Source: Candidatus Latescibacterota bacterium (GTDB lineage: Bacteria; Latescibacterota; UBA2968; UBA8231). Taken from it: DNA of 64,000 nt. The position numbers were made by a program, and so were the translations under genes. The stretch covers positions 4,800,001 through 4,864,000 of the forward strand of contig OZ244561.1 in NCBI GenBank assembly GCA_965217585.1, given 5' to 3'. How positions within the stretch are numbered: the first letter of the stretch is position 1; each line of letters starts with the position of its first letter. Below the pieces are notes generated by a model. That model saw only the letters and a program-made list of their open reading frames with translations. It did not search any database and was not told the DNA's origin. This document shows positions 1 to 64,000 of the stretch, piece after piece.

Positions 1-467
1 TGGGACACATCGCCTATTGCGCCCGGCGCGGCTTGGTGCTCAACCCCCTCAAATACGCCTTTCTGCTGTCGAGCTATTTCCTGTGGTACTTCACTAGTTT
101 TGCCACGGCCTATCTACTCGTCTTTGCGGTGGCGCACCGGATCATGCACGGGATCCAGTACATCGTCATGGTGTATTTCTACAACCGCCACAAGGTCGAG
201 CGCACGGGCGGCGACTCGGCCCTGCTGCGCTACGTGTCGGGCAAAGGCGGCGTCAAGTTCTTTCTCATGATGTGCGCAGCCTACGCCGTCGTCTTTCACG
301 CGCTGAGCGAGGGCTTGGTGCGCGACTTTGGCTTTGGCCTAGTCGGCTTCAATACCAATTTCGACCTCTTCAGCTATTCGCTGCTCAGTTCCTTTGCCCT
401 GATCCACTACTACTACGACGCATTTATATGGAAAGTGCGGAAAAAGGACGTGCAGGAGGGGCTGTAG
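1..467 (+). CDS. Integral membrane protein, 5'-truncated by the window edge (HxxQY and HYYYD motifs)
   Basis: Frame of ORF 33..467 is open back to the window start; hydrophobic helices; HGIQY and LIHYYYDAFIW motifs. Confidence 0.7.
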   Translation, partial: GHIAYCARRGLVLNPLKYAFLLSSYFLWYFTSFATAYLLVFAVAHRIMHGIQYIVMVYFYNRHKVERTGGDSALLRYVSGKGGVKFFLMMCAAYAVVFHALSEGLVRDFGFGLVGFNTNFDLFSYSLLSSFALIHYYYDAFIWKVRKKDVQEGL

Positions 468-532
468 CAGTGGCCCTGTTGCGCTGCGGCAAAGTAGCTA
501 CTGACCACTCATCAGGACTAGGAGATTGAGCT

Positions 533-2374
533 ATGCTCGAAGTCGTCCTCGCCGTCGCTATGTTCGCCGTCGCTGCGGCCATTGTCCGCCAAGCTGCGAC
601 CGATGCGTGTTACGATCTCTCCGACGGAGAGCGCCATCCGCATAAGTGGGGCTACACGGACACCCGCTTTGAGTTCGACGGGCCGAAGACCGTGCGGGTC
701 ACCGGCAGCCGCTATCCGCTGGCCGGCTTCACCATGCCGCACTTCATCCCCTTTGTCGAAGAAATGCTCCAGGTCCCGATTGATCCCAATGAGATGGCCG
801 TTGAAAAAGAGGCCCAAGCCGTGCCGCCCTCGCGGGCAGACGAAAGCCTCGTCGCCGCTTGGCAGGACGCGCTCGGCGCAGAGTGCGTTTCACTCGACGA
901 CGAGGAGCGCCTGATCCACAGCCACGGCCAGCTCAGCGTCGATGAGGTCTATCGCTTGCTCTACGGCGACGCCTTGGAGCGAGTGGTCGATTTGGTGCTT
1001 TATCCAGAGAGCGAAGATCACGTGCGCACCATCGTGCGTCTCGCCTCCGAGCACAATGTTTGTCTCGTGCCCTACGGCGGTGGCACCAACGTCAGCGGTG
1101 CGCTGGCCCTGCCCGCCGCCGATGGCCGCGTCTTCGCCTCGGTCGATATGCGGCGCATGAAGCGGATCGTCTCTGTCGACGAGGAAAACCTCCAAGCCTG
1201 CATCGAAGCGGGGATTTCGGGCAAGGAGCTGGAGCGGGAACTCGCCGCCCGGGGCTACACCGTCGGCCACGACCCCGACAGCATCGAGCTTTCGACCTTG
1301 GGCGGCTGGATCGCCACCAATGCCAGCGGCATGAAGAAAAACCGCTACGGCAATATCGAAGACATCGTCCTCGAAGCGACCTTGGTGACGCCGACCGGCG
1401 CGGTGGAGACCCTGCACACCACGCCGCGCAACTCGACCGGCATCCAGCCGCGCGGGCTGCTTTTTGGCTCGGAGGGCAACCTCGGCATCATCACCAAAGC
1501 CGTGCTCAAGATCCATCCCCAACCGGAAGTGCGCGAATACGGTTCGCTGGTGTTCAAGTCCTTTGCCCAAGGCGTGGAGTACTTGCAGGCGCTGCGGCAG
1601 ACCGGGACTTTGCCGGCGAGTATTCGCTTGGTCAACAACCAAGAATTCCGCTTCGGACAGGCCCTCAAGGCCGCGCCCTCTCCTGTGAAGCACTTCAAAG
1701 AGAAGGTGCAGAAGTTTGTCTTATTGAAGGTGTTGGGATTTGACCCGCTAAAAATGACGGCGTGTACGATCGCCATGGAGGGGACTCGCGCCGAGGTCGC
1801 GTATCAGAAGCGGACGATCTTCAAGCTGGCCAAGGCCCACGGCGGCAAGAGCGCTGGCGCTACCAACGGCCGGCGCGGCTACATGCTGACCTTTGGCATC
1901 GCCTATATCCGCGACTTTTTAAACCAGTTCGATTTCTTGGGCGAGACCTTCGAGACCTCTGTGCCTTGGAGCCGCATCCACGACGTGACGCAGGCCGTGC
2001 AAGCGGAGTTGACCGCGCAGTGTAGCGCGCGCGGCGTCGCCGGGCGGCCCTACCTGTCGTACCGGGTGACGCAGACGTATCACACGGGGGTCTGCATCTA
2101 CTTTACGATGGGGTTTTCCGGGCGGGGATTGGCGCAACCCATTGAGGTCTATCACGACATCGAGTACACGCTGCGGCAGACGATTTTGGACCACGGTGGC
2201 TCGCTGTCGCACCACCACGGAATAGGCAAAATCCGGCAGAGCTTCGTCCGGCACATCCAGAGCGACAACAGCATCGAAGTATTGCGAAAGACCAAAGAAG
2301 CGCTGGATCCGCAGAATATCTTTGGCATTCAGAATGGGATTTTTGGCAGTGCGTGCCGGGAGCCTGAGGAATAA
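533..2374 (+). CDS. Alkyldihydroxyacetonephosphate synthase-like FAD-binding oxidoreductase (VAO/PCMH family)
   Basis: PYGGGTNV FAD loop, HDPDSIELSTLGGWIATNASGMKKNRYGNIED, GSEGNLGII, C-terminal SHHHGIGK; GGAG RBS upstream. Confidence 0.88.
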   Translation: MLEVVLAVAMFAVAAAIVRQAATDACYDLSDGERHPHKWGYTDTRFEFDGPKTVRVTGSRYPLAGFTMPHFIPFVEEMLQVPIDPNEMAVEKEAQAVPPSRADESLVAAWQDALGAECVSLDDEERLIHSHGQLSVDEVYRLLYGDALERVVDLVLYPESEDHVRTIVRLASEHNVCLVPYGGGTNVSGALALPAADGRVFASVDMRRMKRIVSVDEENLQACIEAGISGKELERELAARGYTVGHDPDSIELSTLGGWIATNASGMKKNRYGNIEDIVLEATLVTPTGAVETLHTTPRNSTGIQPRGLLFGSEGNLGIITKAVLKIHPQPEVREYGSLVFKSFAQGVEYLQALRQTGTLPASIRLVNNQEFRFGQALKAAPSPVKHFKEKVQKFVLLKVLGFDPLKMTACTIAMEGTRAEVAYQKRTIFKLAKAHGGKSAGATNGRRGYMLTFGIAYIRDFLNQFDFLGETFETSVPWSRIHDVTQAVQAELTAQCSARGVAGRPYLSYRVTQTYHTGVCIYFTMGFSGRGLAQPIEVYHDIEYTLRQTILDHGGSLSHHHGIGKIRQSFVRHIQSDNSIEVLRKTKEALDPQNIFGIQNGIFGSACREPEE

Positions 2375-3167
2375 GATCGTCGTTATCACCGGTGCTTCTG
2401 CGGGCTTGGGCGCGACGCTGGCGTTGGAGTGCGCCCAGCAGGGAGCGCGGTTGGTTGTCTTGGCGCGGAATGCCGAAAGGCTGGAGGCCGTCGCCCGAGA
2501 GTGCGAGCAGTTGGGGAGTGAGGTGCTGACGGTCGTCGGGGATGTCGCCGTAGCCGAGGATGGTAAGCGGCTGGTGGAGGCCTCGATCGAGCGCTTTGGG
2601 CGCATAGACTACTTGGTCGCCAACGCCGGCGTCAGCATGTGGACCGAGTTTGCCGCGATTGAGGATGTGGATCTGTTCCGCAAGCTGATAGAAGTGAATT
2701 ACTTGGGGGCTGTGCACTGCGTGCATCCGGCGCTGCCGCATCTCAAAAAAAGCAAGGGCCTATTCGTGGTCATTTCGTCCATTCAGGGGCAGGTGGGGGT
2801 GCCGCTGCACACTGGATACTCGGCGTCCAAACACGCGCTACAGGGGTTTTGCGACGCTTTGCGGATGGAAGTGGCCGAGAGCGGGATGGGGGTGATGACC
2901 GTGCTCTTGCACTGGCTCAAAGGGACGGAGCTGCGGCAACGTGCACTGGGGAAAGACGGGAAGGCGTTGGGCACTGCATCGCGCAGACACCGGGCGGGAG
3001 CGGTGAGTTTAGAAGAGGCGGCGCAGGCGATTGTGCGCGGGATGCAGAAGCGACAGCAGCGGCTCTATGTGCCGAGGCGACTCAGGCTGCTAGCCGCGGT
3101 TCACGCCCTGTGGCCGTCGCTGGCCGAGTGGGTCGTCAAGGGGAAGGTGGCGCGGGAGGAAGGGTAG
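2322..3167 (+). CDS. Short-chain dehydrogenase/reductase (DHRS7B/11beta-HSD-like); true start may be near 2349
   Basis: TGASAGLG, NAG, ISSIQG, YSASK; overlaps the 3' end of the upstream gene. Confidence 0.9.
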   Translation: MAFRMGFLAVRAGSLRNKIVVITGASAGLGATLALECAQQGARLVVLARNAERLEAVARECEQLGSEVLTVVGDVAVAEDGKRLVEASIERFGRIDYLVANAGVSMWTEFAAIEDVDLFRKLIEVNYLGAVHCVHPALPHLKKSKGLFVVISSIQGQVGVPLHTGYSASKHALQGFCDALRMEVAESGMGVMTVLLHWLKGTELRQRALGKDGKALGTASRRHRAGAVSLEEAAQAIVRGMQKRQQRLYVPRRLRLLAAVHALWPSLAEWVVKGKVAREEG

Positions 3168-3175
3168 GTTGGGGG

Positions 3176-5953
3176 CTATGATCGTTCGACTTGCACCTGA
3201 TCCTTCAGTTCGAGATCATCGAGAACCTGCCGTAGCTCGGTTTCCATGTTCTGGGCAAATTGCGACCGGACACTCACGGTAAATTCTATGCCGACGCTAA
3301 GGTCTTCCCCGGAGCGCAGCTTGGGCAGCATCTTGGTTCCTAGCCGGTTCCAGATTTCGGGAGGCACGGTGCCGGTAAGCCGAAGCGTTGTCTTTTGATT
3401 GTCTGTGTCTGGCGGGGGTTCGAGACCCGGACTAGGCTTAGACGCAGGCTCAGGCTCCGCACCAGCTTTAGGTTCGGGTTCCGTTTGCGGTGGGGGCGCA
3501 TTGGCCGTCGTCTGGAGTTGCTCGGCCTTGGCCTTGGTCACCAAGAAGACATTGGTTTCAAACGCTACTTCTTCCGTGCGGATCGGCTCCGCGTACCACA
3601 GCCGCCCGAAGCTACCATCGCTCCCGGTGCCGGATGCCAAGCCAAAATCTCCTCTCGACACGAACTCGACAATCTGCCGTTGAAGGATCGCGTCGGGGTC
3701 AATCAGCCGCGTCAATGCGCCGTTCAGAAAGCTCTGGCGCAGACTTGTGAGCGGCCAAGCGCCGGTGTCTTTGAACGCCGCCGGCCAGTGGCGATCAATG
3801 TAGCCCGCACCCACGTTCTCGTTGAGCAGGGCCTCGGATTTCAAGGCACTGATAATCCGTCCGCAGAGGGTTTCGCTGGCGCTCGCGTGGCCGGCCCCGA
3901 GGTCGATGATCTTGAGCCCATGCTTTTCCTGAGTATCCGCAAGCGCGACGAAGCGATAGCCGGCCCATACTTCGTCCTTGGCCGCGGTCTCCGCGTCCCG
4001 AACATGGGTCTGAATCTCGGCGCGGTCGGTGCGGTCGTATTCTGAGCCGAGGACGCCCTCGGACACCTCTTGCGATACGCGCTTCCAGGCGAGCCATAGC
4101 TCGACCTTATCGCGCAGTTCGCGCCCCGGTTTCCGCGCACACCACACCAGCGAACCTGGGTATAGCCGTGGCGAAGTGCCCCGCTCTTGCGTCCAATGAC
4201 CAATGCGCTCGACCACTTGGTTGCCGTTTATCCATTCCTGATCGGGGTCGAGGACGATTAGGGTGAGGCGCGGAGAATCTTGGACTGTGGTGCTGTCCTG
4301 TGGGAAGAAATTTACCGGCAGGGTTGCGCCGCGTTTGAACTCCTCCTCGACGAGTTTGCGGATCGCCGGCTTGATCTCTGTAGCCTCGTCGAGTGAAGCC
4401 CGTCGGTCGCTGACGACCTTGCGCAGTGTCGCTTGATGGTGAATGCGATAGCCGTCCGTGCCGACCGTGCGGATAAAGAACCCCGATCCTTCGATAGCTG
4501 TCGCCGCGCTGTCAATAGTCGTGGTCTCGACCTCGGGCTCGCCGAGCGCAAAGCGCAATTCCGGTAGATGGGCCACCTTGTCCACCTGTCCACCGGAGGA
4601 CTCGAACAGGATGGCCGTGCCTACCCGGCGGTGGATGTCGCGCAGCGCTCCCGTGGCGTCCGCATCTAGGGATCTGGCATGTGCCATCGGCCCGGCGAGG
4701 TCGGCGTCAATTGCCACGTCGAGCCGCGACTCGCCCAACTGGCCCAAGACCACGGCGCGAAATTCGGGCACGTCCAAAGGTGCCGACCCCAGCGTAATCA
4801 GCGATTCGGTTCGCGCCCTTGTGAACTGCTCGCGTGCGGCCCAAGAAATCCACTGCGCCAGCATGGCCAGCGCGCCTCGGGTTTGTTGGAACTGGGTGAG
4901 CGCACGCCACTTGCGCTGGAAGACCGAAAGGGTTGCCGGATGGAAGGGATAGCACGCCTCGAATCGCGCCCGCAGAAATTCTCTTGCTTTGGCCTCGGTC
5001 GTCGAGGTATCGACCGCTAGCCACTCGGTGGGTAGGCGAGCGGTGCGTTCAAAGCACCAGTCCGCGTAGGTTTTGGCGACGCGCTTGCGAATGCGCTCGT
5101 TGCCGAGATCCTCGAATAGCCGCCGGCGCACCACCTCGCTGATTTCGGATTCGTCATTGGCGATTAGGTCGCGGGCGACGCGGCGCACCACCTTGGTGAT
5201 CCGATCCTGCCACTGCTGATCCCAATCGGTCATCTCGACTTGGCTGCGCGGCAGGCTGATGACCGCAGCGGCCTGAGTGGTGCCGGTGACGGCGACGGTC
5301 AGGTTTTGTAGGAAGGCGTGGAAAGGCTCGGCCATGGGGCGATGGCGATTGACGAAGTTCAGGACTTCATCGAACAACAGCAGCACGGGCGCATCCGCAG
5401 CGGCGAATACATTGGCTAGTGCCTCGGTTCCCGGTGGTGTGGTCTGCGCGGCAGCACCGAGCGCAGCGACGCCCTTATCGCCGGCTAGTTGGCGTGCTAG
5501 GTCGATCCAAGGCGTTTCCTTGCCTTCCACAGGATCCCAGGCATTGCCGACGAAGACGCCGACGCGGGCGGGAGGAGCTTCAGCAATTCCCGCTTCGTTC
5601 AGGAGGTCCGCCACGCCGGGGAACTTAGCGGAGTCCGCGCCAGCATTGGCGATATGGTACAGGGAAGCCAGGGTATGCGTCTTGCCGCCGCCGAATTGGG
5701 TGACGAGCGTGAGGACTGGTGCTGTGTTCTCGGTCTTGCCGGAAAGACGACGGAGGACCATGCCGGCGTGTTCCTTCAGGGCGCGGGTGAAGCAGGTGCG
5801 CGAGAAAAATTGCGCTGGATCGCGGTAATCCACGGGGGCGGTTTGGGCTACGATCTGCTCAAGGGCGATGGCGAACTCGTCCGGGCTGAACGAGCGGCCT
5901 TCGCGGACTTCTTTACGGAGCGTTACGATTTTATACCAAGGGTCGAGGGCCAT
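3176..5953 (-). CDS. DUF499 family AAA+ ATPase of restriction-like defence operon
   Basis: Walker A TQFGGGKTH, Walker B LLLFDE, YPFHP motif; same operon as the DUF1156 methylase and SNF2 helicase. Confidence 0.88.
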   Translation of the reverse strand: MALDPWYKIVTLRKEVREGRSFSPDEFAIALEQIVAQTAPVDYRDPAQFFSRTCFTRALKEHAGMVLRRLSGKTENTAPVLTLVTQFGGGKTHTLASLYHIANAGADSAKFPGVADLLNEAGIAEAPPARVGVFVGNAWDPVEGKETPWIDLARQLAGDKGVAALGAAAQTTPPGTEALANVFAAADAPVLLLFDEVLNFVNRHRPMAEPFHAFLQNLTVAVTGTTQAAAVISLPRSQVEMTDWDQQWQDRITKVVRRVARDLIANDESEISEVVRRRLFEDLGNERIRKRVAKTYADWCFERTARLPTEWLAVDTSTTEAKAREFLRARFEACYPFHPATLSVFQRKWRALTQFQQTRGALAMLAQWISWAAREQFTRARTESLITLGSAPLDVPEFRAVVLGQLGESRLDVAIDADLAGPMAHARSLDADATGALRDIHRRVGTAILFESSGGQVDKVAHLPELRFALGEPEVETTTIDSAATAIEGSGFFIRTVGTDGYRIHHQATLRKVVSDRRASLDEATEIKPAIRKLVEEEFKRGATLPVNFFPQDSTTVQDSPRLTLIVLDPDQEWINGNQVVERIGHWTQERGTSPRLYPGSLVWCARKPGRELRDKVELWLAWKRVSQEVSEGVLGSEYDRTDRAEIQTHVRDAETAAKDEVWAGYRFVALADTQEKHGLKIIDLGAGHASASETLCGRIISALKSEALLNENVGAGYIDRHWPAAFKDTGAWPLTSLRQSFLNGALTRLIDPDAILQRQIVEFVSRGDFGLASGTGSDGSFGRLWYAEPIRTEEVAFETNVFLVTKAKAEQLQTTANAPPPQTEPEPKAGAEPEPASKPSPGLEPPPDTDNQKTTLRLTGTVPPEIWNRLGTKMLPKLRSGEDLSVGIEFTVSVRSQFAQNMETELRQVLDDLELKDQVQVERS

Positions 5954-5996
5954 TCTGTATCTCTCTTTGATCGGTTATCTACGCGGTGGTTCAATC

Positions 5997-6623
5997 TCAT
6001 CTCCTTAGCGACTCCAAGCTCGTTACCCAGTCGTTGAATCGAGGACATTCAGCGCGAATCTTGTCCAAGCCTATCTCCATTGCCAGAAGGGGACCGTCAA
6101 CTTTCTTCTCGTACCGGGGTATAACCTTCTTAATCCGTTTGCTCGGAGCCGTGTTCTCGTTGTCATTGATGTCTTCGGGCGTCGGGAATTGTGAACGGAT
6201 GTTTCGCAGGGCCTGTATGGATGTATGCGATACACCGATCAACTTGGTAAAGGCATCCACATCAGAAAACAACAGCCCCTCAAACTCATGTCGTTGGACA
6301 TATGGGAATACTTTTTGGGGATGCCATAGGTGGTCGAGTTTCTGGCGAAGGTTTTCCTCCAATTCATCGACTGTTTTATTTCCTTTGCTACGAAACCCAT
6401 AGAAGTCAACGAGCGATGTCACGGCATCGAAGCGGTGGAGTAAGTGGGTCATTTCCGACACGAGTTGCTTCACCGAAACATTTCCACCGGTAGATCTGCC
6501 GCGGGCGCGGCCAAACAGAATCGGTGTCGGTTCGACTCCTCTTCCCCGTAAGTGATCTGCGAGAAAATGTTTGACAAATTCCTCTTCGGTTTGGCCTTCC
6601 ACCGATATGGCCAGTCGGATCAC
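5997..6623 (-). CDS. DUF4276 family protein (TOPRIM/RloB-like)
   Basis: GTG start overlapping the upstream TGA; VEGQTEEEF, LVDFYG, HEFEGLLFSD, ECPRF motifs. Confidence 0.82.
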   Translation of the reverse strand: MIRLAISVEGQTEEEFVKHFLADHLRGRGVEPTPILFGRARGRSTGGNVSVKQLVSEMTHLLHRFDAVTSLVDFYGFRSKGNKTVDELEENLRQKLDHLWHPQKVFPYVQRHEFEGLLFSDVDAFTKLIGVSHTSIQALRNIRSQFPTPEDINDNENTAPSKRIKKVIPRYEKKVDGPLLAMEIGLDKIRAECPRFNDWVTSLESLRR

Positions 6624-7777
6624 GGGCGTCCTCCGAGCAGGTTCTTCTGCCAAAGCTCGCCCGATGTGAAGTTGTCGTCGAGCCATACTTGATAGTCGTC
6701 CGGGGACAGTTTGCGAAACTCAGTACGACCGTCCTGTAGATCTAACACGAAAATTTCGTCGAGACCGAACTCATCAACCAACAAGGGCGATTGCGTTGCC
6801 ACAATGACCTGCCTCTCCTCGGCGAGGGACTTTATCATACCCCCAATCAAGGCGATGGCTGCTGGATGCAGGCCCAGTTCTGGCTCGTCCAACAGGAGTA
6901 CGTCGGGCAACATCTCGGGTGGTAGATTGAGCAGTGTCACCAAGGCAAAGAACCGTAGAGAGCCGTCGGACGTGAGGTGCGCGCCAAAGGTCTTGTCCGT
7001 TCCCTTGGCCTTCCACCTTAGCAGCACTTTTCCGTAGCTCTCCTCGATCTGAAAACGGTCGAAGACTGGCAAGACTCGGCTGATATGCTGACAGATCAGC
7101 TCATATCGCTTGATATTTTCTCGCTCCAACCGGTGGAGAACGGCGGCTAAGTTGCCCCCGTGGCTAAGAAGGTAGTTGTTGTCCTCAGCATCCCATCTCT
7201 TTTTGAAGTTCGACTCGTCAGATGTATCGTGAAATTGGTATACCGAGCATCTCCGCAGCCTATTGACAATGCGCTCGGCGGTAAGCGGATTGGCTTCGAG
7301 CCAGTCGAGGGAGTAGTGAGCCGAAGGCGAGGGAGGTTGTGTGGCTTCGACGATCTTCGCTTCCAAATGACCACTTCCGAGATAATACCAGGATGTCGGG
7401 GGATAGAGATCGTTGGGATCGACGAATCGGAATGCCTCCTCCGCGAATATGAAATGGTCGGGCTGAGCACGGGAAAGCATGAACCGATAGTCGTTACGGC
7501 CTTCATCGGTTCGCAATCTAACCTCTGCCTCTATGCGTGGCGTGCGTCGGTTCCCGCCATGTAATTGGTCATCGGCCCCTCCTCGGCTAGCGACGAACTC
7601 TGCGAGTCTGCGAGACCCGAGCATCCAGCTCAGCATTTCGAAGAAGCGAACAAAATTGGACTTGCCCGAGCCGTTGGCACCAATTAGGACCGCCGCCTTG
7701 GGAATTCCCGCAAGCTCGACATCGGCTAACGATCGGAAGCCCTGGATGCGGACGTATTCAATCCTTGTTAGTCCCAT
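6620..7777 (-). CDS. ABC-type ATPase (AAA_21/RloA-like)
   Basis: GANGSGKS, SDG signature, LLLDEPE, ATQSP; ATG at 7777 with AAGGA RBS. Confidence 0.88.
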   Translation of the reverse strand: MGLTRIEYVRIQGFRSLADVELAGIPKAAVLIGANGSGKSNFVRFFEMLSWMLGSRRLAEFVASRGGADDQLHGGNRRTPRIEAEVRLRTDEGRNDYRFMLSRAQPDHFIFAEEAFRFVDPNDLYPPTSWYYLGSGHLEAKIVEATQPPSPSAHYSLDWLEANPLTAERIVNRLRRCSVYQFHDTSDESNFKKRWDAEDNNYLLSHGGNLAAVLHRLERENIKRYELICQHISRVLPVFDRFQIEESYGKVLLRWKAKGTDKTFGAHLTSDGSLRFFALVTLLNLPPEMLPDVLLLDEPELGLHPAAIALIGGMIKSLAEERQVIVATQSPLLVDEFGLDEIFVLDLQDGRTEFRKLSPDDYQVWLDDNFTSGELWQKNLLGGRP

Positions 7778-7789
7778 CTCGTTCCTTTC

Positions 7790-7925
7790 ACCTCGGCACC
7801 GCCAACAACATGGCGTCGAGTAGGCGTTTTTCGTTGCAGCCTTGAGGGTAGAGTGCCGATAGGGCGTTGGCAAGGCGAAGGAAGTCGGGGCCGCGATCTT
7901 GCTCGGCACCGATCAGCGTCCGCAG
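7790..7925 (-). repeat. Diverged copy of the last ~45 codons of the DUF1156 gene (partner 8581..8716)
   Basis: 136-bp direct repeat, 7 mismatches by hand count; encodes LRTLIGAEQDRGPDFLRLANALSALYPQGCNEKRLLDAMLLAVPR followed by TGA. Confidence 0.95.
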
Positions 7926-7928
7926 CCT

Positions 7929-8285
7929 CTAAGGTGACGGCGGATGGGAAATGCGGATACGACCGTCGCGGATCGTGACAACCGCCTGTATTTCCAGCGC
8001 TTGGCGATGTCGCTCGAGTACCTCGGCGATCAAGGCAATGCGTCGCTCCGCCGGCACGTCTGGGAGGCGCACCAAGCCTGCATGCGGGACCTTTTGCACG
8101 TAGACAAGCTCTCCGAAGTCGGTATCGATCGTCACCAAAATTCTGCCATCGGCGGCAGCGCGTTCCAGTAGCGCCCGATCTCCCGGGTCGGCTCCAAGCT
8201 CACGGGCCTCGACCACGTCATGCCCCTGGTCGCGCAGCCATGCTGCCAGACGGTGGCCGGCACACCGATCTACTAGGAATCTCAC
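7929..8285 (-). CDS. DUF5615 PIN-like toxin (VapC45-like)
   Basis: MRFLVD, GHDV, D..LL..A, RILVTIDTDFG motifs. Confidence 0.88.
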   Translation of the reverse strand: MRFLVDRCAGHRLAAWLRDQGHDVVEARELGADPGDRALLERAAADGRILVTIDTDFGELVYVQKVPHAGLVRLPDVPAERRIALIAEVLERHRQALEIQAVVTIRDGRIRISHPPSP

Positions 8286-8533
8286 GAATCTGCAATCGAT
8301 ACGGCGGCCAGTGAATCTTTGGCGATAACTGCGTGCGCGTAGGCGGTACAGGCGCGAATGTCGTCCGGTTCTAGTTCGGGGTAATCCTCCAAAATGGCCT
8401 CCGTCGTTACGCCCTGCGTCATCAGACTCAGGATGAGTTCCACCGAAATTCGCATGTCGCGAATGATGGGCTTGCCACCAAAGACATCCGGGCGTGCGGT
8501 GATGCGCTTGAGCAATTGGGGATTAGTGGTCAT
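8282..8533 (-). CDS. DUF433 antitoxin
   Basis: RIT..PDVFGGKPIIRDMRISV, ILEDYPELEPDDIRAC; 4-bp overlap with the PIN gene. Confidence 0.92.
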   Translation of the reverse strand: MTTNPQLLKRITARPDVFGGKPIIRDMRISVELILSLMTQGVTTEAILEDYPELEPDDIRACTAYAHAVIAKDSLAAVSIADS

Positions 8534-8578
8534 GTCTCTCTCCGTGGTTATTACGTCCGACGTAAGTCTTCCGTCCGG

Positions 8579-11545
8579 CTACCTCGGCACCGCCAACAGC
8601 ATGGCGTCGAGTAGGCGTTTCTCGTTGCAGCCTTGAGGGTAGAGGGCGGATAGGGCGTTGGCAAGGCGGAGGAAGTCGGGGCCGCGATCTTGCTCGGCGT
8701 CGATCAGCGTCCGCAGTGCGTTGGCGTGACCGCTGGACTGGAGCAGCATGGCGGTGTGGACGCGGTCGAGGGTGGTGTCTCCAAGGGTCGCGGCGAGATG
8801 GTCGTCGGAGGCTTCGCCGTATCTCGGGCGTGGCTCCCGGACGAGAGTGGGTGCGCCGTCCTGCAAGTCGGGGAAGAGTGTCTGCTGCGAGCTGGTGTGC
8901 GGGTCGCTTTCGATGTAGTTGGCTGCGGCGGCAGCGCCGTCCTCGCCGAAGAGGTTCTTGGCGCGCTCGGACACTGGTAATAGGCGTACGACGCCCTTTT
9001 CTTGGCCGATGATGCGGTCGGTCCAGGTGTCGAGGTCAATGCCCATAGGCTGGGCGAAGCGGCGCACTACGTCGAAGGGGAGAGCAAATCCCGTGGCCGC
9101 TGCTTTGGCGACGGCTTCTTCGTCGGCCTCGTCTGTTTGTTCTTGATTCTCTGCAACAGGGGCTGTGCTCTGGAGCGTCCATAGGAAGAGCGCGGTTAGG
9201 CGGGCGTCCTCTTCCAGCGCGCCGGACAGGCCGTTGCGCGCTCGCGCTTCTGCGGTGCCGAGCACCTGTTGCAGCGCGGCGCGGCCGACTACCTCCCAGA
9301 CTTTCTCCAAATAATCGGGCAGGCCGATTATATCGCCCTCGGCGGTTTCGACGGCGCGGTAGCGGCTGAAGATTTCGAGCGCCGGGCCGATGCAGGCGAA
9401 GACCAGATCGGCACCTCGGATGCCCTCGCCCTGCAAGCGCTCGATCCAGTCAGCGACGCGGATCGGCAGTTCCCGCAGGACATCGGCCCAGTCGCCGATG
9501 GGGGCGTCTTCGGGACGTGGGCGGCAGATGAGGTGGATGCTGGTGGCGAGGGCGGCGGTGTCGCGTGCGTTGAGTCTGGACCCCATCTCGGTCGCAATCG
9601 GCCAGGAGCCGGTGATGGTCCAGCCGCCTTGGATCATGCCAGAGAGCAACGCCTCCCATCCCTCGGTGGTTTTGTGTGCGAAGACGACGGAGCCTACGCC
9701 ATCTTCTCTCAAAACCCGACGTCCCTCGGCGAAGGCTCGGGCCATAGCTCCTTCGTAGAATTCTTTATCCTTGGGTGCTCCATTAGCGTCTTTGACCTTC
9801 TCACACTGCACCGCTTCGCGGCTCTTGGGCGAAAGTACATTGTTCGCATCGAATGGGTCCCGTAGCAGCGGGTGGCTTGGTAGTGTGCGCTTGAGCCAGA
9901 CGAGGAAGAAGTCCGAGAGGTCAGCATAGGGTACAGCATCGTAGTAAGGAGGATCGGTGAACCAGACATCGGAGGCTTGATCGGGTAAAGGATGGTCAGT
10001 AGCATCAGCCGTTTGAACTTGACCGCCGCCACGGTTGACCGATGCATCAACCACGTCGGCAATCAGCACGAATCCACTTTTCCAGTTGCCTGGAGCCTCG
10101 GCTGTGATCACGACCTCTGCAAAGTCCCATACCATGGGGAGTGCCTGCCGGCCAAACGTATGCTGCATCTTTTCTGCCACGGCATTCCATCGAGTACACG
10201 ACATGTTGCTCATCGACACACGATTGAAAGCACAGGCCAATACCGATACCAATCCGGCTGTAGTTCCATTACGTACTGTGTCGAGCAACTCCACCAATGC
10301 CACCTTCTGCCGCGCCGTGAACAAGTCGCCGAAGGTCGTAATGCCGTATAAAGGGATCTGACTCCCAACAGCACGATGCGTGTCTTTTGTTGGAGCTGGT
10401 TCATCTGGCACCGGGCAAAGCCCCTGTTTACCTCCTCGCTCCCACTCGCCGAGTATATCCACCATCCGCTCCTGAGCCTTTCGCACCGCCTCGTAGTCCG
10501 CGTCTGTCGGCAGCCGATAGTGCCGCCCCGTCTGTCCAGACTTTATCGTCACCACCGCCGTCATCCGCGCCCCACCTGTCCGCCGCCCCTCCGCGTCAAA
10601 AATCACATCCGCGCCGCCCCGCTCAGCCGCAAGCTGCGCCCGCACTCGCTCCGGCGGTAGCACCGCGCCGCAGCACAGACAAGTCGCCCGCGCTCGCGTC
10701 ACCGTGCCGCCACGCACCTCTCTATCCGCCTTCGGCTCGAACACCTCAAACTCGACGCTCGGTGGCTCCCCTTCGGATCGCTCGACTCGATGCCGCAGCG
10801 CCCGCTTGCGCTTGGCCTTCTTGCACAGCCAAAATGAACGCATCAGCGGAATCTCCGCGCCGCAGTTGGGCGCTTCGCAGCGCACCGTCCGCGCCCACAA
10901 ATAGGCAATCGGCATCGCCCCGTCCGGGTCCTTGGGATACAGATCGGCCAACTCCTGCTCGGCCTGCCGCTTAATCTCGCCGCCGACCCGGCGCAGATCG
11001 TCGGCCAGCCCCGGCCCGTGCCGCGGAATGTCCTCCAGCATCACCTTGAGAATCAGGCAGGCCACCGGATTCAGATCGCTGGCGAACGCCTCGCAGCCCA
11101 GCCGCAATGCCTCCAGCGGAATCGAGCCACCGCCCGCAAACGGGTCCACCACAAGCGGCGGCTCCTCGCCATGCGCCGCCTTCACCAGCGCCCGACCCAC
11201 GTTGAGATGAGTGCGATCCGCAGCATTGTCCCAATTGGCGAAGTTGGCGATAAACGACAGCAACCCCTGTCGCAGTTCCGCGTCATTCGCCGGCGGTTGC
11301 CGCACCTCGCGCAGAATCTCCCGCGCTTGCTGCTTAAAGTCCTCCGGGCAGTGCGCGTCGCACGGGTCCGGCAGCAGCAACGCCAGCAACACTGCCCGCG
11401 ACGAAGCCAACGGCCGCCGCGCCCACCACAAGTGCAGCGTACTCGGATGCCCATGCCGAATCGACTTCTCCCGCGTCGCGTGCCGCGACACTTCGGCGAT
11501 GGGGAAATCCACTTCGGCCAGACGCTTGCATTCGCGGGGGATCAT
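8579..11545 (-). CDS. DUF1156 amino-DNA methyltransferase with Zn ribbon
   Basis: LHLWWARRPL, motif I DPFAGGG, Cys pairs (CEAPNC, CLCC), motif IV DPPYY. Confidence 0.92.
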   Translation of the reverse strand: MIPRECKRLAEVDFPIAEVSRHATREKSIRHGHPSTLHLWWARRPLASSRAVLLALLLPDPCDAHCPEDFKQQAREILREVRQPPANDAELRQGLLSFIANFANWDNAADRTHLNVGRALVKAAHGEEPPLVVDPFAGGGSIPLEALRLGCEAFASDLNPVACLILKVMLEDIPRHGPGLADDLRRVGGEIKRQAEQELADLYPKDPDGAMPIAYLWARTVRCEAPNCGAEIPLMRSFWLCKKAKRKRALRHRVERSEGEPPSVEFEVFEPKADREVRGGTVTRARATCLCCGAVLPPERVRAQLAAERGGADVIFDAEGRRTGGARMTAVVTIKSGQTGRHYRLPTDADYEAVRKAQERMVDILGEWERGGKQGLCPVPDEPAPTKDTHRAVGSQIPLYGITTFGDLFTARQKVALVELLDTVRNGTTAGLVSVLACAFNRVSMSNMSCTRWNAVAEKMQHTFGRQALPMVWDFAEVVITAEAPGNWKSGFVLIADVVDASVNRGGGQVQTADATDHPLPDQASDVWFTDPPYYDAVPYADLSDFFLVWLKRTLPSHPLLRDPFDANNVLSPKSREAVQCEKVKDANGAPKDKEFYEGAMARAFAEGRRVLREDGVGSVVFAHKTTEGWEALLSGMIQGGWTITGSWPIATEMGSRLNARDTAALATSIHLICRPRPEDAPIGDWADVLRELPIRVADWIERLQGEGIRGADLVFACIGPALEIFSRYRAVETAEGDIIGLPDYLEKVWEVVGRAALQQVLGTAEARARNGLSGALEEDARLTALFLWTLQSTAPVAENQEQTDEADEEAVAKAAATGFALPFDVVRRFAQPMGIDLDTWTDRIIGQEKGVVRLLPVSERAKNLFGEDGAAAAANYIESDPHTSSQQTLFPDLQDGAPTLVREPRPRYGEASDDHLAATLGDTTLDRVHTAMLLQSSGHANALRTLIDAEQDRGPDFLRLANALSALYPQGCNEKRLLDAMLLAVPR
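11520..11544 (-). repeat. 25-bp sequence at the DUF1156 gene start, repeated at 15190..15214 and 16500..16524
   Basis: AGACGCTTGCATTCGCGGGGGATCA on the + strand. Confidence 0.95.
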
Positions 11546-13518
11546 ACCGAGGCTTTCGTCTGAGTCTTGAGGGCTATGATGCTGGCGACGATCTTCTTGA
11601 GTGACTTGCTGGTCTTGCCATTGGAATCGGCATTTTCGATGATGTGTTGAATCACTGCGGCGTTCTTAAGCGCCTGGTCCCTTTTTGCTATCTCCAATTC
11701 CTTCTGCGCCTCCGAGAGCAACTGAGCAAAAAGGTCCTTTCCCACTTCGTCTTCCAGCGTTTTTTCCAACTTGACCTTGAAGCAAGCGCATGAGTCCCCA
11801 ACAAAGTCGGGCCAGTCCTCCTCCGGTTGGCGAAGAAGGCGCAGAAGGTACTTGTTACTTTCCGGCTTAGCGTTGTTTCCGTTGTGATCACCATCCCATA
11901 CACCATACACAGGAACTCCAAGTTGGCGAAAAATGACTAAAGGCCGATCCAGGTTGGCCTTTCCAAAGCAGGGGATGACGGTGACTCCTTGGCTGTCGAA
12001 ATCATGATTCATTGATTTTGCGACCCCAAGAATTGCCGCACGGTCGTCTTCGCCTTCAACCAACACCACTATATCTGCAAAGAATCCTTCGCTCATCCAG
12101 GGAGTCATTATCGTTTGAAGGCGGGGACGTAGTGTTTCGGCCGTATATCTTGTCCCTTGAGAGTTGTTTGCGGTCCATAGCTCATCGGCTACTACATCCA
12201 TATCCGCCTTCTTTAGTCGGGTGACCTTCGGTTTTCCATTCTCGTGAGTGCTTTTTCGTAAGACCCGGATATGTTCGAAGCGATCCAAGCCGACGAGCAG
12301 TGGGGAGTGGGTGGTATAAACGACCTGGGTGTTCTCGGCTACACCCGGAATCGTGCCAGTGGCAAGTTTCAATAGGACTGACGCCAGATGGCGTTGGCGA
12401 CTGGGATGCTGATACAACTCTGGTTCCTCAATCGCTAGGACAAGGCTAGGTAAATGAGGGTCGCCGGATTCCTGACTCGCATCTTCCTCCGAGATTCCGT
12501 CTTCTGGTATCATCTCTGCCCCTCGTGCCGCGATAAGGTGCTGTAACATCGTGACTATGAACGCTCGTTGGAGGCCGTGCCCCGTTCTCTCCACTCTCGA
12601 TTCATAACCATCTTCCAGAAGCTTGACTTGTGCCTGAGGCATAGGGATCGAAATATCCGCGAACTCGGACCATCTCAGAAGAACGCTGGCATCCGGCACA
12701 TAGGATTGAAGGGTGTTAGATAAACCACGCTCTAGGTCGTTCAACTCCGTGAGCTGTTTGGGGTCCATGATTTCCTTGAACTGATCTTGTGTGTGCTGTT
12801 TGAAATCCGCAAGGTCTTTCCGGTCTGTCAGTGCATTTCGCACTACGAGGTCCATTATTTCTGTGATGGGTGAACCCTTGTTCTCAGTAGCGTCTTCCTG
12901 TGCATCCCTCACTGCTGGTATGTGTATGAATCTGGTGTACCGCCCTAGATAGCCTTGGGCTACCTGTGTGAATCCAAAGAATTGTCCATCGTCCCGTAGG
13001 GGTGAACACTGTGTAGGGTTCTGGCTTTCCCACGTGGCCAATGCTCCGAGCACCTCATCTGCCGAACGGGCAGAGGGCAACGATGAGTACTCTTGTGTCT
13101 CTCTGATCTCGTTGTACTTGCTTCTGATACCTGTTTTGCTATCAGCGTTTCTGACGCAGACAAAGTCAGGATTTTGTAGGCGCATCCCGTAATAGGTGCC
13201 TGGCTTCCTCCCCTGTGTTTCAGAGAAGACCCGAACGACTGTCAGGACATCGTTGTCGATATAGGCCGAGAAAAAGTCTTTCGCGTCTGCGCTAAGATCG
13301 GTAAACGTAACCGCGATTTCTATATCCTGGGTTGTATCCTCAGAGTAAAAGTCCTCTACCGTAGTTTTGGCCAACGGGTTGTAGAAAAGCTCGAGTGCGC
13401 TCAGAAACGAGGACTTTCCTGAGCCGTTCCGTCCCACCAATGCAGTAAGGGAATCACAGGTGAGTGATTCGTCCAAAATAGATCGAAAATTCTTCACATG
13501 GACTTTTTGAATGAGCAT
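11542..13518 (-). CDS. OLD-family ATP-dependent endonuclease (ABC ATPase + TOPRIM)
   Basis: GRNGSGKS, GHGLQR signature, IEEPE, TTHS, TOPRIM VVLVEGEDD and WDGD; lower GC than flanks. Confidence 0.9.
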   Translation of the reverse strand: MLIQKVHVKNFRSILDESLTCDSLTALVGRNGSGKSSFLSALELFYNPLAKTTVEDFYSEDTTQDIEIAVTFTDLSADAKDFFSAYIDNDVLTVVRVFSETQGRKPGTYYGMRLQNPDFVCVRNADSKTGIRSKYNEIRETQEYSSLPSARSADEVLGALATWESQNPTQCSPLRDDGQFFGFTQVAQGYLGRYTRFIHIPAVRDAQEDATENKGSPITEIMDLVVRNALTDRKDLADFKQHTQDQFKEIMDPKQLTELNDLERGLSNTLQSYVPDASVLLRWSEFADISIPMPQAQVKLLEDGYESRVERTGHGLQRAFIVTMLQHLIAARGAEMIPEDGISEEDASQESGDPHLPSLVLAIEEPELYQHPSRQRHLASVLLKLATGTIPGVAENTQVVYTTHSPLLVGLDRFEHIRVLRKSTHENGKPKVTRLKKADMDVVADELWTANNSQGTRYTAETLRPRLQTIMTPWMSEGFFADIVVLVEGEDDRAAILGVAKSMNHDFDSQGVTVIPCFGKANLDRPLVIFRQLGVPVYGVWDGDHNGNNAKPESNKYLLRLLRQPEEDWPDFVGDSCACFKVKLEKTLEDEVGKDLFAQLLSEAQKELEIAKRDQALKNAAVIQHIIENADSNGKTSKSLKKIVASIIALKTQTKASV

Positions 13519-13525
13519 TGTGTCG

Positions 13526-13738
13526 TTACCTCACCCGTATGAACGAATACCGGTCCTTGATGTTTTGGTGGAAGTAGGAACCCTTTGAGGCGGCTCGTAT
13601 TAGGCCCCGATAGATCACCTCCGGCACACCAGAGTACCGGTAGACTCCCCCACTATGAAACTCCAACTCCAGCATTTGGGCTTCTACCTCATACCCGACC
13701 GAACGGATGTTGCTGGAACTAACCGGCTGCCTGTCCAT
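13526..13738 (-). CDS. KTSC domain protein
   Basis: VSSSNIRSVGY..LELEF..GGVYRY.GVP..Y..L..A.SKGSYF; AGGAG RBS before the ATG at 13738. Confidence 0.9.
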   Translation of the reverse strand: MDRQPVSSSNIRSVGYEVEAQMLELEFHSGGVYRYSGVPEVIYRGLIRAASKGSYFHQNIKDRYSFIRVR

Positions 13739-13755
13739 TGAATTCTCCTTTCTAT

Positions 13756-13891
13756 GCGGCGGCTCCTCGCCGTGTGCCGCTTTCACTAGGTTGCGTACGA
13801 CCCGCTGTGGCCGCAGCGTACTCGAATGCCCGTGCCTAATTGACTTCTCCCACGCCGCGTGCTTGGAAACTTCGGCAATGGGAAAGTCCAC
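13756..13891 (-). pseudogene. Remnant of a DUF1156 methylase 5' region with an internal deletion
   Basis: Encodes VDFPIAEVSKHAAWEKSIRHGHSSTL (matches 11434..11512) joined to LVKAAHGEEPP (matches 11155..11188). Confidence 0.92.
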
Positions 13892-13932
13892 GCATGGTGT
13901 TCTCTTTTCCTTGGTTACTCTGTTGGTCCTTT

Positions 13933-15156
13933 TTACTTTTTGCCTTTCCCGGCTTTGCCTCGCGGCCTTTTCGCCCGGGTTTTTGTCTCTTGTTTCGGTT
14001 TCCCTACCGTCAGTTCGCCACGCAAGGTCGGAGCCCCTGCCCTTATCTCGGCACGCAAGTTTACCACCTCCCGCGTGCGGTCGATTTCCGCCGCCAAGAT
14101 CGCCTCGTCCGGCAAAGCAGTTTTGTATTCGGCAGCCATCACCTTGTTCGGCAATCCATCGAGCGCGTACCGGGCAACGGCCTCATCCTTCTGGGCACAC
14201 AGAATTAGCCCGACCGGCGGGTTCTCATCCTCGTGCATCCAGTGTTCACGGGCGTAGTTGAGATAGAGGTGCATCTGCCCGGCGTCGGCGTGGGTGAATT
14301 TGCCTACCTTTAGATCGATGACCACCAAGCAGCGCAGACGCCGGTGGAAGAATAGCAGATCTACCCGGTACCACTCATCGCCGACGCGAAGCCGCCTCTG
14401 CCGACCCATGAAGCAGAAATCCCCACCTAGCTCTAGGAGGAATGTCTCCAAGCGGTCAATCAGCGATTCTTCAAGGTCGCTTTCGGAGTACTCGTCCTTG
14501 AGATCGAGGAATTCGAGGACGAATGGGTCCTTGATTCCCTCTTCGGGCAGGACGCGATCCTCGGGCCGCGCCTTCCGCCCCCGGGTGAGCATGACGGCCT
14601 TGTTCTTTGAAAGAGCAGTGCGTTCATAGAACTGGGAATTAATTTGCCGGTCGAGTTGGCGAACCGACCAACCTCCGCGCAGCGCCTCGGTTTCGTAGAA
14701 TTCACGGGCGTGCGTGTTATTGACCGATAGTAGCCGCACATAGGCGGACCAAGGAAGCGGAAAGTGCGAGGCGACGCTGGCCAGCGAAGATTCTCCAGAC
14801 GCTGTCTGGAGATTTCCGCTGGATTCTGATTCTGCAGACGCTGTCTGCGGAATCGGCCATGCGAGGTAGAACGCCTTCATGTTCCAGACATTGCGGATCG
14901 AGAATCCACGGCCGTAATGGGCGGAGAGGTCAGTGGCAAGCCGTTCGACAATCTCCTCTCCATAGTCCGCTCGCTGTTCGCCTGACTGCTCAAACTCCAC
15001 GATGTGCCGTCCGATCATCCAATACGCGGCGGTCATAACGGCATTCACTGACCGAGCGGCCGACTGCCTAGCGGCGTCAACAATCCTCGACACATCGCCA
15101 AAGATGGCTTGGTACTGAGCATCCGGCTTGTCGTCTGTGAGTACCGGCTTTTTCAT
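13933..15156 (-). CDS. yhcG: YhcG/DUF1016 PD-(D/E)XK nuclease
   Basis: YWMIGRHIVE, LPWSAY, KDPFVLEFL, FLLELG, VDLLF..VVIDLK, GQMHLY. Confidence 0.9.
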   Translation of the reverse strand: MKKPVLTDDKPDAQYQAIFGDVSRIVDAARQSAARSVNAVMTAAYWMIGRHIVEFEQSGEQRADYGEEIVERLATDLSAHYGRGFSIRNVWNMKAFYLAWPIPQTASAESESSGNLQTASGESSLASVASHFPLPWSAYVRLLSVNNTHAREFYETEALRGGWSVRQLDRQINSQFYERTALSKNKAVMLTRGRKARPEDRVLPEEGIKDPFVLEFLDLKDEYSESDLEESLIDRLETFLLELGGDFCFMGRQRRLRVGDEWYRVDLLFFHRRLRCLVVIDLKVGKFTHADAGQMHLYLNYAREHWMHEDENPPVGLILCAQKDEAVARYALDGLPNKVMAAEYKTALPDEAILAAEIDRTREVVNLRAEIRAGAPTLRGELTVGKPKQETKTRAKRPRGKAGKGKK

Positions 15157-15189
15157 GATCTGCTCTGCTCCCCGTAGAGGGTTTTAGCG

Positions 15190-15214
15190 AGACGCTTGCA
15201 TTCGCGGGGGATCA
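15190..15214 (-). repeat. Identical copy of the DUF1156 start sequence overlapping the HEPN stop codon
   Basis: 25/25 identity with 11520..11544; reads (V)IPRECKRLA. Confidence 0.95.
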
Positions 15215-15604
15215 CAGTATGCGTTCCTCGGCCCAGCGGATGACGACTTCGGCGATGGCTAGCGCTTCCCGATACTCCTGTTCGGTGACTGTCTGGTTCA
15301 TAGGGTAGCGAGTAACTGTGGCGAATCGAGTGAGCTTTCTGGCCTGTCCGACGGCGTCTGGGATCGCTTCGCCTGCTTCCTTGAGCAGGGAAAGTAATCG
15401 GGCCAAATCATGTACGTAGGGGAAGTCGATGTCGCGCTTAATCATCAACGCCTTGATGGCTTTCTCGGCTGCTTGCTGGGCCTCAAAGCACAGGTCTTCT
15501 AGGTAGGCTTGTGGTACGCGGTTTTTCGCCATCGCCAGACTGCTTCTGGCGCGATTCATCCATTCGCGAGGATCGTCGGCGGGAAAACGCTCAGGTTCCT
15601 TCAT
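15212..15604 (-). CDS. HEPN domain protein (MNT-HEPN pair)
   Basis: LCFEAQQAAEKAIKA, HDLARL, TRYP motifs. Confidence 0.9.
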   Translation of the reverse strand: MKEPERFPADDPREWMNRARSSLAMAKNRVPQAYLEDLCFEAQQAAEKAIKALMIKRDIDFPYVHDLARLLSLLKEAGEAIPDAVGQARKLTRFATVTRYPMNQTVTEQEYREALAIAEVVIRWAEERIL

Positions 15605-15917
15605 ATACGACCCTGCCTTCTTGCAATGCCGGCTTGACAATCACCGCGTGGCTATCCTTATACCGCTCTACATCGTCGGGCGTGACGACAACAGCATCGA
15701 CGGCTGCGCCGACGCCATCGAGATTCATATAGATATCGCCCATAAGTTCAAGCGGGTTCTCACATTCTTTGATGATGAGCAGATCGACGTCGCTGTGGCG
15801 GTTCATCTCGCCGCGAGCAGCAGACCCGAAGAGGATGATCTTCTCCGGTTGAGCCACCTCTACAATGCGCCGGATGATGTCGTCCAATGTTTGTTGGTCA
15901 AGCATCCCCTTGTTCAT
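15591..15917 (-). CDS. Minimal nucleotidyltransferase (MNT) antitoxin
   Basis: IILFGSAARG..SDVDLLII; overlaps the HEPN gene. Confidence 0.92.
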   Translation of the reverse strand: MNKGMLDQQTLDDIIRRIVEVAQPEKIILFGSAARGEMNRHSDVDLLIIKECENPLELMGDIYMNLDGVGAAVDAVVVTPDDVERYKDSHAVIVKPALQEGRVVYEGT

Positions 15918-15949
15918 GGCTTCTCTCCTAGCAGCAAGCCGCGCCTGTT

Positions 15950-16086
15950 CTTGACCGATAGCAGTCGCACATAGATGGACTAAGGAAGTGAAAAGCGTGA
16001 GGCGACGCTGGCCAGAGAAGATCCGACAGACAGTGTCTGGCGAATCTCGTCACCTGCCAATTTTCAGACGGTGTCTGAAAAATTCG
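15950..16086 (-). pseudogene. Internal fragment of a second yhcG/DUF1016 gene
   Basis: Aligns by eye with 14720..14855 (QT.S repeats, SSLASVAS.F, YVRLLSV); contains a TAG where the intact copy has TGG. Confidence 0.8.
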
Positions 16087-16131
16087 TTCGGCTGACCGCC
16101 AAGCAACGCCGCCGCCGATAGAAACCGACTG

Positions 16132-16398
16132 TCACTCACCGATCCAAGGATTGACGACTTCAACGCCGGTATTCCGATATGCGTAGTGCCTAGACTCCGG
16201 CAACTCGACCCCATGCTCGGGGCCAAAATACCGCCTGAAAGCCTCGGAAGGCGTTGCGCGGTGCTCAGCCTTGGCGCGCTTCTCGCGGATCAGACGGCGG
16301 ATGAACTCTTCCATTGACACGCCGACTTGGCGCGCTTCCCGTTTGAGCCAGGCTTTGTCCGCCGGGTCGATATCGCGGACAGTGACAGTGGAACTCAT
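16132..16398 (-). CDS. FitA-like RHH antitoxin fused to the C-terminal stub of a PIN toxin
   Basis: TVTVRDID..K..L..EA...GVSMEE..R; ends NTGVEVVNPW, typical of FitB/VapC C-termini. Confidence 0.75.
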   Translation of the reverse strand: MSSTVTVRDIDPADKAWLKREARQVGVSMEEFIRRLIREKRAKAEHRATPSEAFRRYFGPEHGVELPESRHYAYRNTGVEVVNPWIGE

Positions 16399-16446
16399 CG
16401 CGGCCTCCTTATCAGGTATTGCGTTTGATCAACAAAAAAGCCTAAT

Positions 16447-16465
16447 GACAGCAAAATATGCTGTC
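16447..16465. promoter_or_regulatory. Palindrome upstream of the RHH antitoxin, probable autoregulatory operator
   Basis: GACAGCA-AAATA-TGCTGTC perfect 7-bp inverted repeat about 50 bp upstream of the start. Confidence 0.5.
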
Positions 16466-16499
16466 GAGTACCCTGATCGGCGAATCCAGAACACAGGAA

Positions 16500-16524
16500 A
16501 GACGCTTGCATTCGCCGGGGATCA
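16500..16524 (-). repeat. Copy of the DUF1156 start sequence overlapping the AlbA_2 gene stop codon
   Basis: 24/25 identity with 11520..11544. Confidence 0.93.
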
Positions 16525-17760
16525 CGCTGGCTTCGCTTCCTTCCATAGGCGCACGGTGAAGCGGTACTCCTCCGCGATCAGGTCCGGCTCGGTGCCGTTG
16601 TGGGCCAACATGCCGGGAATGATTTTGTTCCGAATGCCCATGCCACGTGCATCCACATAGCCGTAGTCGCGCATCACGTTGACTAAGGTCTGGTTGCGGG
16701 CGTAGCGCAGCCCCAATCGCATCCCAGCGGGCGTCACCGTGTTGGGCAGGCGGCCCGGGCTGACCACTTCGAGGCGATCCGAGTAGATGACGAGCATGAT
16801 GTCAGTCCCCACGATGCTGTAATCGCGGTGTACAAGGGCATTGACCACGGCCTCGCGCACCACGTCTTCGGGAAATTCCCAGCGGTCGATCCGACGCGCC
16901 CCTTCCAAATAGGCAGTGGGCGTCGTATTGCGCCGCACGAAATCCCACGCCTTATCTACAAGACCCAGCTTGACAAGCTCCCCGTCCTCGGGGTCGCAGA
17001 GTGGAACCATGGGGCCTTTGAGGTCCTCGTCCGCACGGGTTGCATAATCCGGCTCCGGGCCTAAGTAGCAAATAGCTCGAATGCCCGATTGCGGAAGAAA
17101 CCGCTTGGGGTTCTTGCCAAACAGAAGCATTCCGTCGATGGTTGCGACCATCCGGCCCGCTGCTGGGGTCGCAAGTTCGAGGTTTTGCAGCAGCCTTTGC
17201 CACTGATCGACATCGTTTGTCGGCGGAACGCTGCCGCCTAGAACGCGGCCAAAATAGTCGCGCAAATGCCGCTGGTTGAGCGAGTCGAGCACCGTGCCGG
17301 GGACGGGCTTTAAGCCGTAACGGAACAATCCTCCCTGTCGGTAGAGCCGTTCTTCTTCCTCGCGGCCTGCGGTACGCGTAGTCGTTCCGACGCGCACCTG
17401 AGTAACCCAATTTTCCCCGCGCTTGGCCTTGTAAGGCTTATCCGGCGCATCTCTGGGAAGAGATATAACGCCGACCGTTTTCCCGTTTCCCCAGTCCACG
17501 GTCTCCCAAAAGGGAATCGTTGCCGGCAAGACGTGGGTACGCGCTGTCTCCATCACCCATTCCTCCACCTTGCGCGGCTCTCGCATGAGACCGGTAACCG
17601 AGCCATTGTCCTCGACGCCGAGGAAAATGTACCCGCCTTCCAGATTGAGCAGAGCTGCAATTTCCGTGGCCAGTCGTTCCGGGCGAAGGTCAGCGCGCTT
17701 GAACTCCACGCCAGAGTTCTCGCCGCTGCGGATCAGTTCGATCAAATCGGCTTTGTTCAT
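16522..17760 (-). CDS. Schlafen/AlbA_2 domain + HATPase_c_4 (RecG C-terminal-like) protein
   Basis: GENSGVEFK, A..N.EGG.I.LGVED, REAVVNALVHRDY, SPG.LP, RN, GMGI. Confidence 0.88.
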   Translation of the reverse strand: MNKADLIELIRSGENSGVEFKRADLRPERLATEIAALLNLEGGYIFLGVEDNGSVTGLMREPRKVEEWVMETARTHVLPATIPFWETVDWGNGKTVGVISLPRDAPDKPYKAKRGENWVTQVRVGTTTRTAGREEEERLYRQGGLFRYGLKPVPGTVLDSLNQRHLRDYFGRVLGGSVPPTNDVDQWQRLLQNLELATPAAGRMVATIDGMLLFGKNPKRFLPQSGIRAICYLGPEPDYATRADEDLKGPMVPLCDPEDGELVKLGLVDKAWDFVRRNTTPTAYLEGARRIDRWEFPEDVVREAVVNALVHRDYSIVGTDIMLVIYSDRLEVVSPGRLPNTVTPAGMRLGLRYARNQTLVNVMRDYGYVDARGMGIRNKIIPGMLAHNGTEPDLIAEEYRFTVRLWKEAKPA

Positions 17761-17814
17761 GGTTGCCTCAGAAGCCGTACTACCAGCGGCACCCCACATT
17801 CCATTTTGGCCTTC

Positions 17815-20800
17815 TCATTCATCTCGTGTCTTCCATCTTCCGGATGTCTTCTGGCCTTCCCGAATTTCCATCGGCTGCTTGAGAGTGTCAACGCTCAGAT
17901 AGTAGTGGGCGACCTTGATGACCTCGTGCCACGGGAACCGGGCCGGGTCTTTGACCGGCTCCTGAAGCTCTGGGGTACTGGCGCAGTTGGTCACCACGTA
18001 GAGCCAGTAGCAGTCGCGGCGATCCTCGGCGACGCGACGCTCGTTGGGCGTCAGCAGAATGCTGCCGGTGGCGGCGGCGAGACCTTTAATCTCGATCAGA
18101 CGCAACTCGCCGGACGCTGGATCGAGGCTAGTTATATCGTAGCCAAGATTCTTCTCGTGGACATCTTCGACCTGACGACCTTGCGAAATCTCGTACTCCA
18201 TGACCACTCGCATCGCCGTCATCTCAGTTTCGGGATGTGGACGCAGACGCCGGACATCGAGGGTGTCGCGTTCGGGATGGGGCAGGATCAAGACGCTGGC
18301 GAGCCGCTCAACTCCCTGCAAGGTCAGCGCCCGCTGCCGCTCAAATTCATCGCGCCGACGGTCGCGGCGCGCCATCACCTCGGCATGGCGGGCTTCGGCC
18401 TGCGCCAAGCGGCCCTCGGCACCGATTACGTTGTTATCCCTCTCCTCGGCGGCACGGCCAATCTCCTCATCGGTCCGCTGTAGAACCTCCGTCAAGGACA
18501 GTTTGACGTGATCGGCAATGCGCTCAACTTCGGCCAGACGCTCGGCGCGAACCTCGTTGATAAAAGCGACCAAGGCGTTTTCATTGAGCCAAGCGGTCGC
18601 CTCTGGTAGCGCGGCTACCGGCGGCAGATCGCCCGGAGCGGTGGTGGGGCTGAGATTGCCAAGGGCATCCGGCTCGCGGAGACAGGGAGATCCGTCATTG
18701 GTCAACTCCACGGTGAACAACCGTTCGTGAATGACGTGTCCGAGACCATCCACGACCCGCGCCCGGTAGAAATCGAGACGCGCCGGTGCTGCGTGCGCTA
18801 GGGAATGGAAACAGGCTCCCTTGGCAAAGGCATCCTGGCCGAGATTGAGACTGTGCCGGCGCAGGGCCTCAAACAGGGGATGCCCTGGGGTGACCCATTC
18901 GAGGTTGTGCTCCTCTGCTGTGTCGCGGTCCGTTGACAAGCGCGGATAGCGCATCGCTAGCTCTGGGAGTTTCCAGTCTGGATTGTGCTCGTATTCCTTC
19001 AATTTGGGTGGTATCCGCCCTGGATCGAAGGTATGCGCCAAGTGGCCCACCGGCTTCAGAGTTAGGGCCGCGTGTTGGGCGCACTCCGCGATGAATCGCG
19101 CAATGGTTTCGGGTACGACGCGCCGCTCTTGGGCCTTGGCTCGGCGCTCGACGAGCATGTCGAGGTTGAGCTTTTTAGAGGCCAAGCCTTCCAGTGCCGT
19201 CTGGCAGATGGCCCGGAAGTGGCCTTCATCCACGTCCTGCAAAAGCCGCTCTTCAAGGTCAGCGTCCCCCAACTTTTCCGCGTAGTAGTCCCGTAGCACG
19301 CGCTCCACGTGGGCGGACGGCAAGACTTCGCCGACCACGTTGAATACCGAGTCGTCATCGAGGGCGTCGCGAATCTCCTGGAGCTTGTCCAACAACCGCT
19401 GGAGCACCCGCCCCTCAATGGTGTTGGTTGCCACGAAGTTGAAGATCAGGCAATCGCGCCGCTGGCCGTAGCGGTGAATGCGGCCCATGCGCTGTTCGAG
19501 CCGGTTCGGATTCCAGGGGATGTCGTAGTTGAAGAGGATGTGGCAGCACTGAAGGTTGATGCCTTCCCCAGCCGCCTCGGTAGCCACCAAAACTTGGATG
19601 GCACCTTCGCGGAACTGCTGTTCGGTATAGAGCCGGCTTCCTGGTTCGTCGCGTGAGCCGGGCTTCATGCCGCCGTGGATGCAGCCGACGCTGAAGCCCC
19701 AGTCTCGCAAGCACTCCATCAGGTGGTCGAGGGTGTCCTTGAACTCGGTGAAGAGCAGCAGTTGCTGATCGGGCCGGTCGAAGAACCCCTCCTCCTGCAT
19801 GATTTTGCGGAGATGTCCGAGTTTCGCTTGGCTGCCCGAGTCTTCGGCGGCCTTGGCCTCTTCGGCAAGCTGGAGAAGTTCGCTGATCTCTTCGCGTATC
19901 TGCTCGGCGTTGCCAGCCAGCGTGATAGCCTCCAGCATCTCCTCTAAGCGCTCGCGCTCGGCATCTTCCAATTCCTCCAGCTCTTCTAGGTCGGGAAGGT
20001 CCGGCGGTGCAGTCCGCACCAACTCCTGGGCGCGCTTGAGTCCCTCCTCCAGACGCCGGGCGCGGTTTTCGAGCGACCGCCGCATAGCGTAGGTGCTGGA
20101 GGCGAGACGCCGCTGGTACAGCGACATCAGGAAACCGACCGCCCGAGCACGCGGGTTGTCGCCCTGCGCGGCGGCGCGAGCGCTCTGCCGTTTGACAAAC
20201 CGCGTGATCTTTTGGTAAAGCTCAAGCTCTGGACCATCTATAGCGAAGTCCGCGGTGCGTGGGATGCGCTTGGTGAAAACAGGCTTCGCAGTCCACGTTC
20301 CGTCCGTCTGGCGCTCCGGGAAGTACACCATCGCTTCCTTGGTGCGCCGCAGGTAAAAAGGCGCTCGCCTCCGTTCCATAGCCTCGCGGATTGAACTCAC
20401 ATCGGCGTAGGCATCCTGATCGAGCAGTTGCAGAAACAGCGTGAAATTCTGCGGATCGCCCTTGTGGGGCGTGGCGGTCAGCAGCAGTACGTGATCGGCG
20501 CTGTCGCGCAGCAATTCTCCCAGCCGGTAGCGCTGGCTCTTGTGGGTCTCGTCGCGCGCCGACATGCGGTGTGCCTCATCGACAATCACCAAATCCCAAC
20601 GCACCTGTTGCAGGCCGGGCAAGATCTCGGTGCGCTTGGCGAGGTCGAGCGAGGTGATGATCTGCTTTTGCTCCAGCCACTGGTTGACACCGAATTGATC
20701 GCGGATGTCGCTGCCTTTTAACACTAGGAACTTCTCGTCGAACTTTTCCTTGAGCTCACGCTGCCACTGGAACGTCAGGTTCGCGGGGCAGACGACGAGT

Positions 20801-21273
20801 ACCTGTTCGATGAGGCCCCGGAGCTTCAACTCGCGGATCAGAAGGCCGGCCATGATAGTCTTGCCCGCACCCGCATCGTCGGCGAGCAAGAAGCGCACGG
20901 TGGGCAGCTTGAGGAGGTGCTCGTACACCGCTTCGAGCTGGTGCGGTAGGGGATCTACGCGCGAGATGGAAAGCCCGAAATAGGGATCGAACTCGTAGGC
21001 GATGCCGAGCGCATAGGCTTGGAGGCCGATTCGCAAAAGCCGTCCATCGCCATTGTAGGAAAGAGCGGCCTCGGCGATGGTCAGGTTGGAAATGTCATCG
21101 GCAGTGAGCGTGACCTGACGGAACTGCTCGGACCGCTGGCCGACGAGGCCCGCCTCCACGTAATCAGTACCGTTCGCGCGAACGGTTACCACTCGCATTG
21201 GCTCGCTAAACAGCGGGCCGGTCAGAACCTGTCCTTCGCGGATGGCGGGTTCAACTACCACTTCACCACTCAA
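17815..21273 (-). CDS. SNF2-family helicase with C-terminal DUF3883 (NO VEIN) nuclease-like domain; alternative GTG start at 21261
   Basis: LLADDAGAGKT, DEAH, TATPH, EGINLQ, EQRMGRIHR; C-terminal GYDITS..IEIKG. Confidence 0.93.
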   Translation of the reverse strand: MSGEVVVEPAIREGQVLTGPLFSEPMRVVTVRANGTDYVEAGLVGQRSEQFRQVTLTADDISNLTIAEAALSYNGDGRLLRIGLQAYALGIAYEFDPYFGLSISRVDPLPHQLEAVYEHLLKLPTVRFLLADDAGAGKTIMAGLLIRELKLRGLIEQVLVVCPANLTFQWQRELKEKFDEKFLVLKGSDIRDQFGVNQWLEQKQIITSLDLAKRTEILPGLQQVRWDLVIVDEAHRMSARDETHKSQRYRLGELLRDSADHVLLLTATPHKGDPQNFTLFLQLLDQDAYADVSSIREAMERRRAPFYLRRTKEAMVYFPERQTDGTWTAKPVFTKRIPRTADFAIDGPELELYQKITRFVKRQSARAAAQGDNPRARAVGFLMSLYQRRLASSTYAMRRSLENRARRLEEGLKRAQELVRTAPPDLPDLEELEELEDAERERLEEMLEAITLAGNAEQIREEISELLQLAEEAKAAEDSGSQAKLGHLRKIMQEEGFFDRPDQQLLLFTEFKDTLDHLMECLRDWGFSVGCIHGGMKPGSRDEPGSRLYTEQQFREGAIQVLVATEAAGEGINLQCCHILFNYDIPWNPNRLEQRMGRIHRYGQRRDCLIFNFVATNTIEGRVLQRLLDKLQEIRDALDDDSVFNVVGEVLPSAHVERVLRDYYAEKLGDADLEERLLQDVDEGHFRAICQTALEGLASKKLNLDMLVERRAKAQERRVVPETIARFIAECAQHAALTLKPVGHLAHTFDPGRIPPKLKEYEHNPDWKLPELAMRYPRLSTDRDTAEEHNLEWVTPGHPLFEALRRHSLNLGQDAFAKGACFHSLAHAAPARLDFYRARVVDGLGHVIHERLFTVELTNDGSPCLREPDALGNLSPTTAPGDLPPVAALPEATAWLNENALVAFINEVRAERLAEVERIADHVKLSLTEVLQRTDEEIGRAAEERDNNVIGAEGRLAQAEARHAEVMARRDRRRDEFERQRALTLQGVERLASVLILPHPERDTLDVRRLRPHPETEMTAMRVVMEYEISQGRQVEDVHEKNLGYDITSLDPASGELRLIEIKGLAAATGSILLTPNERRVAEDRRDCYWLYVVTNCASTPELQEPVKDPARFPWHEVIKVAHYYLSVDTLKQPMEIREGQKTSGRWKTRDE

Positions 21274-22375
21274 AAAGCTCGCCCGCTTCCATCGTCAGCT
21301 CGCGGCCCTGACCGCCGTCCTCTCGCACCACGAGCTGGCCCTCGGCGTATCCGACATCGGCGACGCCGGCGAAGTCGGCGGGAATCTCCATGAGAAAGTT
21401 GGCATAGGTGAAAACCTGGGTCTCGTCGGCGTCGATAAAGCGCAAGATTGGCCGGCCAAATATATGGCCCTTTTGCACGAGTACTGGTCCGGGTTGGTGC
21501 AGACCGGTGGTACCAAACTCCAAGCCACGCGCAAAGGGCTTGCCGTCCCGGACGTGCCGCCAAGCGTCGAACCAAGGGTATTCCTCCATCGGCCAGATAT
21601 AGCCAATCAGCAATCCCGCGCTGGCATTGATGGCGGTGGTCCAGCCGTATTCTTCGTCAATTATATACGAAACGACCGCTGGCGAAGCGTCGTCGGTTAG
21701 GCCGCGAATATCGACCTCGGTGCCGTCCTTTTTGAGTGCATGGGGCCAGCGCACCTCTGGGTCTTCCGGCGTCGGCATGGGCGTTTCCTGCATAAAGCCG
21801 CGCGTGCCATTGGCATCAACGCGGGTGCTCTCGTCCAAAAAGGGCGGACCAATGGTCGGATGCTGGACGATGTTGTACACGCGGCCCAAATGGCGGGTGT
21901 TGGTAACGGCCTCGGCGACCGCAAAGACCGCCTGATCCTGATCCATGCGAATCGAGCGCGCGACCTTGAGGCCGGCCAAGGGCAGCTCGGCTGACATTTG
22001 GGCCATGAGGTAGCCGTCCTCTGCGCGTGAGTCCTCATCCAAGGTCCACCACACGCGCGTGGCCTCGCCGTGCCAGCCCATGCCGTGGGCCTGCTCGGCT
22101 TTGGTGGCTGGTCCCCAGCGGTCGAGGCAGAGGAAATGCCCCATCGAGCGCGGCTCCATCGGCGGCGCTTGATCGGGGGTATCGCCGAAGGACCAAGAGT
22201 CCCATTGCAGGGGGTTGAGCGGGTTGCTTTTGAGGTGGAAATCGGCAATGGAGCCGCCGCCTAAATCGACGACTAACATCGCTGCTTGGCCGTCGAGCAC
22301 GAGGCGGGGGCGGTCTTCGGCCGTGCCATGCGAGGCCGTCCAGAGGAGGGCGACGAGGAAGAGGGACCATCTCAT
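21263..22375 (-). CDS. Secreted hypothetical protein, probable galactose mutarotase-like fold
   Basis: Signal peptide; HGEA, HPT, RGLEF motifs. Confidence 0.6.
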   Translation of the reverse strand: MRWSLFLVALLWTASHGTAEDRPRLVLDGQAAMLVVDLGGGSIADFHLKSNPLNPLQWDSWSFGDTPDQAPPMEPRSMGHFLCLDRWGPATKAEQAHGMGWHGEATRVWWTLDEDSRAEDGYLMAQMSAELPLAGLKVARSIRMDQDQAVFAVAEAVTNTRHLGRVYNIVQHPTIGPPFLDESTRVDANGTRGFMQETPMPTPEDPEVRWPHALKKDGTEVDIRGLTDDASPAVVSYIIDEEYGWTTAINASAGLLIGYIWPMEEYPWFDAWRHVRDGKPFARGLEFGTTGLHQPGPVLVQKGHIFGRPILRFIDADETQVFTYANFLMEIPADFAGVADVGYAEGQLVVREDGGQGRELTMEAGELFEW

Positions 22376-22473
22376 TATAGGTGCTCCTTTTATTGGTGAG
22401 GGGATGGCAAACGGGACGTAACAACGTACTAGAAATTGACAGGGGGCAAAAGACGGTGGATGTTGTTTCTGGT

Positions 22474-22629
22474 ATGAGAGTTCTTCTGGTCACCACCCTC
22501 GCCATCTTCGTCCTAAGCGGTTGCCAAGTGGCACGCGTACGCATCTTTGGCAGCGGACGACGATGGCGAGGCGCAGCGGCTAGACCCGCGGGCCGAGTGG
22601 TGCGCGTACGCATCCTTGGCGGCGAATGA
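22474..22629 (+). CDS. Possible small lipoprotein with an internal repeat
   Basis: MRVLLVTTLAIFVLSGC lipobox; imperfect ~38-bp direct repeat at 22527 and 22596. Confidence 0.35.
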   Translation: MRVLLVTTLAIFVLSGCQVARVRIFGSGRRWRGAAARPAGRVVRVRILGGE

Positions 22630-22665
22630 TGTGCGCTCGCGCCTGCAAACCTTGCAACAGGAGAA

Positions 22666-23535
22666 ATGATGATCGACTTAGTGGCTTTTGACCTCGACGG
22701 CACGGTGCTCGACTCAGAAGGGCGGCTGGCGGCTTCGGCTGTGGCGGCCATCGAGGAACTGATTGTGCGCGACATACCTACAGCTAGCGTCAGCGGGCGC
22801 AGCATCCGCCGCAGTCAATACCCTTTTGCGGCCTACCCCGCACTGGCGCGGGCGCTCTACATAGGTGGCTACAATGGCTCGGTGGTTCTCGGCCCAGGTG
22901 TGGGCGCGGAGCGAGAGGTGCTGCGCGAGGAGCGGTTGGACGAGGCATCCTTTGCCCAGATAGTCGAATACGGGTGCGCAGAGGGGCTAAACCTGATCTA
23001 CTGTCTGTTTGAACGCACGGTCGCCGGGGTCGCCGAGGAATACCGGTACGTCCGGCCCATGAATTACCTCGAATCGTTCGAAGAGCCGGGCATGGTGCGC
23101 GACGCCGATCTATACGCACGCTGCCAGAGCGGTGAACTGGGCACACCACCCAAGATCATGCTGGAAGTAGAACCGAAGCGGAGAGAACAGCACATCGCCG
23201 ATATCGAGGCGCTATGCGGAGATCAGATCTATGTGGCTTGGGCGAATCCCGGTATGGTGGAATTTATGCGCCGGGGAGTGAATAAGGGCGTGGCCCTGCG
23301 GACGCTAACCGAGCGGATAGGTGGACGTGCAGAGCGCATCTTGGCGATAGGGGATGCGAACAACGACTTGCCCATGTTGCGCGCGGCGGGGATCGGGGTG
23401 TTGCTGGGGAATGCAAAGGCCGAGGTGCAGGCGGCCGTGGCCGGGGATGGGGTGCGGATTGGACCGAGTTTTGCCGAGGATGGATTTGCCAAAGTGGTGC
23501 GGGAATACGCGCTGGATGGACAGGAGCCGAAATGA
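22666..23535 (+). CDS. Cof-type HAD-IIB hydrolase
   Basis: DLDGT, SGR, VNKG, GDANND motifs. Confidence 0.92.
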   Translation: MMIDLVAFDLDGTVLDSEGRLAASAVAAIEELIVRDIPTASVSGRSIRRSQYPFAAYPALARALYIGGYNGSVVLGPGVGAEREVLREERLDEASFAQIVEYGCAEGLNLIYCLFERTVAGVAEEYRYVRPMNYLESFEEPGMVRDADLYARCQSGELGTPPKIMLEVEPKRREQHIADIEALCGDQIYVAWANPGMVEFMRRGVNKGVALRTLTERIGGRAERILAIGDANNDLPMLRAAGIGVLLGNAKAEVQAAVAGDGVRIGPSFAEDGFAKVVREYALDGQEPK

Positions 23536-24239
23536 TGCAGGTATTTTGCGGGATCGCGCTGTGTGTTGCCGTTGCGGCTTCGGCTTTGGCCCAAGAAAAG
23601 CAAGCCGCGGCCGACTCCCTCAAGGGCGGGGAGATGGTAAAAATCACGAGGGAAAATCACAGGTTTTACATAGATAAATACGAGGTGACCAACGAGGAGT
23701 ACGCAGCGTTTCTGACCGAGGAGGGAAACGCCAAGGTGGAAGGCATGTACTGGGTGGAGTTGGGGAGTCAATATACGGCACTGGTGGAGGAGGACGGCGT
23801 GTACAAGGTCAAAGAAGGATTTGCGCGGCATCCGGTCATCGAGGTGTCGTGGTACGGGGCGATGGCCTATTGCCAGTGGGCGGGCAAGCGCTTGGCGATG
23901 CAGGAGGAATGGTACTTTGCCTGCGCGGGAACGGAAGGGCTAAAGTACCCGTGGGGGGAGGATTTTGAGAAGGGACGCGCCAACATCTTCGGAGACAAGG
24001 ATGGCTATGGGCGAACTGCGCCGGTGGGATCCTTTCCGAGTGGAGCTAGCCCCTTTGGACTCTTGGATATGGGCGGCAATGTGTGGGAGTGGACGCAAGG
24101 AGGCGAGAAATTGCAGTTCCTGCGCGGGGGATCGTGGATCAACGGCCCTACCTTGACCCAGTGTAACAAGCGAGCCAATACCAAGGATTCGCACTCGTAC
24201 ATCAAGGGCAACACCATAGGCTTCCGCTGCGCCCGCTAA
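23532..24239 (+). CDS. Secreted SUMF1/FGE-sulfatase domain protein
   Basis: FYIDKYEVTN, PV..VSW, DMGGNVWEW, RGGSW, GFRC. Confidence 0.92.
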   Translation: MMQVFCGIALCVAVAASALAQEKQAAADSLKGGEMVKITRENHRFYIDKYEVTNEEYAAFLTEEGNAKVEGMYWVELGSQYTALVEEDGVYKVKEGFARHPVIEVSWYGAMAYCQWAGKRLAMQEEWYFACAGTEGLKYPWGEDFEKGRANIFGDKDGYGRTAPVGSFPSGASPFGLLDMGGNVWEWTQGGEKLQFLRGGSWINGPTLTQCNKRANTKDSHSYIKGNTIGFRCAR

Positions 24240-24243
24240 GTCT

Positions 24244-25851
24244 ATGGTGCTCGTCTTTTTGTTGCTCGCCGTCGCCAGCGCCCAGGCCGATCCCTTCTTC
24301 GTGGATGCGACGCGAGAAGCCGGCCTAGACTATCCCACCGTCAATGGCGGCCCGCACAAGCGCTTCATCCTCGAATCCACCGGCAGCGGCGCAGCGTTTT
24401 TCGATTACGACGGCGACGGCGATCTCGATCTCTATGTCGTGGATGGCTCGACCTATGCTCACTACTGTGCGGGGCCGGGCAATGTACTCTACCGCAACGA
24501 CGGCGGAGCCTTTGTGGCGGTTGCAGCCGGCGTCGAGGATCGCGGTTGGGGCATGGGGGTGGCTGTGGGCGATTACGACAGCGACGGACAGCGCGATCTC
24601 TATGTGACCAACTACGGGACCAATGCGCTCTATCGCAGTCGTGGCGATGGTGCCTTTGCCGCGGTCACAGCGCAGGCTGGGGTTGCCGGCGATGACTTTA
24701 GCACGAGCGCGGCATTTTTCGACTACGATCAAGACGGCGACCTCGACCTCTACGTTGCCAACTACGTGGTCTTCGACATCGAGCCGGTGCTGCAAGACCC
24801 GGCATTGGAGGATCCCTGCATCTATTTGGGCGGGCTGCGGGTCTTTTGCGGCCCGCAGGGCATGGAAGGCGGGCGGGACCGGCTCTACCGCAACGATGGC
24901 GAGGCTTTTGCCGACGTCACGGCCGCATCCGGCGTGGCCGCGGCCAATTCCTACTACGGCTTGGGCGTGGTGCCCGCAGACTTTGACCTCGACGGCGACC
25001 TGGACCTGTTCGTGGCCAACGACGAGACCCCCAATGTGCTGTTCCGCAACGACGGCGGTCGCTTGGGCGACATCGGCTTGGAGGCCGGCGTGGCGTACAA
25101 CGGCGACGGCGAACCCGAGGCGAGCATGGGGGTGGATGCGGGCGATTGCGACGGCGACGGCGACCTCGACCTCTATGTGACCAACTTCTACGGCGAGACC
25201 AACACGCTCTATTTGAACTCGGGCGGCGGGACCTTTATTGACGCTACGAGTGAGCGCGGCTTGGCCGCTTCGACCGTGGGCTATCTCGGCTGGGGCACGC
25301 GCTTTTTCGACTTTGACTTCGACGGCGACTTGGACCTGTTCGTAGCCAATGGCCACGTCTATCCCCAAGTCGATCACGCTAGCGCCGGGGGCACGTACGC
25401 CCAGCGCAATCAACTTTTCGCCAACGAGGGGACGGGCGTCTTCGCTGCGGTGGAAGGGGCCGGCCCTGGGCTGCTGGTGCAGAAGTCGAGCCGCGCGACC
25501 ATCAGCGGCGACTACGACCAAGACGGCGATGTCGATCTGTTCACAACCAATATCGACGACAGCCCGACGCTCTTGCGCAATGAGACGCGCGCTGGTCGTT
25601 ATCTCGTGGTGCAAATAGAACCGGAAGTCGTCGGCACTTGGGTGCGGCTGGTGGCGGGAGGGCGAACGCAGGTGCGGTCGGTCGGCGGGGCGGCGAGCTA
25701 TTTGGGACACAACGACGCGCGCCTCCACTTTGGCGTGGGCCGGGCCGAGCGCGTGGAGCGCGTAGAGGTGCGGTGGCCCGATGGCGCAGTGACGCAGTTG
25801 GAGGATTTGCCGGTGGATGAGGTGGTGGTGGTGAAGAGCGGGGGCAATTGA
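24244..25851 (+). CDS. CRTAC1-family FG-GAP repeat protein with ASPIC/UnbV domain
   Basis: Multiple DYDxDGDLDL repeats; LHFG.G..VEVRWPDG. Confidence 0.92.
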   Translation: MVLVFLLLAVASAQADPFFVDATREAGLDYPTVNGGPHKRFILESTGSGAAFFDYDGDGDLDLYVVDGSTYAHYCAGPGNVLYRNDGGAFVAVAAGVEDRGWGMGVAVGDYDSDGQRDLYVTNYGTNALYRSRGDGAFAAVTAQAGVAGDDFSTSAAFFDYDQDGDLDLYVANYVVFDIEPVLQDPALEDPCIYLGGLRVFCGPQGMEGGRDRLYRNDGEAFADVTAASGVAAANSYYGLGVVPADFDLDGDLDLFVANDETPNVLFRNDGGRLGDIGLEAGVAYNGDGEPEASMGVDAGDCDGDGDLDLYVTNFYGETNTLYLNSGGGTFIDATSERGLAASTVGYLGWGTRFFDFDFDGDLDLFVANGHVYPQVDHASAGGTYAQRNQLFANEGTGVFAAVEGAGPGLLVQKSSRATISGDYDQDGDVDLFTTNIDDSPTLLRNETRAGRYLVVQIEPEVVGTWVRLVAGGRTQVRSVGGAASYLGHNDARLHFGVGRAERVERVEVRWPDGAVTQLEDLPVDEVVVVKSGGN

Positions 25852-25910
25852 CGGGGCGATTTTTATTCCCTAGTTTTAATACTTTTCAAAATTCACCTCT
25901 ACATATACTC

Positions 25911-26921
25911 ATGTCTTGGAATTTTGTCGTCAAAAGGGTCGCCCTTTTCCTGATCGTAGTGTGGGCAGCGGCGAGCGTGAACTTCTTTGTGCCGCGGCTA
26001 GGCACGGGCCGCGATCCCATCCGCGAGAAGCTCGGCCAGCTAGCGGCCAGCGGAGGATTGCGCCAAGACGGCATTGAGGCCATGGTAAAGGCCTATCAGG
26101 CCAAGTTCGGCCTCGACAAGCCGCTTCACGTCCAATACCTCAACTTTCTCAGCGACACCTTTACGCTCGACTTGGGCTATTCGCTAGCCAACTATCCGGC
26201 CCGCGTCGGGCAGATCATCGGCAACGCCATCCCCTGGACCATTGGGCTGATGATCGTTTCGGTGCTGATCGGGTTTGCCTTGGGCACGCTCATGGGGGCG
26301 CTGGCGGCTTGGCCGACGGCACCACGCTTTATGCGCAACTTGGCGGTGCCGATGATGACCCTGTCGGCGATTCCGCCCTATCTGCTGGGGCTGATCGTGC
26401 TCTACATATTGGGTCTCAAGCTAAACCTCTTTCCGCTTTCGGGCGGGTACTCGCCTGGTATGTTGGCGATCTTCAACTTCTCCTTTGCCCTCGACGTGTT
26501 GCACCATTCGATTCTGCCGGCAATGGCCATTGTCTTGCAGCAGATCGGCTTCTGGGCGCTGGGGATGCGGGGGATGATGGTCACGACCTCGGGCGAGGAT
26601 TACATCACGCTGGCCGAGGCCAATGGTCTGCGCAACCGCACGATCTTCTTCCGCTTCGGCCTGCGCAACGCCCTGCTGCCGCAACTCACGGCGCTGGGGC
26701 TGTCGCTGGCCAACGTGGTCGCCGGCCAGGTTATCGTCGAGGTAATTTTCGCCTATCCGGGGATCGGCACGGTGCTCTTTCAGGCCATCCAAGCCTCGGA
26801 TTATACGGTCATCAACGGCGTGGTGCTGATTCTCATCATGTCCATCGGTTCGGTGACCCTGCTGATGGATTTCTTCTATCCGCTGCTCGACCCGCGGATT
26901 TCCCACAGCCGCCACCACTAG
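25911..26921 (+). CDS. Peptide/oligosaccharide ABC transporter permease (DppB/OppB family)
   Basis: DP..., FGLDKPL..QY, DLGYS, EAA loop DYITLAEANGL. Confidence 0.92.
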   Translation: MSWNFVVKRVALFLIVVWAAASVNFFVPRLGTGRDPIREKLGQLAASGGLRQDGIEAMVKAYQAKFGLDKPLHVQYLNFLSDTFTLDLGYSLANYPARVGQIIGNAIPWTIGLMIVSVLIGFALGTLMGALAAWPTAPRFMRNLAVPMMTLSAIPPYLLGLIVLYILGLKLNLFPLSGGYSPGMLAIFNFSFALDVLHHSILPAMAIVLQQIGFWALGMRGMMVTTSGEDYITLAEANGLRNRTIFFRFGLRNALLPQLTALGLSLANVVAGQVIVEVIFAYPGIGTVLFQAIQASDYTVINGVVLILIMSIGSVTLLMDFFYPLLDPRISHSRHH

Positions 26922-26923
26922 CC

Positions 26924-27781
26924 ATGCACCGCTTCGACCAAATTCTCTACTACTTGCGCGAAAGCCCCATGCTCGCGGCCGGCTTGTGCATGATCCTGTT
27001 GGTGGTGCTCTTCGGGGTCTTGGGGCCGATCTTCGTCGATACCTCGCAGGCCCAGCCGCTGGCCACGCCGCCGCGGCAAGCGCCCTCGCTGGAGTACCCC
27101 TTTGGCACCGACGACTCCGGCCGCAACCTCCTCGCCGTGATGGTGGTGGGGGTGCCGCTGACCATGCGGATTGGTCTGTTGGCCGGCACGGTGGGGCTGG
27201 GGCTAGGCATTTTCCTCGGCTTTACGAGCGGTTATATGGGCGGCAAGATCGACACGGTCATCCGCGGCTTCGTGGATACGCTGCTGACCGTACCCGGCCT
27301 CGTGGTGCTGGTCTCCATCGCCTCGACGATCCGCGAGGAAATCAGCGTCAACATCATGGCCTTGGTGGTGGCTTCGCTGGCGTGGATGTGGCCGACGCGG
27401 ACGATTCGCTCGCAGGTCTTGACCATGCGCGAGCGGGCGTACGTGCAGATGGCCCAGCTCAACGGCATGAGCAATGCCGAGATCATCTGGAAGGAGCTTT
27501 TCCCCAATCTGCTGCCCTACCTCGCGGCCAATTTTACCAATGCCGTCAACTGGGCCATTCTCTCGTCAATCGGCCTAGAGGCCCTCGGCTTGGGGCCGCA
27601 GAACGATCCAACGGTTGGCATGACCATTTATTGGGCCATCACGTTCAGCGCGCTCATCCGCGGCATGTGGTGGTGGTGGGCAATTCCAATCTTCTTTATC
27701 GGCGTGATCTTCGTCGGCCTGTTGCTGACCGCGGCCGGTTTGGATGAGCTGGCCAACCCCAAACAGCGCAAGGCCGTATGA
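26924..27781 (+). CDS. ABC transporter permease (DppC/OppC family)
   Basis: PFGTDDSGR, RSQVL..RERAYV..A. Confidence 0.92.
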   Translation: MHRFDQILYYLRESPMLAAGLCMILLVVLFGVLGPIFVDTSQAQPLATPPRQAPSLEYPFGTDDSGRNLLAVMVVGVPLTMRIGLLAGTVGLGLGIFLGFTSGYMGGKIDTVIRGFVDTLLTVPGLVVLVSIASTIREEISVNIMALVVASLAWMWPTRTIRSQVLTMRERAYVQMAQLNGMSNAEIIWKELFPNLLPYLAANFTNAVNWAILSSIGLEALGLGPQNDPTVGMTIYWAITFSALIRGMWWWWAIPIFFIGVIFVGLLLTAAGLDELANPKQRKAV

Positions 27782-28785
27782 GCAAGGCCGACAAAGAGAT
27801 CCTGCTGGACATTCGCGACTTGGAGGTCCACTTCGAGACCCGGCGCGGCATCGCCCGCGCCGTCAACAAGGTCGATCTAACTCTGTACAAAGGCGAGCGT
27901 TTTGGCCTAGTCGGCGAGTCTGGCAGCGGCAAGACCACGTTGATTTTGGCGCTGTTGCGGATGATTAAGACACCGGGCCTCATCGCCGGTGGTAGCGCGA
28001 CCTTAGACGACGGTACCGATCTGACCCGACTCGACCGCGAGCAAGTGCGGCAGGCCCGGCTCAAGCGGGTCGCGATGGTGCCGCAGGGCGCGATGAACTC
28101 GCTCAATCCGGTGATGCGGATCGGGGAGCAACTGATGCTGACGATGCGCGAGCACGCGACTGATTTGCCCCCGGTGCCCAAGGCCGAGCAGTTGGAGCGC
28201 GTGATCGAGCTGTTGGCCAAGGTCGGGCTGAAGCCGGAAGTGGCCCGCCTCTACCCTCACGAATTGAGCGGCGGCATGAAGCAGCGGGCCTGCATTGCCC
28301 AAGCCATCTCGCTCAATCCACAGCTCATCTTGGCCGACGAGCCGACCTCCGCCCTCGACGTGGTGGTGCAGCGGCAAATCATGCAGACTTTGCGCCAGCT
28401 ACAGCACCAGCTCAATGCCACCGTGCTCTTGGTGGGCCACGACATGGGCCTGATGGCGCAGTTTGCCGAGCGCGTGGGCATCATGTACGGCGGCAAATTG
28501 GTCGAGGTGGGCCGGGTCGAGGATATTTTTCACAATCCGCAACACCCCTATACCCAGCTTTTGATTGCCAGCATTCCCTCTTTTGAGGTCAAGGGCGAGT
28601 TCAAGGGCATTCCCGGGGTCGCGCTGTCGTTGTTGGACCCGCCGTCGGGCTGTCTCTTCCACCCGCGCTGCCCCCAGGCCATGGCCCAGTGCAGCCAGCG
28701 CACACCCACCCTGCAAACGGTCGCCCCGGACCACTTAGCGTCGTGTTTGTTGCACGAGGAGGTCGCAGATGCCCCCGCTTCTTGA
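27778..28785 (+). CDS. ABC transporter ATP-binding protein (DppD/OppD family)
   Basis: GESGSGKT, YPHELSGGMKQR, oligo_HPY tail. Confidence 0.95.
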   Translation: MSKADKEILLDIRDLEVHFETRRGIARAVNKVDLTLYKGERFGLVGESGSGKTTLILALLRMIKTPGLIAGGSATLDDGTDLTRLDREQVRQARLKRVAMVPQGAMNSLNPVMRIGEQLMLTMREHATDLPPVPKAEQLERVIELLAKVGLKPEVARLYPHELSGGMKQRACIAQAISLNPQLILADEPTSALDVVVQRQIMQTLRQLQHQLNATVLLVGHDMGLMAQFAERVGIMYGGKLVEVGRVEDIFHNPQHPYTQLLIASIPSFEVKGEFKGIPGVALSLLDPPSGCLFHPRCPQAMAQCSQRTPTLQTVAPDHLASCLLHEEVADAPAS

Positions 28786-29824
28786 GGCGCGCCACCTGCG
28801 CAAGGTCTTTCGCAGCGGCGGCCAGCGCTTCGGCGCGAGCACTGAGACCATAGCCGTCAGCGACTTTTCCCTGTCGATTGACGCGGATAGACCCTCCTTT
28901 ACCACGATTGCCGGCGAGTCGGGCAGTGGCAAGACCACGATCGCCCGCATGTTGCTCGGGGTACTCACCCCCAGCGCCGGCGAGGTGCTCTACCAAGGCC
29001 GCAATGTACACGACCTGCAAAAGGAGGAGCGGCAGCAATTCCGCAAAGACGTACAGGCGATCTTTCAAGATCCCTTTGAAGTGTACAATCCCTTCTACAA
29101 GATCGATCACATCCTGACGACGCCGGTGCGGAAGTTCGGGTTGGCCGCGTCTAAGGCCGATGCCTACGACAAGATACGCGAGGCTCTGCGCACGGTCGGG
29201 TTGCGGCCCGAGGAAACGTTGGGTCGCTATCCCCATCAGCTTTCGGGCGGGCAGCGCCAGCGCATCACCATTGCGCGCGCGCTGTTGCTCAAGCCCAAGC
29301 TGATCATCGCCGACGAGCCGGTGTCCATGGTGGACGCCTCGCTCCGCGCGACCATTCTCTCCACCCTGCACGCGCTGTATCGAGACTTCGGCATTTCCTT
29401 CATCTACATCACCCACGATCTGACGACCGCGTACCAAGTCAGCGAGAACATCGTCATCCTGTTCCACGGGGCCGTGGCCGAGGCTGGCCACACCGAGAAG
29501 GTGATCAAGGACCCGCAGCACCCCTATACGCGCGAGCTAATTCACTCGATTCCAGTGCCCGAGCCGGGGCGCGAGTGGATCGACGAAGCGGTAGAAGAAA
29601 AGGAAGTGGTTGATATAGAGGCTATAGAGGCCGAAGAGGCGGCTGCCGGCTGCCGCTACGTGCTGCGCTGCCCCCAAGCCATGGCCCAGTGTGCGGTCGC
29701 GCCGCCGTTTTACCGGCCGGAGGCCGAGCGGGCGGTGGCTTGTTTTCTGCACGCTGAGTCGCCGGTGTTGGAAAGCGGCGATCTAAACGAAGTGTTCTCG
29801 GCTGCAGCCGCCGCGCAAAAATAA
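28769..29824 (+). CDS. ABC transporter ATP-binding protein (DppF/OppF family)
   Basis: GESGSGKT, YPHQLSGGQRQR, HPYT. Confidence 0.95.
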   Translation: MPPLLEARHLRKVFRSGGQRFGASTETIAVSDFSLSIDADRPSFTTIAGESGSGKTTIARMLLGVLTPSAGEVLYQGRNVHDLQKEERQQFRKDVQAIFQDPFEVYNPFYKIDHILTTPVRKFGLAASKADAYDKIREALRTVGLRPEETLGRYPHQLSGGQRQRITIARALLLKPKLIIADEPVSMVDASLRATILSTLHALYRDFGISFIYITHDLTTAYQVSENIVILFHGAVAEAGHTEKVIKDPQHPYTRELIHSIPVPEPGREWIDEAVEEKEVVDIEAIEAEEAAAGCRYVLRCPQAMAQCAVAPPFYRPEAERAVACFLHAESPVLESGDLNEVFSAAAAAQK

Positions 29825-29841
29825 TTTTCCGGAGGAATATC

Positions 29842-31572
29842 ATGCAGGGCCTGTTGTTGTGCTTGGTGGGTGTGTTGTTGGTCGGCTGTGGGGACGGAGG
29901 GCACAAGAACGTGCCACGGGGCCGGACCTTGATCATGGATTGTTCCAGCTTGCAGGACTGTAGCGGGCAGATCAAGGACTACAACTCGTTTAACCCGTTT
30001 TTGCTGACCGGCGTCTCCAAGACGGGTTGGAACTTCCAGTACGAGCCGCTGTATTTCTATAACGCCTACAGCCAGCAAGCCGATAACGTCATCCCTTGGA
30101 TTGCCACCGGGCACGAGTACAACGAAGACTACTCCGAGGTCACCATCCACATTCGCGAGGGGGTCGAGTGGAGCGATGGACAGCCGTGGACCGCGGCCGA
30201 CTTGGTCTTTACGATCAACATGCTCAAGGACAACGCGCCGCATCTGTCTTTTTCCACCGACATGCAGGTTTGGGTAAAGAGCGCGGTGGCCACCGACGCC
30301 CACACAGCCAAAATCGCGCTCACCAAGCCCAATCCGCGCTTTGTCTTCAGCTACTTCACCAACAACTTCGACAACGGTATCCCCATTGTACCCAAGCACA
30401 TTTGGGAAGGCCAAGATCCGCAGACATTCAACAACTTCGACCAAGAGAAAGGCTGGCCCGTGGCCAGCGGCCCGTACGAGATCTTCATTTCCGTGCCTGC
30501 GCAGCGGGTGTGGGATTTGCGCCCGGGCTGGTGGGCACAGAAGACGGGCTTTCGCCAGCCGCCGGCGGTGGAGCGCATCATCTACCTGACGCACATGGAG
30601 GAGACCAAGCGGGTGCAGAACTTGATCTCCAACGATATGGACACCTGCCTCGACATCCGGCCGCCGAACATGCAGTCGATCCTCGACGCCAATCCCAACG
30701 TCTCTACTTGGACCGGACGCGACCTACCGCTCGGGTATCTCGACTGGTGGCCGGTATGCTTGGGGTTCAACAACTTGGAGCCGCCGTTTGACGACCCGGA
30801 GATCCGCCGCGCTATCAACTACGCTATCGACCGCGACCAATTAGTGGCCATTGGCTGGCAGGGGGCCGGGACCAAATCGCATCTGCCGCTGCCGGACTTC
30901 CCGCCCATCCGCCAATACACCGATACGATTCAAGACTTGGTGGAAAAGTACGAGATCGGCGTCCACGACCCGGTCAAGGCCGCGGCGATTATGCAGCGCA
31001 AGGGGTGGAGCAAGGACGCCGAGGGCTTCTGGACCAAAGAGGGCGAGCGGCTCAAGATCGTCATCGACATTTTCGATATTTTTACGGACTTAGCGCCGGT
31101 CTTGGTGGCGCAGTTGGAGCGGGCGGGTTTCGACGCCGACTTCCGCATGACGCCCGATGCGTTTTCGCGGATGGCACAGGGCACGGCGCGGGCCTTCTTG
31201 ATGGGCAACGGCGCGAGCGTGCGCGATCCGTACTTCACCTTGCGGCTCTACCACAGCCGCTTCGTCCAACCCACCGGCACGCACTCCGAGCGGTTCTGGC
31301 GCTGGTCGAACCCGGAGTTTGACGCGCTGGTCGATCAGATGGGGCAGACTGCGCCCGACGACCCGGCGCTGAAAACGCTCTTTCGCGAGGCCATGGAAAT
31401 CTGGCTGGCCGAGCTGCCCTCCATCCCCATTGTACAGTGGTATCACCGCATCCCGCACAACCAGACCTACTGGAAAAACTGGCCGGCGGCGGAAAATCCC
31501 TATATCAACAGCGCCTACTGGCACAATACTTGGCTTTTGGTGTTGCTCGGGCTGGAGCCGGTGGAGGGGTAG
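29842..31572 (+). CDS. Family 5 solute-binding lipoprotein
   Basis: LVGC lipobox; REGVEWSDGQPWTAADLVFT; RRAINYAIDR. Confidence 0.93.
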   Translation: MQGLLLCLVGVLLVGCGDGGHKNVPRGRTLIMDCSSLQDCSGQIKDYNSFNPFLLTGVSKTGWNFQYEPLYFYNAYSQQADNVIPWIATGHEYNEDYSEVTIHIREGVEWSDGQPWTAADLVFTINMLKDNAPHLSFSTDMQVWVKSAVATDAHTAKIALTKPNPRFVFSYFTNNFDNGIPIVPKHIWEGQDPQTFNNFDQEKGWPVASGPYEIFISVPAQRVWDLRPGWWAQKTGFRQPPAVERIIYLTHMEETKRVQNLISNDMDTCLDIRPPNMQSILDANPNVSTWTGRDLPLGYLDWWPVCLGFNNLEPPFDDPEIRRAINYAIDRDQLVAIGWQGAGTKSHLPLPDFPPIRQYTDTIQDLVEKYEIGVHDPVKAAAIMQRKGWSKDAEGFWTKEGERLKIVIDIFDIFTDLAPVLVAQLERAGFDADFRMTPDAFSRMAQGTARAFLMGNGASVRDPYFTLRLYHSRFVQPTGTHSERFWRWSNPEFDALVDQMGQTAPDDPALKTLFREAMEIWLAELPSIPIVQWYHRIPHNQTYWKNWPAAENPYINSAYWHNTWLLVLLGLEPVEG

Positions 31573-31684
31573 GGTGTGTGGGGTTTGTGTCTCTTTTCTC
31601 GTATATTCCCTTTGTCGTGGGCCTAGCTTGAAGGTCATGCAGAAGAGCTCCTTCCAATCACGAGCAGTTTGAGGGCAAGAAACC

Positions 31685-32227
31685 ATGCGACAGCGTCAGA
31701 GCTACAAAAACCCGCCTATAGAGACGGATGAGCGAGATCTTTTCGATATACGGCCAAGCGAAGAAAAGGATGGCTTAGAGGCGGCAGCGGCTCAAAAAGC
31801 TCTTGTCGAAGATCGAGAGCGAGAACGACTCGCAAATAGGCTGTGGACGGCCTTTGCAGCCGATCCTCTCGAGGACGGAATGTCCCATCCAGCCGAGGAG
31901 ATCATTGGAGAAGCATTGCGATCCACGGAGGACAACCCCGTCCTCGATTGGTTTCGGACTTTTTCCTTGGACGCTGAGCGACCGAGTTTTGCGGCATCAG
32001 TTCTGCGTTGCTTGGGGCGTCAAACACCTCCGGGGACGGATTCATGGCGTACCGAACTCGTGAGAGACGGATTGGCTGTGGACGATGTAGAGATTAGAGA
32101 TGCCGCGGTGCAGGCGGCGGAATCTTGGGGTGATCGAAGCTTGGCGGATGTTATGAAAGCACATAGCGAAGCCGAGCCGTGGCTGCGAGAGTACATTGAG
32201 GATGTCATCAGCGATTTAAGAGAATAG
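31685..32227 (+). CDS. Hypothetical helical (HEAT-like) protein
   Basis: 180-aa ORF; DVEIRDAAVQA; 3 bp from the next gene. Confidence 0.6.
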   Translation: MRQRQSYKNPPIETDERDLFDIRPSEEKDGLEAAAAQKALVEDRERERLANRLWTAFAADPLEDGMSHPAEEIIGEALRSTEDNPVLDWFRTFSLDAERPSFAASVLRCLGRQTPPGTDSWRTELVRDGLAVDDVEIRDAAVQAAESWGDRSLADVMKAHSEAEPWLREYIEDVISDLRE

Positions 32228-32230
32228 CCT

Positions 32231-32767
32231 GTGTTCCTAGCCCGTAAAATCTCGCTCGCGAAGTGGTCGAAAAAAGGCGAGTTGGCGGAGGGCGAGATTC
32301 CGGCAGATGCCGTGACCGCGGACCTGCGAACGCAAGACAACAAGCTTTTATTCTGGAGATGCGGCGACGGGGAGGGAATAGAAGTCAACGAGGCCGTACT
32401 GGCACTAGCCGCCGCGGGAACTAGCGTCGATAAAATTGATGTTGTTTGGTTGGCTGCCGATGAACTACGCTCCGACGGTCAAACTTTGCAAGATACCAAG
32501 GGACGAACCCCTGTCCTTGAGTTGGCCGAATTACACGTTGATGTGTGCCGATTGGATTACATGCGCCTCGGAAAGGTCGCTCAACACATTTTTACCGCAA
32601 TCCAAAAGGATCAGTACCTTCGGCTTGGGAAAGCGCGTGTCAAGCAACTCTTGGCGGAGGCGGTCAAACAAGAGCGTATTAACCCTAACGATCTCCAGAA
32701 GCGCGTTCGTGAGGAGCCAGGGCAATCGCATCAAAAGTGCCCAGCGGACAATACTTTAGCCAAATAG
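32231..32767 (+). CDS. Hypothetical protein whose last codons are replaced by ISAs1 sequence (original end REELGL* at 33979..33999)
   Basis: Removing the IS and one TSD restores CGT GAG GAG CTT GGT CTG TGA. Confidence 0.7.
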   Translation: MFLARKISLAKWSKKGELAEGEIPADAVTADLRTQDNKLLFWRCGDGEGIEVNEAVLALAAAGTSVDKIDVVWLAADELRSDGQTLQDTKGRTPVLELAELHVDVCRLDYMRLGKVAQHIFTAIQKDQYLRLGKARVKQLLAEAVKQERINPNDLQKRVREEPGQSHQKCPADNTLAK

Positions 32768-33978
32768 GTGTTATCCCATCCGGCCTTGAGCCGTTTGGTC
32801 TGGACGCCGACCTTGGCCGTCTTCTCTTGCTGGAGCAGACTCACGGCAATCTGTCGCAGGAGGGCCATATTTTCCGGGGCATGGCCGGTGCGTACCCGTG
32901 AGTCATCTTCACGGAAGACCACATCCAGTATCCAGTGCAAGGAATTTTCAATGCTCCAATGACTACGCACCGCTTCACCAAACCGCTGGGCATCGTTGTC
33001 CAGGCTGGAGATATAGTAGCGTCGTTCCACGGAGACTTGATCGCCTACCTGTCGCTGGGCTTCAACCATACCGAACAAGCCTAAGCCCTTCCAAGCGGTC
33101 CCATCGGCAAAAGCGTCGACCTGATCGGTGGTCCAGTACCGGCGGGTCTCAATGCGGCCGTGGTTTTCATCGTAGGTCTCAAACATGTCGACCGATAGAT
33201 CCTGATGCAGTTGAGGCTCCCCTCGGTCGAAGACCTGACGCAGATGATGCAACAGCTTGGGCTGATTAGCCTTGACGGCCAGTACGTAGTCGCCTTGCCG
33301 GTCGATGACCTGTTCGGCCACGCTTTTGTGGCAGCCGATGGCATCGACGGTGACGATGCAGCCTTTGAGCGCCAGCACACGCAGCAGTTCGGGAATGAGG
33401 GTGATCTCGTCCAGACCGCCTTCACAGTGGAACTGGCCTAACACCAGTCGGTTTTTCACCGCCCAGGCATTGACCATATGTACGGCTGCTTTACCCGAGG
33501 TTCGGTCATAAGAGTGGCGCAACGTTTTGCCATCAATAGGCACAATCTCTTCCTCAAGCTTGGGGAGGAGGGATTGGACCCAAGCACTGAAACAGTCCTG
33601 GAAATGCTCGGGCGAGATCCGGGCGAAGACGCGGCCGAAGGTGTCATGGGAAGGAATGCCATTGGGCAACGCCAGAAAGGTTTTTAGCCAGTCGTATTTG
33701 GATCGCCCAAACTCAGCGATATGCACCCAGTTGTCGGCCCCGCAGATCGCGCCACACACGGCAATGACCACAATATCGATGAGACGATGCCTTTGGCTGC
33801 GCTCGATACGGGGATCGGGTACCTGGGAAAAATGTTCAATCAGTGAATCAGCCGAAGGTGCCATGGGGAAACGTTCCAAGAGAAGGGGAGAGAAGCAGCG
33901 CACCAGCGCTATCGAAAAAGACACAGAAAATATAACATAACCCTATGACAAATCTCAATTTTTGGTGCGATTGCCCTG
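32718..33978 (-). mobile_element. ISAs1-family insertion sequence, complete
   Basis: TIRs CAGGGCAATCGCA(T/C)CAAAA; 10-bp TSD CGTGAGGAGC at 32708..32717 and 33979..33988. Confidence 0.96.
32731..33864 (-). CDS. ISAs1 family transposase
   Basis: DPR, GIPSHDTF, IDGKTLR, TVDA, VKANQ, HGRIE.R, HWSIENSLHW. Confidence 0.96.
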   Translation of the reverse strand: MAPSADSLIEHFSQVPDPRIERSQRHRLIDIVVIAVCGAICGADNWVHIAEFGRSKYDWLKTFLALPNGIPSHDTFGRVFARISPEHFQDCFSAWVQSLLPKLEEEIVPIDGKTLRHSYDRTSGKAAVHMVNAWAVKNRLVLGQFHCEGGLDEITLIPELLRVLALKGCIVTVDAIGCHKSVAEQVIDRQGDYVLAVKANQPKLLHHLRQVFDRGEPQLHQDLSVDMFETYDENHGRIETRRYWTTDQVDAFADGTAWKGLGLFGMVEAQRQVGDQVSVERRYYISSLDNDAQRFGEAVRSHWSIENSLHWILDVVFREDDSRVRTGHAPENMALLRQIAVSLLQQEKTAKVGVQTKRLKAGWDNTYLAKVLSAGHF

Positions 33979-34064
33979 CGTGAGGAGCTTGGTCTGTGAG
34001 ACGGAGAAGCCAAGTCAAGATAGAGGAAATAGCGGTAGTGGTTCAGTTTGAAATCTTATAGTCT

Positions 34065-34092
34065 TTGACGCAACGCACACAAAGTATAAAAT
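34065..34092 (+). promoter_or_regulatory. Putative sigma70 promoter inside the TIR element
   Basis: TTGACG-16 bp-TAAAAT. Confidence 0.5.
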
Positions 34093-34208
34093 TAAACGCA
34101 GTAGCACTTCATAGCCCCGCTGGCTTCCTCACGGAGAAAGCGGGGCGTCCCCTCTGCCCTTTAGCGTTAGCCGACGCTAAAGGGCGTAACCACGGGAGAC
34201 CAATTCCT

Positions 34209-34565
34209 ATGGCTACTTCCAATATTACCATTTCTCCCCAGCTTCAACAAACTCCTCGCCCTGACATTGGCGATCTTGTCGTTTGCCGAATAATTTCGCC
34301 CAAGGAGCACAGTTATTGGGTTGTTAAAGAGGTGTCGATGGTTGACAGTGTCGGTACGATCACGCATGTGTGCGCGGTTGGTTCTCCCCATGTGCAAAGC
34401 AAGATGTCCGAATTCGCCGAATATAAAACACCTCTCGATCAAGCGCTTATGAAGGGATTTGTCCACGCCCATCATGTTCAGCGCGACCACGCTGGAAGGA
34501 TTGATAAGGTGTTACCTGCCAACTGTGACATAAACCAATTCTTCGATATTTTCGAGTGTCGATAG
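34209..34565 (+). CDS. Hypothetical passenger protein
   Basis: ATG with GGGAG RBS; 118 aa; no recognised motif. Confidence 0.55.
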   Translation: MATSNITISPQLQQTPRPDIGDLVVCRIISPKEHSYWVVKEVSMVDSVGTITHVCAVGSPHVQSKMSEFAEYKTPLDQALMKGFVHAHHVQRDHAGRIDKVLPANCDINQFFDIFECR

Positions 34566-34672
34566 CCCGACAATGACTCCAGATGACTTCGACGAATACA
34601 CTGATAGAGAAATCATCATAACGGTCAATAGCCTGTTGCAGGCGAATCGCCTCTTTACAGAAAGGAAGCACA

Positions 34673-35197
34673 ATGATAATCATCCTTATTGCACTTATGC
34701 TATTGCTATGTGTTCCGATGGAAAGTTGGACCAAGCACAAACCAATGGATAAACACCTAATTATTTATATTTTTCAGCAAATGTTTAAAGAAGTTGGCGG
34801 ACCCGAAACAGTACATATCGTACTTAGCGCGATTCAAGAATCAAAAACAGACGACGATCTTGAAATAGTGCTAAAGGCCGCCAAAATAGACCCCAAAAAA
34901 GCAATGAGAGCATTTACAGGGTCATCCATTGTCCTTCAAATGGTCAATGGTGGAATACCAACAGACCAAGCAATAGCAATCACAAAACAAACTCTACCAG
35001 AGGAATTAGAAAAAGATTATTCTGCTGCTTCTGTCCTTGTACTAGCCTTTAAAAACAAAGGGGAACCCATAGACTCAACTAAGGTAGCCAAGACATTGCG
35101 ACAGGCCGAACTATTACTACATACAGGACTCGATTCTAAAGTATCATTTAAAGAAAATGGCCTCGACTTAAATGTATTATTACATAAAGAGGACTAG
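34673..35197 (+). CDS. Hypothetical passenger protein with hydrophobic N-terminus
   Basis: 174-aa AT-rich ORF, AGGA RBS. Confidence 0.6.
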   Translation: MIIILIALMLLLCVPMESWTKHKPMDKHLIIYIFQQMFKEVGGPETVHIVLSAIQESKTDDDLEIVLKAAKIDPKKAMRAFTGSSIVLQMVNGGIPTDQAIAITKQTLPEELEKDYSAASVLVLAFKNKGEPIDSTKVAKTLRQAELLLHTGLDSKVSFKENGLDLNVLLHKED

Positions 35198-35249
35198 AAC
35201 TAATATCCAATGGAAATATTTTTCAAACTGAACCACTACCAAATAGCCA

Positions 35250-35522
35250 ATGGAGATTCATACTTACCGGAGCGTCTGGGATGCCATTGCGGATAGCCCC
35301 GAAGAAGCGGCCAATCTCAAGTTCCGCTCTCAGCTAATGGATGCCATAAAGGCATACATTGATCACGAAAATATCACTCAGAAAGAGGCCGCCAAACGGC
35401 TTGGTGTGCCGCAATCGCGTGTGAGTGAACTCGTCAATGGCCGAATCAGCAAATTCACCATCGACAAGCTAGTGAACATGGCCGCACGGGTTGGGCTGAC
35501 TACTCGGATTACTGTCAGATAG
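35250..35522 (+). CDS. XRE-family HTH (HigA-like antitoxin), no cognate toxin
   Basis: SVWDAI..A.NLK.RS.LM, TQKEAAKRLGVPQSRVSEL..G.I.KF.ID.L. Confidence 0.88.
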   Translation: MEIHTYRSVWDAIADSPEEAANLKFRSQLMDAIKAYIDHENITQKEAAKRLGVPQSRVSELVNGRISKFTIDKLVNMAARVGLTTRITVR

Positions 35523-35534
35523 GAGATCAACCCC

Positions 35535-35756
35535 ATGTACCAGATAACCGCTCGCGTACCCGATGACCTAGCCAAAGCACTAGACGAGGCCGCTGCGGAG
35601 CTCAAACGGAGCCGCGCCGCCATCATTCGCCAAGCATTGGAGCGATACCTAGAGGATCTCGACGACCTCAGCGTAGCTTTGGAGCGGCTGCGCGATCCTG
35701 CCGACCCGGTGCTGGATTGGGATCAGGTCCGGCATGAACTACTCAATTCGGATTAA
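35535..35756 (+). CDS. RHH/CopG antitoxin (RelB-like)
   Basis: ITARVPDDLAKALD..A..L.RSR..IIRQALERYLEDLDDL; ends DWDQVRHEL. Confidence 0.85.
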   Translation: MYQITARVPDDLAKALDEAAAELKRSRAAIIRQALERYLEDLDDLSVALERLRDPADPVLDWDQVRHELLNSD

Positions 35757-35775
35757 GCGCCACGCCGCCACAAGG
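35734..35775 (+). pseudogene. N-terminal stub of a RelE/ParE toxin
   Basis: MNYSIRIKRHA overlapping the antitoxin end, then runs directly into the RBS of the next gene. Confidence 0.6.
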
Positions 35776-35784
35776 AGAAACACC

Positions 35785-36654
35785 ATGCGCTATCGGAGAT
35801 TTGGGCGCACGGAATTGCAGGTGAGCGCAGTCAGCTTGGGTGGGGCCTACTTGGGGGGCAAGGAGGATCCGGAGCGCGCCGAGGAAAACGCTCGGGCGAT
35901 TGTGCGGTGCGCGTTGGATTTGGGCTGCAATTACATCGATACAGCACCACTCTACGGGGCGAGCGAAGAACTGCTGGGCAAGGCCCTAGCGGGGGAGCGC
36001 CGCCCTTTTTATTTGGCGACCAAGGTAGGGTTTAAGCCGGAAGACTTTGACTACCGGCGCGATTCGGTCTTGCAGAGCTTGGAGCGCAGTCTGGCATTGT
36101 TGGGACTAACTAAGCTGACGGTAGCGCAGATCCACGAGGTGAACATAGCGGGCTGGGAGCGGATCGTGGAAAAGGGCGGGACTTTGGAGGGCTTGCGCGC
36201 CGCGCAAAAACAGGGGTTGTGCGATTTTATCGGCGTGACGGGCCGGGCCATCCCCTTGTTGGCGCGGCTGGCGGCGACTGGCGAATTCGACGCGGTGCTG
36301 TGCTACCACGACTACCATCCCTGTGTGCAGTTAGCGGCGGAGGCCGTCTTGCCGGCCGCCGCGCAAAGCGATATGGGCGTGGTGCTAGCGACGGTGTTGG
36401 CTGGGGGTATGTACGTCGCTGGCAAGGACCAGCGCGCGGCGGTGGAGCGTCGGTTTGAACGCGAGGAAGAGCGGCAGCGGGCATGGGCGATTATCGAGCA
36501 GCTAACGCAACAGGATGCGACGCTACCGCAGAGCGCGTTTCGCTGGGTCTTGGCCGACGAGCGGGTCTCGACCGCGTCCAGTGGCGCGGCGAGCGTGGCG
36601 GAGCTAGAGGAAGTGGCGCAGGCCGGGGATATGACGCCGCTGGAGCGCTGGTAG
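35785..36654 (+). CDS. Aldo/keto reductase
   Basis: MRYRRFGRT, IDTAPLYG, LATKVG, QIH; AAGGAG RBS. Confidence 0.92.
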   Translation: MRYRRFGRTELQVSAVSLGGAYLGGKEDPERAEENARAIVRCALDLGCNYIDTAPLYGASEELLGKALAGERRPFYLATKVGFKPEDFDYRRDSVLQSLERSLALLGLTKLTVAQIHEVNIAGWERIVEKGGTLEGLRAAQKQGLCDFIGVTGRAIPLLARLAATGEFDAVLCYHDYHPCVQLAAEAVLPAAAQSDMGVVLATVLAGGMYVAGKDQRAAVERRFEREEERQRAWAIIEQLTQQDATLPQSAFRWVLADERVSTASSGAASVAELEEVAQAGDMTPLERW

Positions 36655-36679
36655 GGGCGACCGGCCGGGTCGCCCCTAC
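36651..36679. repeat. GTAG-type REP-like palindrome between convergent genes
   Basis: GTAGGGGCGACC-GGCCG-GGTCGCCCCTAC, perfect 12-bp stem. Confidence 0.75.
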
Positions 36680-37728
36680 ATCCAGCCGTGCTGGATGGTC
36701 ACAGGCGCGCCGGAACTCTGGGTCTGCCAATGCGGCCTGCGGCCTATTTTGACCTCGCGGCGGGTGAGGGACGAGGCTTCGGCGGCGAAGAGGATTTCCA
36801 TGATGTGCCGCCCGTATTGGCCGTGGGTCGGCGGCTCGATATTGAGCGCGATGGCCTCGGCAAAACTCTTCCACTCGTGGTACATCTCGGTCGGCGCGTC
36901 CTCAAAAGGGACGTCTTCCCACGTATCGCCCTGGCCTACTTTGACGTATTTCTCGCCGTGCTGACTGAAGCGCAGCGAGCCGTTGGCGCAAATCACTTGG
37001 CATTCAAAATTCGGCGCTCCGTCGGCGTAGCCTATGGCTACAGCCGTGCCGGCGAGGCCGTTCTTGTAGCGGATAAAGGCCGTGGCCGAATCGTCGCCGG
37101 CTTGGTAGTGAGCGCGGGTGCCGATGGAGGCCGAGACCGACGCGGCTTGCGAAGCCATCACCCACGTGAGCCGGTCGACGACGTGGACGCCATTGGTCAA
37201 CCACATGCCGCCGCCGTGGAAGCGACTGCGGTACTGGGGCCGCCGCCCGGCGAAATTCCAGTTTTTCGACATGTAGCTGACCGCCGTAATCACCGGGCCG
37301 AGCTGGCCGGAGTCGAGGATTTCCTTGGCCTTGAGGCTGGTGCTGTAAAAGTGCTGCGACAGCCCGACCATCAGCTTGACATTGTTTTCGGCAGCGGCGG
37401 CGACCATGGCGTCGCATTGCTCTAGGCTGATGGCCATGGGCTTTTCGACGAGCACGTGCTTGCCGGCGCGGCAGGCATCGATGGTGAGCTGGTGGTGGAG
37501 TTGGTGCCCGAGCACGACGGCGACCGCATCGACATCGGCAGCGGCCAAGAGTTCGTGGTGGGTTGGATAGCCCTTGGGGATGTGGTACTTGCCCATGTAC
37601 TCGCGCCGCTTCTCCTCGAACAGATCGGCGACCGCGACGACTTCTACTTGGTCGAGCTGGGCGATTGAATCGCAGTGAGAGCGGGCGATGCCGCCGAGGC
37701 CAATGATGCCGACTTTGAGAGCTGCCAT
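36676..37728 (-). CDS. Gfo/Idh/MocA oxidoreductase
   Basis: GLGGIA, GKHVLVEKP, GGG..NGVH..D. Confidence 0.93.
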   Translation of the reverse strand: MAALKVGIIGLGGIARSHCDSIAQLDQVEVVAVADLFEEKRREYMGKYHIPKGYPTHHELLAAADVDAVAVVLGHQLHHQLTIDACRAGKHVLVEKPMAISLEQCDAMVAAAAENNVKLMVGLSQHFYSTSLKAKEILDSGQLGPVITAVSYMSKNWNFAGRRPQYRSRFHGGGMWLTNGVHVVDRLTWVMASQAASVSASIGTRAHYQAGDDSATAFIRYKNGLAGTAVAIGYADGAPNFECQVICANGSLRFSQHGEKYVKVGQGDTWEDVPFEDAPTEMYHEWKSFAEAIALNIEPPTHGQYGRHIMEILFAAEASSLTRREVKIGRRPHWQTQSSGAPVTIQHGWM

Positions 37729-37839
37729 TATGGTATCCTTTGGTGTGAATGTAAGGTGCGCTAAGTATAGGCGGCGGCTTGGTAGGCGACAAATCGCCGC
37801 CTATTTGCGCCGATATACACAATGTCCTAAGATGCTCTG

Positions 37840-39783
37840 ATGCCCGGTAATTTTACCTATCGCTCGTTCGCTTTTGGGGCCTTGCTGTCGCTGGCGATCA
37901 ACGTGTTTTTCGCCTATGCGCGGCTGGCGATGGCCACCGCGGGCATGTCCTCCGATTACATCACCGCCGGAGCGGTTTTCCTGTTCTTCCTGGTGGTGGC
38001 GTTTTTCAATCCCGCGCTCAAGCTGCTTCGCCGTTCTTGGGGCTTTAACCGCTCCGAGTTGATTATCATCTACGCGATGATGATCATCGGTTCTGCCATT
38101 CCCACGTGGGGTTTTACGGGCAATTTGATCGCCATGTTGCCCAATATCTACTACTATGCCACCCCCGAGAACAACTGGTCGGAGCTGCTGCATCCCTACG
38201 TCCGCGAGTGGATGGTGCCGCAGGACCCAGACGCGATTAAGTACTTCTTCGAGGGCCTGCCCAAGGGGCAGCCCATCCCCTGGGAACACTGGATGGTGCC
38301 GCTTGCGGCTTGGGTCTCGTTTATTCTGTCGATCTACCTGATGATGATTGCCATCGCGTCGATAGTCCGCCGCCAGTGGGTTGACTACGACCGCTTGACC
38401 TTTCCGCTGTTGCAGCTACCCATCGACCTGACCGAAGAAGGCAAGAGCGGGTCCATCGTCGTCCCGCTGTTCAAAAGGCCGCTTTTGTGGATCGGGTTCG
38501 CGCTGCCCTTGGTGCTGTACAGCACCAACGCCTTACACCACTATTTCCCCTTCATCCCGGCGGTGCAGTTGCGCCACAGCATCTCGCTGTTTAACAACGC
38601 GCTGGGGCTGACGACCAACGTGAACTTTGTGGCGCTGGGACTGGCGTACTTTTTGAGCTTAGACGTGGGGTTGAGCATCTGGCTCTTCCACTTGCTGACC
38701 AAAGCGCAGATGACCACTGAGAATATCCTCGGCTATTCGCTGCCCGGTCGCCGCGACTTGTTTATGGAAGGCTCGCTGCCGGTGTCCTACGAGGGGATGG
38801 GGGCCATGCTGGTGCTGGTGATCTACGGGCTGTGGAACAGCCGCGGCTATCTGCGGCGGGTCTGGCGCAAAGCCCTGTACAACGAGGGGGAATTGGACGA
38901 TTCGCAGGAGATTCTTTCGTATCGGGCGGCGATCGTCGTCTTGGTCTTGGCCAGCGCGTATGCCACCGGCTGGCTGACCTTATCGGGCGTGCCGTGGTGG
39001 GTCTCGCTGTTTTTTCTGTTTGTCGCCTTTTGCATCTTCTACGGGTTGACGCGGATCGTCGCCGAGGGCGGGTTGGGTTTTGCGCGGGCGCAGATGACGG
39101 CGCAGCCGTTTGTGATTGACGCGGTGGGCACGGAGGCGATCGGTCCGTCGGGGCTGGTGAGCTTGGGGATGACCTTTAGCTGGGCGGGCGATTTGCGGAC
39201 CATGGTGATGGTCTCGGCGATCAATGGTCTCAAGCTAGCCGATATTGGCCAAGTGCGGGGACGGCCGCTGTTTTGGGCACTGATGCTCTCGATTGTGGTC
39301 GGCTTGGCTGGTTCGGTGTGGATGGTGGTGTGGATGGGATACCAGTACGGGGGCATCAATTTGGACTGGTGGTTCTACAACCGCTTCGGCGAGATCGTCC
39401 ACGGCGACTCGGCCTACAAGATCGCCAACCCCAAGCATCCCCTAGGCGACTTCGACGAGATCGGGCCGCGCTTTTTATTCGCGGGGATCGGCGCGGGGAT
39501 CATGGGGCTGTTGATGTTCGCCCGGCATCATTTTCTCTGGTGGCCGGTGCATTACCTCGGCTTCCCCATCGGCGCGACCCTGACGATCATCTGGACGTGG
39601 TTCAGCATTTTCATCGGCTGGGTCTTGAAGGCGCTGGTGCTTAAATACGGCGGCGTGACGCTCTATAGACAGCTACGGCCGCTGTTTTTGGGGTTGATTT
39701 TGGGGCATATTTTCGTCTCGGGATTCTGGGTGCTTTTCGACTATATCACCGGGGAGACCGGCAATCGGATTCCGATTTTTTGA
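37840..39783 (+). CDS. DUF6785/DUF6784-type multi-pass membrane protein (putative transporter)
   Basis: YYATPENNW, RQW...RL.FPL, R..AE.G, WWPVH.LG, LKYGG. Confidence 0.75.
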   Translation: MPGNFTYRSFAFGALLSLAINVFFAYARLAMATAGMSSDYITAGAVFLFFLVVAFFNPALKLLRRSWGFNRSELIIIYAMMIIGSAIPTWGFTGNLIAMLPNIYYYATPENNWSELLHPYVREWMVPQDPDAIKYFFEGLPKGQPIPWEHWMVPLAAWVSFILSIYLMMIAIASIVRRQWVDYDRLTFPLLQLPIDLTEEGKSGSIVVPLFKRPLLWIGFALPLVLYSTNALHHYFPFIPAVQLRHSISLFNNALGLTTNVNFVALGLAYFLSLDVGLSIWLFHLLTKAQMTTENILGYSLPGRRDLFMEGSLPVSYEGMGAMLVLVIYGLWNSRGYLRRVWRKALYNEGELDDSQEILSYRAAIVVLVLASAYATGWLTLSGVPWWVSLFFLFVAFCIFYGLTRIVAEGGLGFARAQMTAQPFVIDAVGTEAIGPSGLVSLGMTFSWAGDLRTMVMVSAINGLKLADIGQVRGRPLFWALMLSIVVGLAGSVWMVVWMGYQYGGINLDWWFYNRFGEIVHGDSAYKIANPKHPLGDFDEIGPRFLFAGIGAGIMGLLMFARHHFLWWPVHYLGFPIGATLTIIWTWFSIFIGWVLKALVLKYGGVTLYRQLRPLFLGLILGHIFVSGFWVLFDYITGETGNRIPIF

Positions 39784-39796
39784 GGAGGAAAAACCA

Positions 39797-40825
39797 ATGC
39801 GAGCAGGAGATAAAGAAAAAATTGGGTCGCACGGCTTGGAGGTAACGCGCTTGGGGCTGGGTGGCACGACCTTTGGCAACATGTACTCGGTGCTAAGCGA
39901 ACAGGAGGGGCTGGACGTACTGGACGCGGCCTTTGCGGCCGGGGTGCGCTACTTCGACACTGCGCCGCTGTATGGCTACGGCCTGAGCGAGACGCGCTTG
40001 GGGCCGGGGCTGGCGCGCTACGACCGCGACGAGATGGTCCTGTCCTCAAAAGTGGGCTATACGCTGGTGGAGCGGAGACCCGGCGACGACTATGTCGATC
40101 TGTTCGTCGATGCGCCCGAGATGACTAGCTATTTCGACTACTCGCGCGACGCGGTGCTGCGCTCGATTGAGGGGAGTTTAGAGCGGCTCAAAATGGATCG
40201 CCTCGATATGGTACTGATCCACGACCCGGACGAGGCGAGGAGCATTGAGCCGGATTGGACGCCGGGCGAGCGGGGGTACTTCGATCAAGTGATGGCCGAA
40301 ACGTATCCAGTGCTCGACGAGCTGCGTCAGCAACAGGTGATCAAGGCGCTCGGCTTGGGCATGAACCAGTGGCAGATGCTGGCCGATTTCGCCCGCGCCG
40401 GGGACTTCGACGCCTTTTTGCTAGCTGGCCGCTATACACTGCTGGAGCAGGAATCGCTGCGCGAGTTGTTGCCGCTGTGCTTGGAGAAGGGAGTGCGGAT
40501 CGTCATTGGCGGGCCGTACAACTCGGGGATTTTGGCTACTGGGGCGGTCGATGGTGCGTATTACAACTACGCGCCCGCGCCGGAAGATGTGTTGGCGAAG
40601 GTGCGCCGCATCGAGGCGGTCTGCGCTCGGCACGAGGTGCCCTTGCCCGCGGCGGCGCTGCAATTCCCCTTTGGGCATCCGGCGGTGGCGACCGTCATTC
40701 CCGGGGCGCGGACCGTCGCGGAAGTTGCCGCCAATGTGGCCTGCCTAGCGCGCGCAATCCCCGCCGACTGCTGGGCCGAGCTTAAACGGGAGGGGCTGAT
40801 CGACGCGGAGGCTCCGACGCCTTAG
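39797..40825 (+). CDS. Aldo/keto reductase (D-threo-aldose 1-dehydrogenase-like)
   Basis: FDTAPLYG.GLSE, SSKVG, FDYS.D, IHDPD, LAGRYTLLEQ. Confidence 0.9.
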   Translation: MRAGDKEKIGSHGLEVTRLGLGGTTFGNMYSVLSEQEGLDVLDAAFAAGVRYFDTAPLYGYGLSETRLGPGLARYDRDEMVLSSKVGYTLVERRPGDDYVDLFVDAPEMTSYFDYSRDAVLRSIEGSLERLKMDRLDMVLIHDPDEARSIEPDWTPGERGYFDQVMAETYPVLDELRQQQVIKALGLGMNQWQMLADFARAGDFDAFLLAGRYTLLEQESLRELLPLCLEKGVRIVIGGPYNSGILATGAVDGAYYNYAPAPEDVLAKVRRIEAVCARHEVPLPAAALQFPFGHPAVATVIPGARTVAEVAANVACLARAIPADCWAELKREGLIDAEAPTP

Positions 40826-40972
40826 ATCCGCAGATGGACGCAGATGGACGCAGAATAGTAGAGACAAGACGATCCGCCTCTCGAATCGTTCAATCATTCA
40901 GGATTGCTCTAGGAGCCGCTGCAAACTATCCCCTTTTGGCCTAATCTACATTCACACCGAGGAGTAATCACA

Positions 40973-43456
40973 ATGTCCAATTGGCCGATGCTCAAGCACT
41001 ACGATCGGGATCATCTCGCCAGCATTGCCATGCCCATTGGCGGCATTGGCACGGGCACAATTTCACTGGGCGGACGCGGGGATTTGCGCGACTGGGAACT
41101 GATGAACCGCCCGGCCAAGGGATTTGTCCCAAGGGGCGAGGTGGGCCGAGGAGCTGGGCCATTTTTTGCCCTGTACGCCAAACCCGCTGGCGGCCCATCC
41201 GTCACCCGGGCGCTCGAAGGACCGGTGGATGTAGCCGAATACCAGGGTGCGAGCGGCAGTGTGGCGGTCAATCACGGCTTGCCGCGCTTTGCACGATGTG
41301 CGTTTGCCGCAGCCTATCCACTTGCACAGGTCCAGCTGTCCGATCCGCAGGTTCCGGTCGCGGTTTGTCTCGAAGCGTTTAACCCGCTTATTCCCGCCAA
41401 CGCCGATGACAGCGGCATCCCCATCGCGGTGCTGCGCTATACGCTCACCAATCGGACCAACAAGCGCGTCGCGGCCTCGGTATGCGGTTCGCTGCCCAAT
41501 TTCATTGGCAACGATGGCGTCGAAGAGTTGGCCCAGGCCAATCGCAATCGCTTTCGCCAGGCAACGCACTGTCAGGGCATTTTCATGGACAGCGAAGGGG
41601 TTGATCCCACCGCCATCAGTTATGGCACTATGGCTCTGACCACCACGGCCAAAACGGGTATTACCTATCGCACGGCTTGGAAAAAAGCTGGGTGGGGCAC
41701 GTCGCTGCTCGACTTTTGGGACGACTTTGCCGCCGATGGCCAAGTAGAAGAGCGCCCCGGCGCAGGGGCCGACATGCCGAGTGCCTCGCTCGTGGTGCGC
41801 ACCAACATTTTGCCCAAGGCACACAAGACCATAACCTTCTTGCTCACGTGGCACTTTCCCAATCGGCACACGTGGTCGCCGGGCGACGACCCCTACCTAG
41901 GCAACTACTATGCGACGCACTATGGCGATGCGTGGGACGTGGCCGGCAAAACCGCGCCGCGGCTCAAAAAGCTCGAACAACAGACCGTGCGCTTTGTCCA
42001 AGCCTTTGCGGCCAGCGACCTGCCCGAGGTAGTCAAGGAAGCCGCCCTTTTCAATCTCAGCACCCTGCGGACGCAAACGTGCTTCCGCACCCCCGATGGA
42101 CGTCTATTTGGCTGGGAGGGATACAACGATCACAGCGGCTGCTGTATGGGCTCTTGTACGCATGTGTGGAATTACGAACAAAGTACGGCGTTCCTCTTTG
42201 GCGATCTGGCCCGCACGATGCGCGATACCGAATTCAATCACGCCACCGACGACCAAGGCATGATGAACTTTCGCGTCCATCTGCCCCTCAATCGCGCCCA
42301 AGAATTTGGCAAAGCCGCGGCCGACGGTCAGATGGGCTGTATTATGAAAGCCTATCGCGACTGGCAGCTTTGCGGCGACGATGCCTTCCTCCAAGCGATT
42401 TGGGCCAAGGTCAAAAAGGCCCTTGAATTTTGCTGGATCGAAGGGGGGTGGGACGGCGATGGCGACGGTGTTATGGAGGGCTGTCAGCACAATACCATGG
42501 ATGTCGAATACTACGGCCCTAATCCACAAATGGGGATATGGTATCTGGGGGCTTTGCGCGCCGGCGAGGAAATGGCGGACCATCTGGGCGAAGCCGAATT
42601 TGCCCAAACCTGCCGTCGGCTCTACCAGAGTGGCCGCGCCTACATCGACGAGCAATTGTTCAATGGCGAATACTACGAGCATCGCATTGAGCCAGCCAAA
42701 AAAGTGGCCGCATCGCTGCGGCTGGGTATGGGCGCGGCGGAACTTTCCGATCCAGATTACCAACTCGGCAGCGGTTGTCTGGTAGATCAACTCGTTGGCC
42801 AGTTTTTCGCCCACGTCTGCGGCTTGGGCTATCTGACCAAGCGCGCCCACGTGCGCCAAACCCTCAAGAGCATCCGCAAGTACAACCACCGCAAGAAGCT
42901 GACTGATCACTTCAACTGCATGCGCTCGTATGCCTTGGGCGATGAATCGGCCTTGCTCATGGCGAGCTATCCCCACGAGCGGCCCGACAATCCATTTCCC
43001 TATTTCACGGAGGTGATGACCGGGTTTGAATACACTGCGGCCATTGGCATGCTCTACGAGGGGCAGCTCAAAAACGGTCTGCAAACCATGCGCGACATTC
43101 GCAAGCGCTACGATGGGGCAAAACGCAGTCCCTTTGACGAAGCCGAATGCGGCCATCACTACGCCCGCGCCATGGTGGCTTGGGCCGGGGTGCTGGCGCT
43201 GACGGGGTTTAATTATTCGGGGGTTACAAAGTCCATCGCCTTTGCCGCGAAGCTCGGGACCTTTTTCTGGTCAAATGGTGCTGCTTGGGGCACGGTGTGC
43301 ATTGCCCAACGCCAGTCGGGCTATCGCATTGCCTTGGATGTTTTGTATGGGCAGATCAAAATTAAGCACTTTAGGCTGACCGGCGTGGGCGAGCACACCT
43401 TTGACCGGGAGCTCGTGCTGCGCGAGAATGGCCAACGGACCTTTGTCGTGGGATGA
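40973..43456 (+). CDS. GH116 glycoside hydrolase (non-lysosomal glucosylceramidase-like)
   Basis: PIGGIGTG, WEG, CTHVWNY, NTMD, DQLVGQ, EVMTGFEY, ECGHHY.R. Confidence 0.9.
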   Translation: MSNWPMLKHYDRDHLASIAMPIGGIGTGTISLGGRGDLRDWELMNRPAKGFVPRGEVGRGAGPFFALYAKPAGGPSVTRALEGPVDVAEYQGASGSVAVNHGLPRFARCAFAAAYPLAQVQLSDPQVPVAVCLEAFNPLIPANADDSGIPIAVLRYTLTNRTNKRVAASVCGSLPNFIGNDGVEELAQANRNRFRQATHCQGIFMDSEGVDPTAISYGTMALTTTAKTGITYRTAWKKAGWGTSLLDFWDDFAADGQVEERPGAGADMPSASLVVRTNILPKAHKTITFLLTWHFPNRHTWSPGDDPYLGNYYATHYGDAWDVAGKTAPRLKKLEQQTVRFVQAFAASDLPEVVKEAALFNLSTLRTQTCFRTPDGRLFGWEGYNDHSGCCMGSCTHVWNYEQSTAFLFGDLARTMRDTEFNHATDDQGMMNFRVHLPLNRAQEFGKAAADGQMGCIMKAYRDWQLCGDDAFLQAIWAKVKKALEFCWIEGGWDGDGDGVMEGCQHNTMDVEYYGPNPQMGIWYLGALRAGEEMADHLGEAEFAQTCRRLYQSGRAYIDEQLFNGEYYEHRIEPAKKVAASLRLGMGAAELSDPDYQLGSGCLVDQLVGQFFAHVCGLGYLTKRAHVRQTLKSIRKYNHRKKLTDHFNCMRSYALGDESALLMASYPHERPDNPFPYFTEVMTGFEYTAAIGMLYEGQLKNGLQTMRDIRKRYDGAKRSPFDEAECGHHYARAMVAWAGVLALTGFNYSGVTKSIAFAAKLGTFFWSNGAAWGTVCIAQRQSGYRIALDVLYGQIKIKHFRLTGVGEHTFDRELVLRENGQRTFVVG

Positions 43457-43470
43457 AAGGAGCATAAAAC

Positions 43471-44238
43471 ATGACGCGCTATACCCGCATCGGCCTGACT
43501 GGGGCCAACGGCACCATCGGCCGCGTGCTGCTAGCCGGCTTGGGGGCGGAGTACGAATTCAAGGCATTTACGCGCCGCCTGGTCGATTTTCCCTCCGCTA
43601 TAGTCAACTTCGACCGGCCCGCAGAGGTCAAGGGGGCCTTTGAGGGTCTGGAGGCCGTAATTCACATGGCTGCCGATCCCAGCCCAATGGCCTCTTGGGA
43701 GAGCGTGCGGGACCACAACCTCGAGGGCATGTACCAAGTGTTGGAAGAGTGCCGCCGATCCGGGGTCAAACGCTTGGTTTTTGCCTCGACCAATCACACC
43801 CAGCACGGCAATACTATTTTGACCACTCCTGAGACCTTAGATCCGACCAAGTCCATCCACATGCGCCTGGACGAGCCGCCTAATCCCGACTCCATGTACG
43901 CGGTCTCCAAGCTCTTTGGCGAACACATGGGTAAGCTGTACAGTCAGCGCTACGGCCTCGAATTCGTCGGTTTGCGCATCGGCTGGATCATTGCGGAGGA
44001 CGATCCGACCACCATGCGCGGCACCTCTGCCGAGGACTATATGCGGGCCATGTTCCTCAGCCACCGCGATTGCATTGAAGCCCATCGGCGTGCCTTGGAA
44101 GTGGACACCCAGTACCTGTTGGCCTATGTGGTCAGCGGCAACGGACGGCGTGTCTTTGACCTGGAGGCTACCGGGAAGGACCTGGGTTATGTGCCGCAAG
44201 ACGACGCCGAGGATTACTTTCGCCGAGTGGAAGGGTAG
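43471..44238 (+). CDS. NAD-dependent epimerase/dehydratase (uronate dehydrogenase-like)
   Basis: TGANGTIG, FASTNH, YAVSK, LRIG, LSHRD. Confidence 0.88.
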   Translation: MTRYTRIGLTGANGTIGRVLLAGLGAEYEFKAFTRRLVDFPSAIVNFDRPAEVKGAFEGLEAVIHMAADPSPMASWESVRDHNLEGMYQVLEECRRSGVKRLVFASTNHTQHGNTILTTPETLDPTKSIHMRLDEPPNPDSMYAVSKLFGEHMGKLYSQRYGLEFVGLRIGWIIAEDDPTTMRGTSAEDYMRAMFLSHRDCIEAHRRALEVDTQYLLAYVVSGNGRRVFDLEATGKDLGYVPQDDAEDYFRRVEG

Positions 44239-44326
44239 AACTGTGCAAGTGCACGATGCGACGTTAGTCTCAGGCACGCCATCCCGATGTTGGGCTTGGT
44301 TTAGCATGGTCTAATGAGCTGACCTT

Positions 44327-47185
44327 ATGAAGGCCATAATCGGGGGACTCATTGGGCTGATTGTAGTGGGCGGTGTCGGCGCGGAGCCGCCCGTAGAGGC
44401 ACTGAGGGGAAGCGCTCTTCCTCAAGGCTTTAGCTTGGGCCAGAATTATCCCAATCCCTTCAACCCCTCCACTATTATTCCCTACCAACTGTCGGCTTCT
44501 GCCCACGTGCGGTTAGAGGTGTTCAACCTACTAGGGCAGCGCATTGCGACGTTGGTGGATGGGCAACGGCTGGCTGGCGCTCATACCGCGATGTGGAATG
44601 CCACAGGTGCGGCGGGAGTCTATATCTATCGGCTGACGATGGGTGGGGCGAGTCTGGCCCGCCGAATGGTGCTGGTTGATGGGTTGGCTGGAGTTCCGAT
44701 CGGCAAGGCGGTAGCCCCGTTCACTGCCTCCCAGTCGCCGCCGGCTCCAGACTTGGTGGTTCAGCCGCCTTGGGTAAACCACAGCACCCAGAAAACAGGG
44801 CAACCCTTTAGGATAAAAGTCATAGTGCGCAACCAAGGAAACGGGGCGGCGGCCTCGACGACCTTGCGCTACTACCGCTCGACCAACGCGACGATCTCTG
44901 CAAAAGATAGTCTGGTAGGCACGGATGCCGTGGTCCGCCTAAACGCTTCGAGCAACAGTCCTGAGTCGATCGCCCTGAAGGCCCCGTGGATGGTAGGAAC
45001 TCATTACTACGGGGCGTGTGTAGATGCGGTGAGCGGAGAGAGCGACACCAGCAACAATTGTTCGGATGCCGTGCGTACTGAGGTGATTCCGATAGGAACC
45101 GGTGGTAGATCCGCCTTGGTGGCCCTGTACAACGCGACCGATGGACCCAACTGGAAGAACAACACCAACTGGCTGAGCAACACACCCCTTGCGGATTGGT
45201 ATGGCGTCACGGTTTCTAACTGGGAAGTGAGGGAACTGGACCTTTCCGACAATAAGTTGAGTGGGACCTTGCCATCCGAGTTGGGCGATTTGTCCTACCT
45301 GACGACGCTGTCTCTTCACTCCAATGCCCTCACGGGGACCTTGCCATCCGAGTTGGGTGATCTGTCCAACCTGCGCTACCTGTCTCTTCATACCAACGGT
45401 CTGACAGGTGCGCTGCCGTCGGCGTTGGGCGATTTGTCCAGCCTGCGCTATCTGTTTCTTGATACCAATGCTCTTACCGGCCCTGTGCCGTCGGCGTTGG
45501 GCGATTTGTCCAATCTTAAGGAGCTGCATCTCAACCAAAACGCGGGTCTAGCGGGAGTATTACCCCGTGCCCTTACCCGCCTCAGCCTCACGGATCTAAT
45601 ACTAGGTGGAACGCAGTTATGCACACCGTCAGACGACGAATTCCAGATGTGGCTACAGGGGATTCGGAATAGGCGCGTTTCCGTCTGCATCCGCAGCGAC
45701 GAGCCGCAGGCGTACCTGACGCAGGCGACGCAATCGCTGACGCATCCTGTACCACTAGTGGCCGGAGAGCCAGCTCTCTTACGCGTGTTCGTCACAGCAC
45801 ATCAGGACCTTGATGTCGGCATACCTCCGGTGCGTGCGACCTTCTATCGCAATGGCATTTGGGTGCATACCGCGGATATTCCAAATCGGCAAGGGGAGAT
45901 CCCTAGGGCCGTCGACGAGGGCGTGCTCTCGGCGTCGGTCAATGCGGAGATCCCTAGTTCGGTTGTGAGTCCGGGGTTGGAGATGATGGTCGAAATCGAT
46001 CCCGGTGGCATGTTGGACCCCGCCTTGGGCCTTGGTGGTCGCATACCCGAGACGGGCCGGATGGCTTTAGACGTGAGGGAAGTGCCACCGCTTGATCTGA
46101 CGCTTGTTCCCTTGCTCTGGGAGGAAGCCCCAGACCGTTCTATACTGGACGAAACCGAGGGCTTGTCGGCCGACGACGATCTGTTCTGGCCGGTGCGCGA
46201 TCTCTTGCCGGTGCGCGACTTTAGCCTGAGGGTGCGCAGACCCGTATGGACCTCGATGGATCCTGTGGCTGCCAACAGCGATGAACTACTCGCTGAGATC
46301 GCGGCGCTTCAGGTCTTGGATGGCGCGAGAGGATACTACATGGGCATCCTGCGGCACGGCGGTGGGAAAGCCCTGATCCCTGGAACCACGAGCGTATCGA
46401 TTCTCAACGGAACGACTATGGCGCACGAACTTGGGCACAACATGACGCTCAAGCATTCACCGTGTGGCAATGTGGACGCTGCCGACCGCCATTATCCCAA
46501 TAGAAACGGAACCATCGGCGCGTGGGGGTACAATTTCCGCACGCGGACCTTAGTACATCCCAACACCCCGGACTTGATGAGCTACTGCGGGCCCCGTTGG
46601 ATCAGCGACTACAACTTTAGCAAGGCACTCGAATACCGCCGTAGGAGGGAGCACAGCGCGGCGGCCAAGCCACCTGCCCCGACGACGACAATGTTGCTGT
46701 GGGGAAGAGTGGAGGCGAGCGGCGAACTTGTCCTCGAACCGGCGTTTGTGGTCAACGCCCCGCCGGTGCTGCCGCAGACGAGCGGTCCGTACCGGCTCAC
46801 AGGTGAAGGTTCCGATGGCAGCGAATTGTTCACTTTTGGTTTCGGCATGGCCGCGAGCACCGGTGGAGACGGAGGCGCTGCCTTTGCGTTTGCCCTCCCG
46901 GTACGACCGGAGTGGGCCGATGAGTTGGAGCGCATCACGCTTTCCGGTCCCAAAGGGGCGGTGACAATGGACGGCGAAGGGCCTCAGTCCGTCGCCATCC
47001 TACAAGACCCCTCCACTGGGCGTGTACGAGGCATTCTGCGAGACTGGCCAGAACCGGGGCCGGCTTTGCGGGCCGCGGCCGCACGGGAGGCATTAGCGGA
47101 ACCGAGCCTCGTCATAGTAAGTCGCGGCATCCCCGCCCCAGGCTCGTGGAGCGTCCTCTCGTCCTCCGAGGCTCCGACGCCTTGA
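44327..47185 (+). CDS. Secreted multidomain protein: FlgD/T9SS-A-like Ig, CARDB, LRR and M66-like metallopeptidase
   Basis: QNYPNPFNP, PDLVV..ESDTSNN, LxLxxNxLTGxLPSELGDL repeats, HELGHNMTLKH, DLMSY. Confidence 0.85.
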   Translation: MKAIIGGLIGLIVVGGVGAEPPVEALRGSALPQGFSLGQNYPNPFNPSTIIPYQLSASAHVRLEVFNLLGQRIATLVDGQRLAGAHTAMWNATGAAGVYIYRLTMGGASLARRMVLVDGLAGVPIGKAVAPFTASQSPPAPDLVVQPPWVNHSTQKTGQPFRIKVIVRNQGNGAAASTTLRYYRSTNATISAKDSLVGTDAVVRLNASSNSPESIALKAPWMVGTHYYGACVDAVSGESDTSNNCSDAVRTEVIPIGTGGRSALVALYNATDGPNWKNNTNWLSNTPLADWYGVTVSNWEVRELDLSDNKLSGTLPSELGDLSYLTTLSLHSNALTGTLPSELGDLSNLRYLSLHTNGLTGALPSALGDLSSLRYLFLDTNALTGPVPSALGDLSNLKELHLNQNAGLAGVLPRALTRLSLTDLILGGTQLCTPSDDEFQMWLQGIRNRRVSVCIRSDEPQAYLTQATQSLTHPVPLVAGEPALLRVFVTAHQDLDVGIPPVRATFYRNGIWVHTADIPNRQGEIPRAVDEGVLSASVNAEIPSSVVSPGLEMMVEIDPGGMLDPALGLGGRIPETGRMALDVREVPPLDLTLVPLLWEEAPDRSILDETEGLSADDDLFWPVRDLLPVRDFSLRVRRPVWTSMDPVAANSDELLAEIAALQVLDGARGYYMGILRHGGGKALIPGTTSVSILNGTTMAHELGHNMTLKHSPCGNVDAADRHYPNRNGTIGAWGYNFRTRTLVHPNTPDLMSYCGPRWISDYNFSKALEYRRRREHSAAAKPPAPTTTMLLWGRVEASGELVLEPAFVVNAPPVLPQTSGPYRLTGEGSDGSELFTFGFGMAASTGGDGGAAFAFALPVRPEWADELERITLSGPKGAVTMDGEGPQSVAILQDPSTGRVRGILRDWPEPGPALRAAAAREALAEPSLVIVSRGIPAPGSWSVLSSSEAPTP
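45235..45540 (+). repeat. 72-bp tandem repeats encoding 24-aa LRRs
   Basis: About 4 units, near-identical in pairs at the DNA level. Confidence 0.85.
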
Positions 47186-47323
47186 GCAATAGATTGATTG
47201 GACGTATTTTAAAACCGCTTACCAGCTCCTTGCGCCTGGGAAGCAACTCATCTCAACCTCGTCCTCTAAGTTGGCTGGATAACCTTCTAGTCAAACTTGG
47301 GGACTTAATTAGAAAGGAAAGGC

Positions 47324-48319
47324 ATGACCTCTTCCCCCCGCACCACAAACGTATGCCTAGAGTTTCTGCACCAGAAACTCTCCCCGCACGTAATTCCCTT
47401 GCTCATCGCTGCCCTCAGTGTCCTGCTGCCCCAGATGGCATCGGCAGGTGCTTGGACGCTTGGAAAGGGCCACGTGTGGAGCAAGGTCTCCTACATGTCG
47501 CAATCGACCGATCAACACTATGATGCGGATGGAAATGCGGTTGAAATTCCCAGAGACGCCCGCTACCAATCGCAGCAGGTCTATTTCAACGTGTACTACG
47601 GCCTGACGGACCAGATCGATCTTGGCCTACAGGTTCCCTATATCAGCAATAAGTTTGTCGATAAAGATGAGAGTAATGATGTAGCGACTCCGCCACCTGC
47701 TCTGGAAACGGAATCGGGTATCGGCGATCTGCGTGGGTTCGCCAAGATCAACCTCTTGCAGCAAGCTGGTCTTGTCGGTACCCTAAAACTTGGCTTCAAG
47801 CTCCCCGTCGGCGACTATCGGCCCGTGCCCGAGGCCCTTTCCATAACCGGAGGCCAATGGGATTTTGACGTGGTTGCGCAACTCGGCCGGTCCTTTTGGC
47901 CCGTCCCGATGTACGCCAATGTCGATCTGGGGTATCGCCTGCGCGGAGAATACACGGATCCCGCCGCTGGTGATTCCGACGTCATCGACCGCAGCTATAC
48001 CCCCGGCGCAGAGCTCGTTTTTAACGCCGAGGCAGGTTATAGCCCTATGGACAAACTCCTCGTCGCCCTCAAGTACGAAGGCGTCGTAGGAGCGGAGTAC
48101 GACGCCATAAGCAACCCAGGTACCCCAGAAACGCTTAGTCAAAGTGTCACCTACTTGGTGCCGACGGTCTTGGTTGGCTTCCACCCCAACCTGAGTCTTG
48201 AAGCCTCGGCGCGCATGACGGTCAGCGGCAGCAGGTATTTCGCTGGCCCGACCTATGCGGTGGGGCTTTCTTTTACGGGGAGCCTGATTGAGAAGTTGAT
48301 TCATCAGGGGACTCCTTAG
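47324..48319 (+). CDS. Putative outer-membrane beta-barrel (MetA/phenol-degradation-like); start uncertain
   Basis: AGAWTL.KG, YGLTD, G.GD, K.P.G, alternating aromatic strands. Confidence 0.65.
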   Translation: MTSSPRTTNVCLEFLHQKLSPHVIPLLIAALSVLLPQMASAGAWTLGKGHVWSKVSYMSQSTDQHYDADGNAVEIPRDARYQSQQVYFNVYYGLTDQIDLGLQVPYISNKFVDKDESNDVATPPPALETESGIGDLRGFAKINLLQQAGLVGTLKLGFKLPVGDYRPVPEALSITGGQWDFDVVAQLGRSFWPVPMYANVDLGYRLRGEYTDPAAGDSDVIDRSYTPGAELVFNAEAGYSPMDKLLVALKYEGVVGAEYDAISNPGTPETLSQSVTYLVPTVLVGFHPNLSLEASARMTVSGSRYFAGPTYAVGLSFTGSLIEKLIHQGTP

Positions 48320-48345
48320 TCCTGGTCTATGGATCAGCACAAGCA

Positions 48346-48386
48346 GGGGAAGGGGCTTTGGGGTCCCTTCCCCCATTTTATTTTTT
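48346..48386 (+). terminator. Intrinsic terminator
   Basis: GGGGAAGGGG/TCCCTTCCCC stem followed by a T-rich tract. Confidence 0.7.
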
Positions 48387-48423
48387 ACGGTAGGGAGAGC
48401 TATCTCTACGAGGAGAAATCGAT

Positions 48424-49215
48424 ATGAGCACGCCGGACATTACCTTGGCCTCGGGCCACGCCGTTCCGCAATTGGGGCTGGGCACTTGGATGTTGCGCGG
48501 CCAACAGTGCAAAGTCGTGGTCAAAGAGGCCCTCGAACTGGGCTATACGCATTTGGATTCGGCCTGGATGTATGAGAATCAGGACGCCATCGGCCAGGTC
48601 CTCAAGGAAGTTGGGGCCGACCGCGATCGGCTCTTCATCACCTCCAAGATTTGGCATTCGCACTTGGAGTACGAGGCGACTTTGGAGCAGATGGAAGAGA
48701 TTCTGCGCGATCTGCAGACCGAATACGTCGATCTTCTGCTCATCCACAGCCCCGGTCAGGGTGTGCCGGTGGAGCGCACCTTGGCCGCTTTTGAAAAAAT
48801 CTACGCGGCCGGCCAGGCCAAAAGCATTGGCATTAGCAATTTCAGCATTGAGCAAACTGATCGAGCTAGGGCCGCTACCGGCTTGCCGATCTGCACCAAT
48901 CAGGTGGAGTACCACCTGCGCCACAACCGCGAAAGGCTGCGGCGCCATTGCCACGCTCACAACGTGGTACTGACGGCGCACCGCCCGCTGGCCCAGGGCG
49001 ATCTAGCCCGAGACGAGGTCCTAAAACAGGTAGCTGCCGAGCACGGCAAGACCCAGGCCCAAGTGGCTTTGAAGTGGCTTTTGCAAAAGGATATGATCGT
49101 CATCCCCAAGGCCAGCTCAACGGCTCATTTGCGCGATAATCTGGATTTGTTCGACTGGCAGTTAGGGGACGAGGAGATGGCGCGTCTCGAAGGGGTGGGA
49201 GTCGATCCCGATTAG
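48424..49215 (+). CDS. Aldo/keto reductase (2,5-DKG reductase-like)
   Basis: LGLGTW, D.A..Y.N, ITSK, LLIH, IGISNF, NQVE, IPK. Confidence 0.92.
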   Translation: MSTPDITLASGHAVPQLGLGTWMLRGQQCKVVVKEALELGYTHLDSAWMYENQDAIGQVLKEVGADRDRLFITSKIWHSHLEYEATLEQMEEILRDLQTEYVDLLLIHSPGQGVPVERTLAAFEKIYAAGQAKSIGISNFSIEQTDRARAATGLPICTNQVEYHLRHNRERLRRHCHAHNVVLTAHRPLAQGDLARDEVLKQVAAEHGKTQAQVALKWLLQKDMIVIPKASSTAHLRDNLDLFDWQLGDEEMARLEGVGVDPD

Positions 49216-49282
49216 CGCGCTGAATGCAGCACGCCGATTTCAAGTTGGGATGTACGCGACCGACGCGAAGGGGGAAGCATAA

Positions 49283-49879
49283 ATGTTTACAAGGATGCTT
49301 TTTATCGGCAGCCTACTTGTACTTGGTTGTGCTAATGACAAGGGGACTACTCCAGATCCCGAAGTTGGGTTTGTCTTTTCAGGCACGCTCAGAAATGATA
49401 AGCAAATACAACTTCCAGAGAATTTGAGAGTTTTGGTTTTTTGGAATGTAGTAACAGGAGAAGGAGATGACTATCTTTATCTTTTCGGCGAAGGTACGGT
49501 GAATGCCGAAGACATGACCTTTGAAATAGTTTTTGCTGAAGATCCACCGGCAGACGCTTTAAATGCGGATGCCTTGGGGGTTGGCTACATTCTGCTAACT
49601 ACAGACTCGGATCTTGAAGAAGGTATTATTCCTCAAGAGTACGACTTGGCCCAAAATGTTCTTGGAGGAGCAGGGCAGTATGGAGTTGTATTTACCAATG
49701 ACAAAATAGCAGATATTGAAGAATTAGAATGGCCGCAGCAATTCCCCAAAGGCTACGGTGTCGGCAAAGGTGTCGCGATACCAGATGCTAATTTTGATGC
49801 CTTTGAACCTGTTGATCCTTCTTCTGTAGAAATTATCGTAGATGATCCAGAAAATATAGAATTTGTAAACTGGTCATAG
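49283..49879 (+). CDS. Hypothetical acidic lipoprotein, AT-rich gene
   Basis: VLGC lipobox; clearly lower GC than neighbours. Confidence 0.75.
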   Translation: MFTRMLFIGSLLVLGCANDKGTTPDPEVGFVFSGTLRNDKQIQLPENLRVLVFWNVVTGEGDDYLYLFGEGTVNAEDMTFEIVFAEDPPADALNADALGVGYILLTTDSDLEEGIIPQEYDLAQNVLGGAGQYGVVFTNDKIADIEELEWPQQFPKGYGVGKGVAIPDANFDAFEPVDPSSVEIIVDDPENIEFVNWS

Positions 49880-49915
49880 ACGCGGACGCCACGCAATAAC
49901 ACTGCATCTGGCCCC

Positions 49916-51835
49916 TCAATAGTAGTAGAACGCATAAACCAGCGCCGAGCCGCCGACGCCGACGCAGGTGCCCAAGATCAGGCCAATAAAAAAGGGTAGC
50001 AGGGTGCGGTAGAGCCGGATGCCGCCGTAGCGCAGGGCCAGGAGTTTGATCAGCCAGGCTAAGAAAATCCCGAACCAGTCGATGGAGACGGTGTTGGTCA
50101 GGGCGATGCCTAGTCCCACTGGATGCAGGGGCCAGCCGGCGAAGCGGTACTGAGCCAGCGAGAGCAGCCCGGCGAGACCCGCGCCGATGGCGAGGAACAC
50201 GGCCACCAGCGGCGAGGCCGGGTTGGGGTTGTTGATCGAGTTGGCGACCCAGGACCAATGGTATTGCGGTGAGGAGACGAAGTACCAGCCATAGCCGTGG
50301 ATCAGTCCGTGGCGGTAACCCAGCCATATATAGCAGACCATGGTGGTTATGAGGCCGACGATCATGGCGGCGGACAAAAAGACCACCAGCTTGCGCCCGC
50401 TGATGTTGAGCCGGGCTGGCTCACAGACCTTGAAGGCGTGGGCGAGGGTGCCCATCAGAAAGAGCTGCAAGTCGGCCGTCCAGACCATGCTCAGCCCCAT
50501 CGCGCTCAGTCCTTGGGCACCAAAAGGGGCGGTACCGAAGAGATTGGTCAAGATCGGCGGCACGGAGACCGGGGCGCGCAGGCGGCCGATTCCGGTCTGG
50601 GCCAACAGGCGGGCAATGCCAAAGAAAATCACCAGTGCGACCAGCAAAAAGACGATGCTCCAGACCAAACTCAGACCGCTGGCCCAGAGAAAGCCGCTCA
50701 TGTACGTCAGCCCGACAAGTCCAAGCAGAGCAGCGACACGTGGCGAGATCGGGCTGTCGCGGTCTGGGCCACCGCCGATGATCAGCCGCCACTGGCGACG
50801 GAGGAAGTGGCGCGACATCCACAGCGAAATCCCGACGATGCACGCGAGTGAGCCAATCTGCTGATGGGCTAGCAGCACGTTGGGTGGTGCGTGGGGCTGG
50901 GCCGGCAGCGAGACGGCAATGCCTAGCCAGTTGAGCAGGGCGCCTTCGGCGGCGATGAGTAGGTGAAAAAACCAGACGCTGAACAGCACGTTGAGGCCAA
51001 CCAGATAGCTCAAGCCCACGACCAGCAGGTCGGTGTTAAGCCCGTAGCTAAGCCCGAATTGACGGATCTCGATGCGGCCGCCGGGGATGCCGAAGCCGTG
51101 AATGATCTCGATGTCTAATACTTGGTCGAGCATATTGACGGTTGGCAGCACCCAGGCGATGAGAAACCCCAGCCACAACAGCTTGCTCTTGAGAATGGAC
51201 GCGGTGGGGTTTTCTAGGCTCTCAAGGAGCATGTTGGGGACGGCGGCGAGTGGGTACACCAAGCGCTCTTGGCGCGACCACTGGTGGTGGACGAGGCTAA
51301 TCAGCGCGATGCTGACTAAGAAGAAGGCCAGCATGAAGAGGCCCCACCACAACAGCGGCCCGGCCCACAAGGCCCAAGGCACGGGCGCGGAGGCATCCGC
51401 TCCTTCAAAAAGCTGGCGGATCGCTTCGAGGTCGCGGGGGACGGCCCAGTGGGGGATGTGCGGCCAGAGTAGGTCGGACCAGTTGTTTTCTGGGGTGGCG
51501 TAGTAAAAGACGCCGGCGATTAAAGGGATGAAGTAGCCGCCAAAGCCCATTGAGGGCAGCACTACGGCGACCATAAGCGCGGCATAGACCAAGGCGAAAT
51601 TGGTCGGCGAGAGGCGCAAGAGCGGGTGGAGCAGGCGCAGCGCGAGGGCGACGACTGTGAGCCAGAAGATCAGGAAGATGACGCCGACGGTGTTGAAGTG
51701 ATCGGTCAGCCCTGTGTAGCTTCCATAGAGAACGTAGGTCCGCACACTGGTAAAGGTCATGCAGACGGTAAAGACTAGAACGAGGACGAAGGAGAAACAG
51801 GTGCCGAGGAAAGAAGTTACAGGGGGGCGAGGCAT
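49916..51835 (-). CDS. DUF6785/DUF6784-type membrane protein, paralog of 37840..39783
   Basis: YYATPENNW, QW..ERL.YPL, WPLHPVG, LRYGG. Confidence 0.75.
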   Translation of the reverse strand: MPRPPVTSFLGTCFSFVLVLVFTVCMTFTSVRTYVLYGSYTGLTDHFNTVGVIFLIFWLTVVALALRLLHPLLRLSPTNFALVYAALMVAVVLPSMGFGGYFIPLIAGVFYYATPENNWSDLLWPHIPHWAVPRDLEAIRQLFEGADASAPVPWALWAGPLLWWGLFMLAFFLVSIALISLVHHQWSRQERLVYPLAAVPNMLLESLENPTASILKSKLLWLGFLIAWVLPTVNMLDQVLDIEIIHGFGIPGGRIEIRQFGLSYGLNTDLLVVGLSYLVGLNVLFSVWFFHLLIAAEGALLNWLGIAVSLPAQPHAPPNVLLAHQQIGSLACIVGISLWMSRHFLRRQWRLIIGGGPDRDSPISPRVAALLGLVGLTYMSGFLWASGLSLVWSIVFLLVALVIFFGIARLLAQTGIGRLRAPVSVPPILTNLFGTAPFGAQGLSAMGLSMVWTADLQLFLMGTLAHAFKVCEPARLNISGRKLVVFLSAAMIVGLITTMVCYIWLGYRHGLIHGYGWYFVSSPQYHWSWVANSINNPNPASPLVAVFLAIGAGLAGLLSLAQYRFAGWPLHPVGLGIALTNTVSIDWFGIFLAWLIKLLALRYGGIRLYRTLLPFFIGLILGTCVGVGGSALVYAFYYY

Positions 51836-51999
51836 GGATGAATTGTGAATAGGGGTGAGAAGAGAAATGGGCTTCTTTATATCTTTATAATAGAACAGAT
51901 GGGGGGAACGTAGGCAATGATGCACAGACGCAGCGTCTCGTCCCACACTTGGCAAGCCCTAACACGAAAAAAAACGCTCGGCGCGGAGGAAAACCCTGT

Positions 52000-52281
52000 A
52001 TGCAGTGGCCTGAGATATGCAGAAGCCATCCCGATACATGGCTGATTGTTGAGGCGTTAGAAGCCCATACAACCCCTGATTCGCGGCGACGCCTTGATCG
52101 CTTAACGGTTGTTGAGAAATGTCCCGATGGCAAAGCCGCCATGAAACGGTATCGGTTCCTTCACCAGCAGTATCCCGAACGGGAGTTTTACTTTATCCAT
52201 ACCAGTCGTGACTCACTTGATATTCAAGTGCAACAGTGGTTGGGAATCCGCGCCCCGCATGCAACTGGTACGAAAGTTTGA
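52000..52281 (+). CDS. Small hypothetical protein of the type found upstream of retropepsin-like genes
   Basis: MQW.EI...P..W..VEA, Y..LH...P.RE.Y..HT; GGAGG RBS. Confidence 0.65.
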   Translation: MQWPEICRSHPDTWLIVEALEAHTTPDSRRRLDRLTVVEKCPDGKAAMKRYRFLHQQYPEREFYFIHTSRDSLDIQVQQWLGIRAPHATGTKV

Positions 52282-52369
52282 AATCAATGGGATTTTGGGG
52301 ATGGATTTCCTGACGGAAGCTAAGGCCATCATCAATCTGCAGGCGATGAGTCTTACATTCAATGGATGA
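52259..52369 (+). pseudogene. Internally deleted retropepsin-like aspartic protease
   Basis: MQLVRK joined to FEINGILGMDFLTEAKAIINL; catalytic DTG region absent. Confidence 0.65.
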
Positions 52370-54176
52370 GCGTGCCGATGCCAACTTGGCCTGGCGCTTA
52401 GGTTGGCTCGTCCTCGCCCTCGCCCTCGCAGTGCGGGTCGCCTATATCTTCGAAGCAGATGCGAGTCCACTCTTTGTACATCCAGCAGTCGATGCCAAAA
52501 CGTACGCGCACCACGCCCAGCGCTTAGCTGCGGGCAACTGGTTGGGTGTCGGCGAGGGGCCGTTTTGGCAGCCGCCGCTCTACCCGTACTTCCTCGGGGC
52601 GGTAAAGGTTCTTTTTCCAGAGTCATTTTTTTACGCCGTGCGCTTTGTGCAGGCCCTGTTAGGGGCGCTGGTCTGCGCGATGAGTTGGTGGGTCGGTCGC
52701 GCTTTGTTCAATCCGGCGGTGGGGTTGCTCGCTGGGGTCGGCACAGCGCTGTGCGGGCCGCTGATCTTTTTTGACGGCGAGCTGTTGCCGGCTTCATTGG
52801 CCGCCTTCGTCGATCTGCTGGCCCTGGTAGTGCTTTTGCGCGTATGGCGTCGTCCGAGCCGTTGGGGCTTTTTGGGTGCTGGGGCGGCCTTTGGCGTCGG
52901 TGCGCTGGCCGTGCCGACGGTGCTGACCTTTGCGGTCGCCGTGCCCATTGTCCTCTTATGGCGCGCTCCTCGTCGGCAGGGCTTGGTCTGGGCCGGTGCG
53001 TTCTCGCTCGGGGTCATCTTGGCTATCGCGCCGGTGGCTTGGCGCAACTGGGCCATCGGCGGCGACGGGGTAGGGATTTCCTACAACGCGGGGATCAACC
53101 TGTACATCGGCAACAATCCCAACTATGCAGCAACCGTGGCCATCCGCCCAGGGTGGGAATGGGACGATTTAGTCACTCAACCGGCGCGGGAGGGGATTGA
53201 GCGACCTTCGGCCAAGTCGGCGTATTTTGCCGAGCGAGCTTGGGACTACATCAGTGGCGATCCGACTGGGTGGCTGGGATTGATGAGGCGTAAGCTGGGG
53301 GCGTTTTGGCACGGCGACGAGCGAGGGCGCAACCAGCCGATTTACTTCTGGCGCACCTACTCAACGGTGCTGTCGGCGACCCTGTGGAAAGCGGGTATTG
53401 CTTTCCCCTTTGGTTTGGTGGCCCCTCTGGCGCTGTGGGGAATGTTGCTGAGTCTGCGGCGAATTGGGCCGACGTGGCCGCTGCTGTACGTGCTGAGCTA
53501 TTGTCTGGGGGTGGTCGCGTTTTTTGTGGCGGCGCGCTACCGGGTGCCAGTGCTGCCGGTGCTCATAGTCTTTGCCGCCTACGGGTTGTGGGCGCTGTGG
53601 GACTGGGGACGAGCGGGCTGTTGGCGCAGCTTGGGGCTGGGGTTGGTTATCTGCTCGGCCTTTGCGCTGGCGGCCAATAGCCACCTAGCGCCGATGGACA
53701 TGGAGGGGGATGCGGCCATCCACTACAATCTGGGCAACGCGTATGCCGAGGCTGACGACAAAGAGCAGGGACTGGCGGCGTTTGAGCGGGCGGTGGCGGA
53801 AGACCCCGAGTACTGGCAGGCGTGGTTGAATCTAGGTGGGGTCAAGGCGGCGCTGGGCGATCTCGCAGGCGGTGAAGAAATTTTTGCGCGAGTGGCGCAA
53901 AAGGCCCCGCGGCAAGTCGAGCCGTGGATGAACTTGGCGCACGTGCGGATCATGCAGCGAGACCTAGAGGGGGCTTTTAGTTACTACGAGTCCGCGCTCG
54001 CGGCTAATCCCAAGTTGCTACCAGCCTACGTGGAGATGATCCGCCTCTACGGGCAGATGGGCGATCTAGCCCAGGCGGCGCACGTTCTCCAGCGGGCGGT
54101 CGATCATTTGCCCGCCCAGCGCGAGCGCTTGCGTCAGTTTTACGAAGAGATACAGATGCGGGCGTTGGGCCGCTAA
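52362..54176 (+). CDS. GT-C (PMT/family 39-like) glycosyltransferase with C-terminal TPRs
   Basis: D..Y..A, PPLYPYFL, RN...G, NLYIGNN, RYRVP; TPR motifs. Confidence 0.85.
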   Translation: MDERADANLAWRLGWLVLALALAVRVAYIFEADASPLFVHPAVDAKTYAHHAQRLAAGNWLGVGEGPFWQPPLYPYFLGAVKVLFPESFFYAVRFVQALLGALVCAMSWWVGRALFNPAVGLLAGVGTALCGPLIFFDGELLPASLAAFVDLLALVVLLRVWRRPSRWGFLGAGAAFGVGALAVPTVLTFAVAVPIVLLWRAPRRQGLVWAGAFSLGVILAIAPVAWRNWAIGGDGVGISYNAGINLYIGNNPNYAATVAIRPGWEWDDLVTQPAREGIERPSAKSAYFAERAWDYISGDPTGWLGLMRRKLGAFWHGDERGRNQPIYFWRTYSTVLSATLWKAGIAFPFGLVAPLALWGMLLSLRRIGPTWPLLYVLSYCLGVVAFFVAARYRVPVLPVLIVFAAYGLWALWDWGRAGCWRSLGLGLVICSAFALAANSHLAPMDMEGDAAIHYNLGNAYAEADDKEQGLAAFERAVAEDPEYWQAWLNLGGVKAALGDLAGGEEIFARVAQKAPRQVEPWMNLAHVRIMQRDLEGAFSYYESALAANPKLLPAYVEMIRLYGQMGDLAQAAHVLQRAVDHLPAQRERLRQFYEEIQMRALGR

Positions 54177-54185
54177 TAGAAAAAA

Positions 54186-55865
54186 TTAAGGGCCTGGCTG
54201 GACGACTCTGAGCACTTGGTTGGCGGCGACCTTTTCTATGGTCTGATGCGTCCCGTCCGGCCAGCGGATTTCCACTTGGGCACTTGTTGCCGCGCCCAGC
54301 CCGAAGTGCAAGCGCGGGTCGTGGCTGGCCAGATAGCTGCCGCCCGATTGCCGCTCCTGCACTTGGCGCACCCCGTCGGCTACAACTTCTACCCGCGTTC
54401 CTAAGCCGTCGGGGTGGCTCTTTCCCACCAGTAGAATTTGCAAATAGTGCCGGGTATTGCCGCCGTCGTTGCGCAACAGCCGTGGCTGGGCTGCTACCGT
54501 GGTCACTAGGAGGTCGAGGTCGCCGTCGTCGTCGTAGTCGGCCACCGCCGTGGCTCGCCCGGCGTTGGCCCTTTGGAAATCCGCTCCCAATGCGGCCGAG
54601 ACGTCGGCAAAGCGGCGGCCGGCGTCGTTGCGGAACATCTGGTTGGGCTGCCGATAGGTCTGGCTCGAATCCACTTCCGCAATGCGGTTGATGACGTGGC
54701 CGTTGGCGGCGAACAGGTCGAGGTCGCCGTCGTTGTCGTAGTCGAAGAACTTGGTGCCAAAGCCGAGGGGCCGGTACGAGGGATCGGCCAGCCCCAAGCG
54801 CTGGGTGGCGACGGCGAATTGGCCTTGGCCGTCGTTGCGGTAGAGGGCATTGGTTTCAAAGGCGAAGTTGGTGACGAAGAGGTCGAAATCGCCATCGTGG
54901 TCGTAGTCGCCAAAATCGACGCCCATGCCCGCGTCGGCGTGCCCGTGCTCGTTGTAGCGAGTGCCGGCAATCAAGCCGACTTCGGCGAAGGTGCTGTGCT
55001 GGTTGGCGTAGAGGAAGTTCATGGTGCCGTCGTTAGCCACGTAGAGGTCGGTGTCGCCGTCGCGGTCGTAGTCGGCTAGCGCGACGCCCAGCCCCTTGCC
55101 CTTGAGTGTGATGCCGGTCTCTTCGGTGACGTCGGCGAAGGTATCGCCGTCGTTGCGGTAGAGGAGGTCGCCGGTGGGATCGTACACGCTAGGCTCGCAG
55201 TACGCGCGCACTTGGCCCTGCTGGCAGATGGCGTCGTCGTCGAGGGTATAGCGCACGTAGTTGGCGACGAAGAGATCGAGGTCGCCGTCGAGGTCGTAGT
55301 CGAGGAAGCCGGCACTGGTACCCCAGCGCGGATCTGCTAGGCCAGCCGAAGTTTTGGCAAAGATGCCGTGGTCGTTGCGGTAGAGGGCGTTGGGTCCGTA
55401 ATTGGCGACGAACAGGTCGGGGTCGCCGTCGGCATCGTAGTCTGCGGCGGCAACGCCAAAGCCGTAGCCGGGGTCGGCGCTGCCGCTGTGGGCGGTGACG
55501 TCGGTGAAGGTGCCCGCGCCTGCGTTGCGATAGAGGCGGTTGATCGGCGGTGGGTCTGGGGGATGACCGGTTAGGTAGGTGCCGTTGGCGAGGTAGAGGT
55601 CGAGGCGGCCGTCGCCGTCGTAGTCGAGGAAGGCGGCACCAGCACCAAAGGTTTCGACATAGTAGTATTCGCCGGAAAAGCCGTTGTAGTGGACGAAGTC
55701 GATACCAGCGTCGGCTCCGGCGTCGGCGAAATGTACCGGCGGTGCTGGGGGGTCTTGGGGGGCGCAGGCGCAGAGGGCGAGGGCGAGGGCAAGGCCCCAG
55801 ATCTGCACTTGAAATCGGATACGCGAACGTGCAGACTGCGCGACCTCTGTTATTTTTAAGCACAT
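54186..55865 (-). CDS. CRTAC1-family FG-GAP/ASPIC-UnbV lipoprotein
   Basis: LCAC lipobox, DYDxDGDLDL repeats, LHFGLG, IRWPDG. Confidence 0.92.
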   Translation of the reverse strand: MCLKITEVAQSARSRIRFQVQIWGLALALALCACAPQDPPAPPVHFADAGADAGIDFVHYNGFSGEYYYVETFGAGAAFLDYDGDGRLDLYLANGTYLTGHPPDPPPINRLYRNAGAGTFTDVTAHSGSADPGYGFGVAAADYDADGDPDLFVANYGPNALYRNDHGIFAKTSAGLADPRWGTSAGFLDYDLDGDLDLFVANYVRYTLDDDAICQQGQVRAYCEPSVYDPTGDLLYRNDGDTFADVTEETGITLKGKGLGVALADYDRDGDTDLYVANDGTMNFLYANQHSTFAEVGLIAGTRYNEHGHADAGMGVDFGDYDHDGDFDLFVTNFAFETNALYRNDGQGQFAVATQRLGLADPSYRPLGFGTKFFDYDNDGDLDLFAANGHVINRIAEVDSSQTYRQPNQMFRNDAGRRFADVSAALGADFQRANAGRATAVADYDDDGDLDLLVTTVAAQPRLLRNDGGNTRHYLQILLVGKSHPDGLGTRVEVVADGVRQVQERQSGGSYLASHDPRLHFGLGAATSAQVEIRWPDGTHQTIEKVAANQVLRVVQPGP

Positions 55866-55896
55866 GCCTATTAATCACTAACCAGGAGAATGGACG

Positions 55897-56088
55897 ATGC
55901 CATTTATCAACGTGAAGATGTTCGCGGGGCGTTCCGCCGAGCAGAAGCGGGCCTTAGTCGAAGCTCTGACCCAGGCCATGGTGGATACCTGCAACGCGCC
56001 CCGAGAGGGGACGACGGTAGTGCTCGAAGAATGCGAGCGCGAGCACTGGGCCGTTGGTGGGGTGCTGGTGGCGGACCGCCCACAATAA
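55897..56088 (+). CDS. 4-oxalocrotonate tautomerase family protein
   Basis: Pro1, GRS.EQK, W..GG. Confidence 0.92.
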   Translation: MPFINVKMFAGRSAEQKRALVEALTQAMVDTCNAPREGTTVVLEECEREHWAVGGVLVADRPQ

Positions 56089-56104
56089 GGTGGAAAAGGC
56101 CAAG

Positions 56105-57646
56105 TCACAGCACGTGGGCCAAAGCTACGGCGATGAGCAGGCCAAAGGAGATCCAGCCTAGCAGGGCCTCGACGACAGCGAGGAGTTTGAGCTTGCCCGT
56201 CGCGTCCCAGGCGCGGGAGTTGACGTGGATGAAGGTATAGAGGCTGAAGACGATGCAGTCGGCGAGGGTGGGCTGGTCTGCGCCGGAAGCGGGGTGCATG
56301 GAGTTAGGAGCTGTGCGGTACGCCAAGCCGCAGAGGAGGATAATGGCGAGCATGAAGGCGATTATTCGCTGGGGGGCCGTGCCGTAATCTGCACTCAAAC
56401 GCCACAGTTCCAGGCCCCAGCGCGCTGGCTCGTTATAGGAGCGCGCAAGGCGTTGGTGGTCCATGCGTTCGGCGTGGCAGGCCGCGGCGTCGCCGTTCAA
56501 GCCTTGGGCTAGGAATTGGTGGTACAGGGCGGCGTAGGTTGGGTCGAGGGAGGCAGCGTGGGTTGAGTCGGCTGCGGCGAGATGGCCTGCTAGCTGGGAC
56601 CAGTGCGCTTGGATGCGGCCGAAGCGCGGCTGGTGCAAGTAGAGGCGGCTGTCAGCGGCGAAGGTCGAATCCGCTCCGGCTGGCCGCAGGTCAATCAGGG
56701 CGAAGGCGGCGCGGCTCAGGTCGAGGGAGCGGTTGAAGAATGCACCGAGGCGGATGACGCGGCCCTCGCTCTCGCTGAAGTCGGCTTCTTGGCGGAAATA
56801 AGCGCCATCAAAGCGGGCTTGGCCAAAGGTCGCGCTGCGAAAGCGCGCTGCCCGCGCGAAGGTGAAGTCGGCAAAGGATGCCTCGCCGCTGAAACGCGCT
56901 CGGTCGAAGGCGACCTCTCCGTCGGCACGTCCGCTGGCGAAGGACACCTCCTCAGCGAAGCGCGCGTCCCAAAACAGCGCCTGATCGGCGAAGCGGACTC
57001 CAGCGAAAGATAGAGGTTGTGCCCAAGCGGTTTCCTTGAAGGAAGCAATTCCGGCGAAGGTGGCGTCGGTGAAGGTGGCTGGCGCGGCAAAGGCGGCCTG
57101 CTCGAAATAGGCGGCGTTGTCGAATTGGGTTTGGGCGAAGTTGGCGCTATGGCCGGCAAAGCGCGCGCCGACGAAAGAGGCGACTCCGGCGAAGCGGCTT
57201 GCGGTTAGGTCGGCATCGCCGAGGAAGTGGGTCTTTTGGAAGGTTGCGTGCTTGGCCAGGTGGCTTGCGCGCAGGGAGAAGGCGGCGGTAAAACGCGCTT
57301 CGGCAAAGGAGAGGCCACCGGCGAAGTGGGCGCGTTCAAAGCGCACCGGGGCGAGGAACGCGACTTGGCTGAAGGATACTTCGTCGAGAAAGTACACTTC
57401 CTCTAAGTCGAGGGGGACGCGCAGGGTGTCGAGTCCTGAAGTGGGCGCAAACAGGCGTCCGTGGAAGGAGACCTGCCGGTGGACGACGGCTGGGCCGTTT
57501 GCCGGGCGTTGTAGCTGGGCGATTAGCGTCTCAATGGGAAGTAGGGGAAGGGTTTGGCCGGCGATGGTGGTATCGGCCGCGGGCGTCTGGGCGCTCAAGG
57601 CGGTGCTCAAGAAGAGCAAGGCAGCAAATGAGAGTTTTGGTAGCAT
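56105..57646 (-). CDS. Pentapeptide repeat protein with C-terminal channel-like membrane segment
   Basis: A.F...A.F repeats; DYG..P, TM-pore-TM region, VEA.LG. Confidence 0.8.
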   Translation of the reverse strand: MLPKLSFAALLFLSTALSAQTPAADTTIAGQTLPLLPIETLIAQLQRPANGPAVVHRQVSFHGRLFAPTSGLDTLRVPLDLEEVYFLDEVSFSQVAFLAPVRFERAHFAGGLSFAEARFTAAFSLRASHLAKHATFQKTHFLGDADLTASRFAGVASFVGARFAGHSANFAQTQFDNAAYFEQAAFAAPATFTDATFAGIASFKETAWAQPLSFAGVRFADQALFWDARFAEEVSFASGRADGEVAFDRARFSGEASFADFTFARAARFRSATFGQARFDGAYFRQEADFSESEGRVIRLGAFFNRSLDLSRAAFALIDLRPAGADSTFAADSRLYLHQPRFGRIQAHWSQLAGHLAAADSTHAASLDPTYAALYHQFLAQGLNGDAAACHAERMDHQRLARSYNEPARWGLELWRLSADYGTAPQRIIAFMLAIILLCGLAYRTAPNSMHPASGADQPTLADCIVFSLYTFIHVNSRAWDATGKLKLLAVVEALLGWISFGLLIAVALAHVL

Positions 57647-57661
57647 ACGGGCTGTTGACGT

Positions 57662-58846
57662 TCAAAAGCGCAGCGTGGCGATGGCTGATAGGCCGCCCTT
57701 GGGGTCCGGAACCAAACCGACCGAGACCCGGCGGGCTTCAGGTTTCAGGTGGAGCTTAGCTGAAAGGGGCTTGCGCCATAGTTCCGACGCAATCGTCGCA
57801 CCAACAACAGGACTCAAAAGGACACTCCAGGCTAGTAAACCCTCACGACCTTTCCAGCGGGGATTTTCTCTTAAAGCAGAAGGTACTGCTACCCCCGCCA
57901 GTGCACTGCCCGCGAGTGTTCTGCGGAAATTATCCTGCGTACCAACCCCGTTCACGCCAACCGCGGCTCCAACTATAGTGCCGCCCTGAAAGCCAAAATA
58001 AACATCGACAGGGCCAAACGTCATCAACGCGAAGGTCGCTCCAAGACCTCCGCCAACGAGACCCCCTAGCCCACCGGCTGCCAACTTTTTGACAATCCGT
58101 ATGCCGGTCCCCCCTTCCCTTTCCCTCACCTTTGGCGGCTCTGTGCTGTTCTGCGATACTTCGATCGACTTACCGCAGTTGGCAAAGGCGATATTGTCTA
58201 CCGTGAGCAACCCACCTGTCTCGGCGTATAGGCAGCGCAGGCCGTCTCGTATCGCGGCGTTGAATACGTCGGCGAGGCCGCTACGCTTAATGACAATGCC
58301 ATACCAGTCGGCCCCCAACGAAGTAGTCGCCGCCGAACGAAAGACGATGCCGCCCGCATGGGCATGGAGCTGCCCTTCGACGATCAGTTCCGCTTGGGTA
58401 GAGTCCAAGCCGCCTTGGGTATCATCGTGGTAGGGCAGAAAGTGGACCTGCGTATCGGGCGCAAGGGTCAGGGTCGCTCCCGACGCAATGGTCACATCGC
58501 CGCCGACATACACCGTGTCGCGCCACGTCGTGTCCTGTTCGATCCGGCCCGTCCAGTAGTCGAGAGAAGTTTCTATAGTTTTCGTCTGTGCCGAGAGACT
58601 ATCGTCGCTAGCGGCTAAGGACGGTTCGTTTGCCAGCCGGGGTTCGGCCAAGATTTGCACCATCAGAGTATCGTCGCCCACGACTATGGTCTGGTAGCCC
58701 GCTGGCAGAGGTTCGGCCATTTGCACCACCAAGGTATCGCCGTTCACGACCAAGGTCTGGTAGCCGTCTGGAGCGGCTATCGCCGGCTGAGTCAACAGCC
58801 CGCATAAGACGAGTAGGGACATGAAGCGGTTCAGTTGGGCAAACAT
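57662..58846 (-). CDS. Secreted/membrane hypothetical protein with Gly-rich helices and a conserved C-terminus
   Basis: Signal peptide, duplicated GYQT.VV..DTL.VQ, GDVTI..GATLTL, C-terminal ...LSAIATLRF. Confidence 0.75.
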   Translation of the reverse strand: MFAQLNRFMSLLVLCGLLTQPAIAAPDGYQTLVVNGDTLVVQMAEPLPAGYQTIVVGDDTLMVQILAEPRLANEPSLAASDDSLSAQTKTIETSLDYWTGRIEQDTTWRDTVYVGGDVTIASGATLTLAPDTQVHFLPYHDDTQGGLDSTQAELIVEGQLHAHAGGIVFRSAATTSLGADWYGIVIKRSGLADVFNAAIRDGLRCLYAETGGLLTVDNIAFANCGKSIEVSQNSTEPPKVREREGGTGIRIVKKLAAGGLGGLVGGGLGATFALMTFGPVDVYFGFQGGTIVGAAVGVNGVGTQDNFRRTLAGSALAGVAVPSALRENPRWKGREGLLAWSVLLSPVVGATIASELWRKPLSAKLHLKPEARRVSVGLVPDPKGGLSAIATLRF

Positions 58847-58881
58847 GCTTGTCTCATGTATGAATTATCTAGATGCACCAT

Positions 58882-59796
58882 TCAAAAGCGCAGCGTAGCG
58901 ATGGCTGATAGGCCCCCCTTGGGGGCCGGAACCAGACCGACCGAGACGCGGCGGACTTCAGGCTTCAAGTGGAGCTTAGCCGAAAGGGGCTTGCGCCATC
59001 GTTCCGACGCAATCGTTGCACCAACAATAGGACCTAAAAAGGCACTCAAGACAGATATAGCTCCGAAAATTCCGGAGGCAGTTTCATTATTGACATCGGC
59101 AAACATAAAAACTACACCATAAGGCACTCCTGACCCTAACAGCGCACTGCCCGCGAGTGTTATGAGGAAATTATCTTGCGGATCAACCCAGCTCACGCCA
59201 GCCGCAGTTCCAACCAAGTTGCCACCCCAAAAGCCAAAAAGGGCAGGAATCTCGTTGCCAAAATCACCGTCGTCGCCCGACACCATGAGGGCCCCTCCTA
59301 CGAGACCACCCCCGATACCTCCCAGCACGCCGGTCACCAACTTTTTGCCCATCCGTGTATCGGCTTTATAGTCCGTTCCTACAGAAAGCGTATCCAGTGT
59401 CCCTTCAAACCCGCCATCGGCACGGCTAACAGCTACCTGAGCACTGTTACGCTCTACCGTTTCTGAGGAAGGTGCTCCCATTAGGGTCAGCCTTTGAATG
59501 CGATCCACGGCGATCCGCTGCGGCCTACCGTTTCGCTCCAAGACCAAGGTCAACACCTCTGCGTCGACAGATTGAACGTAACCTCTAGTCGTAACCAGTT
59601 GTTCCCACTCCCTCAAGATCGGATGCGGCTTATCCTGTATGTGGATGACCACCGCCAAGGCCCCCACTTCCACCGTGCTGATGTCGATCTCGCTGGCCTC
59701 CAACACCACTTCTGCCCGCACAGCCGCTGGCCAGCACAATCCCGAGATCAGGACGAAGGCCGCAATGCGCTTTTCCATCTCAACCATCCTCGGCAT
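58882..59796 (-). CDS. Hypothetical protein sharing the C-terminal module with 57662..58846
   Basis: Signal peptide, Gly-zipper helices, near-identical last ~50 aa. Confidence 0.75.
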   Translation of the reverse strand: MPRMVEMEKRIAAFVLISGLCWPAAVRAEVVLEASEIDISTVEVGALAVVIHIQDKPHPILREWEQLVTTRGYVQSVDAEVLTLVLERNGRPQRIAVDRIQRLTLMGAPSSETVERNSAQVAVSRADGGFEGTLDTLSVGTDYKADTRMGKKLVTGVLGGIGGGLVGGALMVSGDDGDFGNEIPALFGFWGGNLVGTAAGVSWVDPQDNFLITLAGSALLGSGVPYGVVFMFADVNNETASGIFGAISVLSAFLGPIVGATIASERWRKPLSAKLHLKPEVRRVSVGLVPAPKGGLSAIATLRF

Positions 59797-60071
59797 TTGA
59801 TGCCTGTTGGCTTATTTATTGAGTTTCAAAGGCGCGGCGACGGCTGACCGGCTTCCTCTATGATTTGGCAACCATCGCCGCTAATTATTAGTGGTCTTAA
59901 TATAGAACCCGAAAAGAGGCCTATAAGAGCACCGGTCGCCAACTTTTTTGGCAGTTCGGCGGAAAACCAAGCAGGAAAGGGATGGCCCGTGAGAGATAGG
60001 GCATGGCCGGAGTTAGCGGACCTTCGGCGCGAGACCTTCTTGCGGGAACGGGGATACAGAGGATGTCGATT

Positions 60072-60332
60072 TCAGGAAAGGGCTTCGAGGCTCAATAAAT
60101 GGCAAAGTTCAATACCGTCATCCAACTCTTGCCAATAAATGGCAAAACCGCCCGGTTCTATGGACCAGTTGGCTCGTTGTTCGTCGGTTGCGCGGCGCAA
60201 CCAATCCAACCAATAAACGGTGTCCAACAGGATGCTGATTTCGCGCCCATCACTCAAGGCGACATATAGTAGATTATGGTCAAAACGGACGCTTGTTGCG
60301 GTAACGGTCTTTTTATCGGGAGAAATAAGCAT
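60072..60332 (-). CDS. DUF2442 family antitoxin
   Basis: V.F....L.V.LSDGREI..., WL..AT.EQ..NW.I..GG..IYW.ELD. Confidence 0.85.
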   Translation of the reverse strand: MLISPDKKTVTATSVRFDHNLLYVALSDGREISILLDTVYWLDWLRRATDEQRANWSIEPGGFAIYWQELDDGIELCHLLSLEALS

Positions 60333-60351
60333 TCCAAGCTTCCTCTAATGC
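60313..60351 (-). pseudogene. C-terminal stub of a DUF4160 toxin
   Basis: ALEEAWNAYFSR* overlapping the DUF2442 start; nothing DUF4160-like upstream. Confidence 0.55.
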
Positions 60352-60547
60352 TGGACTCCTCAGTGAGGCTAGGGGAAGTATAAACAAAGGTCCAAAAACC
60401 ACCAACAGGCGACTTCCGGTGCTTGTACTGCAATGTCCATGCCAGTACCGATAGTCTGATAGAGCAGCTTGTGGTCGGCGGAACGTTTTGCAGATTGTTT
60501 TGCGGCGAATTCTTGACAAGTCCGGCGGAAAAGCGTAACAAACAGCC

Positions 60548-62575
60548 ATGAAAAATCCCCTTCTTTGCGCCGTTCTCATCGCCGCCTTGAGCGTCCTGCC
60601 CGCCACTGCCGACACCATCGTCGTCGGTGCGAGCGGACTGGGCTGGCGCAGTGGTGGCGGCGAAATCCAAGCCAAGGTCATTCGCAGTGCCCAAAGCGTT
60701 GAGAACACCAACGCACCCGGCGGCGTTATCGACTTTGCACCCGCTAATTTTGCGGACTGGATTTTTCCCCAGCGCGCCGATACCACGCTAAACATCGCCC
60801 TCGAGGCCAACACCGAGTCGCGCGGCGGTTCGATCACCTCGCCCAACAACCTCAACGTCCGCGGCGAACTGGCCAAGCTCATCGACAACGATGGCCAAAG
60901 CGGCCTCGATCTGCGCTTGAGTGCCGGGGCCAAAAGCGCCCAGGTTTTGGGGTTGATCATCGACTTGGATTTGGGCGCGCGCTTTGGCATCGATCGCTTC
61001 CGCTTTTTTCCGCGCAACGCCGCGCCCGAATTCCCCGCGCCGAATTTCCCCTTCCAGAACGACTTCATGCGCAGCTTTGAGATCTTCATCAACGACGGCA
61101 CGCCGGACACCCAGCGCGAAGGGGTGCCCATCCGCACGAGCGTGGCGCTGGAGGGCCAAAACGAAGAGGCGGTTGTCGATATCCGCATCCCGCCGCAATA
61201 CGTGCGCTTCGTGCGGCTCAAGTCCCTGACGGCGCTGGGTTTTGACATTGCCGAGTTCCAGGTCTTCGGCACGGGCTTTGTCCCCGAGGCCGTCTATATA
61301 TCCAACATCTTCGACTTTGGCGATCTGGCGCTGTTGGGCCATGTGCGCTGGGTGCAGGAGCAGGTCGGCGACGCGCAGCTCTCGCGGGTCGCGGTGCGTA
61401 CGCGGACTGGCATTGATCCCGAGCCGGTAGAATTCAACAAGGTGCGGCCCGGCGAGCAGATCTTCCGCGTCGGTGGGGGCAATGTCGGGTTGCGGTCGGA
61501 TGGGGCTGGGGTCAGCAGCGGCACCGGGATCAGCGGGGGCTTGGGCACGAGCGAGGTGGGGGTGCCGTGGAAATTCGCCAAAGACATCGAAGACGAGGCG
61601 CTGCAAGCGCTGGTTGCGGAGATCCTCGACAACGAGGAAGTGGATTTGCGCGACGCCGTGCAGGCGTTTAAGGCGCTCTCGCAGCGCTATCTGGAGGAGG
61701 CAGTACAAGGCGACGATCCGTGGTGTGCATTCGTCAGCTTTGAGGAGCCGCACGATCCCTTTATCGCTGGCCGCGAATTTTACGACCGCTATGCAGAGCA
61801 AGAGCTGCTGCCGCCGCCCAATGCCGATGATGATCTGGCGGACCGGCCGGGGCTTTATCGGCGAGCGCAGGGCATTTGGCGTCAGCTCAACGAGGAGCAG
61901 AAGCGTGCAGCGCGGGCGTGTTATTTCGCGTCGATTAGCGAAATAGATGCCCAATTCGGGCGGGTGATCGACTTTCTCGCAGAGGCGGGCAAACTCGAGG
62001 ATACGATCGTTGTAATGTGCGCCGACCACGGGGATTTGTTGGGAGCGCACGGTCTGTTCTTCAAGGATATTTCCGCTTTTGAAGAAGTGTATCAGGTGCC
62101 GCTTATTGTGCGTGGCCCGGGGATTGCTATGGACGCTATTTGCCAGGGTCGAGTTGGCTTGCACGATTTGTGCCCGATGTTGTTGGAGCTGGCCGACTGC
62201 GAGCCTATTGCTGGAGCCGATGTCCGCTCTTTTGTCGAGCTGTTGCGCGAACCGGCCCATGTCGCCGACGAATGGACCCGAGGGTATGCCGAATACTTTG
62301 GCAACCGCCACCGGCTGACGCAGCGGGTGGTGTGGGATGGGACGTGGAAGTTTGTGTTTAACGGCTTTGATTTCGACGAGTTGTACCAGCTAGACGAAGA
62401 TCCATACGAAATGAAGAATCTGGCGCAGGATCCAGCCTATGACGAGCAGGTTAAAAAGATGACGCGGCTCTATTGGCGTTATGCCCGCGATACGGGTGAC
62501 ACGCCGCTTTTTGAAACGCTCTATCCCGCGCTGCGTTTGGGTGCGGTGGGACCGCTGGCGGCGGATGAAGATTAG
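60548..62575 (+). CDS. Chimeric ORF: secreted discoidin-like N-terminal half fused to the C-terminal half of a sulfatase
   Basis: Signal peptide, IDLDLG..F.I.RFRF.PR; then PHDP, ID..FG, ADHGD..G.HG...K, VPLI, ELY.L..DP.EM.NLA; no CxPxR motif. Confidence 0.7.
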   Translation: MKNPLLCAVLIAALSVLPATADTIVVGASGLGWRSGGGEIQAKVIRSAQSVENTNAPGGVIDFAPANFADWIFPQRADTTLNIALEANTESRGGSITSPNNLNVRGELAKLIDNDGQSGLDLRLSAGAKSAQVLGLIIDLDLGARFGIDRFRFFPRNAAPEFPAPNFPFQNDFMRSFEIFINDGTPDTQREGVPIRTSVALEGQNEEAVVDIRIPPQYVRFVRLKSLTALGFDIAEFQVFGTGFVPEAVYISNIFDFGDLALLGHVRWVQEQVGDAQLSRVAVRTRTGIDPEPVEFNKVRPGEQIFRVGGGNVGLRSDGAGVSSGTGISGGLGTSEVGVPWKFAKDIEDEALQALVAEILDNEEVDLRDAVQAFKALSQRYLEEAVQGDDPWCAFVSFEEPHDPFIAGREFYDRYAEQELLPPPNADDDLADRPGLYRRAQGIWRQLNEEQKRAARACYFASISEIDAQFGRVIDFLAEAGKLEDTIVVMCADHGDLLGAHGLFFKDISAFEEVYQVPLIVRGPGIAMDAICQGRVGLHDLCPMLLELADCEPIAGADVRSFVELLREPAHVADEWTRGYAEYFGNRHRLTQRVVWDGTWKFVFNGFDFDELYQLDEDPYEMKNLAQDPAYDEQVKKMTRLYWRYARDTGDTPLFETLYPALRLGAVGPLAADED

Positions 62576-62613
62576 GACTGGGACGAGATCTCGCAAAAAT
62601 AGAGGAGCTATCG

Positions 62614-63774
62614 ATGGCACGAGATATCAAGATCACTCGCATCACTACGACGCATTTCGACTACGAGATCGCCGATATGGAGTTGGAGGAGCAATTGGGC
62701 TTTGACACGGTCTATAGAAAAGGAGGTCGTCTGTCTCAGCGCGGCGGCTTTCTGACCATCGAGACCAGCGCCGGGGTCAGCGGCACTGCGCCCGGCGGCA
62801 TCGACGCCCGCACGGCGCAGTACTTGCTCGGCCGCAACCCATTGGACCGCGAGATCATCTGGCACGATCTCAAGCGCTCGCGGCGCGGCCAAGATGGCAC
62901 GCCGCCCGGTTCGGCAGATGAGGCGCTGTGGGATTTCGCCGGCAAACTCTACGACGCGCCGATCTACGAGCTTTTAGGCGGGGGCTGGCGCAAGAAGTTG
63001 CCGGCCTACGCCTCGACCTACCACGGCGACGAAAACGGTGGTTTGACGACGCCGGACGACTTCGCGCAATTCGCGCTGCGCTGCAAGGAGCAATACGGCT
63101 ATCCGGCGTTTAAAATCCACGGCTGGGTCAACGGGCCGATCGACCGCGAGGTAGCGGCGGTGTTAGCCATCCGCGCGGCGGTGGGCGACGATATGGATCT
63201 GTTGCTCGATCCGGCCGGGTGTTTTCCCACTTTTGAGGACGTGCTCAAGGTGGGGCGCGCCTGTGACGAGGCGCGCTATATGTGGTATGAAGACCCGTTT
63301 AGGGGCGGTGGGTTTTCGCGCTTTGCCCACGCCAAGCTGCGCGAGCTGATCAAGACGCCGATGCTGATGGGCGAACACGTGCGCGGGCTGGAGGCCAAGG
63401 CCGATACGATTACCGCCGGTGCCACTGACTTCGTGCGCGCCAATAGCAGCGCCGATGGCGGCATCACCGGGGTGATGAAGATCGCCGCTATGGCCGAGTC
63501 GCACGGGCTGGACGTGGAGTTGCACGGCGGCAGTCTGGCGCATCGCCACATCATGGCGACCTTGCGCAATGCCAACTATTACGAGTTGGGCTTGGTGCAT
63601 CCTCTGGTCAAAGATACCAAGCCGGCGGTTTACAGCGAGCGGCGCTGGCTCGACGAGTTGGATTCAGTGGATGAAAATGGCTGCGTGGAAGTGCCAGAAG
63701 GGCCGGGGTTGGGCGTGGAGGTGGACTGGGATTGGATCGAGGACCACAAGACCGGGGAAACGGTTTACGAGTAG
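62614..63774 (+). CDS. Mandelate racemase/muconate lactonizing enzyme family protein
   Basis: ALWDF.GK...P.Y.LLG, KIH, LD, WYEDP, GE, H, P.GPGLG. Confidence 0.92.
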   Translation: MARDIKITRITTTHFDYEIADMELEEQLGFDTVYRKGGRLSQRGGFLTIETSAGVSGTAPGGIDARTAQYLLGRNPLDREIIWHDLKRSRRGQDGTPPGSADEALWDFAGKLYDAPIYELLGGGWRKKLPAYASTYHGDENGGLTTPDDFAQFALRCKEQYGYPAFKIHGWVNGPIDREVAAVLAIRAAVGDDMDLLLDPAGCFPTFEDVLKVGRACDEARYMWYEDPFRGGGFSRFAHAKLRELIKTPMLMGEHVRGLEAKADTITAGATDFVRANSSADGGITGVMKIAAMAESHGLDVELHGGSLAHRHIMATLRNANYYELGLVHPLVKDTKPAVYSERRWLDELDSVDENGCVEVPEGPGLGVEVDWDWIEDHKTGETVYE

Positions 63775-63933
63775 AGCACGGTGGTGCGCACGGTGGCGGT
63801 GGGTATTAACCCGATGCGAGAAATGCCAATATCGACGATATTTTATTGCGCAAGTAACCGCTGAGTTTGATAAAGCTCAAGTCTTTAGTTGCTGCTTGGG
63901 AAATACCGATGGAGGATTTTAAGGAAGGGACTT

Positions 63934-64000
63934 ATGGACCTTGAGTTGAAAATTGAGAATTTGGGGCCAATCGACAAGGCGACTATCCAAGTTGGTCGGT
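63934..64000 (+). CDS. Start of an AAA/ABC ATPase, truncated by the window end
   Basis: MDLELKIENLGPIDKATI, AAGGA RBS. Confidence 0.6.
   Translation, partial: MDLELKIENLGPIDKATIQVGR

Follow-up and report, generated by a model that had tools for sequence, protein, structure and literature searches.

That defence genes are embedded in Hma operons, which have been called an insertion hotspot, was documented in three reports (10.1101/2024.01.29.577857, PMC11232893, PMC12839542), in which HEC-01 was defined as 'Hma-embedded candidate'. The survey of Payne et al. admitted no more than three embedded genes per gap (10.1101/2024.01.29.577857). In the available portions of these three texts neither a mechanism nor scars of core-gene ends are given; the word 'recombination' is absent from those of 10.1101/2024.01.29.577857 and PMC12839542 and occurs once, in a figure legend, in that of Liu et al. 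(PMC11232893), which is also without the word 'repeat'. Embedding is already published, and the scar pattern reported here was not found in print. Nesting of a second defence gene inside a restriction-like operon is known as well for PrrC in the EcoprrI type I restriction operon and for BrxU in BREX, where a back-up role was proposed (10.1101/2024.01.29.577857). Unlike the present case, these are single embedded genes, and neither a stacked array nor core-end scars are described for them in the available part of that report.

MANTIS (Gao_RL) is the Type-2 DUF499-centred BREX-related system (10.64898/2026.09.23.753747). As far as its available text goes, it resembles our locus in having a DUF499 ATPase, a helicase-nuclease and an N6-adenine methylase into which a target-recognition domain is inserted. 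DUF3780 as a gene of its own and a nuclease-helicase of the PLD type are present in MANTIS only; the helicase of our locus is of the SNF2 type and ends in a PD-(D/E)xK-type domain. The absence of DUF3780 is explained by its belonging to the Type-2 relative, and the initial annotation was mistaken in taking it as usual for such operons.

The closest analogues of the array are T6SS effector-immunity arrays and Rhs orphan arrays. In Vibrio cholerae, incoming DNA is anchored by a conserved gene and joined illegitimately at its other end; the old module is displaced but kept, along with what remains of the anchor gene, and homologous recombination reshuffles the arrays later (Kirchberger et al., PMC5361080; PMC8189183). 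The authors compared these arrays to an integron without integrase, and C-terminal displacement is cited in the same sources for Rhs and CDI 'orphan' arrays. By these accounts, so far as available, such arrays extend to one side of a single polymorphic toxin gene and retain immunity genes, whereas the array of our locus fills both internal gaps of an immune operon of three genes, growing from either side of hmaB as well as from hmaA and hmaC, and retains whole defence modules. Integrons likewise carry co-oriented, promoterless-looking cassettes in series behind a conserved platform, but our locus is without an IntI-type integrase and attC-like structured sites, and its breakpoints are variable.

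Positions 3176-21273 (minus strand) of the window, that is, of the whole stretch of 64,000 nucleotides analysed, are an intact Hma antiphage operon, alias Type-1 DUF499-centred BREX-related system. The three core genes, their order and strand, and the co-oriented defence genes between them, HEC-01 included, are as published, so far as the available texts describe them; beyond the limit of three set in Payne's survey, the two internal gaps hold 7 and 4. The core genes hmaA, hmaB and hmaC follow in this order:

17815-21273, minus strand: hmaA, core gene 1, SNF2 helicase with a C-terminal NOV_C/PD-(D/E)xK-type domain
8579-11545, minus strand: hmaB, core gene 2, intact DUF1156 N6-adenine DNA methyltransferase (Pfam DUF1156; PADLOC HmaB 3e-116)
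3176-5953, minus strand: hmaC, core gene 3, DUF499 ATPase (Pfam DUF499; PADLOC HmaC 2e-94, residues 1-846)

All three are intact, and catalytic motifs are present. HmaA has GAGKT at residue 135 and DEAH at 232, matches Pfam SNF2-rel_dom, Helicase_C and NOV_C, and aligns with PADLOC HmaA over residues 11-1095 (1e-169); HmaB has VVDPFAGGG at residue 132 and DPPY at 531, and its residues 1-988 are alignable to relatives. The flanking synteny DUF4432-hmaA...hmaC-SDR is kept in 10 relatives, and the position of the operon in the chromosome is conserved; the host bacterium is related to MAGs titled Candidatus Latescibacterota. The about eleven co-oriented accessory genes counted in the initial annotation were borne out by Pfam and PADLOC as eleven ORFs. 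They make up about six modules (AlbA_2, MNT-HEPN, YhcG, KTSC-OLD, DUF433-DUF5615 and HEC-01AB) and an orphan RHH:

16522-17799, minus strand: AlbA_2 (Schlafen-like) + HATPase_c_4 gene (Pfam)
16132-16398, minus strand: RHH, antitoxin-like ribbon-helix-helix protein (Pfam FitA-like_RHH)
15591-15917, minus strand: MNT nucleotidyltransferase (Pfam Polbeta/NTP_transf_2; PADLOC PDC-S09)
15212-15640, minus strand: HEPN protein (Pfam HEPN 2e-28)
13933-15156, minus strand: YhcG/DUF1016 PD-(D/E)xK nuclease family protein (Pfam YhcG_C 6e-58, DUF1016_N; PADLOC PDC-S02 2e-136)
13526-13738 (ORF 13526-13891), minus strand: KTSC-domain protein (Pfam KTSC 2e-25)
11542-13518, minus strand: OLD-family ABC ATPase + TOPRIM nuclease (Pfam AAA_15, OLD-like_TOPRIM; PADLOC Old 7e-56)
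8282-8533, minus strand: DUF433 antitoxin-like protein (Pfam DUF433 4e-22)
7929-8285, minus strand: DUF5615/PIN-like protein (Pfam DUF5615 9e-19, PIN_10)
6620-7777 (ORF 6620-7909), minus strand: HEC-01A ABC ATPase (PADLOC HEC-01A 3e-115; Pfam AAA_21)
5997-6686, minus strand: HEC-01B, DUF4276 (Pfam DUF4276 2e-49; PADLOC HEC-01B 7e-66)

The GC content of the cassettes (0.50-0.56) is lower than that of the core genes (0.60-0.67). MNT and HEPN form a pair of the toxin-antitoxin type. The RHH gene has no toxin partner in the window; in L004, a PIN gene comes after the homologous RHH.

Copies of the methylase gene's ends had been claimed at the junctions, and self-blastn of 26 kb recovered them: at the borders of cassettes the 5' end of hmaB is repeated three times and its 3' end once, each copy exactly at a gene junction. 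These scars, and a further remnant, are:

16500-16525, minus strand: hmaB 5' scar 1, first ~26 nt detectable, then the RHH leader
15183-15215, minus strand: hmaB 5' scar 2, nt 1-33, then the YhcG leader (junction J1)
13756-13891, minus strand: hmaB 5' scar 3, nt 34-112, an internal deletion, nt 358-391
7788-7926, minus strand: hmaB 3' scar, last 136 nt and TGA stop, then a ribosome-binding site and the HEC-01A start
15940-16043, minus strand: decayed second YhcG fragment between RHH and MNT, upstream of MNT

The hmaB matches are 8581-8716 with 7790-7925 (136 nt, 95%, E 2e-56), 11434-11512 with 13813-13891 (79 nt, 84%, E 3e-17), 11155-11188 with 13756-13789 (34 nt, 88%, E 3e-5), and 11517-11544 with both 15187-15214 (96%, E 7e-6) and 16497-16524 (E 3e-4). 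The YhcG fragment, absent from the initial annotation, matches 14709-14812 within YhcG (104 nt, 82%, E 1e-22), and the bases immediately before the MNT start match the YhcG 3' end of L002. The stop codon of AlbA_2 overlaps the start codon of scar 1 (GTGA), and that of OLD overlaps the start codon of hmaB itself (ATGA). Two ORFs run across scars: ORF 13526-13891 is an hmaB remnant read into KTSC, whose own ATG is residue 52 of the translation, and ORF 6620-7909 is most likely over-extended across the hmaB 3' copy, with HEC-01A starting at the ATG at 7777; the PADLOC HEC-01A match begins at residue 48 of this ORF. On either side of the YhcG block stand complementary parts of one hmaB 5' end (nt 1-33 on one, nt 34 onward on the other), a pattern suggesting that the block entered by simple insertion at nt 33/34 rather than by a one-sided join.

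Seventy related loci, all from metagenome-assembled genomes, and the window were surveyed for such scars at the nucleotide level. The raw extra sites (first, last and middle part of each gene) numbered 4, 11 and 0 for hmaA, 26, 15 and 2 for hmaB, and 6, 1 and 0 for hmaC. Curation dropped pieces of resident genes in their own place, pieces at locus edges and the whole second hmaB of L027, and merged two pieces of one scar. There remained 45 scars in 20 of the 70 loci and the window (hmaA 3', 5; hmaB 5', 23; hmaB 3', 14; hmaC 5', 3), all from slot-facing ends of core genes; outward ends and middles gave no curated extra copy in the 70 loci and the window. A census with 40-aa tiles gave the same picture. 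Almost all scars keep the natural junction with the neighbouring cassette: 22 of 23 hmaB 5' scars begin at the start codon, which overlaps the stop of the upstream gene, and 13 of 14 hmaB 3' scars reach the stop codon and enter the natural leader of the next gene. The breakpoints vary, from 26 to 252 nt at the 5' end and from 30 to 189 nt at the 3' end. The short hmaB 5' scars, of four junction types, cluster at nt 33-40, contrary to what is expected if breakpoints are purely random. Fifty of the 70 related loci have no detectable scar, though nearly all have embedded genes (slot 1 is empty in 5 of 53 loci and slot 2 in 3 of 52), so scars are either unnecessary for embedding or decaying. Both Planktothrix plasmid Hma loci examined also have embedded genes and no scars.

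Alignments in independent assemblies, including multi-Mb 'chromosome'-titled records, span 15 of the 18 window junctions, and only the left border of KTSC-OLD is specific to the window. Few stacking events are therefore recent, and the array is in large part inherited. The junction of AlbA_2, scar 1 and RHH is found also in L004, L005 and L044, J1 in L002, L011, L044 and L070, and the YhcG fragment-MNT junction in L001 and L032. The same scar may have different neighbours. DUF5615 followed by the last 136 nt of hmaB is common to the window, L002, L004 and L034, but the next gene is HEC-01A, a DUF433-like gene or another ABC ATPase, the stop codon type varies with it, and each of these neighbours has a junction found elsewhere beside intact hmaB. 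On the left of J1 lies HEPN in four sources and AlbA_2 in L002. Since identical scars adjoin different neighbours in different genomes, crossovers inside scars are suggested. Furthermore, each window cassette was found alone directly beside an intact hmaB in other genomes, in agreement with the proposal that core genes serve as recombination anchors for stacked cassettes: MNT-HEPN ends exactly at the intact hmaB start in 10 other loci, AlbA_2 adjoins it in L069, KTSC-OLD in L038 and L039, and YhcG in L015, L040, L041 and L050.

From the gene content, the polarity of the scars and their presence in other assemblies too, and the one scar junction with differing neighbours, we infer that divergent alleles of one operon probably recombined through its core genes to build the array, without a dedicated recombinase; we put the probability of this reading at about 0.72. 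Homologous pairing within a core gene would anchor DNA of a foreign or duplicated allele. The other end would then be joined non-homologously, setting a cassette beside another rather than replacing it and leaving a short copy of the slot-facing end of the core gene, still joined to the cassette that formerly bordered it. Such joins or deletions would be rare. Homology-facilitated illegitimate recombination, as initially proposed, fits, but an equally good fit is that a second copy of the locus was inserted and the redundant core genes were then deleted. Intermediates of the latter route are seen in L027, with two whole hmaB genes, and in L068, with a second, degraded locus copy in which hmaA is down to its start and last ~70 nt. 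Scars of about 26-252 nt, together with the core genes, would provide homology for later swaps and direct-repeat deletions. The initial interpretation is thus supported in part: anchoring by core genes and stacking are, but cassettes are swapped and deleted besides being added. The platform idea is less new than assumed, as embedding had been published; the scars suggest how extra genes stack without a dedicated recombination enzyme.

It is highly improbable that the array is an assembly chimera of strain variants, each with one cassette and hmaB, stitched at the repeated hmaB ends. The three junctions of scar 3 (YhcG to scar, internal deletion, scar to KTSC) do occur in no other locus compared, and among the fetched loci KTSC-OLD is present only in distant taxa (L038, L039; 66-68% nt). 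But exact direct repeats in the operon reach 29 nt at most and the copies diverge by 4-18%, which makes them poor substrates for graph misjoins, and the independent coverage of 15 junctions is joined by scars of the same kinds in 10 'chromosome'-titled records of 3.7-6.6 Mb. Moreover, a repeat-joined chimera would swap cassettes and would not yield the scar-to-leader joins, which are real sequence. An integron-like system, with a recombinase that has escaped recognition, is encoded elsewhere and inserts cassettes at att-like sites at the hmaB ends, would account for the co-orientation of every cassette, the clustering at nt 33-40 and the seemingly clean insertion of the YhcG block at nt 33/34. 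Such a system is very unlikely nonetheless: scars otherwise measure 30 to 252 nt, identity at third codon positions is not raised at gene ends, none of the 25 longest of 42 inverted repeats lies at a junction, and the hmaA 3' and hmaC 5' ends, different in sequence, are also scarred. In line with the initial remark that neither integrase nor att site is visible, no fixed site is involved, and no integrase was found among 44 window ORFs (19 + 25) or among the 83 slot ORFs from 17 related loci that had no other match, of which one is an IS transposase. One IS-type DDE transposase in the window lies ~11 kb away (32731-33924); positions 1-26000 gave no Rfam match, and the window no tRNA gene.

An ancestral full array, with scars from a few ancient local duplications and differences by loss only, also seems unlikely. 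It would agree with the junctions J1, J2, J3 and DUF5615-scar common to several species, with the order AlbA2-RHH-...-MNT-HEPN-YhcG recurring in L004, L005 and L044, and with the many truncated cassettes of relatives. Gene order is nevertheless not invariant, as it differs among close relatives (L002 has YhcG ahead of MNT-HEPN), and three right neighbours occur at one scar junction. KTSC-OLD was not found in the other Latescibacterota-titled loci compared. Scars are present also in 8 of the 51 loci titled with another taxon or with none. Identities of cassettes and core genes are discordant: L004 has 84% in hmaB but 95-97% in DUF433/DUF5615/RHH, and L002 has 93% in hmaB but 70-75% in MNT/HEPN. 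The core genes are themselves mosaic (L032 hmaB, 93/51/90%), and scar 3 is closer to the hmaB of L055 (90%) than to that of the window (84%).

The Hma operon occupies fourteen closely spaced ORFs on the minus strand, window positions 3176-21273, in which one intact copy of each core gene is found in A-B-C order on one strand. The gaps between the core genes, slot 1 and slot 2, contain extra genes referred to here as cassettes.

Core genes and slots of the Hma operon
17815-21273, minus strand: hmaA; SNF2-rel_dom, Helicase_C, NOV_C at 1017-1103 (Pfam); PADLOC HmaA 1e-169
hmaA-hmaB gap, minus strand: slot 1, seven ORFs; AlbA_2/HATPase_c_4, RHH, MNT, HEPN, YhcG (PDC-S02), KTSC, OLD
8579-11545, minus strand: hmaB, methylase; DUF1156 7e-23 (Pfam); PADLOC HmaB 3e-116
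hmaB-hmaC gap, minus strand: slot 2, four ORFs; DUF433, DUF5615/PIN-like, HEC-01A, HEC-01B
3176-5953, minus strand: hmaC, ATPase; DUF499 6e-13 (Pfam); PADLOC HmaC 2e-94, residues 1-846

The domain content is that of Hma. HmaA combines an SNF2 helicase, in which the P-loop GAGKT and the DEAH box are both present, with a C-terminal predicted nuclease domain of PD-(D/E)xK type (NOV_C/DUF3883). HmaB is a predicted N6-adenine methyltransferase with an N-terminal DUF1156; its motifs VVDPFAGGG and DPPY are those which we take to be methyltransferase motifs I and IV, respectively. HmaC is the DUF499 ATPase, in which a simple pattern search did not find the canonical GxxxxGK[ST]. All three proteins align over their full length with those of relatives. 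Housekeeping genes adjoin the operon at both ends: DUF4432 at one, and at the other a short-chain dehydrogenase and an FAD oxidase. No standalone DUF3780 was found among 19 window ORFs and 83 slot ORFs of relatives. The initial annotation had taken DUF3780 for a usual partner. This has to be revised, as PMC12839542 (2026) treats DUF3780, when encoded by a gene of its own, as a part of Type 2, and uses Type-1 DUF499-centred BREX-related (Type-1 BR) as the new name for Hma loci. Type 2 has been investigated under the name MANTIS (10.64898/2026.09.23.753747). DUF3780 is thus missing here because it marks the Type-2 relative, while the window belongs to Type 1.

Embedding of genes in Hma operons is itself already known, and the present locus is a heavily loaded member. 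Hma was named by the authors of PADLOC, and a 2024 preprint (10.1101/2024.01.29.577857) reported embedded genes in 931 of 1,485 Hma systems and defined the Hma-embedded candidates (HEC). Nested defence genes in about two thirds of Hma operons, according to two groups, have been exploited to find new systems. Liu et al. (PMC11232893) described the Hma operon as a defence-gene insertion hotspot and reported that Halomonas HmaA alone defended against T4 via its nuclease domain. In the accessible text of the preprint, what embedding means "remains to be explored", the sole suggestion being a "genomic sink"; within the same limits the word "recombination" occurs neither there nor in PMC12839542, and once in PMC11232893. 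No account of core-end copies or of an embedding mechanism was found in the accessible literature on Hma/Type-1 BR. The result added here is a signature of scars, i.e., short extra copies of core-gene ends at cassette borders, which is reproducible over 20 related loci and points to how embedding and stacking arise.

The relatives were obtained by an HmaB scan of species-representative genomes, which gave 70 loci (L001-L070), many in multi-Mb records titled "chromosome" and 19 with Candidatus Latescibacterota in the title. In ten related loci the operon is bordered, as it is in the window, by the DUF4432 gene at one end and the dehydrogenase gene at the other. Empty slots are rare (slot 1 in 5 of 53 and slot 2 in 3 of 52 measurable loci). 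Slot 1 of the window, 6,270 nt, is equalled or exceeded in 2 of 53 loci when measured within a 10-kb flank, and slot 2, 2,626 nt, in 18 of 52. The slot families in relatives include ABC ATPase with PIN, ThsB-TIR, SIR2-STAND, kinase-ORC, methylase, and GmrSD-AlbA_2. Across 18 alleles that are otherwise 51-97% identical, HmaB residues 421-510 (window 10015-10284) are hypervariable, with 30-34% mean pairwise identity in 30-residue windows, and in locus L032 residues 290-505 show 51% identity against 90-93% in the flanks. This part of HmaB is probably a target-recognition insert that is swapped among alleles.

The seven and four ORFs counted in the slots of the window agree with the previous estimate of about eleven accessory genes between the core genes. 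Their GC content is 0.50-0.56, compared with 0.60-0.67 in the core genes and flanks. The last two genes of slot 2 have the composition of HEC-01, an ABC ATPase (HEC-01A, PADLOC 3e-115) followed by a DUF4276/TOPRIM-like protein (HEC-01B, 7e-66); when assayed for the Payne preprint (10.1101/2024.01.29.577857), HEC-01 was not protective. Scans of 3000-22600 were uninformative, with 3 promoter-like sites where 6.4 were expected and 13 terminator-like sites where 17.4 were expected. An Rfam scan of 1-26000 and a tRNA scan of the whole window gave no match. Within 15918-16398, the RHH gene is without a toxin partner, and its homologue in locus L004 is followed by a PIN gene.

Self-comparison recovered every repeat listed in the initial annotation and added one more, a 104-nt piece of a second YhcG gene between RHH and MNT. 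This interval holds a decayed YhcG gene whose 3' end forms the MNT leader. The first 26-33 nt of hmaB are repeated at 16500-16525 and 15183-15215 (scars 1 and 2), where the copied start codon shares bases with the stop of AlbA_2 and HEPN, respectively, in the same arrangement as the OLD stop and the intact hmaB start. Scar 3, at 13756-13891, consists of hmaB nt 34-112 and nt 358-391 with the intervening part deleted; its identity is 90% with hmaB of locus L055 and 84% with the resident hmaB of the window, and it passes into the KTSC gene, which has an ATG of its own. Within 13756-15215, the intact YhcG block (leader, gene and 41-nt trailer) is bordered by hmaB nt 1-33 and hmaB nt 34-112. As these flanking pieces are complementary halves of one hmaB end, the YhcG step looks like a plain insertion at hmaB nt 33/34 with no target duplication. 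In slot 2, the last 136 nt of hmaB with the stop codon are repeated at 7788-7926 (95% identity, E 2e-56). The ORF 6620-7909 starts inside this 3' scar in another frame, and its match to the HEC-01A family begins at residue 48. Since the hmaB copy runs straight to the HEC-01A ribosome-binding site and ATG, at 7777, the ORF is over-extended and 7777 is most likely the start of the ATPase.

To count such copies, 240-nt segments (first, middle and last) of the three core genes of every locus were compared with the 70 loci and the window, and matches outside resident genes only were counted. Curation by inspection dropped pieces of resident genes (fragmented or truncated residents, locus edges) and the whole second hmaB of locus L027, and merged two pieces of one scar in locus L068.

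End-segment census: raw matches, rows dropped in brackets, curated scars
hmaA: first 4 (4 dropped), middle 0, last 11 (6 dropped); 5 scars at the 3' end
hmaB: first 26 (2 dropped), middle 2 (2 dropped), last 15 (1 dropped); 23 scars at the 5' end, 14 at the 3' end
hmaC: first 6 (3 dropped), middle 0, last 1 (1 dropped); 3 scars at the 5' end

The 45 curated scars are carried by 20 of the 70 loci and the window. All of them represent slot-facing ends, each joined to its cassette via a natural junction, and none was found for outward-facing ends or gene middles in the 70 loci and the window. An independent census with 40-residue tiles gave the same profile. Of the 23 5' scars, 22 open with the start codon, and of the 14 3' scars, 13 extend to the stop codon. 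The 5' scars are 26-252 nt long and the 3' scars 30-189 nt. Scars occur in 12 of the 19 Latescibacterota-titled loci and in 8 of the 51 others, with titles that include Dehalococcoidia, Rokubacteria, NC10, Rhodothermales, Terriglobales, Thermodesulfobacteriota and Acidobacteriota. No scar is detectable in 50 of the 70 loci despite embedded genes. HmaB matches in finished plasmids (214 records) are at most 44% identical, and the two Planktothrix plasmid loci examined among them have no core-end copies though embedded genes are present. Clean replacement or scar decay must be common.

The junctions themselves recur in other assemblies. The join of hmaB nt 1-33 to the YhcG leader is identical in the window and in four relatives (L002, L011, L044, L070), with HEPN on its left in four of these five sources and AlbA_2 in L002. 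The join from AlbA_2 through about 40 nt of hmaB to the RHH leader is common to the window, L004, L005 and L044, and that of the DUF5615 stop to the last 136 nt of hmaB to the window, L002, L004 and L034. The right-hand neighbour of the latter scar varies, being HEC-01A in the window, in L004 an ABC ATPase of another kind, and in L002 a DUF433-like gene; each of these neighbours keeps the junction which it has elsewhere after an intact hmaB, and the scar stop, TGA or TAG, varies with the neighbour. The simplest explanation of one breakpoint with several natural partners is crossing over within the scar, or else the deletion of what lies between two scar copies in direct orientation. For example, deletion between the two short 5' copies of the window would give the AlbA_2, scar, YhcG join seen in L002. 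Of the 18 window junctions, 15 are bridged by alignments to other assemblies; the order of the array is given as it stands in the assembly. The repeats lack the length and the similarity to cause graph misjoins, exact direct repeats in the operon reaching 29 nt at most. The three junctions with no outside match all lie at scar 3. They mark the left edge of KTSC-OLD, apparently the lineage-specific addition.

The comparison proposed with the initial annotation, whether single cassettes stand beside an intact hmaB in other strains, was carried out and bore the expectation out. MNT-HEPN does so in 10 loci, YhcG in L015, L040, L041 and L050, AlbA_2 in L069, and KTSC-OLD in L038 and L039. Cassettes and core genes also differ in their relationships. 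In L004, hmaB (84%) and hmaC (83%) contrast with DUF433, DUF5615 and RHH at 95-97% identity, whereas in L002 hmaB at 93% contrasts with MNT at 75% and HEPN at 70%. The core genes of L032 are mosaic, with hmaB 93/51/90% identical along its length and hmaA 96/79%. Together with the identity of scar 3 and the GC content, these data indicate that the modules of the array derive from different alleles and not from local duplication. Grouping of the 139-nt hmaB 3' ends, scar versus resident gene, is precluded by their shortness and conservation (76-99% identity).

Scar polarity, breakpoints that vary and the lack of a recombinase are consistent with a process in which divergent alleles of one operon recombine, one join being homologous, within a core gene, and the other non-homologous. 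Homology-facilitated illegitimate recombination, suggested in the initial annotation and proposed for the V. cholerae T6SS effector-immunity arrays and for Rhs loci (PMC5361080, PMC8189183), would account for polarity and breakpoints. Entry of a whole second copy of the locus, with later loss of those core genes that had become redundant, would fit them too, and intermediates of this second route are seen in relatives. L027 (6472-12976) has two complete tandem hmaB genes between hmaA and hmaC, 70-71% identical to the window HmaB. L068 has a second, degraded copy of the locus after hmaC, at 17531-20327, which begins with a dehydrogenase fragment, a DUF4432 fragment and an hmaA of which the start and the last ~70 nt are left, and continues with AlbA_2 carrying a 5' scar of hmaB, a fragment of HEC-01B and a complete dehydrogenase gene. 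L011 and L033 have strings of cassettes beyond hmaC. In L069 an hmaB 5' scar is joined straight to an hmaA 3' scar. Both routes yield the same product and fit the data equally well. A cluster at nt 33-40 of hmaB, made up of eleven short 5' scars with four types of junction, sits awkwardly with recombination between alleles, as do the YhcG step and the loci with embedded genes and no detectable scar. A test for selection at the nucleotide level gave no sign of a selected site, since third-position identity is not raised at gene ends (58-69% versus 45-70% inside genes). The first hmaB of L027 may be broken, as it aligns in two pieces (residues 1-126 and 130-988).

An integron would have an IntI-type tyrosine recombinase adjoining the array, attC-like imperfect inverted repeats and a fixed insertion point. 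Here, as stated previously, no integrase is visible: none was found in the 44 ORFs scanned across the 64-kb window, nor by Pfam among 83 slot ORFs from 17 loci that have no match in the window; the latter contain one IS transposase, the remainder being mostly defence-type families or without a match. The 25 longest of 42 local inverted repeats include none at the junctions, and scars vary in length between 26 and 252 nt. The likeness is instead to the displacement arrays of anchor genes (T6SS effector-immunity, Rhs orphan type), where remnants of the anchor gene lie beside older modules that were kept, as in this operon. The turnover of immune genes is thus linked to arrays of a kind known from interbacterial toxin loci. 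The scars offer a testable account of nesting, and of the co-orientation and translational linkage of nested genes to the core. Extra slot-facing gene ends could be used to delimit cassettes, to order events and to find mobile defence modules in multi-gene immune operons. From the sequences we infer both the recombination route and a role of the scars as homology arms. A further step, which we consider rather doubtful, is that scars are portable, recombinase-free attachment sites, a 30-250 nt piece of hmaB (or hmaA/hmaC) travelling with a cassette so that the general recombination machinery would insert, swap or delete it at related operons. If true, restriction-like operons would be RecA-driven integron analogues for immune genes, and genes embedded in BREX, DISARM and type I restriction operons would have the same explanation.

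Several relatives have broken operons or genes outside them. In L070 (4760-12716) residue 275 of YhcG is fused to residue 807 of HmaB, with internal deletions in hmaA and hmaC, and in L008 (1682-21265) hmaA, hmaB and hmaC are truncated, with an IS4/5 transposase in slot 2. Downstream of hmaC and outside the operon, L011 (18406-21476) has AlbA_2, a scar with MNT-HEPN, and a scar with a YhcG fragment, DUF433 and DUF5615, while L033 (17841-18540) has MNT-HEPN. In the window, the only mobility gene found is an IS-type transposase (DDE_Tnp_1 with DDE_Tnp_1_assoc) at 32731-33924, ~11 kb from the operon. Two DUF6785-DUF6784 proteins (37840-39783 and 49916-51955) and two FG-GAP/ASPIC-UnbV repeat proteins (24244-25851 and 54186-55865) are also present, and the first of the latter has its FG-GAP units in the 150-258 nt repeats at 24402-25544, which are mostly spaced at 165 nt.

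Follow-up and report, generated by a model that had tools for sequence, protein, structure and literature searches.

A probable mobile insertion cassette with IS1-type ends and two orphan genes in front of a HigA-like gene of a Latescibacterota bacterium

How does a gene come to stand without a ribosome-binding site, directly behind 1.2 kb of DNA that is far richer in A and T than the rest of its genome? The question is raised by a gene of an uncultured bacterium, Candidatus Latescibacterota, within a stretch of 64,000 nucleotides (GCA_965217585.1 OZ244561.1:4800001-4864000). The whole stretch is called the window here, and its positions are counted from its first letter. The gene (35250-35522, plus strand) encodes a 90-aa HigA-like DNA-binding protein with a helix-turn-helix (HTH) domain (PF13744 HTH_37, E = 6.8e-24). 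Both of its peculiarities are accounted for by an insert of 1207 bp. The gene lacks a ribosome-binding site because the insert has displaced GAGG, its Shine-Dalgarno-like motif (34023-34026, plus strand), from the ATG at 35250, and the same insert makes up the AT-rich stretch. The insert is very probably a mobile insertion cassette (MIC), a transposase-less member of a passenger-carrying lineage of the IS1 family.

The insert is bounded by perfect inverted repeats of 20 bp. The left repeat, GGTAGTGGTTCAGTTTGAAA, occupies 34034-34053 on the plus strand, and the right one, its exact reverse complement, is found at 35221-35240 on the minus strand. Each is bipartite, with GGTAGTG and TTTGAAA on either side of a variable hexamer. 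Even when up to three mismatches are allowed, the 20-mer occurs at only these two places in the window, and it was matched in none of 100 shuffled sequences. Directly outside the repeats lie the two copies of a 7-bp target-site duplication, AAATAGC (left copy 34027-34033, right copy 35241-35247); the ATG of the HTH gene comes after the right copy. The duplication is one base shorter than the 8 bp that are usual in the family described below, and the eighth base differs between the two sides.

With its repeats, the element has a G+C content of 43.0%, compared with 59.5% for the 7.32-Mb genome, and the right half of the insert falls to about 39%. No second copy of the interior exists in the window's genome, so that the insert is single-copy there. 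The first-pass annotation of this DNA had described 1207 bp between perfect 20-bp repeats and an AAATAGC duplication, with an AT-rich interior, and the repeats, their coordinates and the composition bear this description out.

Related genomes preserve the locus in several states. In these relatives, the HigA-like gene is preceded by a gene for a 165-aa protein without a Pfam match, and the two are separated by a spacer of 36 bp. Close orthologues of the upstream gene (93-96% identity) were found in four other genomes and weaker homologues (57-58%) in two. The stop codon of the upstream gene, used as an anchor, matched the four close loci (G011, G012, G022 and G041) and not the two at 57-58%.

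An empty site, which had been suggested earlier as something to look for, is present in two of the four orthologous loci compared. Genome G012 reads ...TGA GACGGAGAAGCCAAGTCAAGATAGAGGAAATAGCCAATGGAG..., and G041 has AGATAGC instead of AAATAGC. Both sites take the form ...GATAGAGG-A(A/G)ATAGC-CAATGGAG..., with one copy of the 7-mer, no insert, and GAGG nine bases before the ATG. Removal of the insert had been predicted to restore GAGG-AAATAGC-CA-ATG, and this arrangement is kept in both genomes, with A(A/G)ATAGC as the 7-mer. The two sites also agree with the claim that the element landed between the Shine-Dalgarno motif and the start codon of the HigA-like gene. A joint from 34026 to 35241 in one metagenome run equals the empty site as well; it is weak, with 23 letters on its shorter side, and may come from a relative. 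The insertion would be expected to impair translation of the HTH gene.

The other two loci are occupied. In G022, a different member of the family lies directly after the stop codon of the upstream gene. In G011, a copy of the insert is placed identically to that of the window and is 98.3% identical to it (21 differences in 1207 bases); its right repeat has one extra base and its right-hand 7-mer is AAATGGC. The two inserts are more alike than their flanks. Between the window's genome (G000) and G011, identity is 95.2% over 1717 bases upstream, 92.1% over 277 bases of the HTH gene and 91.2% over 875 bases downstream. Either constraint or a later spread of the occupied allele could have produced this closer likeness. 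The cassette has been seen at this one orthologous site, in these two genomes.

The surroundings of the insert hold further signs of mobile DNA. The 165-aa gene (32231-32717 together with 33979-33999) and the HTH gene resemble a two-gene toxin-antitoxin-like pair, and in the window's genome both have been hit by mobile elements. An ISAs1-type insertion sequence at 32718-33978 separates the 165-aa gene from its last codons. The ends of this insertion sequence are CAGGGCAATCGCA..., the target duplication, of 10 bp, is CGTGAGGAGC, and the transposase is encoded on the minus strand at 32731-33924 (Pfam DDE_Tnp_1_assoc and DDE_Tnp_1). Metagenome contigs from three runs have a form that is identical over 33979-35459 and is without this element (joint 32707 to 33979), and the ISAs1-type insertion is therefore recent and polymorphic. 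On the other side, a ribbon-helix-helix (CopG) gene at 35535-35756 is an insertion/deletion difference (window 35518-35771). Its place is taken by about 29 bases in G011 and by 28-29 other letters in several metagenome contigs.

What does the insert carry? Near the left repeat, a promoter-like site faces the cargo (TTGACG-16-TAAAAT, 34065-34092, plus strand); it is a pattern match only, with 10 of 12 matches in a consensus scan. It is followed on the same strand, at 34093-34210, by a leader with two strong predicted hairpins, including a perfect 12-bp stem (34156-34167 with 34174-34185). The RNA fold of the leader was computed at -52.4 kcal/mol (z = -5.2), and none of 200 shuffles folded as well. 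ARAGORN found no tRNA gene in the insert, and Rfam gave no family at E <= 1.

Two reading frames follow on the plus strand: ORF1 (34209-34565), with 118 aa, and ORF3 (34673-35197), with 174 aa. A third frame of 59 codons (34573-34752, plus strand, 59 aa) overlaps ORF3 and is a doubtful gene; in one metagenome relative (P0002) the gene caller joined its start to ORF3 in a single frame. None of the three has a Pfam match at E <= 0.1, and the two unknown ORFs that had been reported inside the element are recovered as ORF1 and ORF3. Neither resembles a transposase, whether judged by Pfam or by the transposase profile described below.

Relatives of both proteins are few. A search of 5.8 billion proteins yielded five for ORF1 and two for ORF3, all of them near-identical or short. 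ORF1 was found in 3 of the 31 genomes of the genus and ORF3 in 6. An ORF1 profile matched 4 of 168 genomes in a sample of the phylum, all four within the genus and one of them marginal. Homologues of ORF3 with 22-39% identity are present in four other genomes of the genus, in addition to the 96% copy in G011. Metagenome contigs scanned with the ORF1 alignment and with ORF3 gave no relative.

The alignments indicate that both frames are conserved as proteins, and that of ORF1 has 23 invariant columns. Between G000 and G011, ORF1 has 1 change in 357 bases and is far better conserved than the rest of the insert. Of the 6 changes in ORF3, one, a 1-base deletion at 35081, disrupts the G011 reading frame.

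Structure prediction offers some description of the two orphan proteins. The AlphaFold model of ORF1 has five strands and a small beta-barrel core at residues 23-73 (block-mean pLDDT 68-87 over residues 21-70, overall mean 60.8). That of ORF3 is all-helical (pLDDT 85.9, pTM 0.78) and has a hydrophobic N-terminus resembling a signal peptide; the product is probably a secreted helical protein. At E <= 0.001, Foldseek matched neither model to a PDB structure. The highest-ranking of the weak hits for ORF1 were Tudor and chromo-barrel folds. A protein atlas gave a tentative lead (0.90) from ORF1 to S1/OB-type exosome domains, to be read as a lead only, and nothing for ORF3.

The ends of the insert belong to a family. 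With mismatches allowed, the motif GGTAGTG-N6-TTTGAAA finds further ends in the window's genome, which share the outer and inner blocks and vary in the middle. One pair (1158501-1159530) bounds an element of 1030 bp with an 8-bp direct repeat, CCTCTTTG. Eight other ends are solo, and local alignment over 15 kb found no convincing partner for them. Three further pairs, 78-79 bp long, are without a flanking repeat.

Short facing pairs of 39-79 bp without a flanking direct repeat are located at G000:C1:601436-601514, 2134471-2134548, 7247653-7247731 and 2757643-2757681. Pairs of this kind are also seen in relatives, at one end of a longer element which does have a duplication (L056), and they may be inner structures rather than MITEs.

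The first-pass annotation had proposed a genome-wide search for the repeat and had counted a lack of other copies against its own reading. Copies of the end motif were found. Among 41 genomes, the exact motif GGTAGTGN6TTTGAAA has 135 matches, compared with 1 for a reversed control, and it occurs in 20 of the 41, the window's own included. Within the genus, 16 of 24 other genomes contain it, as do 3 of 12 in a second family and 0 of 4 in two further families.

Twenty of the motif places were fetched, and 15 have a facing end pair. Ten of these pairs are flanked by a perfect 8-bp direct repeat (L038, L039, L041-L046, L048 and L050, a 17-kb element being among them), one by a repeat with 7 of 8 bases (L051) and one by an imperfect repeat (L053); three have no repeat (L040, L049 and L052). 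The facing pairs bound elements of 79 bp to 17 kb whose contents are unrelated, as would follow from the earlier suggestion that the same kind of ends carries different cargo at other loci.

Two oddities were seen among the fetched places. At L047:554-601 (G001), two family ends face outward with exactly 8 bases between them (TCAAAATA); they may belong to two elements that lie side by side with one duplication in common, or they may mark an end-to-end junction. A family member whose transposase is broken contains, at L041:1559-1630 (G022), an odd ARAGORN call of tRNA-SeC(tca). Only three tRNA calls were made in 29 loci, and the other two lie outside an element or inside a transposase gene.

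Which enzyme recognises these ends? Five of the elements contain a frame of 260-292 aa that has an HTH-like start and runs into one inverted repeat. All five match PF03400 (DDE_Tnp_IS1) with 33.0-46.3 bits (cut-off 24.1), and this is the best match of each and the only one above cut-off. An autonomous partner, for which a search had been recommended, is thus available in other genomes of the genus. The likeness to IS1 had first been put forward from the ends alone; it is now supported by the PF03400 matches in elements with the same motif and by one element, L038, both of whose ends are identical to the 20-bp repeat of the insert. L038 is 2895 bp long and has an 8-bp repeat, AAAAATCG. Only the 20-21 terminal bases are common to its ends and those of the insert, too little to name the exact parent of the cassette.

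A transposase and one to four passenger frames are enclosed by one end pair in L038, L039, L040, L045, L048 and the element of G022. Six transposases align at 46-63% identity and share the block VERQNLT.RM..RR.TR.TNGFSK. Their invariant residues D67, D139 and E192 are likely, from the alignment, to be the DDE triad. The partners are encoded in one open frame and not as an InsA/InsB frameshift pair.

The lineage extends well beyond the genus, of which 16 of 30 other genomes match the transposase profile at E <= 0.001. A scan of one genome per species gave at least 600 pattern matches in many phyla, and 593 of those listed were confirmed by tblastn. Of the best 79 loci that encode this transposase, the relaxed motif forms a facing pair in 63, and in 54 the two 8-bp flanks agree or differ at a single base; the flank sequences vary from site to site. 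The 54 well-duplicated elements measure 1336-4778 bp (median 2858 bp). Since a bare insertion sequence of this kind would have about 1 kb, nearly all of them carry passengers. A recurrent passenger, present in 26 of the 54 (loci L084-L162, other phyla), is a small basic protein with about 85-120 aa. Other passengers in these loci, judged by eye, resemble XRE-peptidase fusions, HigB/HigA-like pairs and a DNA methyltransferase.

A member of the lineage has also come close to the insertion point itself. The autonomous element of G022, a genome of another species (L079:576-5685), is 5110 bp long, has an 8-bp repeat, GGCTGTGA, and lies about 30 bp upstream of the point at which the window's element was inserted. 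Inside it, an ORF3-like and an ORF1-like gene flank an IS1-type transposase gene, and there is an extra inner right end at 5089-5108. The order and orientation of these genes are those of the window's cargo read from the other end, and the homologues of both ORFs have 36-39% identity. The same 36-bp spacer has thus been hit independently by two family members. Another ORF1-like gene of G022 adjoins a more distant IS1-type transposase.

The window's own genome is without such an enzyme. PF03400 has no match in it, while control searches were positive in E. coli and Methanosarcina acetivorans, and tblastn with the five partner transposases gave no hit at E <= 0.01. A profile made from the six sequences found one faint remnant in this genome (1159139-1159270; 13.7 bits, E = 0.157), which matches the last 47 profile positions and lies beside an inner end of the 1030-bp element. 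Applied to the insert, the same profile gives scores below 0 bits in each of the six frames. The interior is therefore not a decayed transposase, an outcome that the first-pass annotation had listed among those that would tell against it. With no transposase inside and none of the matching kind in the genome, the cassette is stranded.

The absence of a transposase from the insert can be explained in two ways. Either the cassette was moved without one, by an enzyme supplied in trans, or a full-length IS1-type element was inserted at this site and lost its transposase afterwards by deletion in place. In the second case, the cassette would never have moved as a transposase-less unit, and there would be no shuttle. 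The transposase of the G022 element is flanked by the two gene families, and one internal deletion would give the window's layout. The cassette is also single-copy in its genome and sits at the identical site in G011, and two transposase-less elements of G001 (L043 and L044) keep C-terminal remnants of a transposase beside an end. In the insert, however, no such remnant is left. L042, L043 and L044 are transposase-less relatives with shared cargo, at different sites and with perfect duplications. A metagenome contig (X9, record 25; 3281 bases) matches the element from 34035 on and departs from it by 19 letters and 12 gaps in 823 bases. Its preceding 2448 bases are not those of the window's left flank, a hint that the cassette also occurs in another context. 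Loss of the transposase in place is possible on this evidence, though on the whole rather unlikely.

A quite different enzyme was also considered. If the cassette were of the tyrosine-recombinase type, its two ends and the 7-bp repeat would be joined in a circular form as a lox-like site (arm, 7-bp spacer, arm), and insertion would be carried out by a Cre-like recombinase wherever the target offers the matching 7-mer. Only two Cre-like genes, 63% identical, are present in the genome; both lie within about 200-560 bp of a family end, and four of five full-length homologues in the genus have a family end within about 60-560 bp. In the autonomous copies, however, the gene next to one end is that of an IS1 DDE transposase, and most of these copies are without a recombinase. 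Where a Cre/lox-like system would have a shared crossover core and no variable duplication, the 8-bp flanks at the 54 loci are unrelated, as expected of staggered cuts by a transposase. The target arms, compared by eye, are also unlike the element's arms. Insertion by a recombinase is thus highly improbable, and the lox-like reading was dropped on the variable 8-bp duplications and the IS1 transposases inside the ends.

The two Cre-like genes themselves (Pfam Phage_integrase) are at G000:C1:1232547-1233473 and 3359222-3360226 (L169 and L170). They are more likely to be passengers, and may be passengers or resolvases of large members of the family; the IS1 model treats their position beside family ends as passenger carriage only.

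Hardly any weight can be given to an IS family other than IS1 whose ends start with GG and whose duplications have 8 bp (IS6, IS1595, ISL3 or IS256), or to a chance inverted repeat without mobility: the ends of the insert may loosely resemble IS6-type ends, and one partner has a sub-threshold match to PF13610 DDE_Tnp_IS240 (22.4 bits, cut-off 27), but PF03400 is the best and sole above-cut-off match in all five partners, and chance is excluded by the shuffles, the empty sites and the family of ends.

The best explanation is therefore an IS1-family cassette without a transposase, presumably moved by one encoded elsewhere. A single-ORF IS1-type DDE transposase would recognise the bipartite ends, with GGTAGTG, six variable bases and TTTGAAA. 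It would make a staggered cut in the target, the repair of which would leave a short direct repeat, of 8 bp as a rule and of 7 bp here. The cassette would have landed in the 36-bp spacer between the 165-aa gene and the HigA-like gene, between the Shine-Dalgarno motif and the ATG. With it would have come two orphan genes behind a promoter-like site and a structured leader. ORF1 would code for a small beta-barrel protein, ORF3 for a helical protein that is probably secreted. We infer that the transposase was supplied in trans, rather than lost after landing. Some observations fit this explanation less well. The duplication has 7 bp instead of the family's 8, the cassette is known from one orthologous site (G000 and G011), its likeness to L038 is confined to the terminal bases, both Cre-like genes lie beside family ends, and the three 78-79 bp pairs without a duplication in the window's genome are left unexplained.

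A further, improbable suggestion is that ORF1 and ORF3 are a co-travelling module of the IS1 lineage that serves the element or the host. In its favour are the matching arrangement of distant homologues of both in the G022 element, the position of the second ORF1-like gene of G022 beside a transposase, and the close conservation of ORF1 between G000 and G011. Such a module could explain why a stranded cassette has been retained in front of an antitoxin-like gene. If the suggestion were true, a beta-barrel protein and a secreted helical protein behind a structured leader would act in an undescribed way.

The case documents, for one element, its ends, its duplication, empty sites, an occupied orthologous site and autonomous partners, with no partner found in the host. 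For an uncultured lineage, it suggests how IS1-type elements carry small genes from one locus to another, with cassettes that lack a transposase left in their wake. The end motif and the 8-bp duplication serve a clade of transposases in many phyla, whose members nearly all carry passengers. Two conserved orphan proteins can now be flagged as travelling with IS1-type elements.

The element belongs to a kind of mobile element that is already known, and no new mechanism is involved. In the IS1 family, the ends start with GGnnnTG and the duplication has 8-9 bp, according to the ISfinder rule. The GGTAGTG at both ends of the window's element fits this start; the partners have PF03400 matches above cut-off and 8-bp duplications, and their element sizes of 1.3-4.8 kb imply passengers. 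The window's element differs from the family in having no transposase and a 7-bp duplication. Classical IS1 makes its transposase from two frames, InsA and InsB', by frameshifting, whereas the partners have a single frame of 260-292 aa with an HTH start. They presumably fit the single-ORF branch of the family that carries passengers, the "ISMhu11-like" group of ISfinder.

Insertion sequences with passenger genes are termed transporter IS (tIS) in the sections of the literature that deal with them (PMC9330008, PMC7986276, PMC3129680). The full-length relatives (L038, L039, L040, L045, L048 and the G022 element) qualify as tIS, and the window's element is a transposase-less derivative. The founding paper of the tIS concept is reportedly that of Siguier et al. 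2009, on IS1595 and IS1.

In the definition given by one paper (PMC3129680), MICs are IS ends that flank genes unrelated to transposition, lack a transposase and are presumed to be moved by a cognate one; they were first described as MIC231 in the Bacillus cereus group. The window's element is like a MIC in its IS ends, its lack of a transposase, its transposition-unrelated genes, its target duplication and the empty sites elsewhere. MIC231 goes back to IS231 of the IS4 family, the window's element to an IS1-type lineage; the latter also belongs to an uncultured bacterium and has orphan cargo. De Palmenaer 2004 is said to be the reference for MICs.

MITEs are likewise non-autonomous and have IS ends and a target duplication, but they are short and non-coding, while the window's element, of 1.2 kb, holds two reading frames that are conserved. 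Integron gene cassettes and Xer-dependent pdif modules, finally, are also enzyme-free cargo moved by an enzyme encoded elsewhere. They differ in depending on tyrosine recombinases, in having structured or full recombination sites and in lacking a variable target duplication; for the element described here, the evidence points to a DDE transposase.
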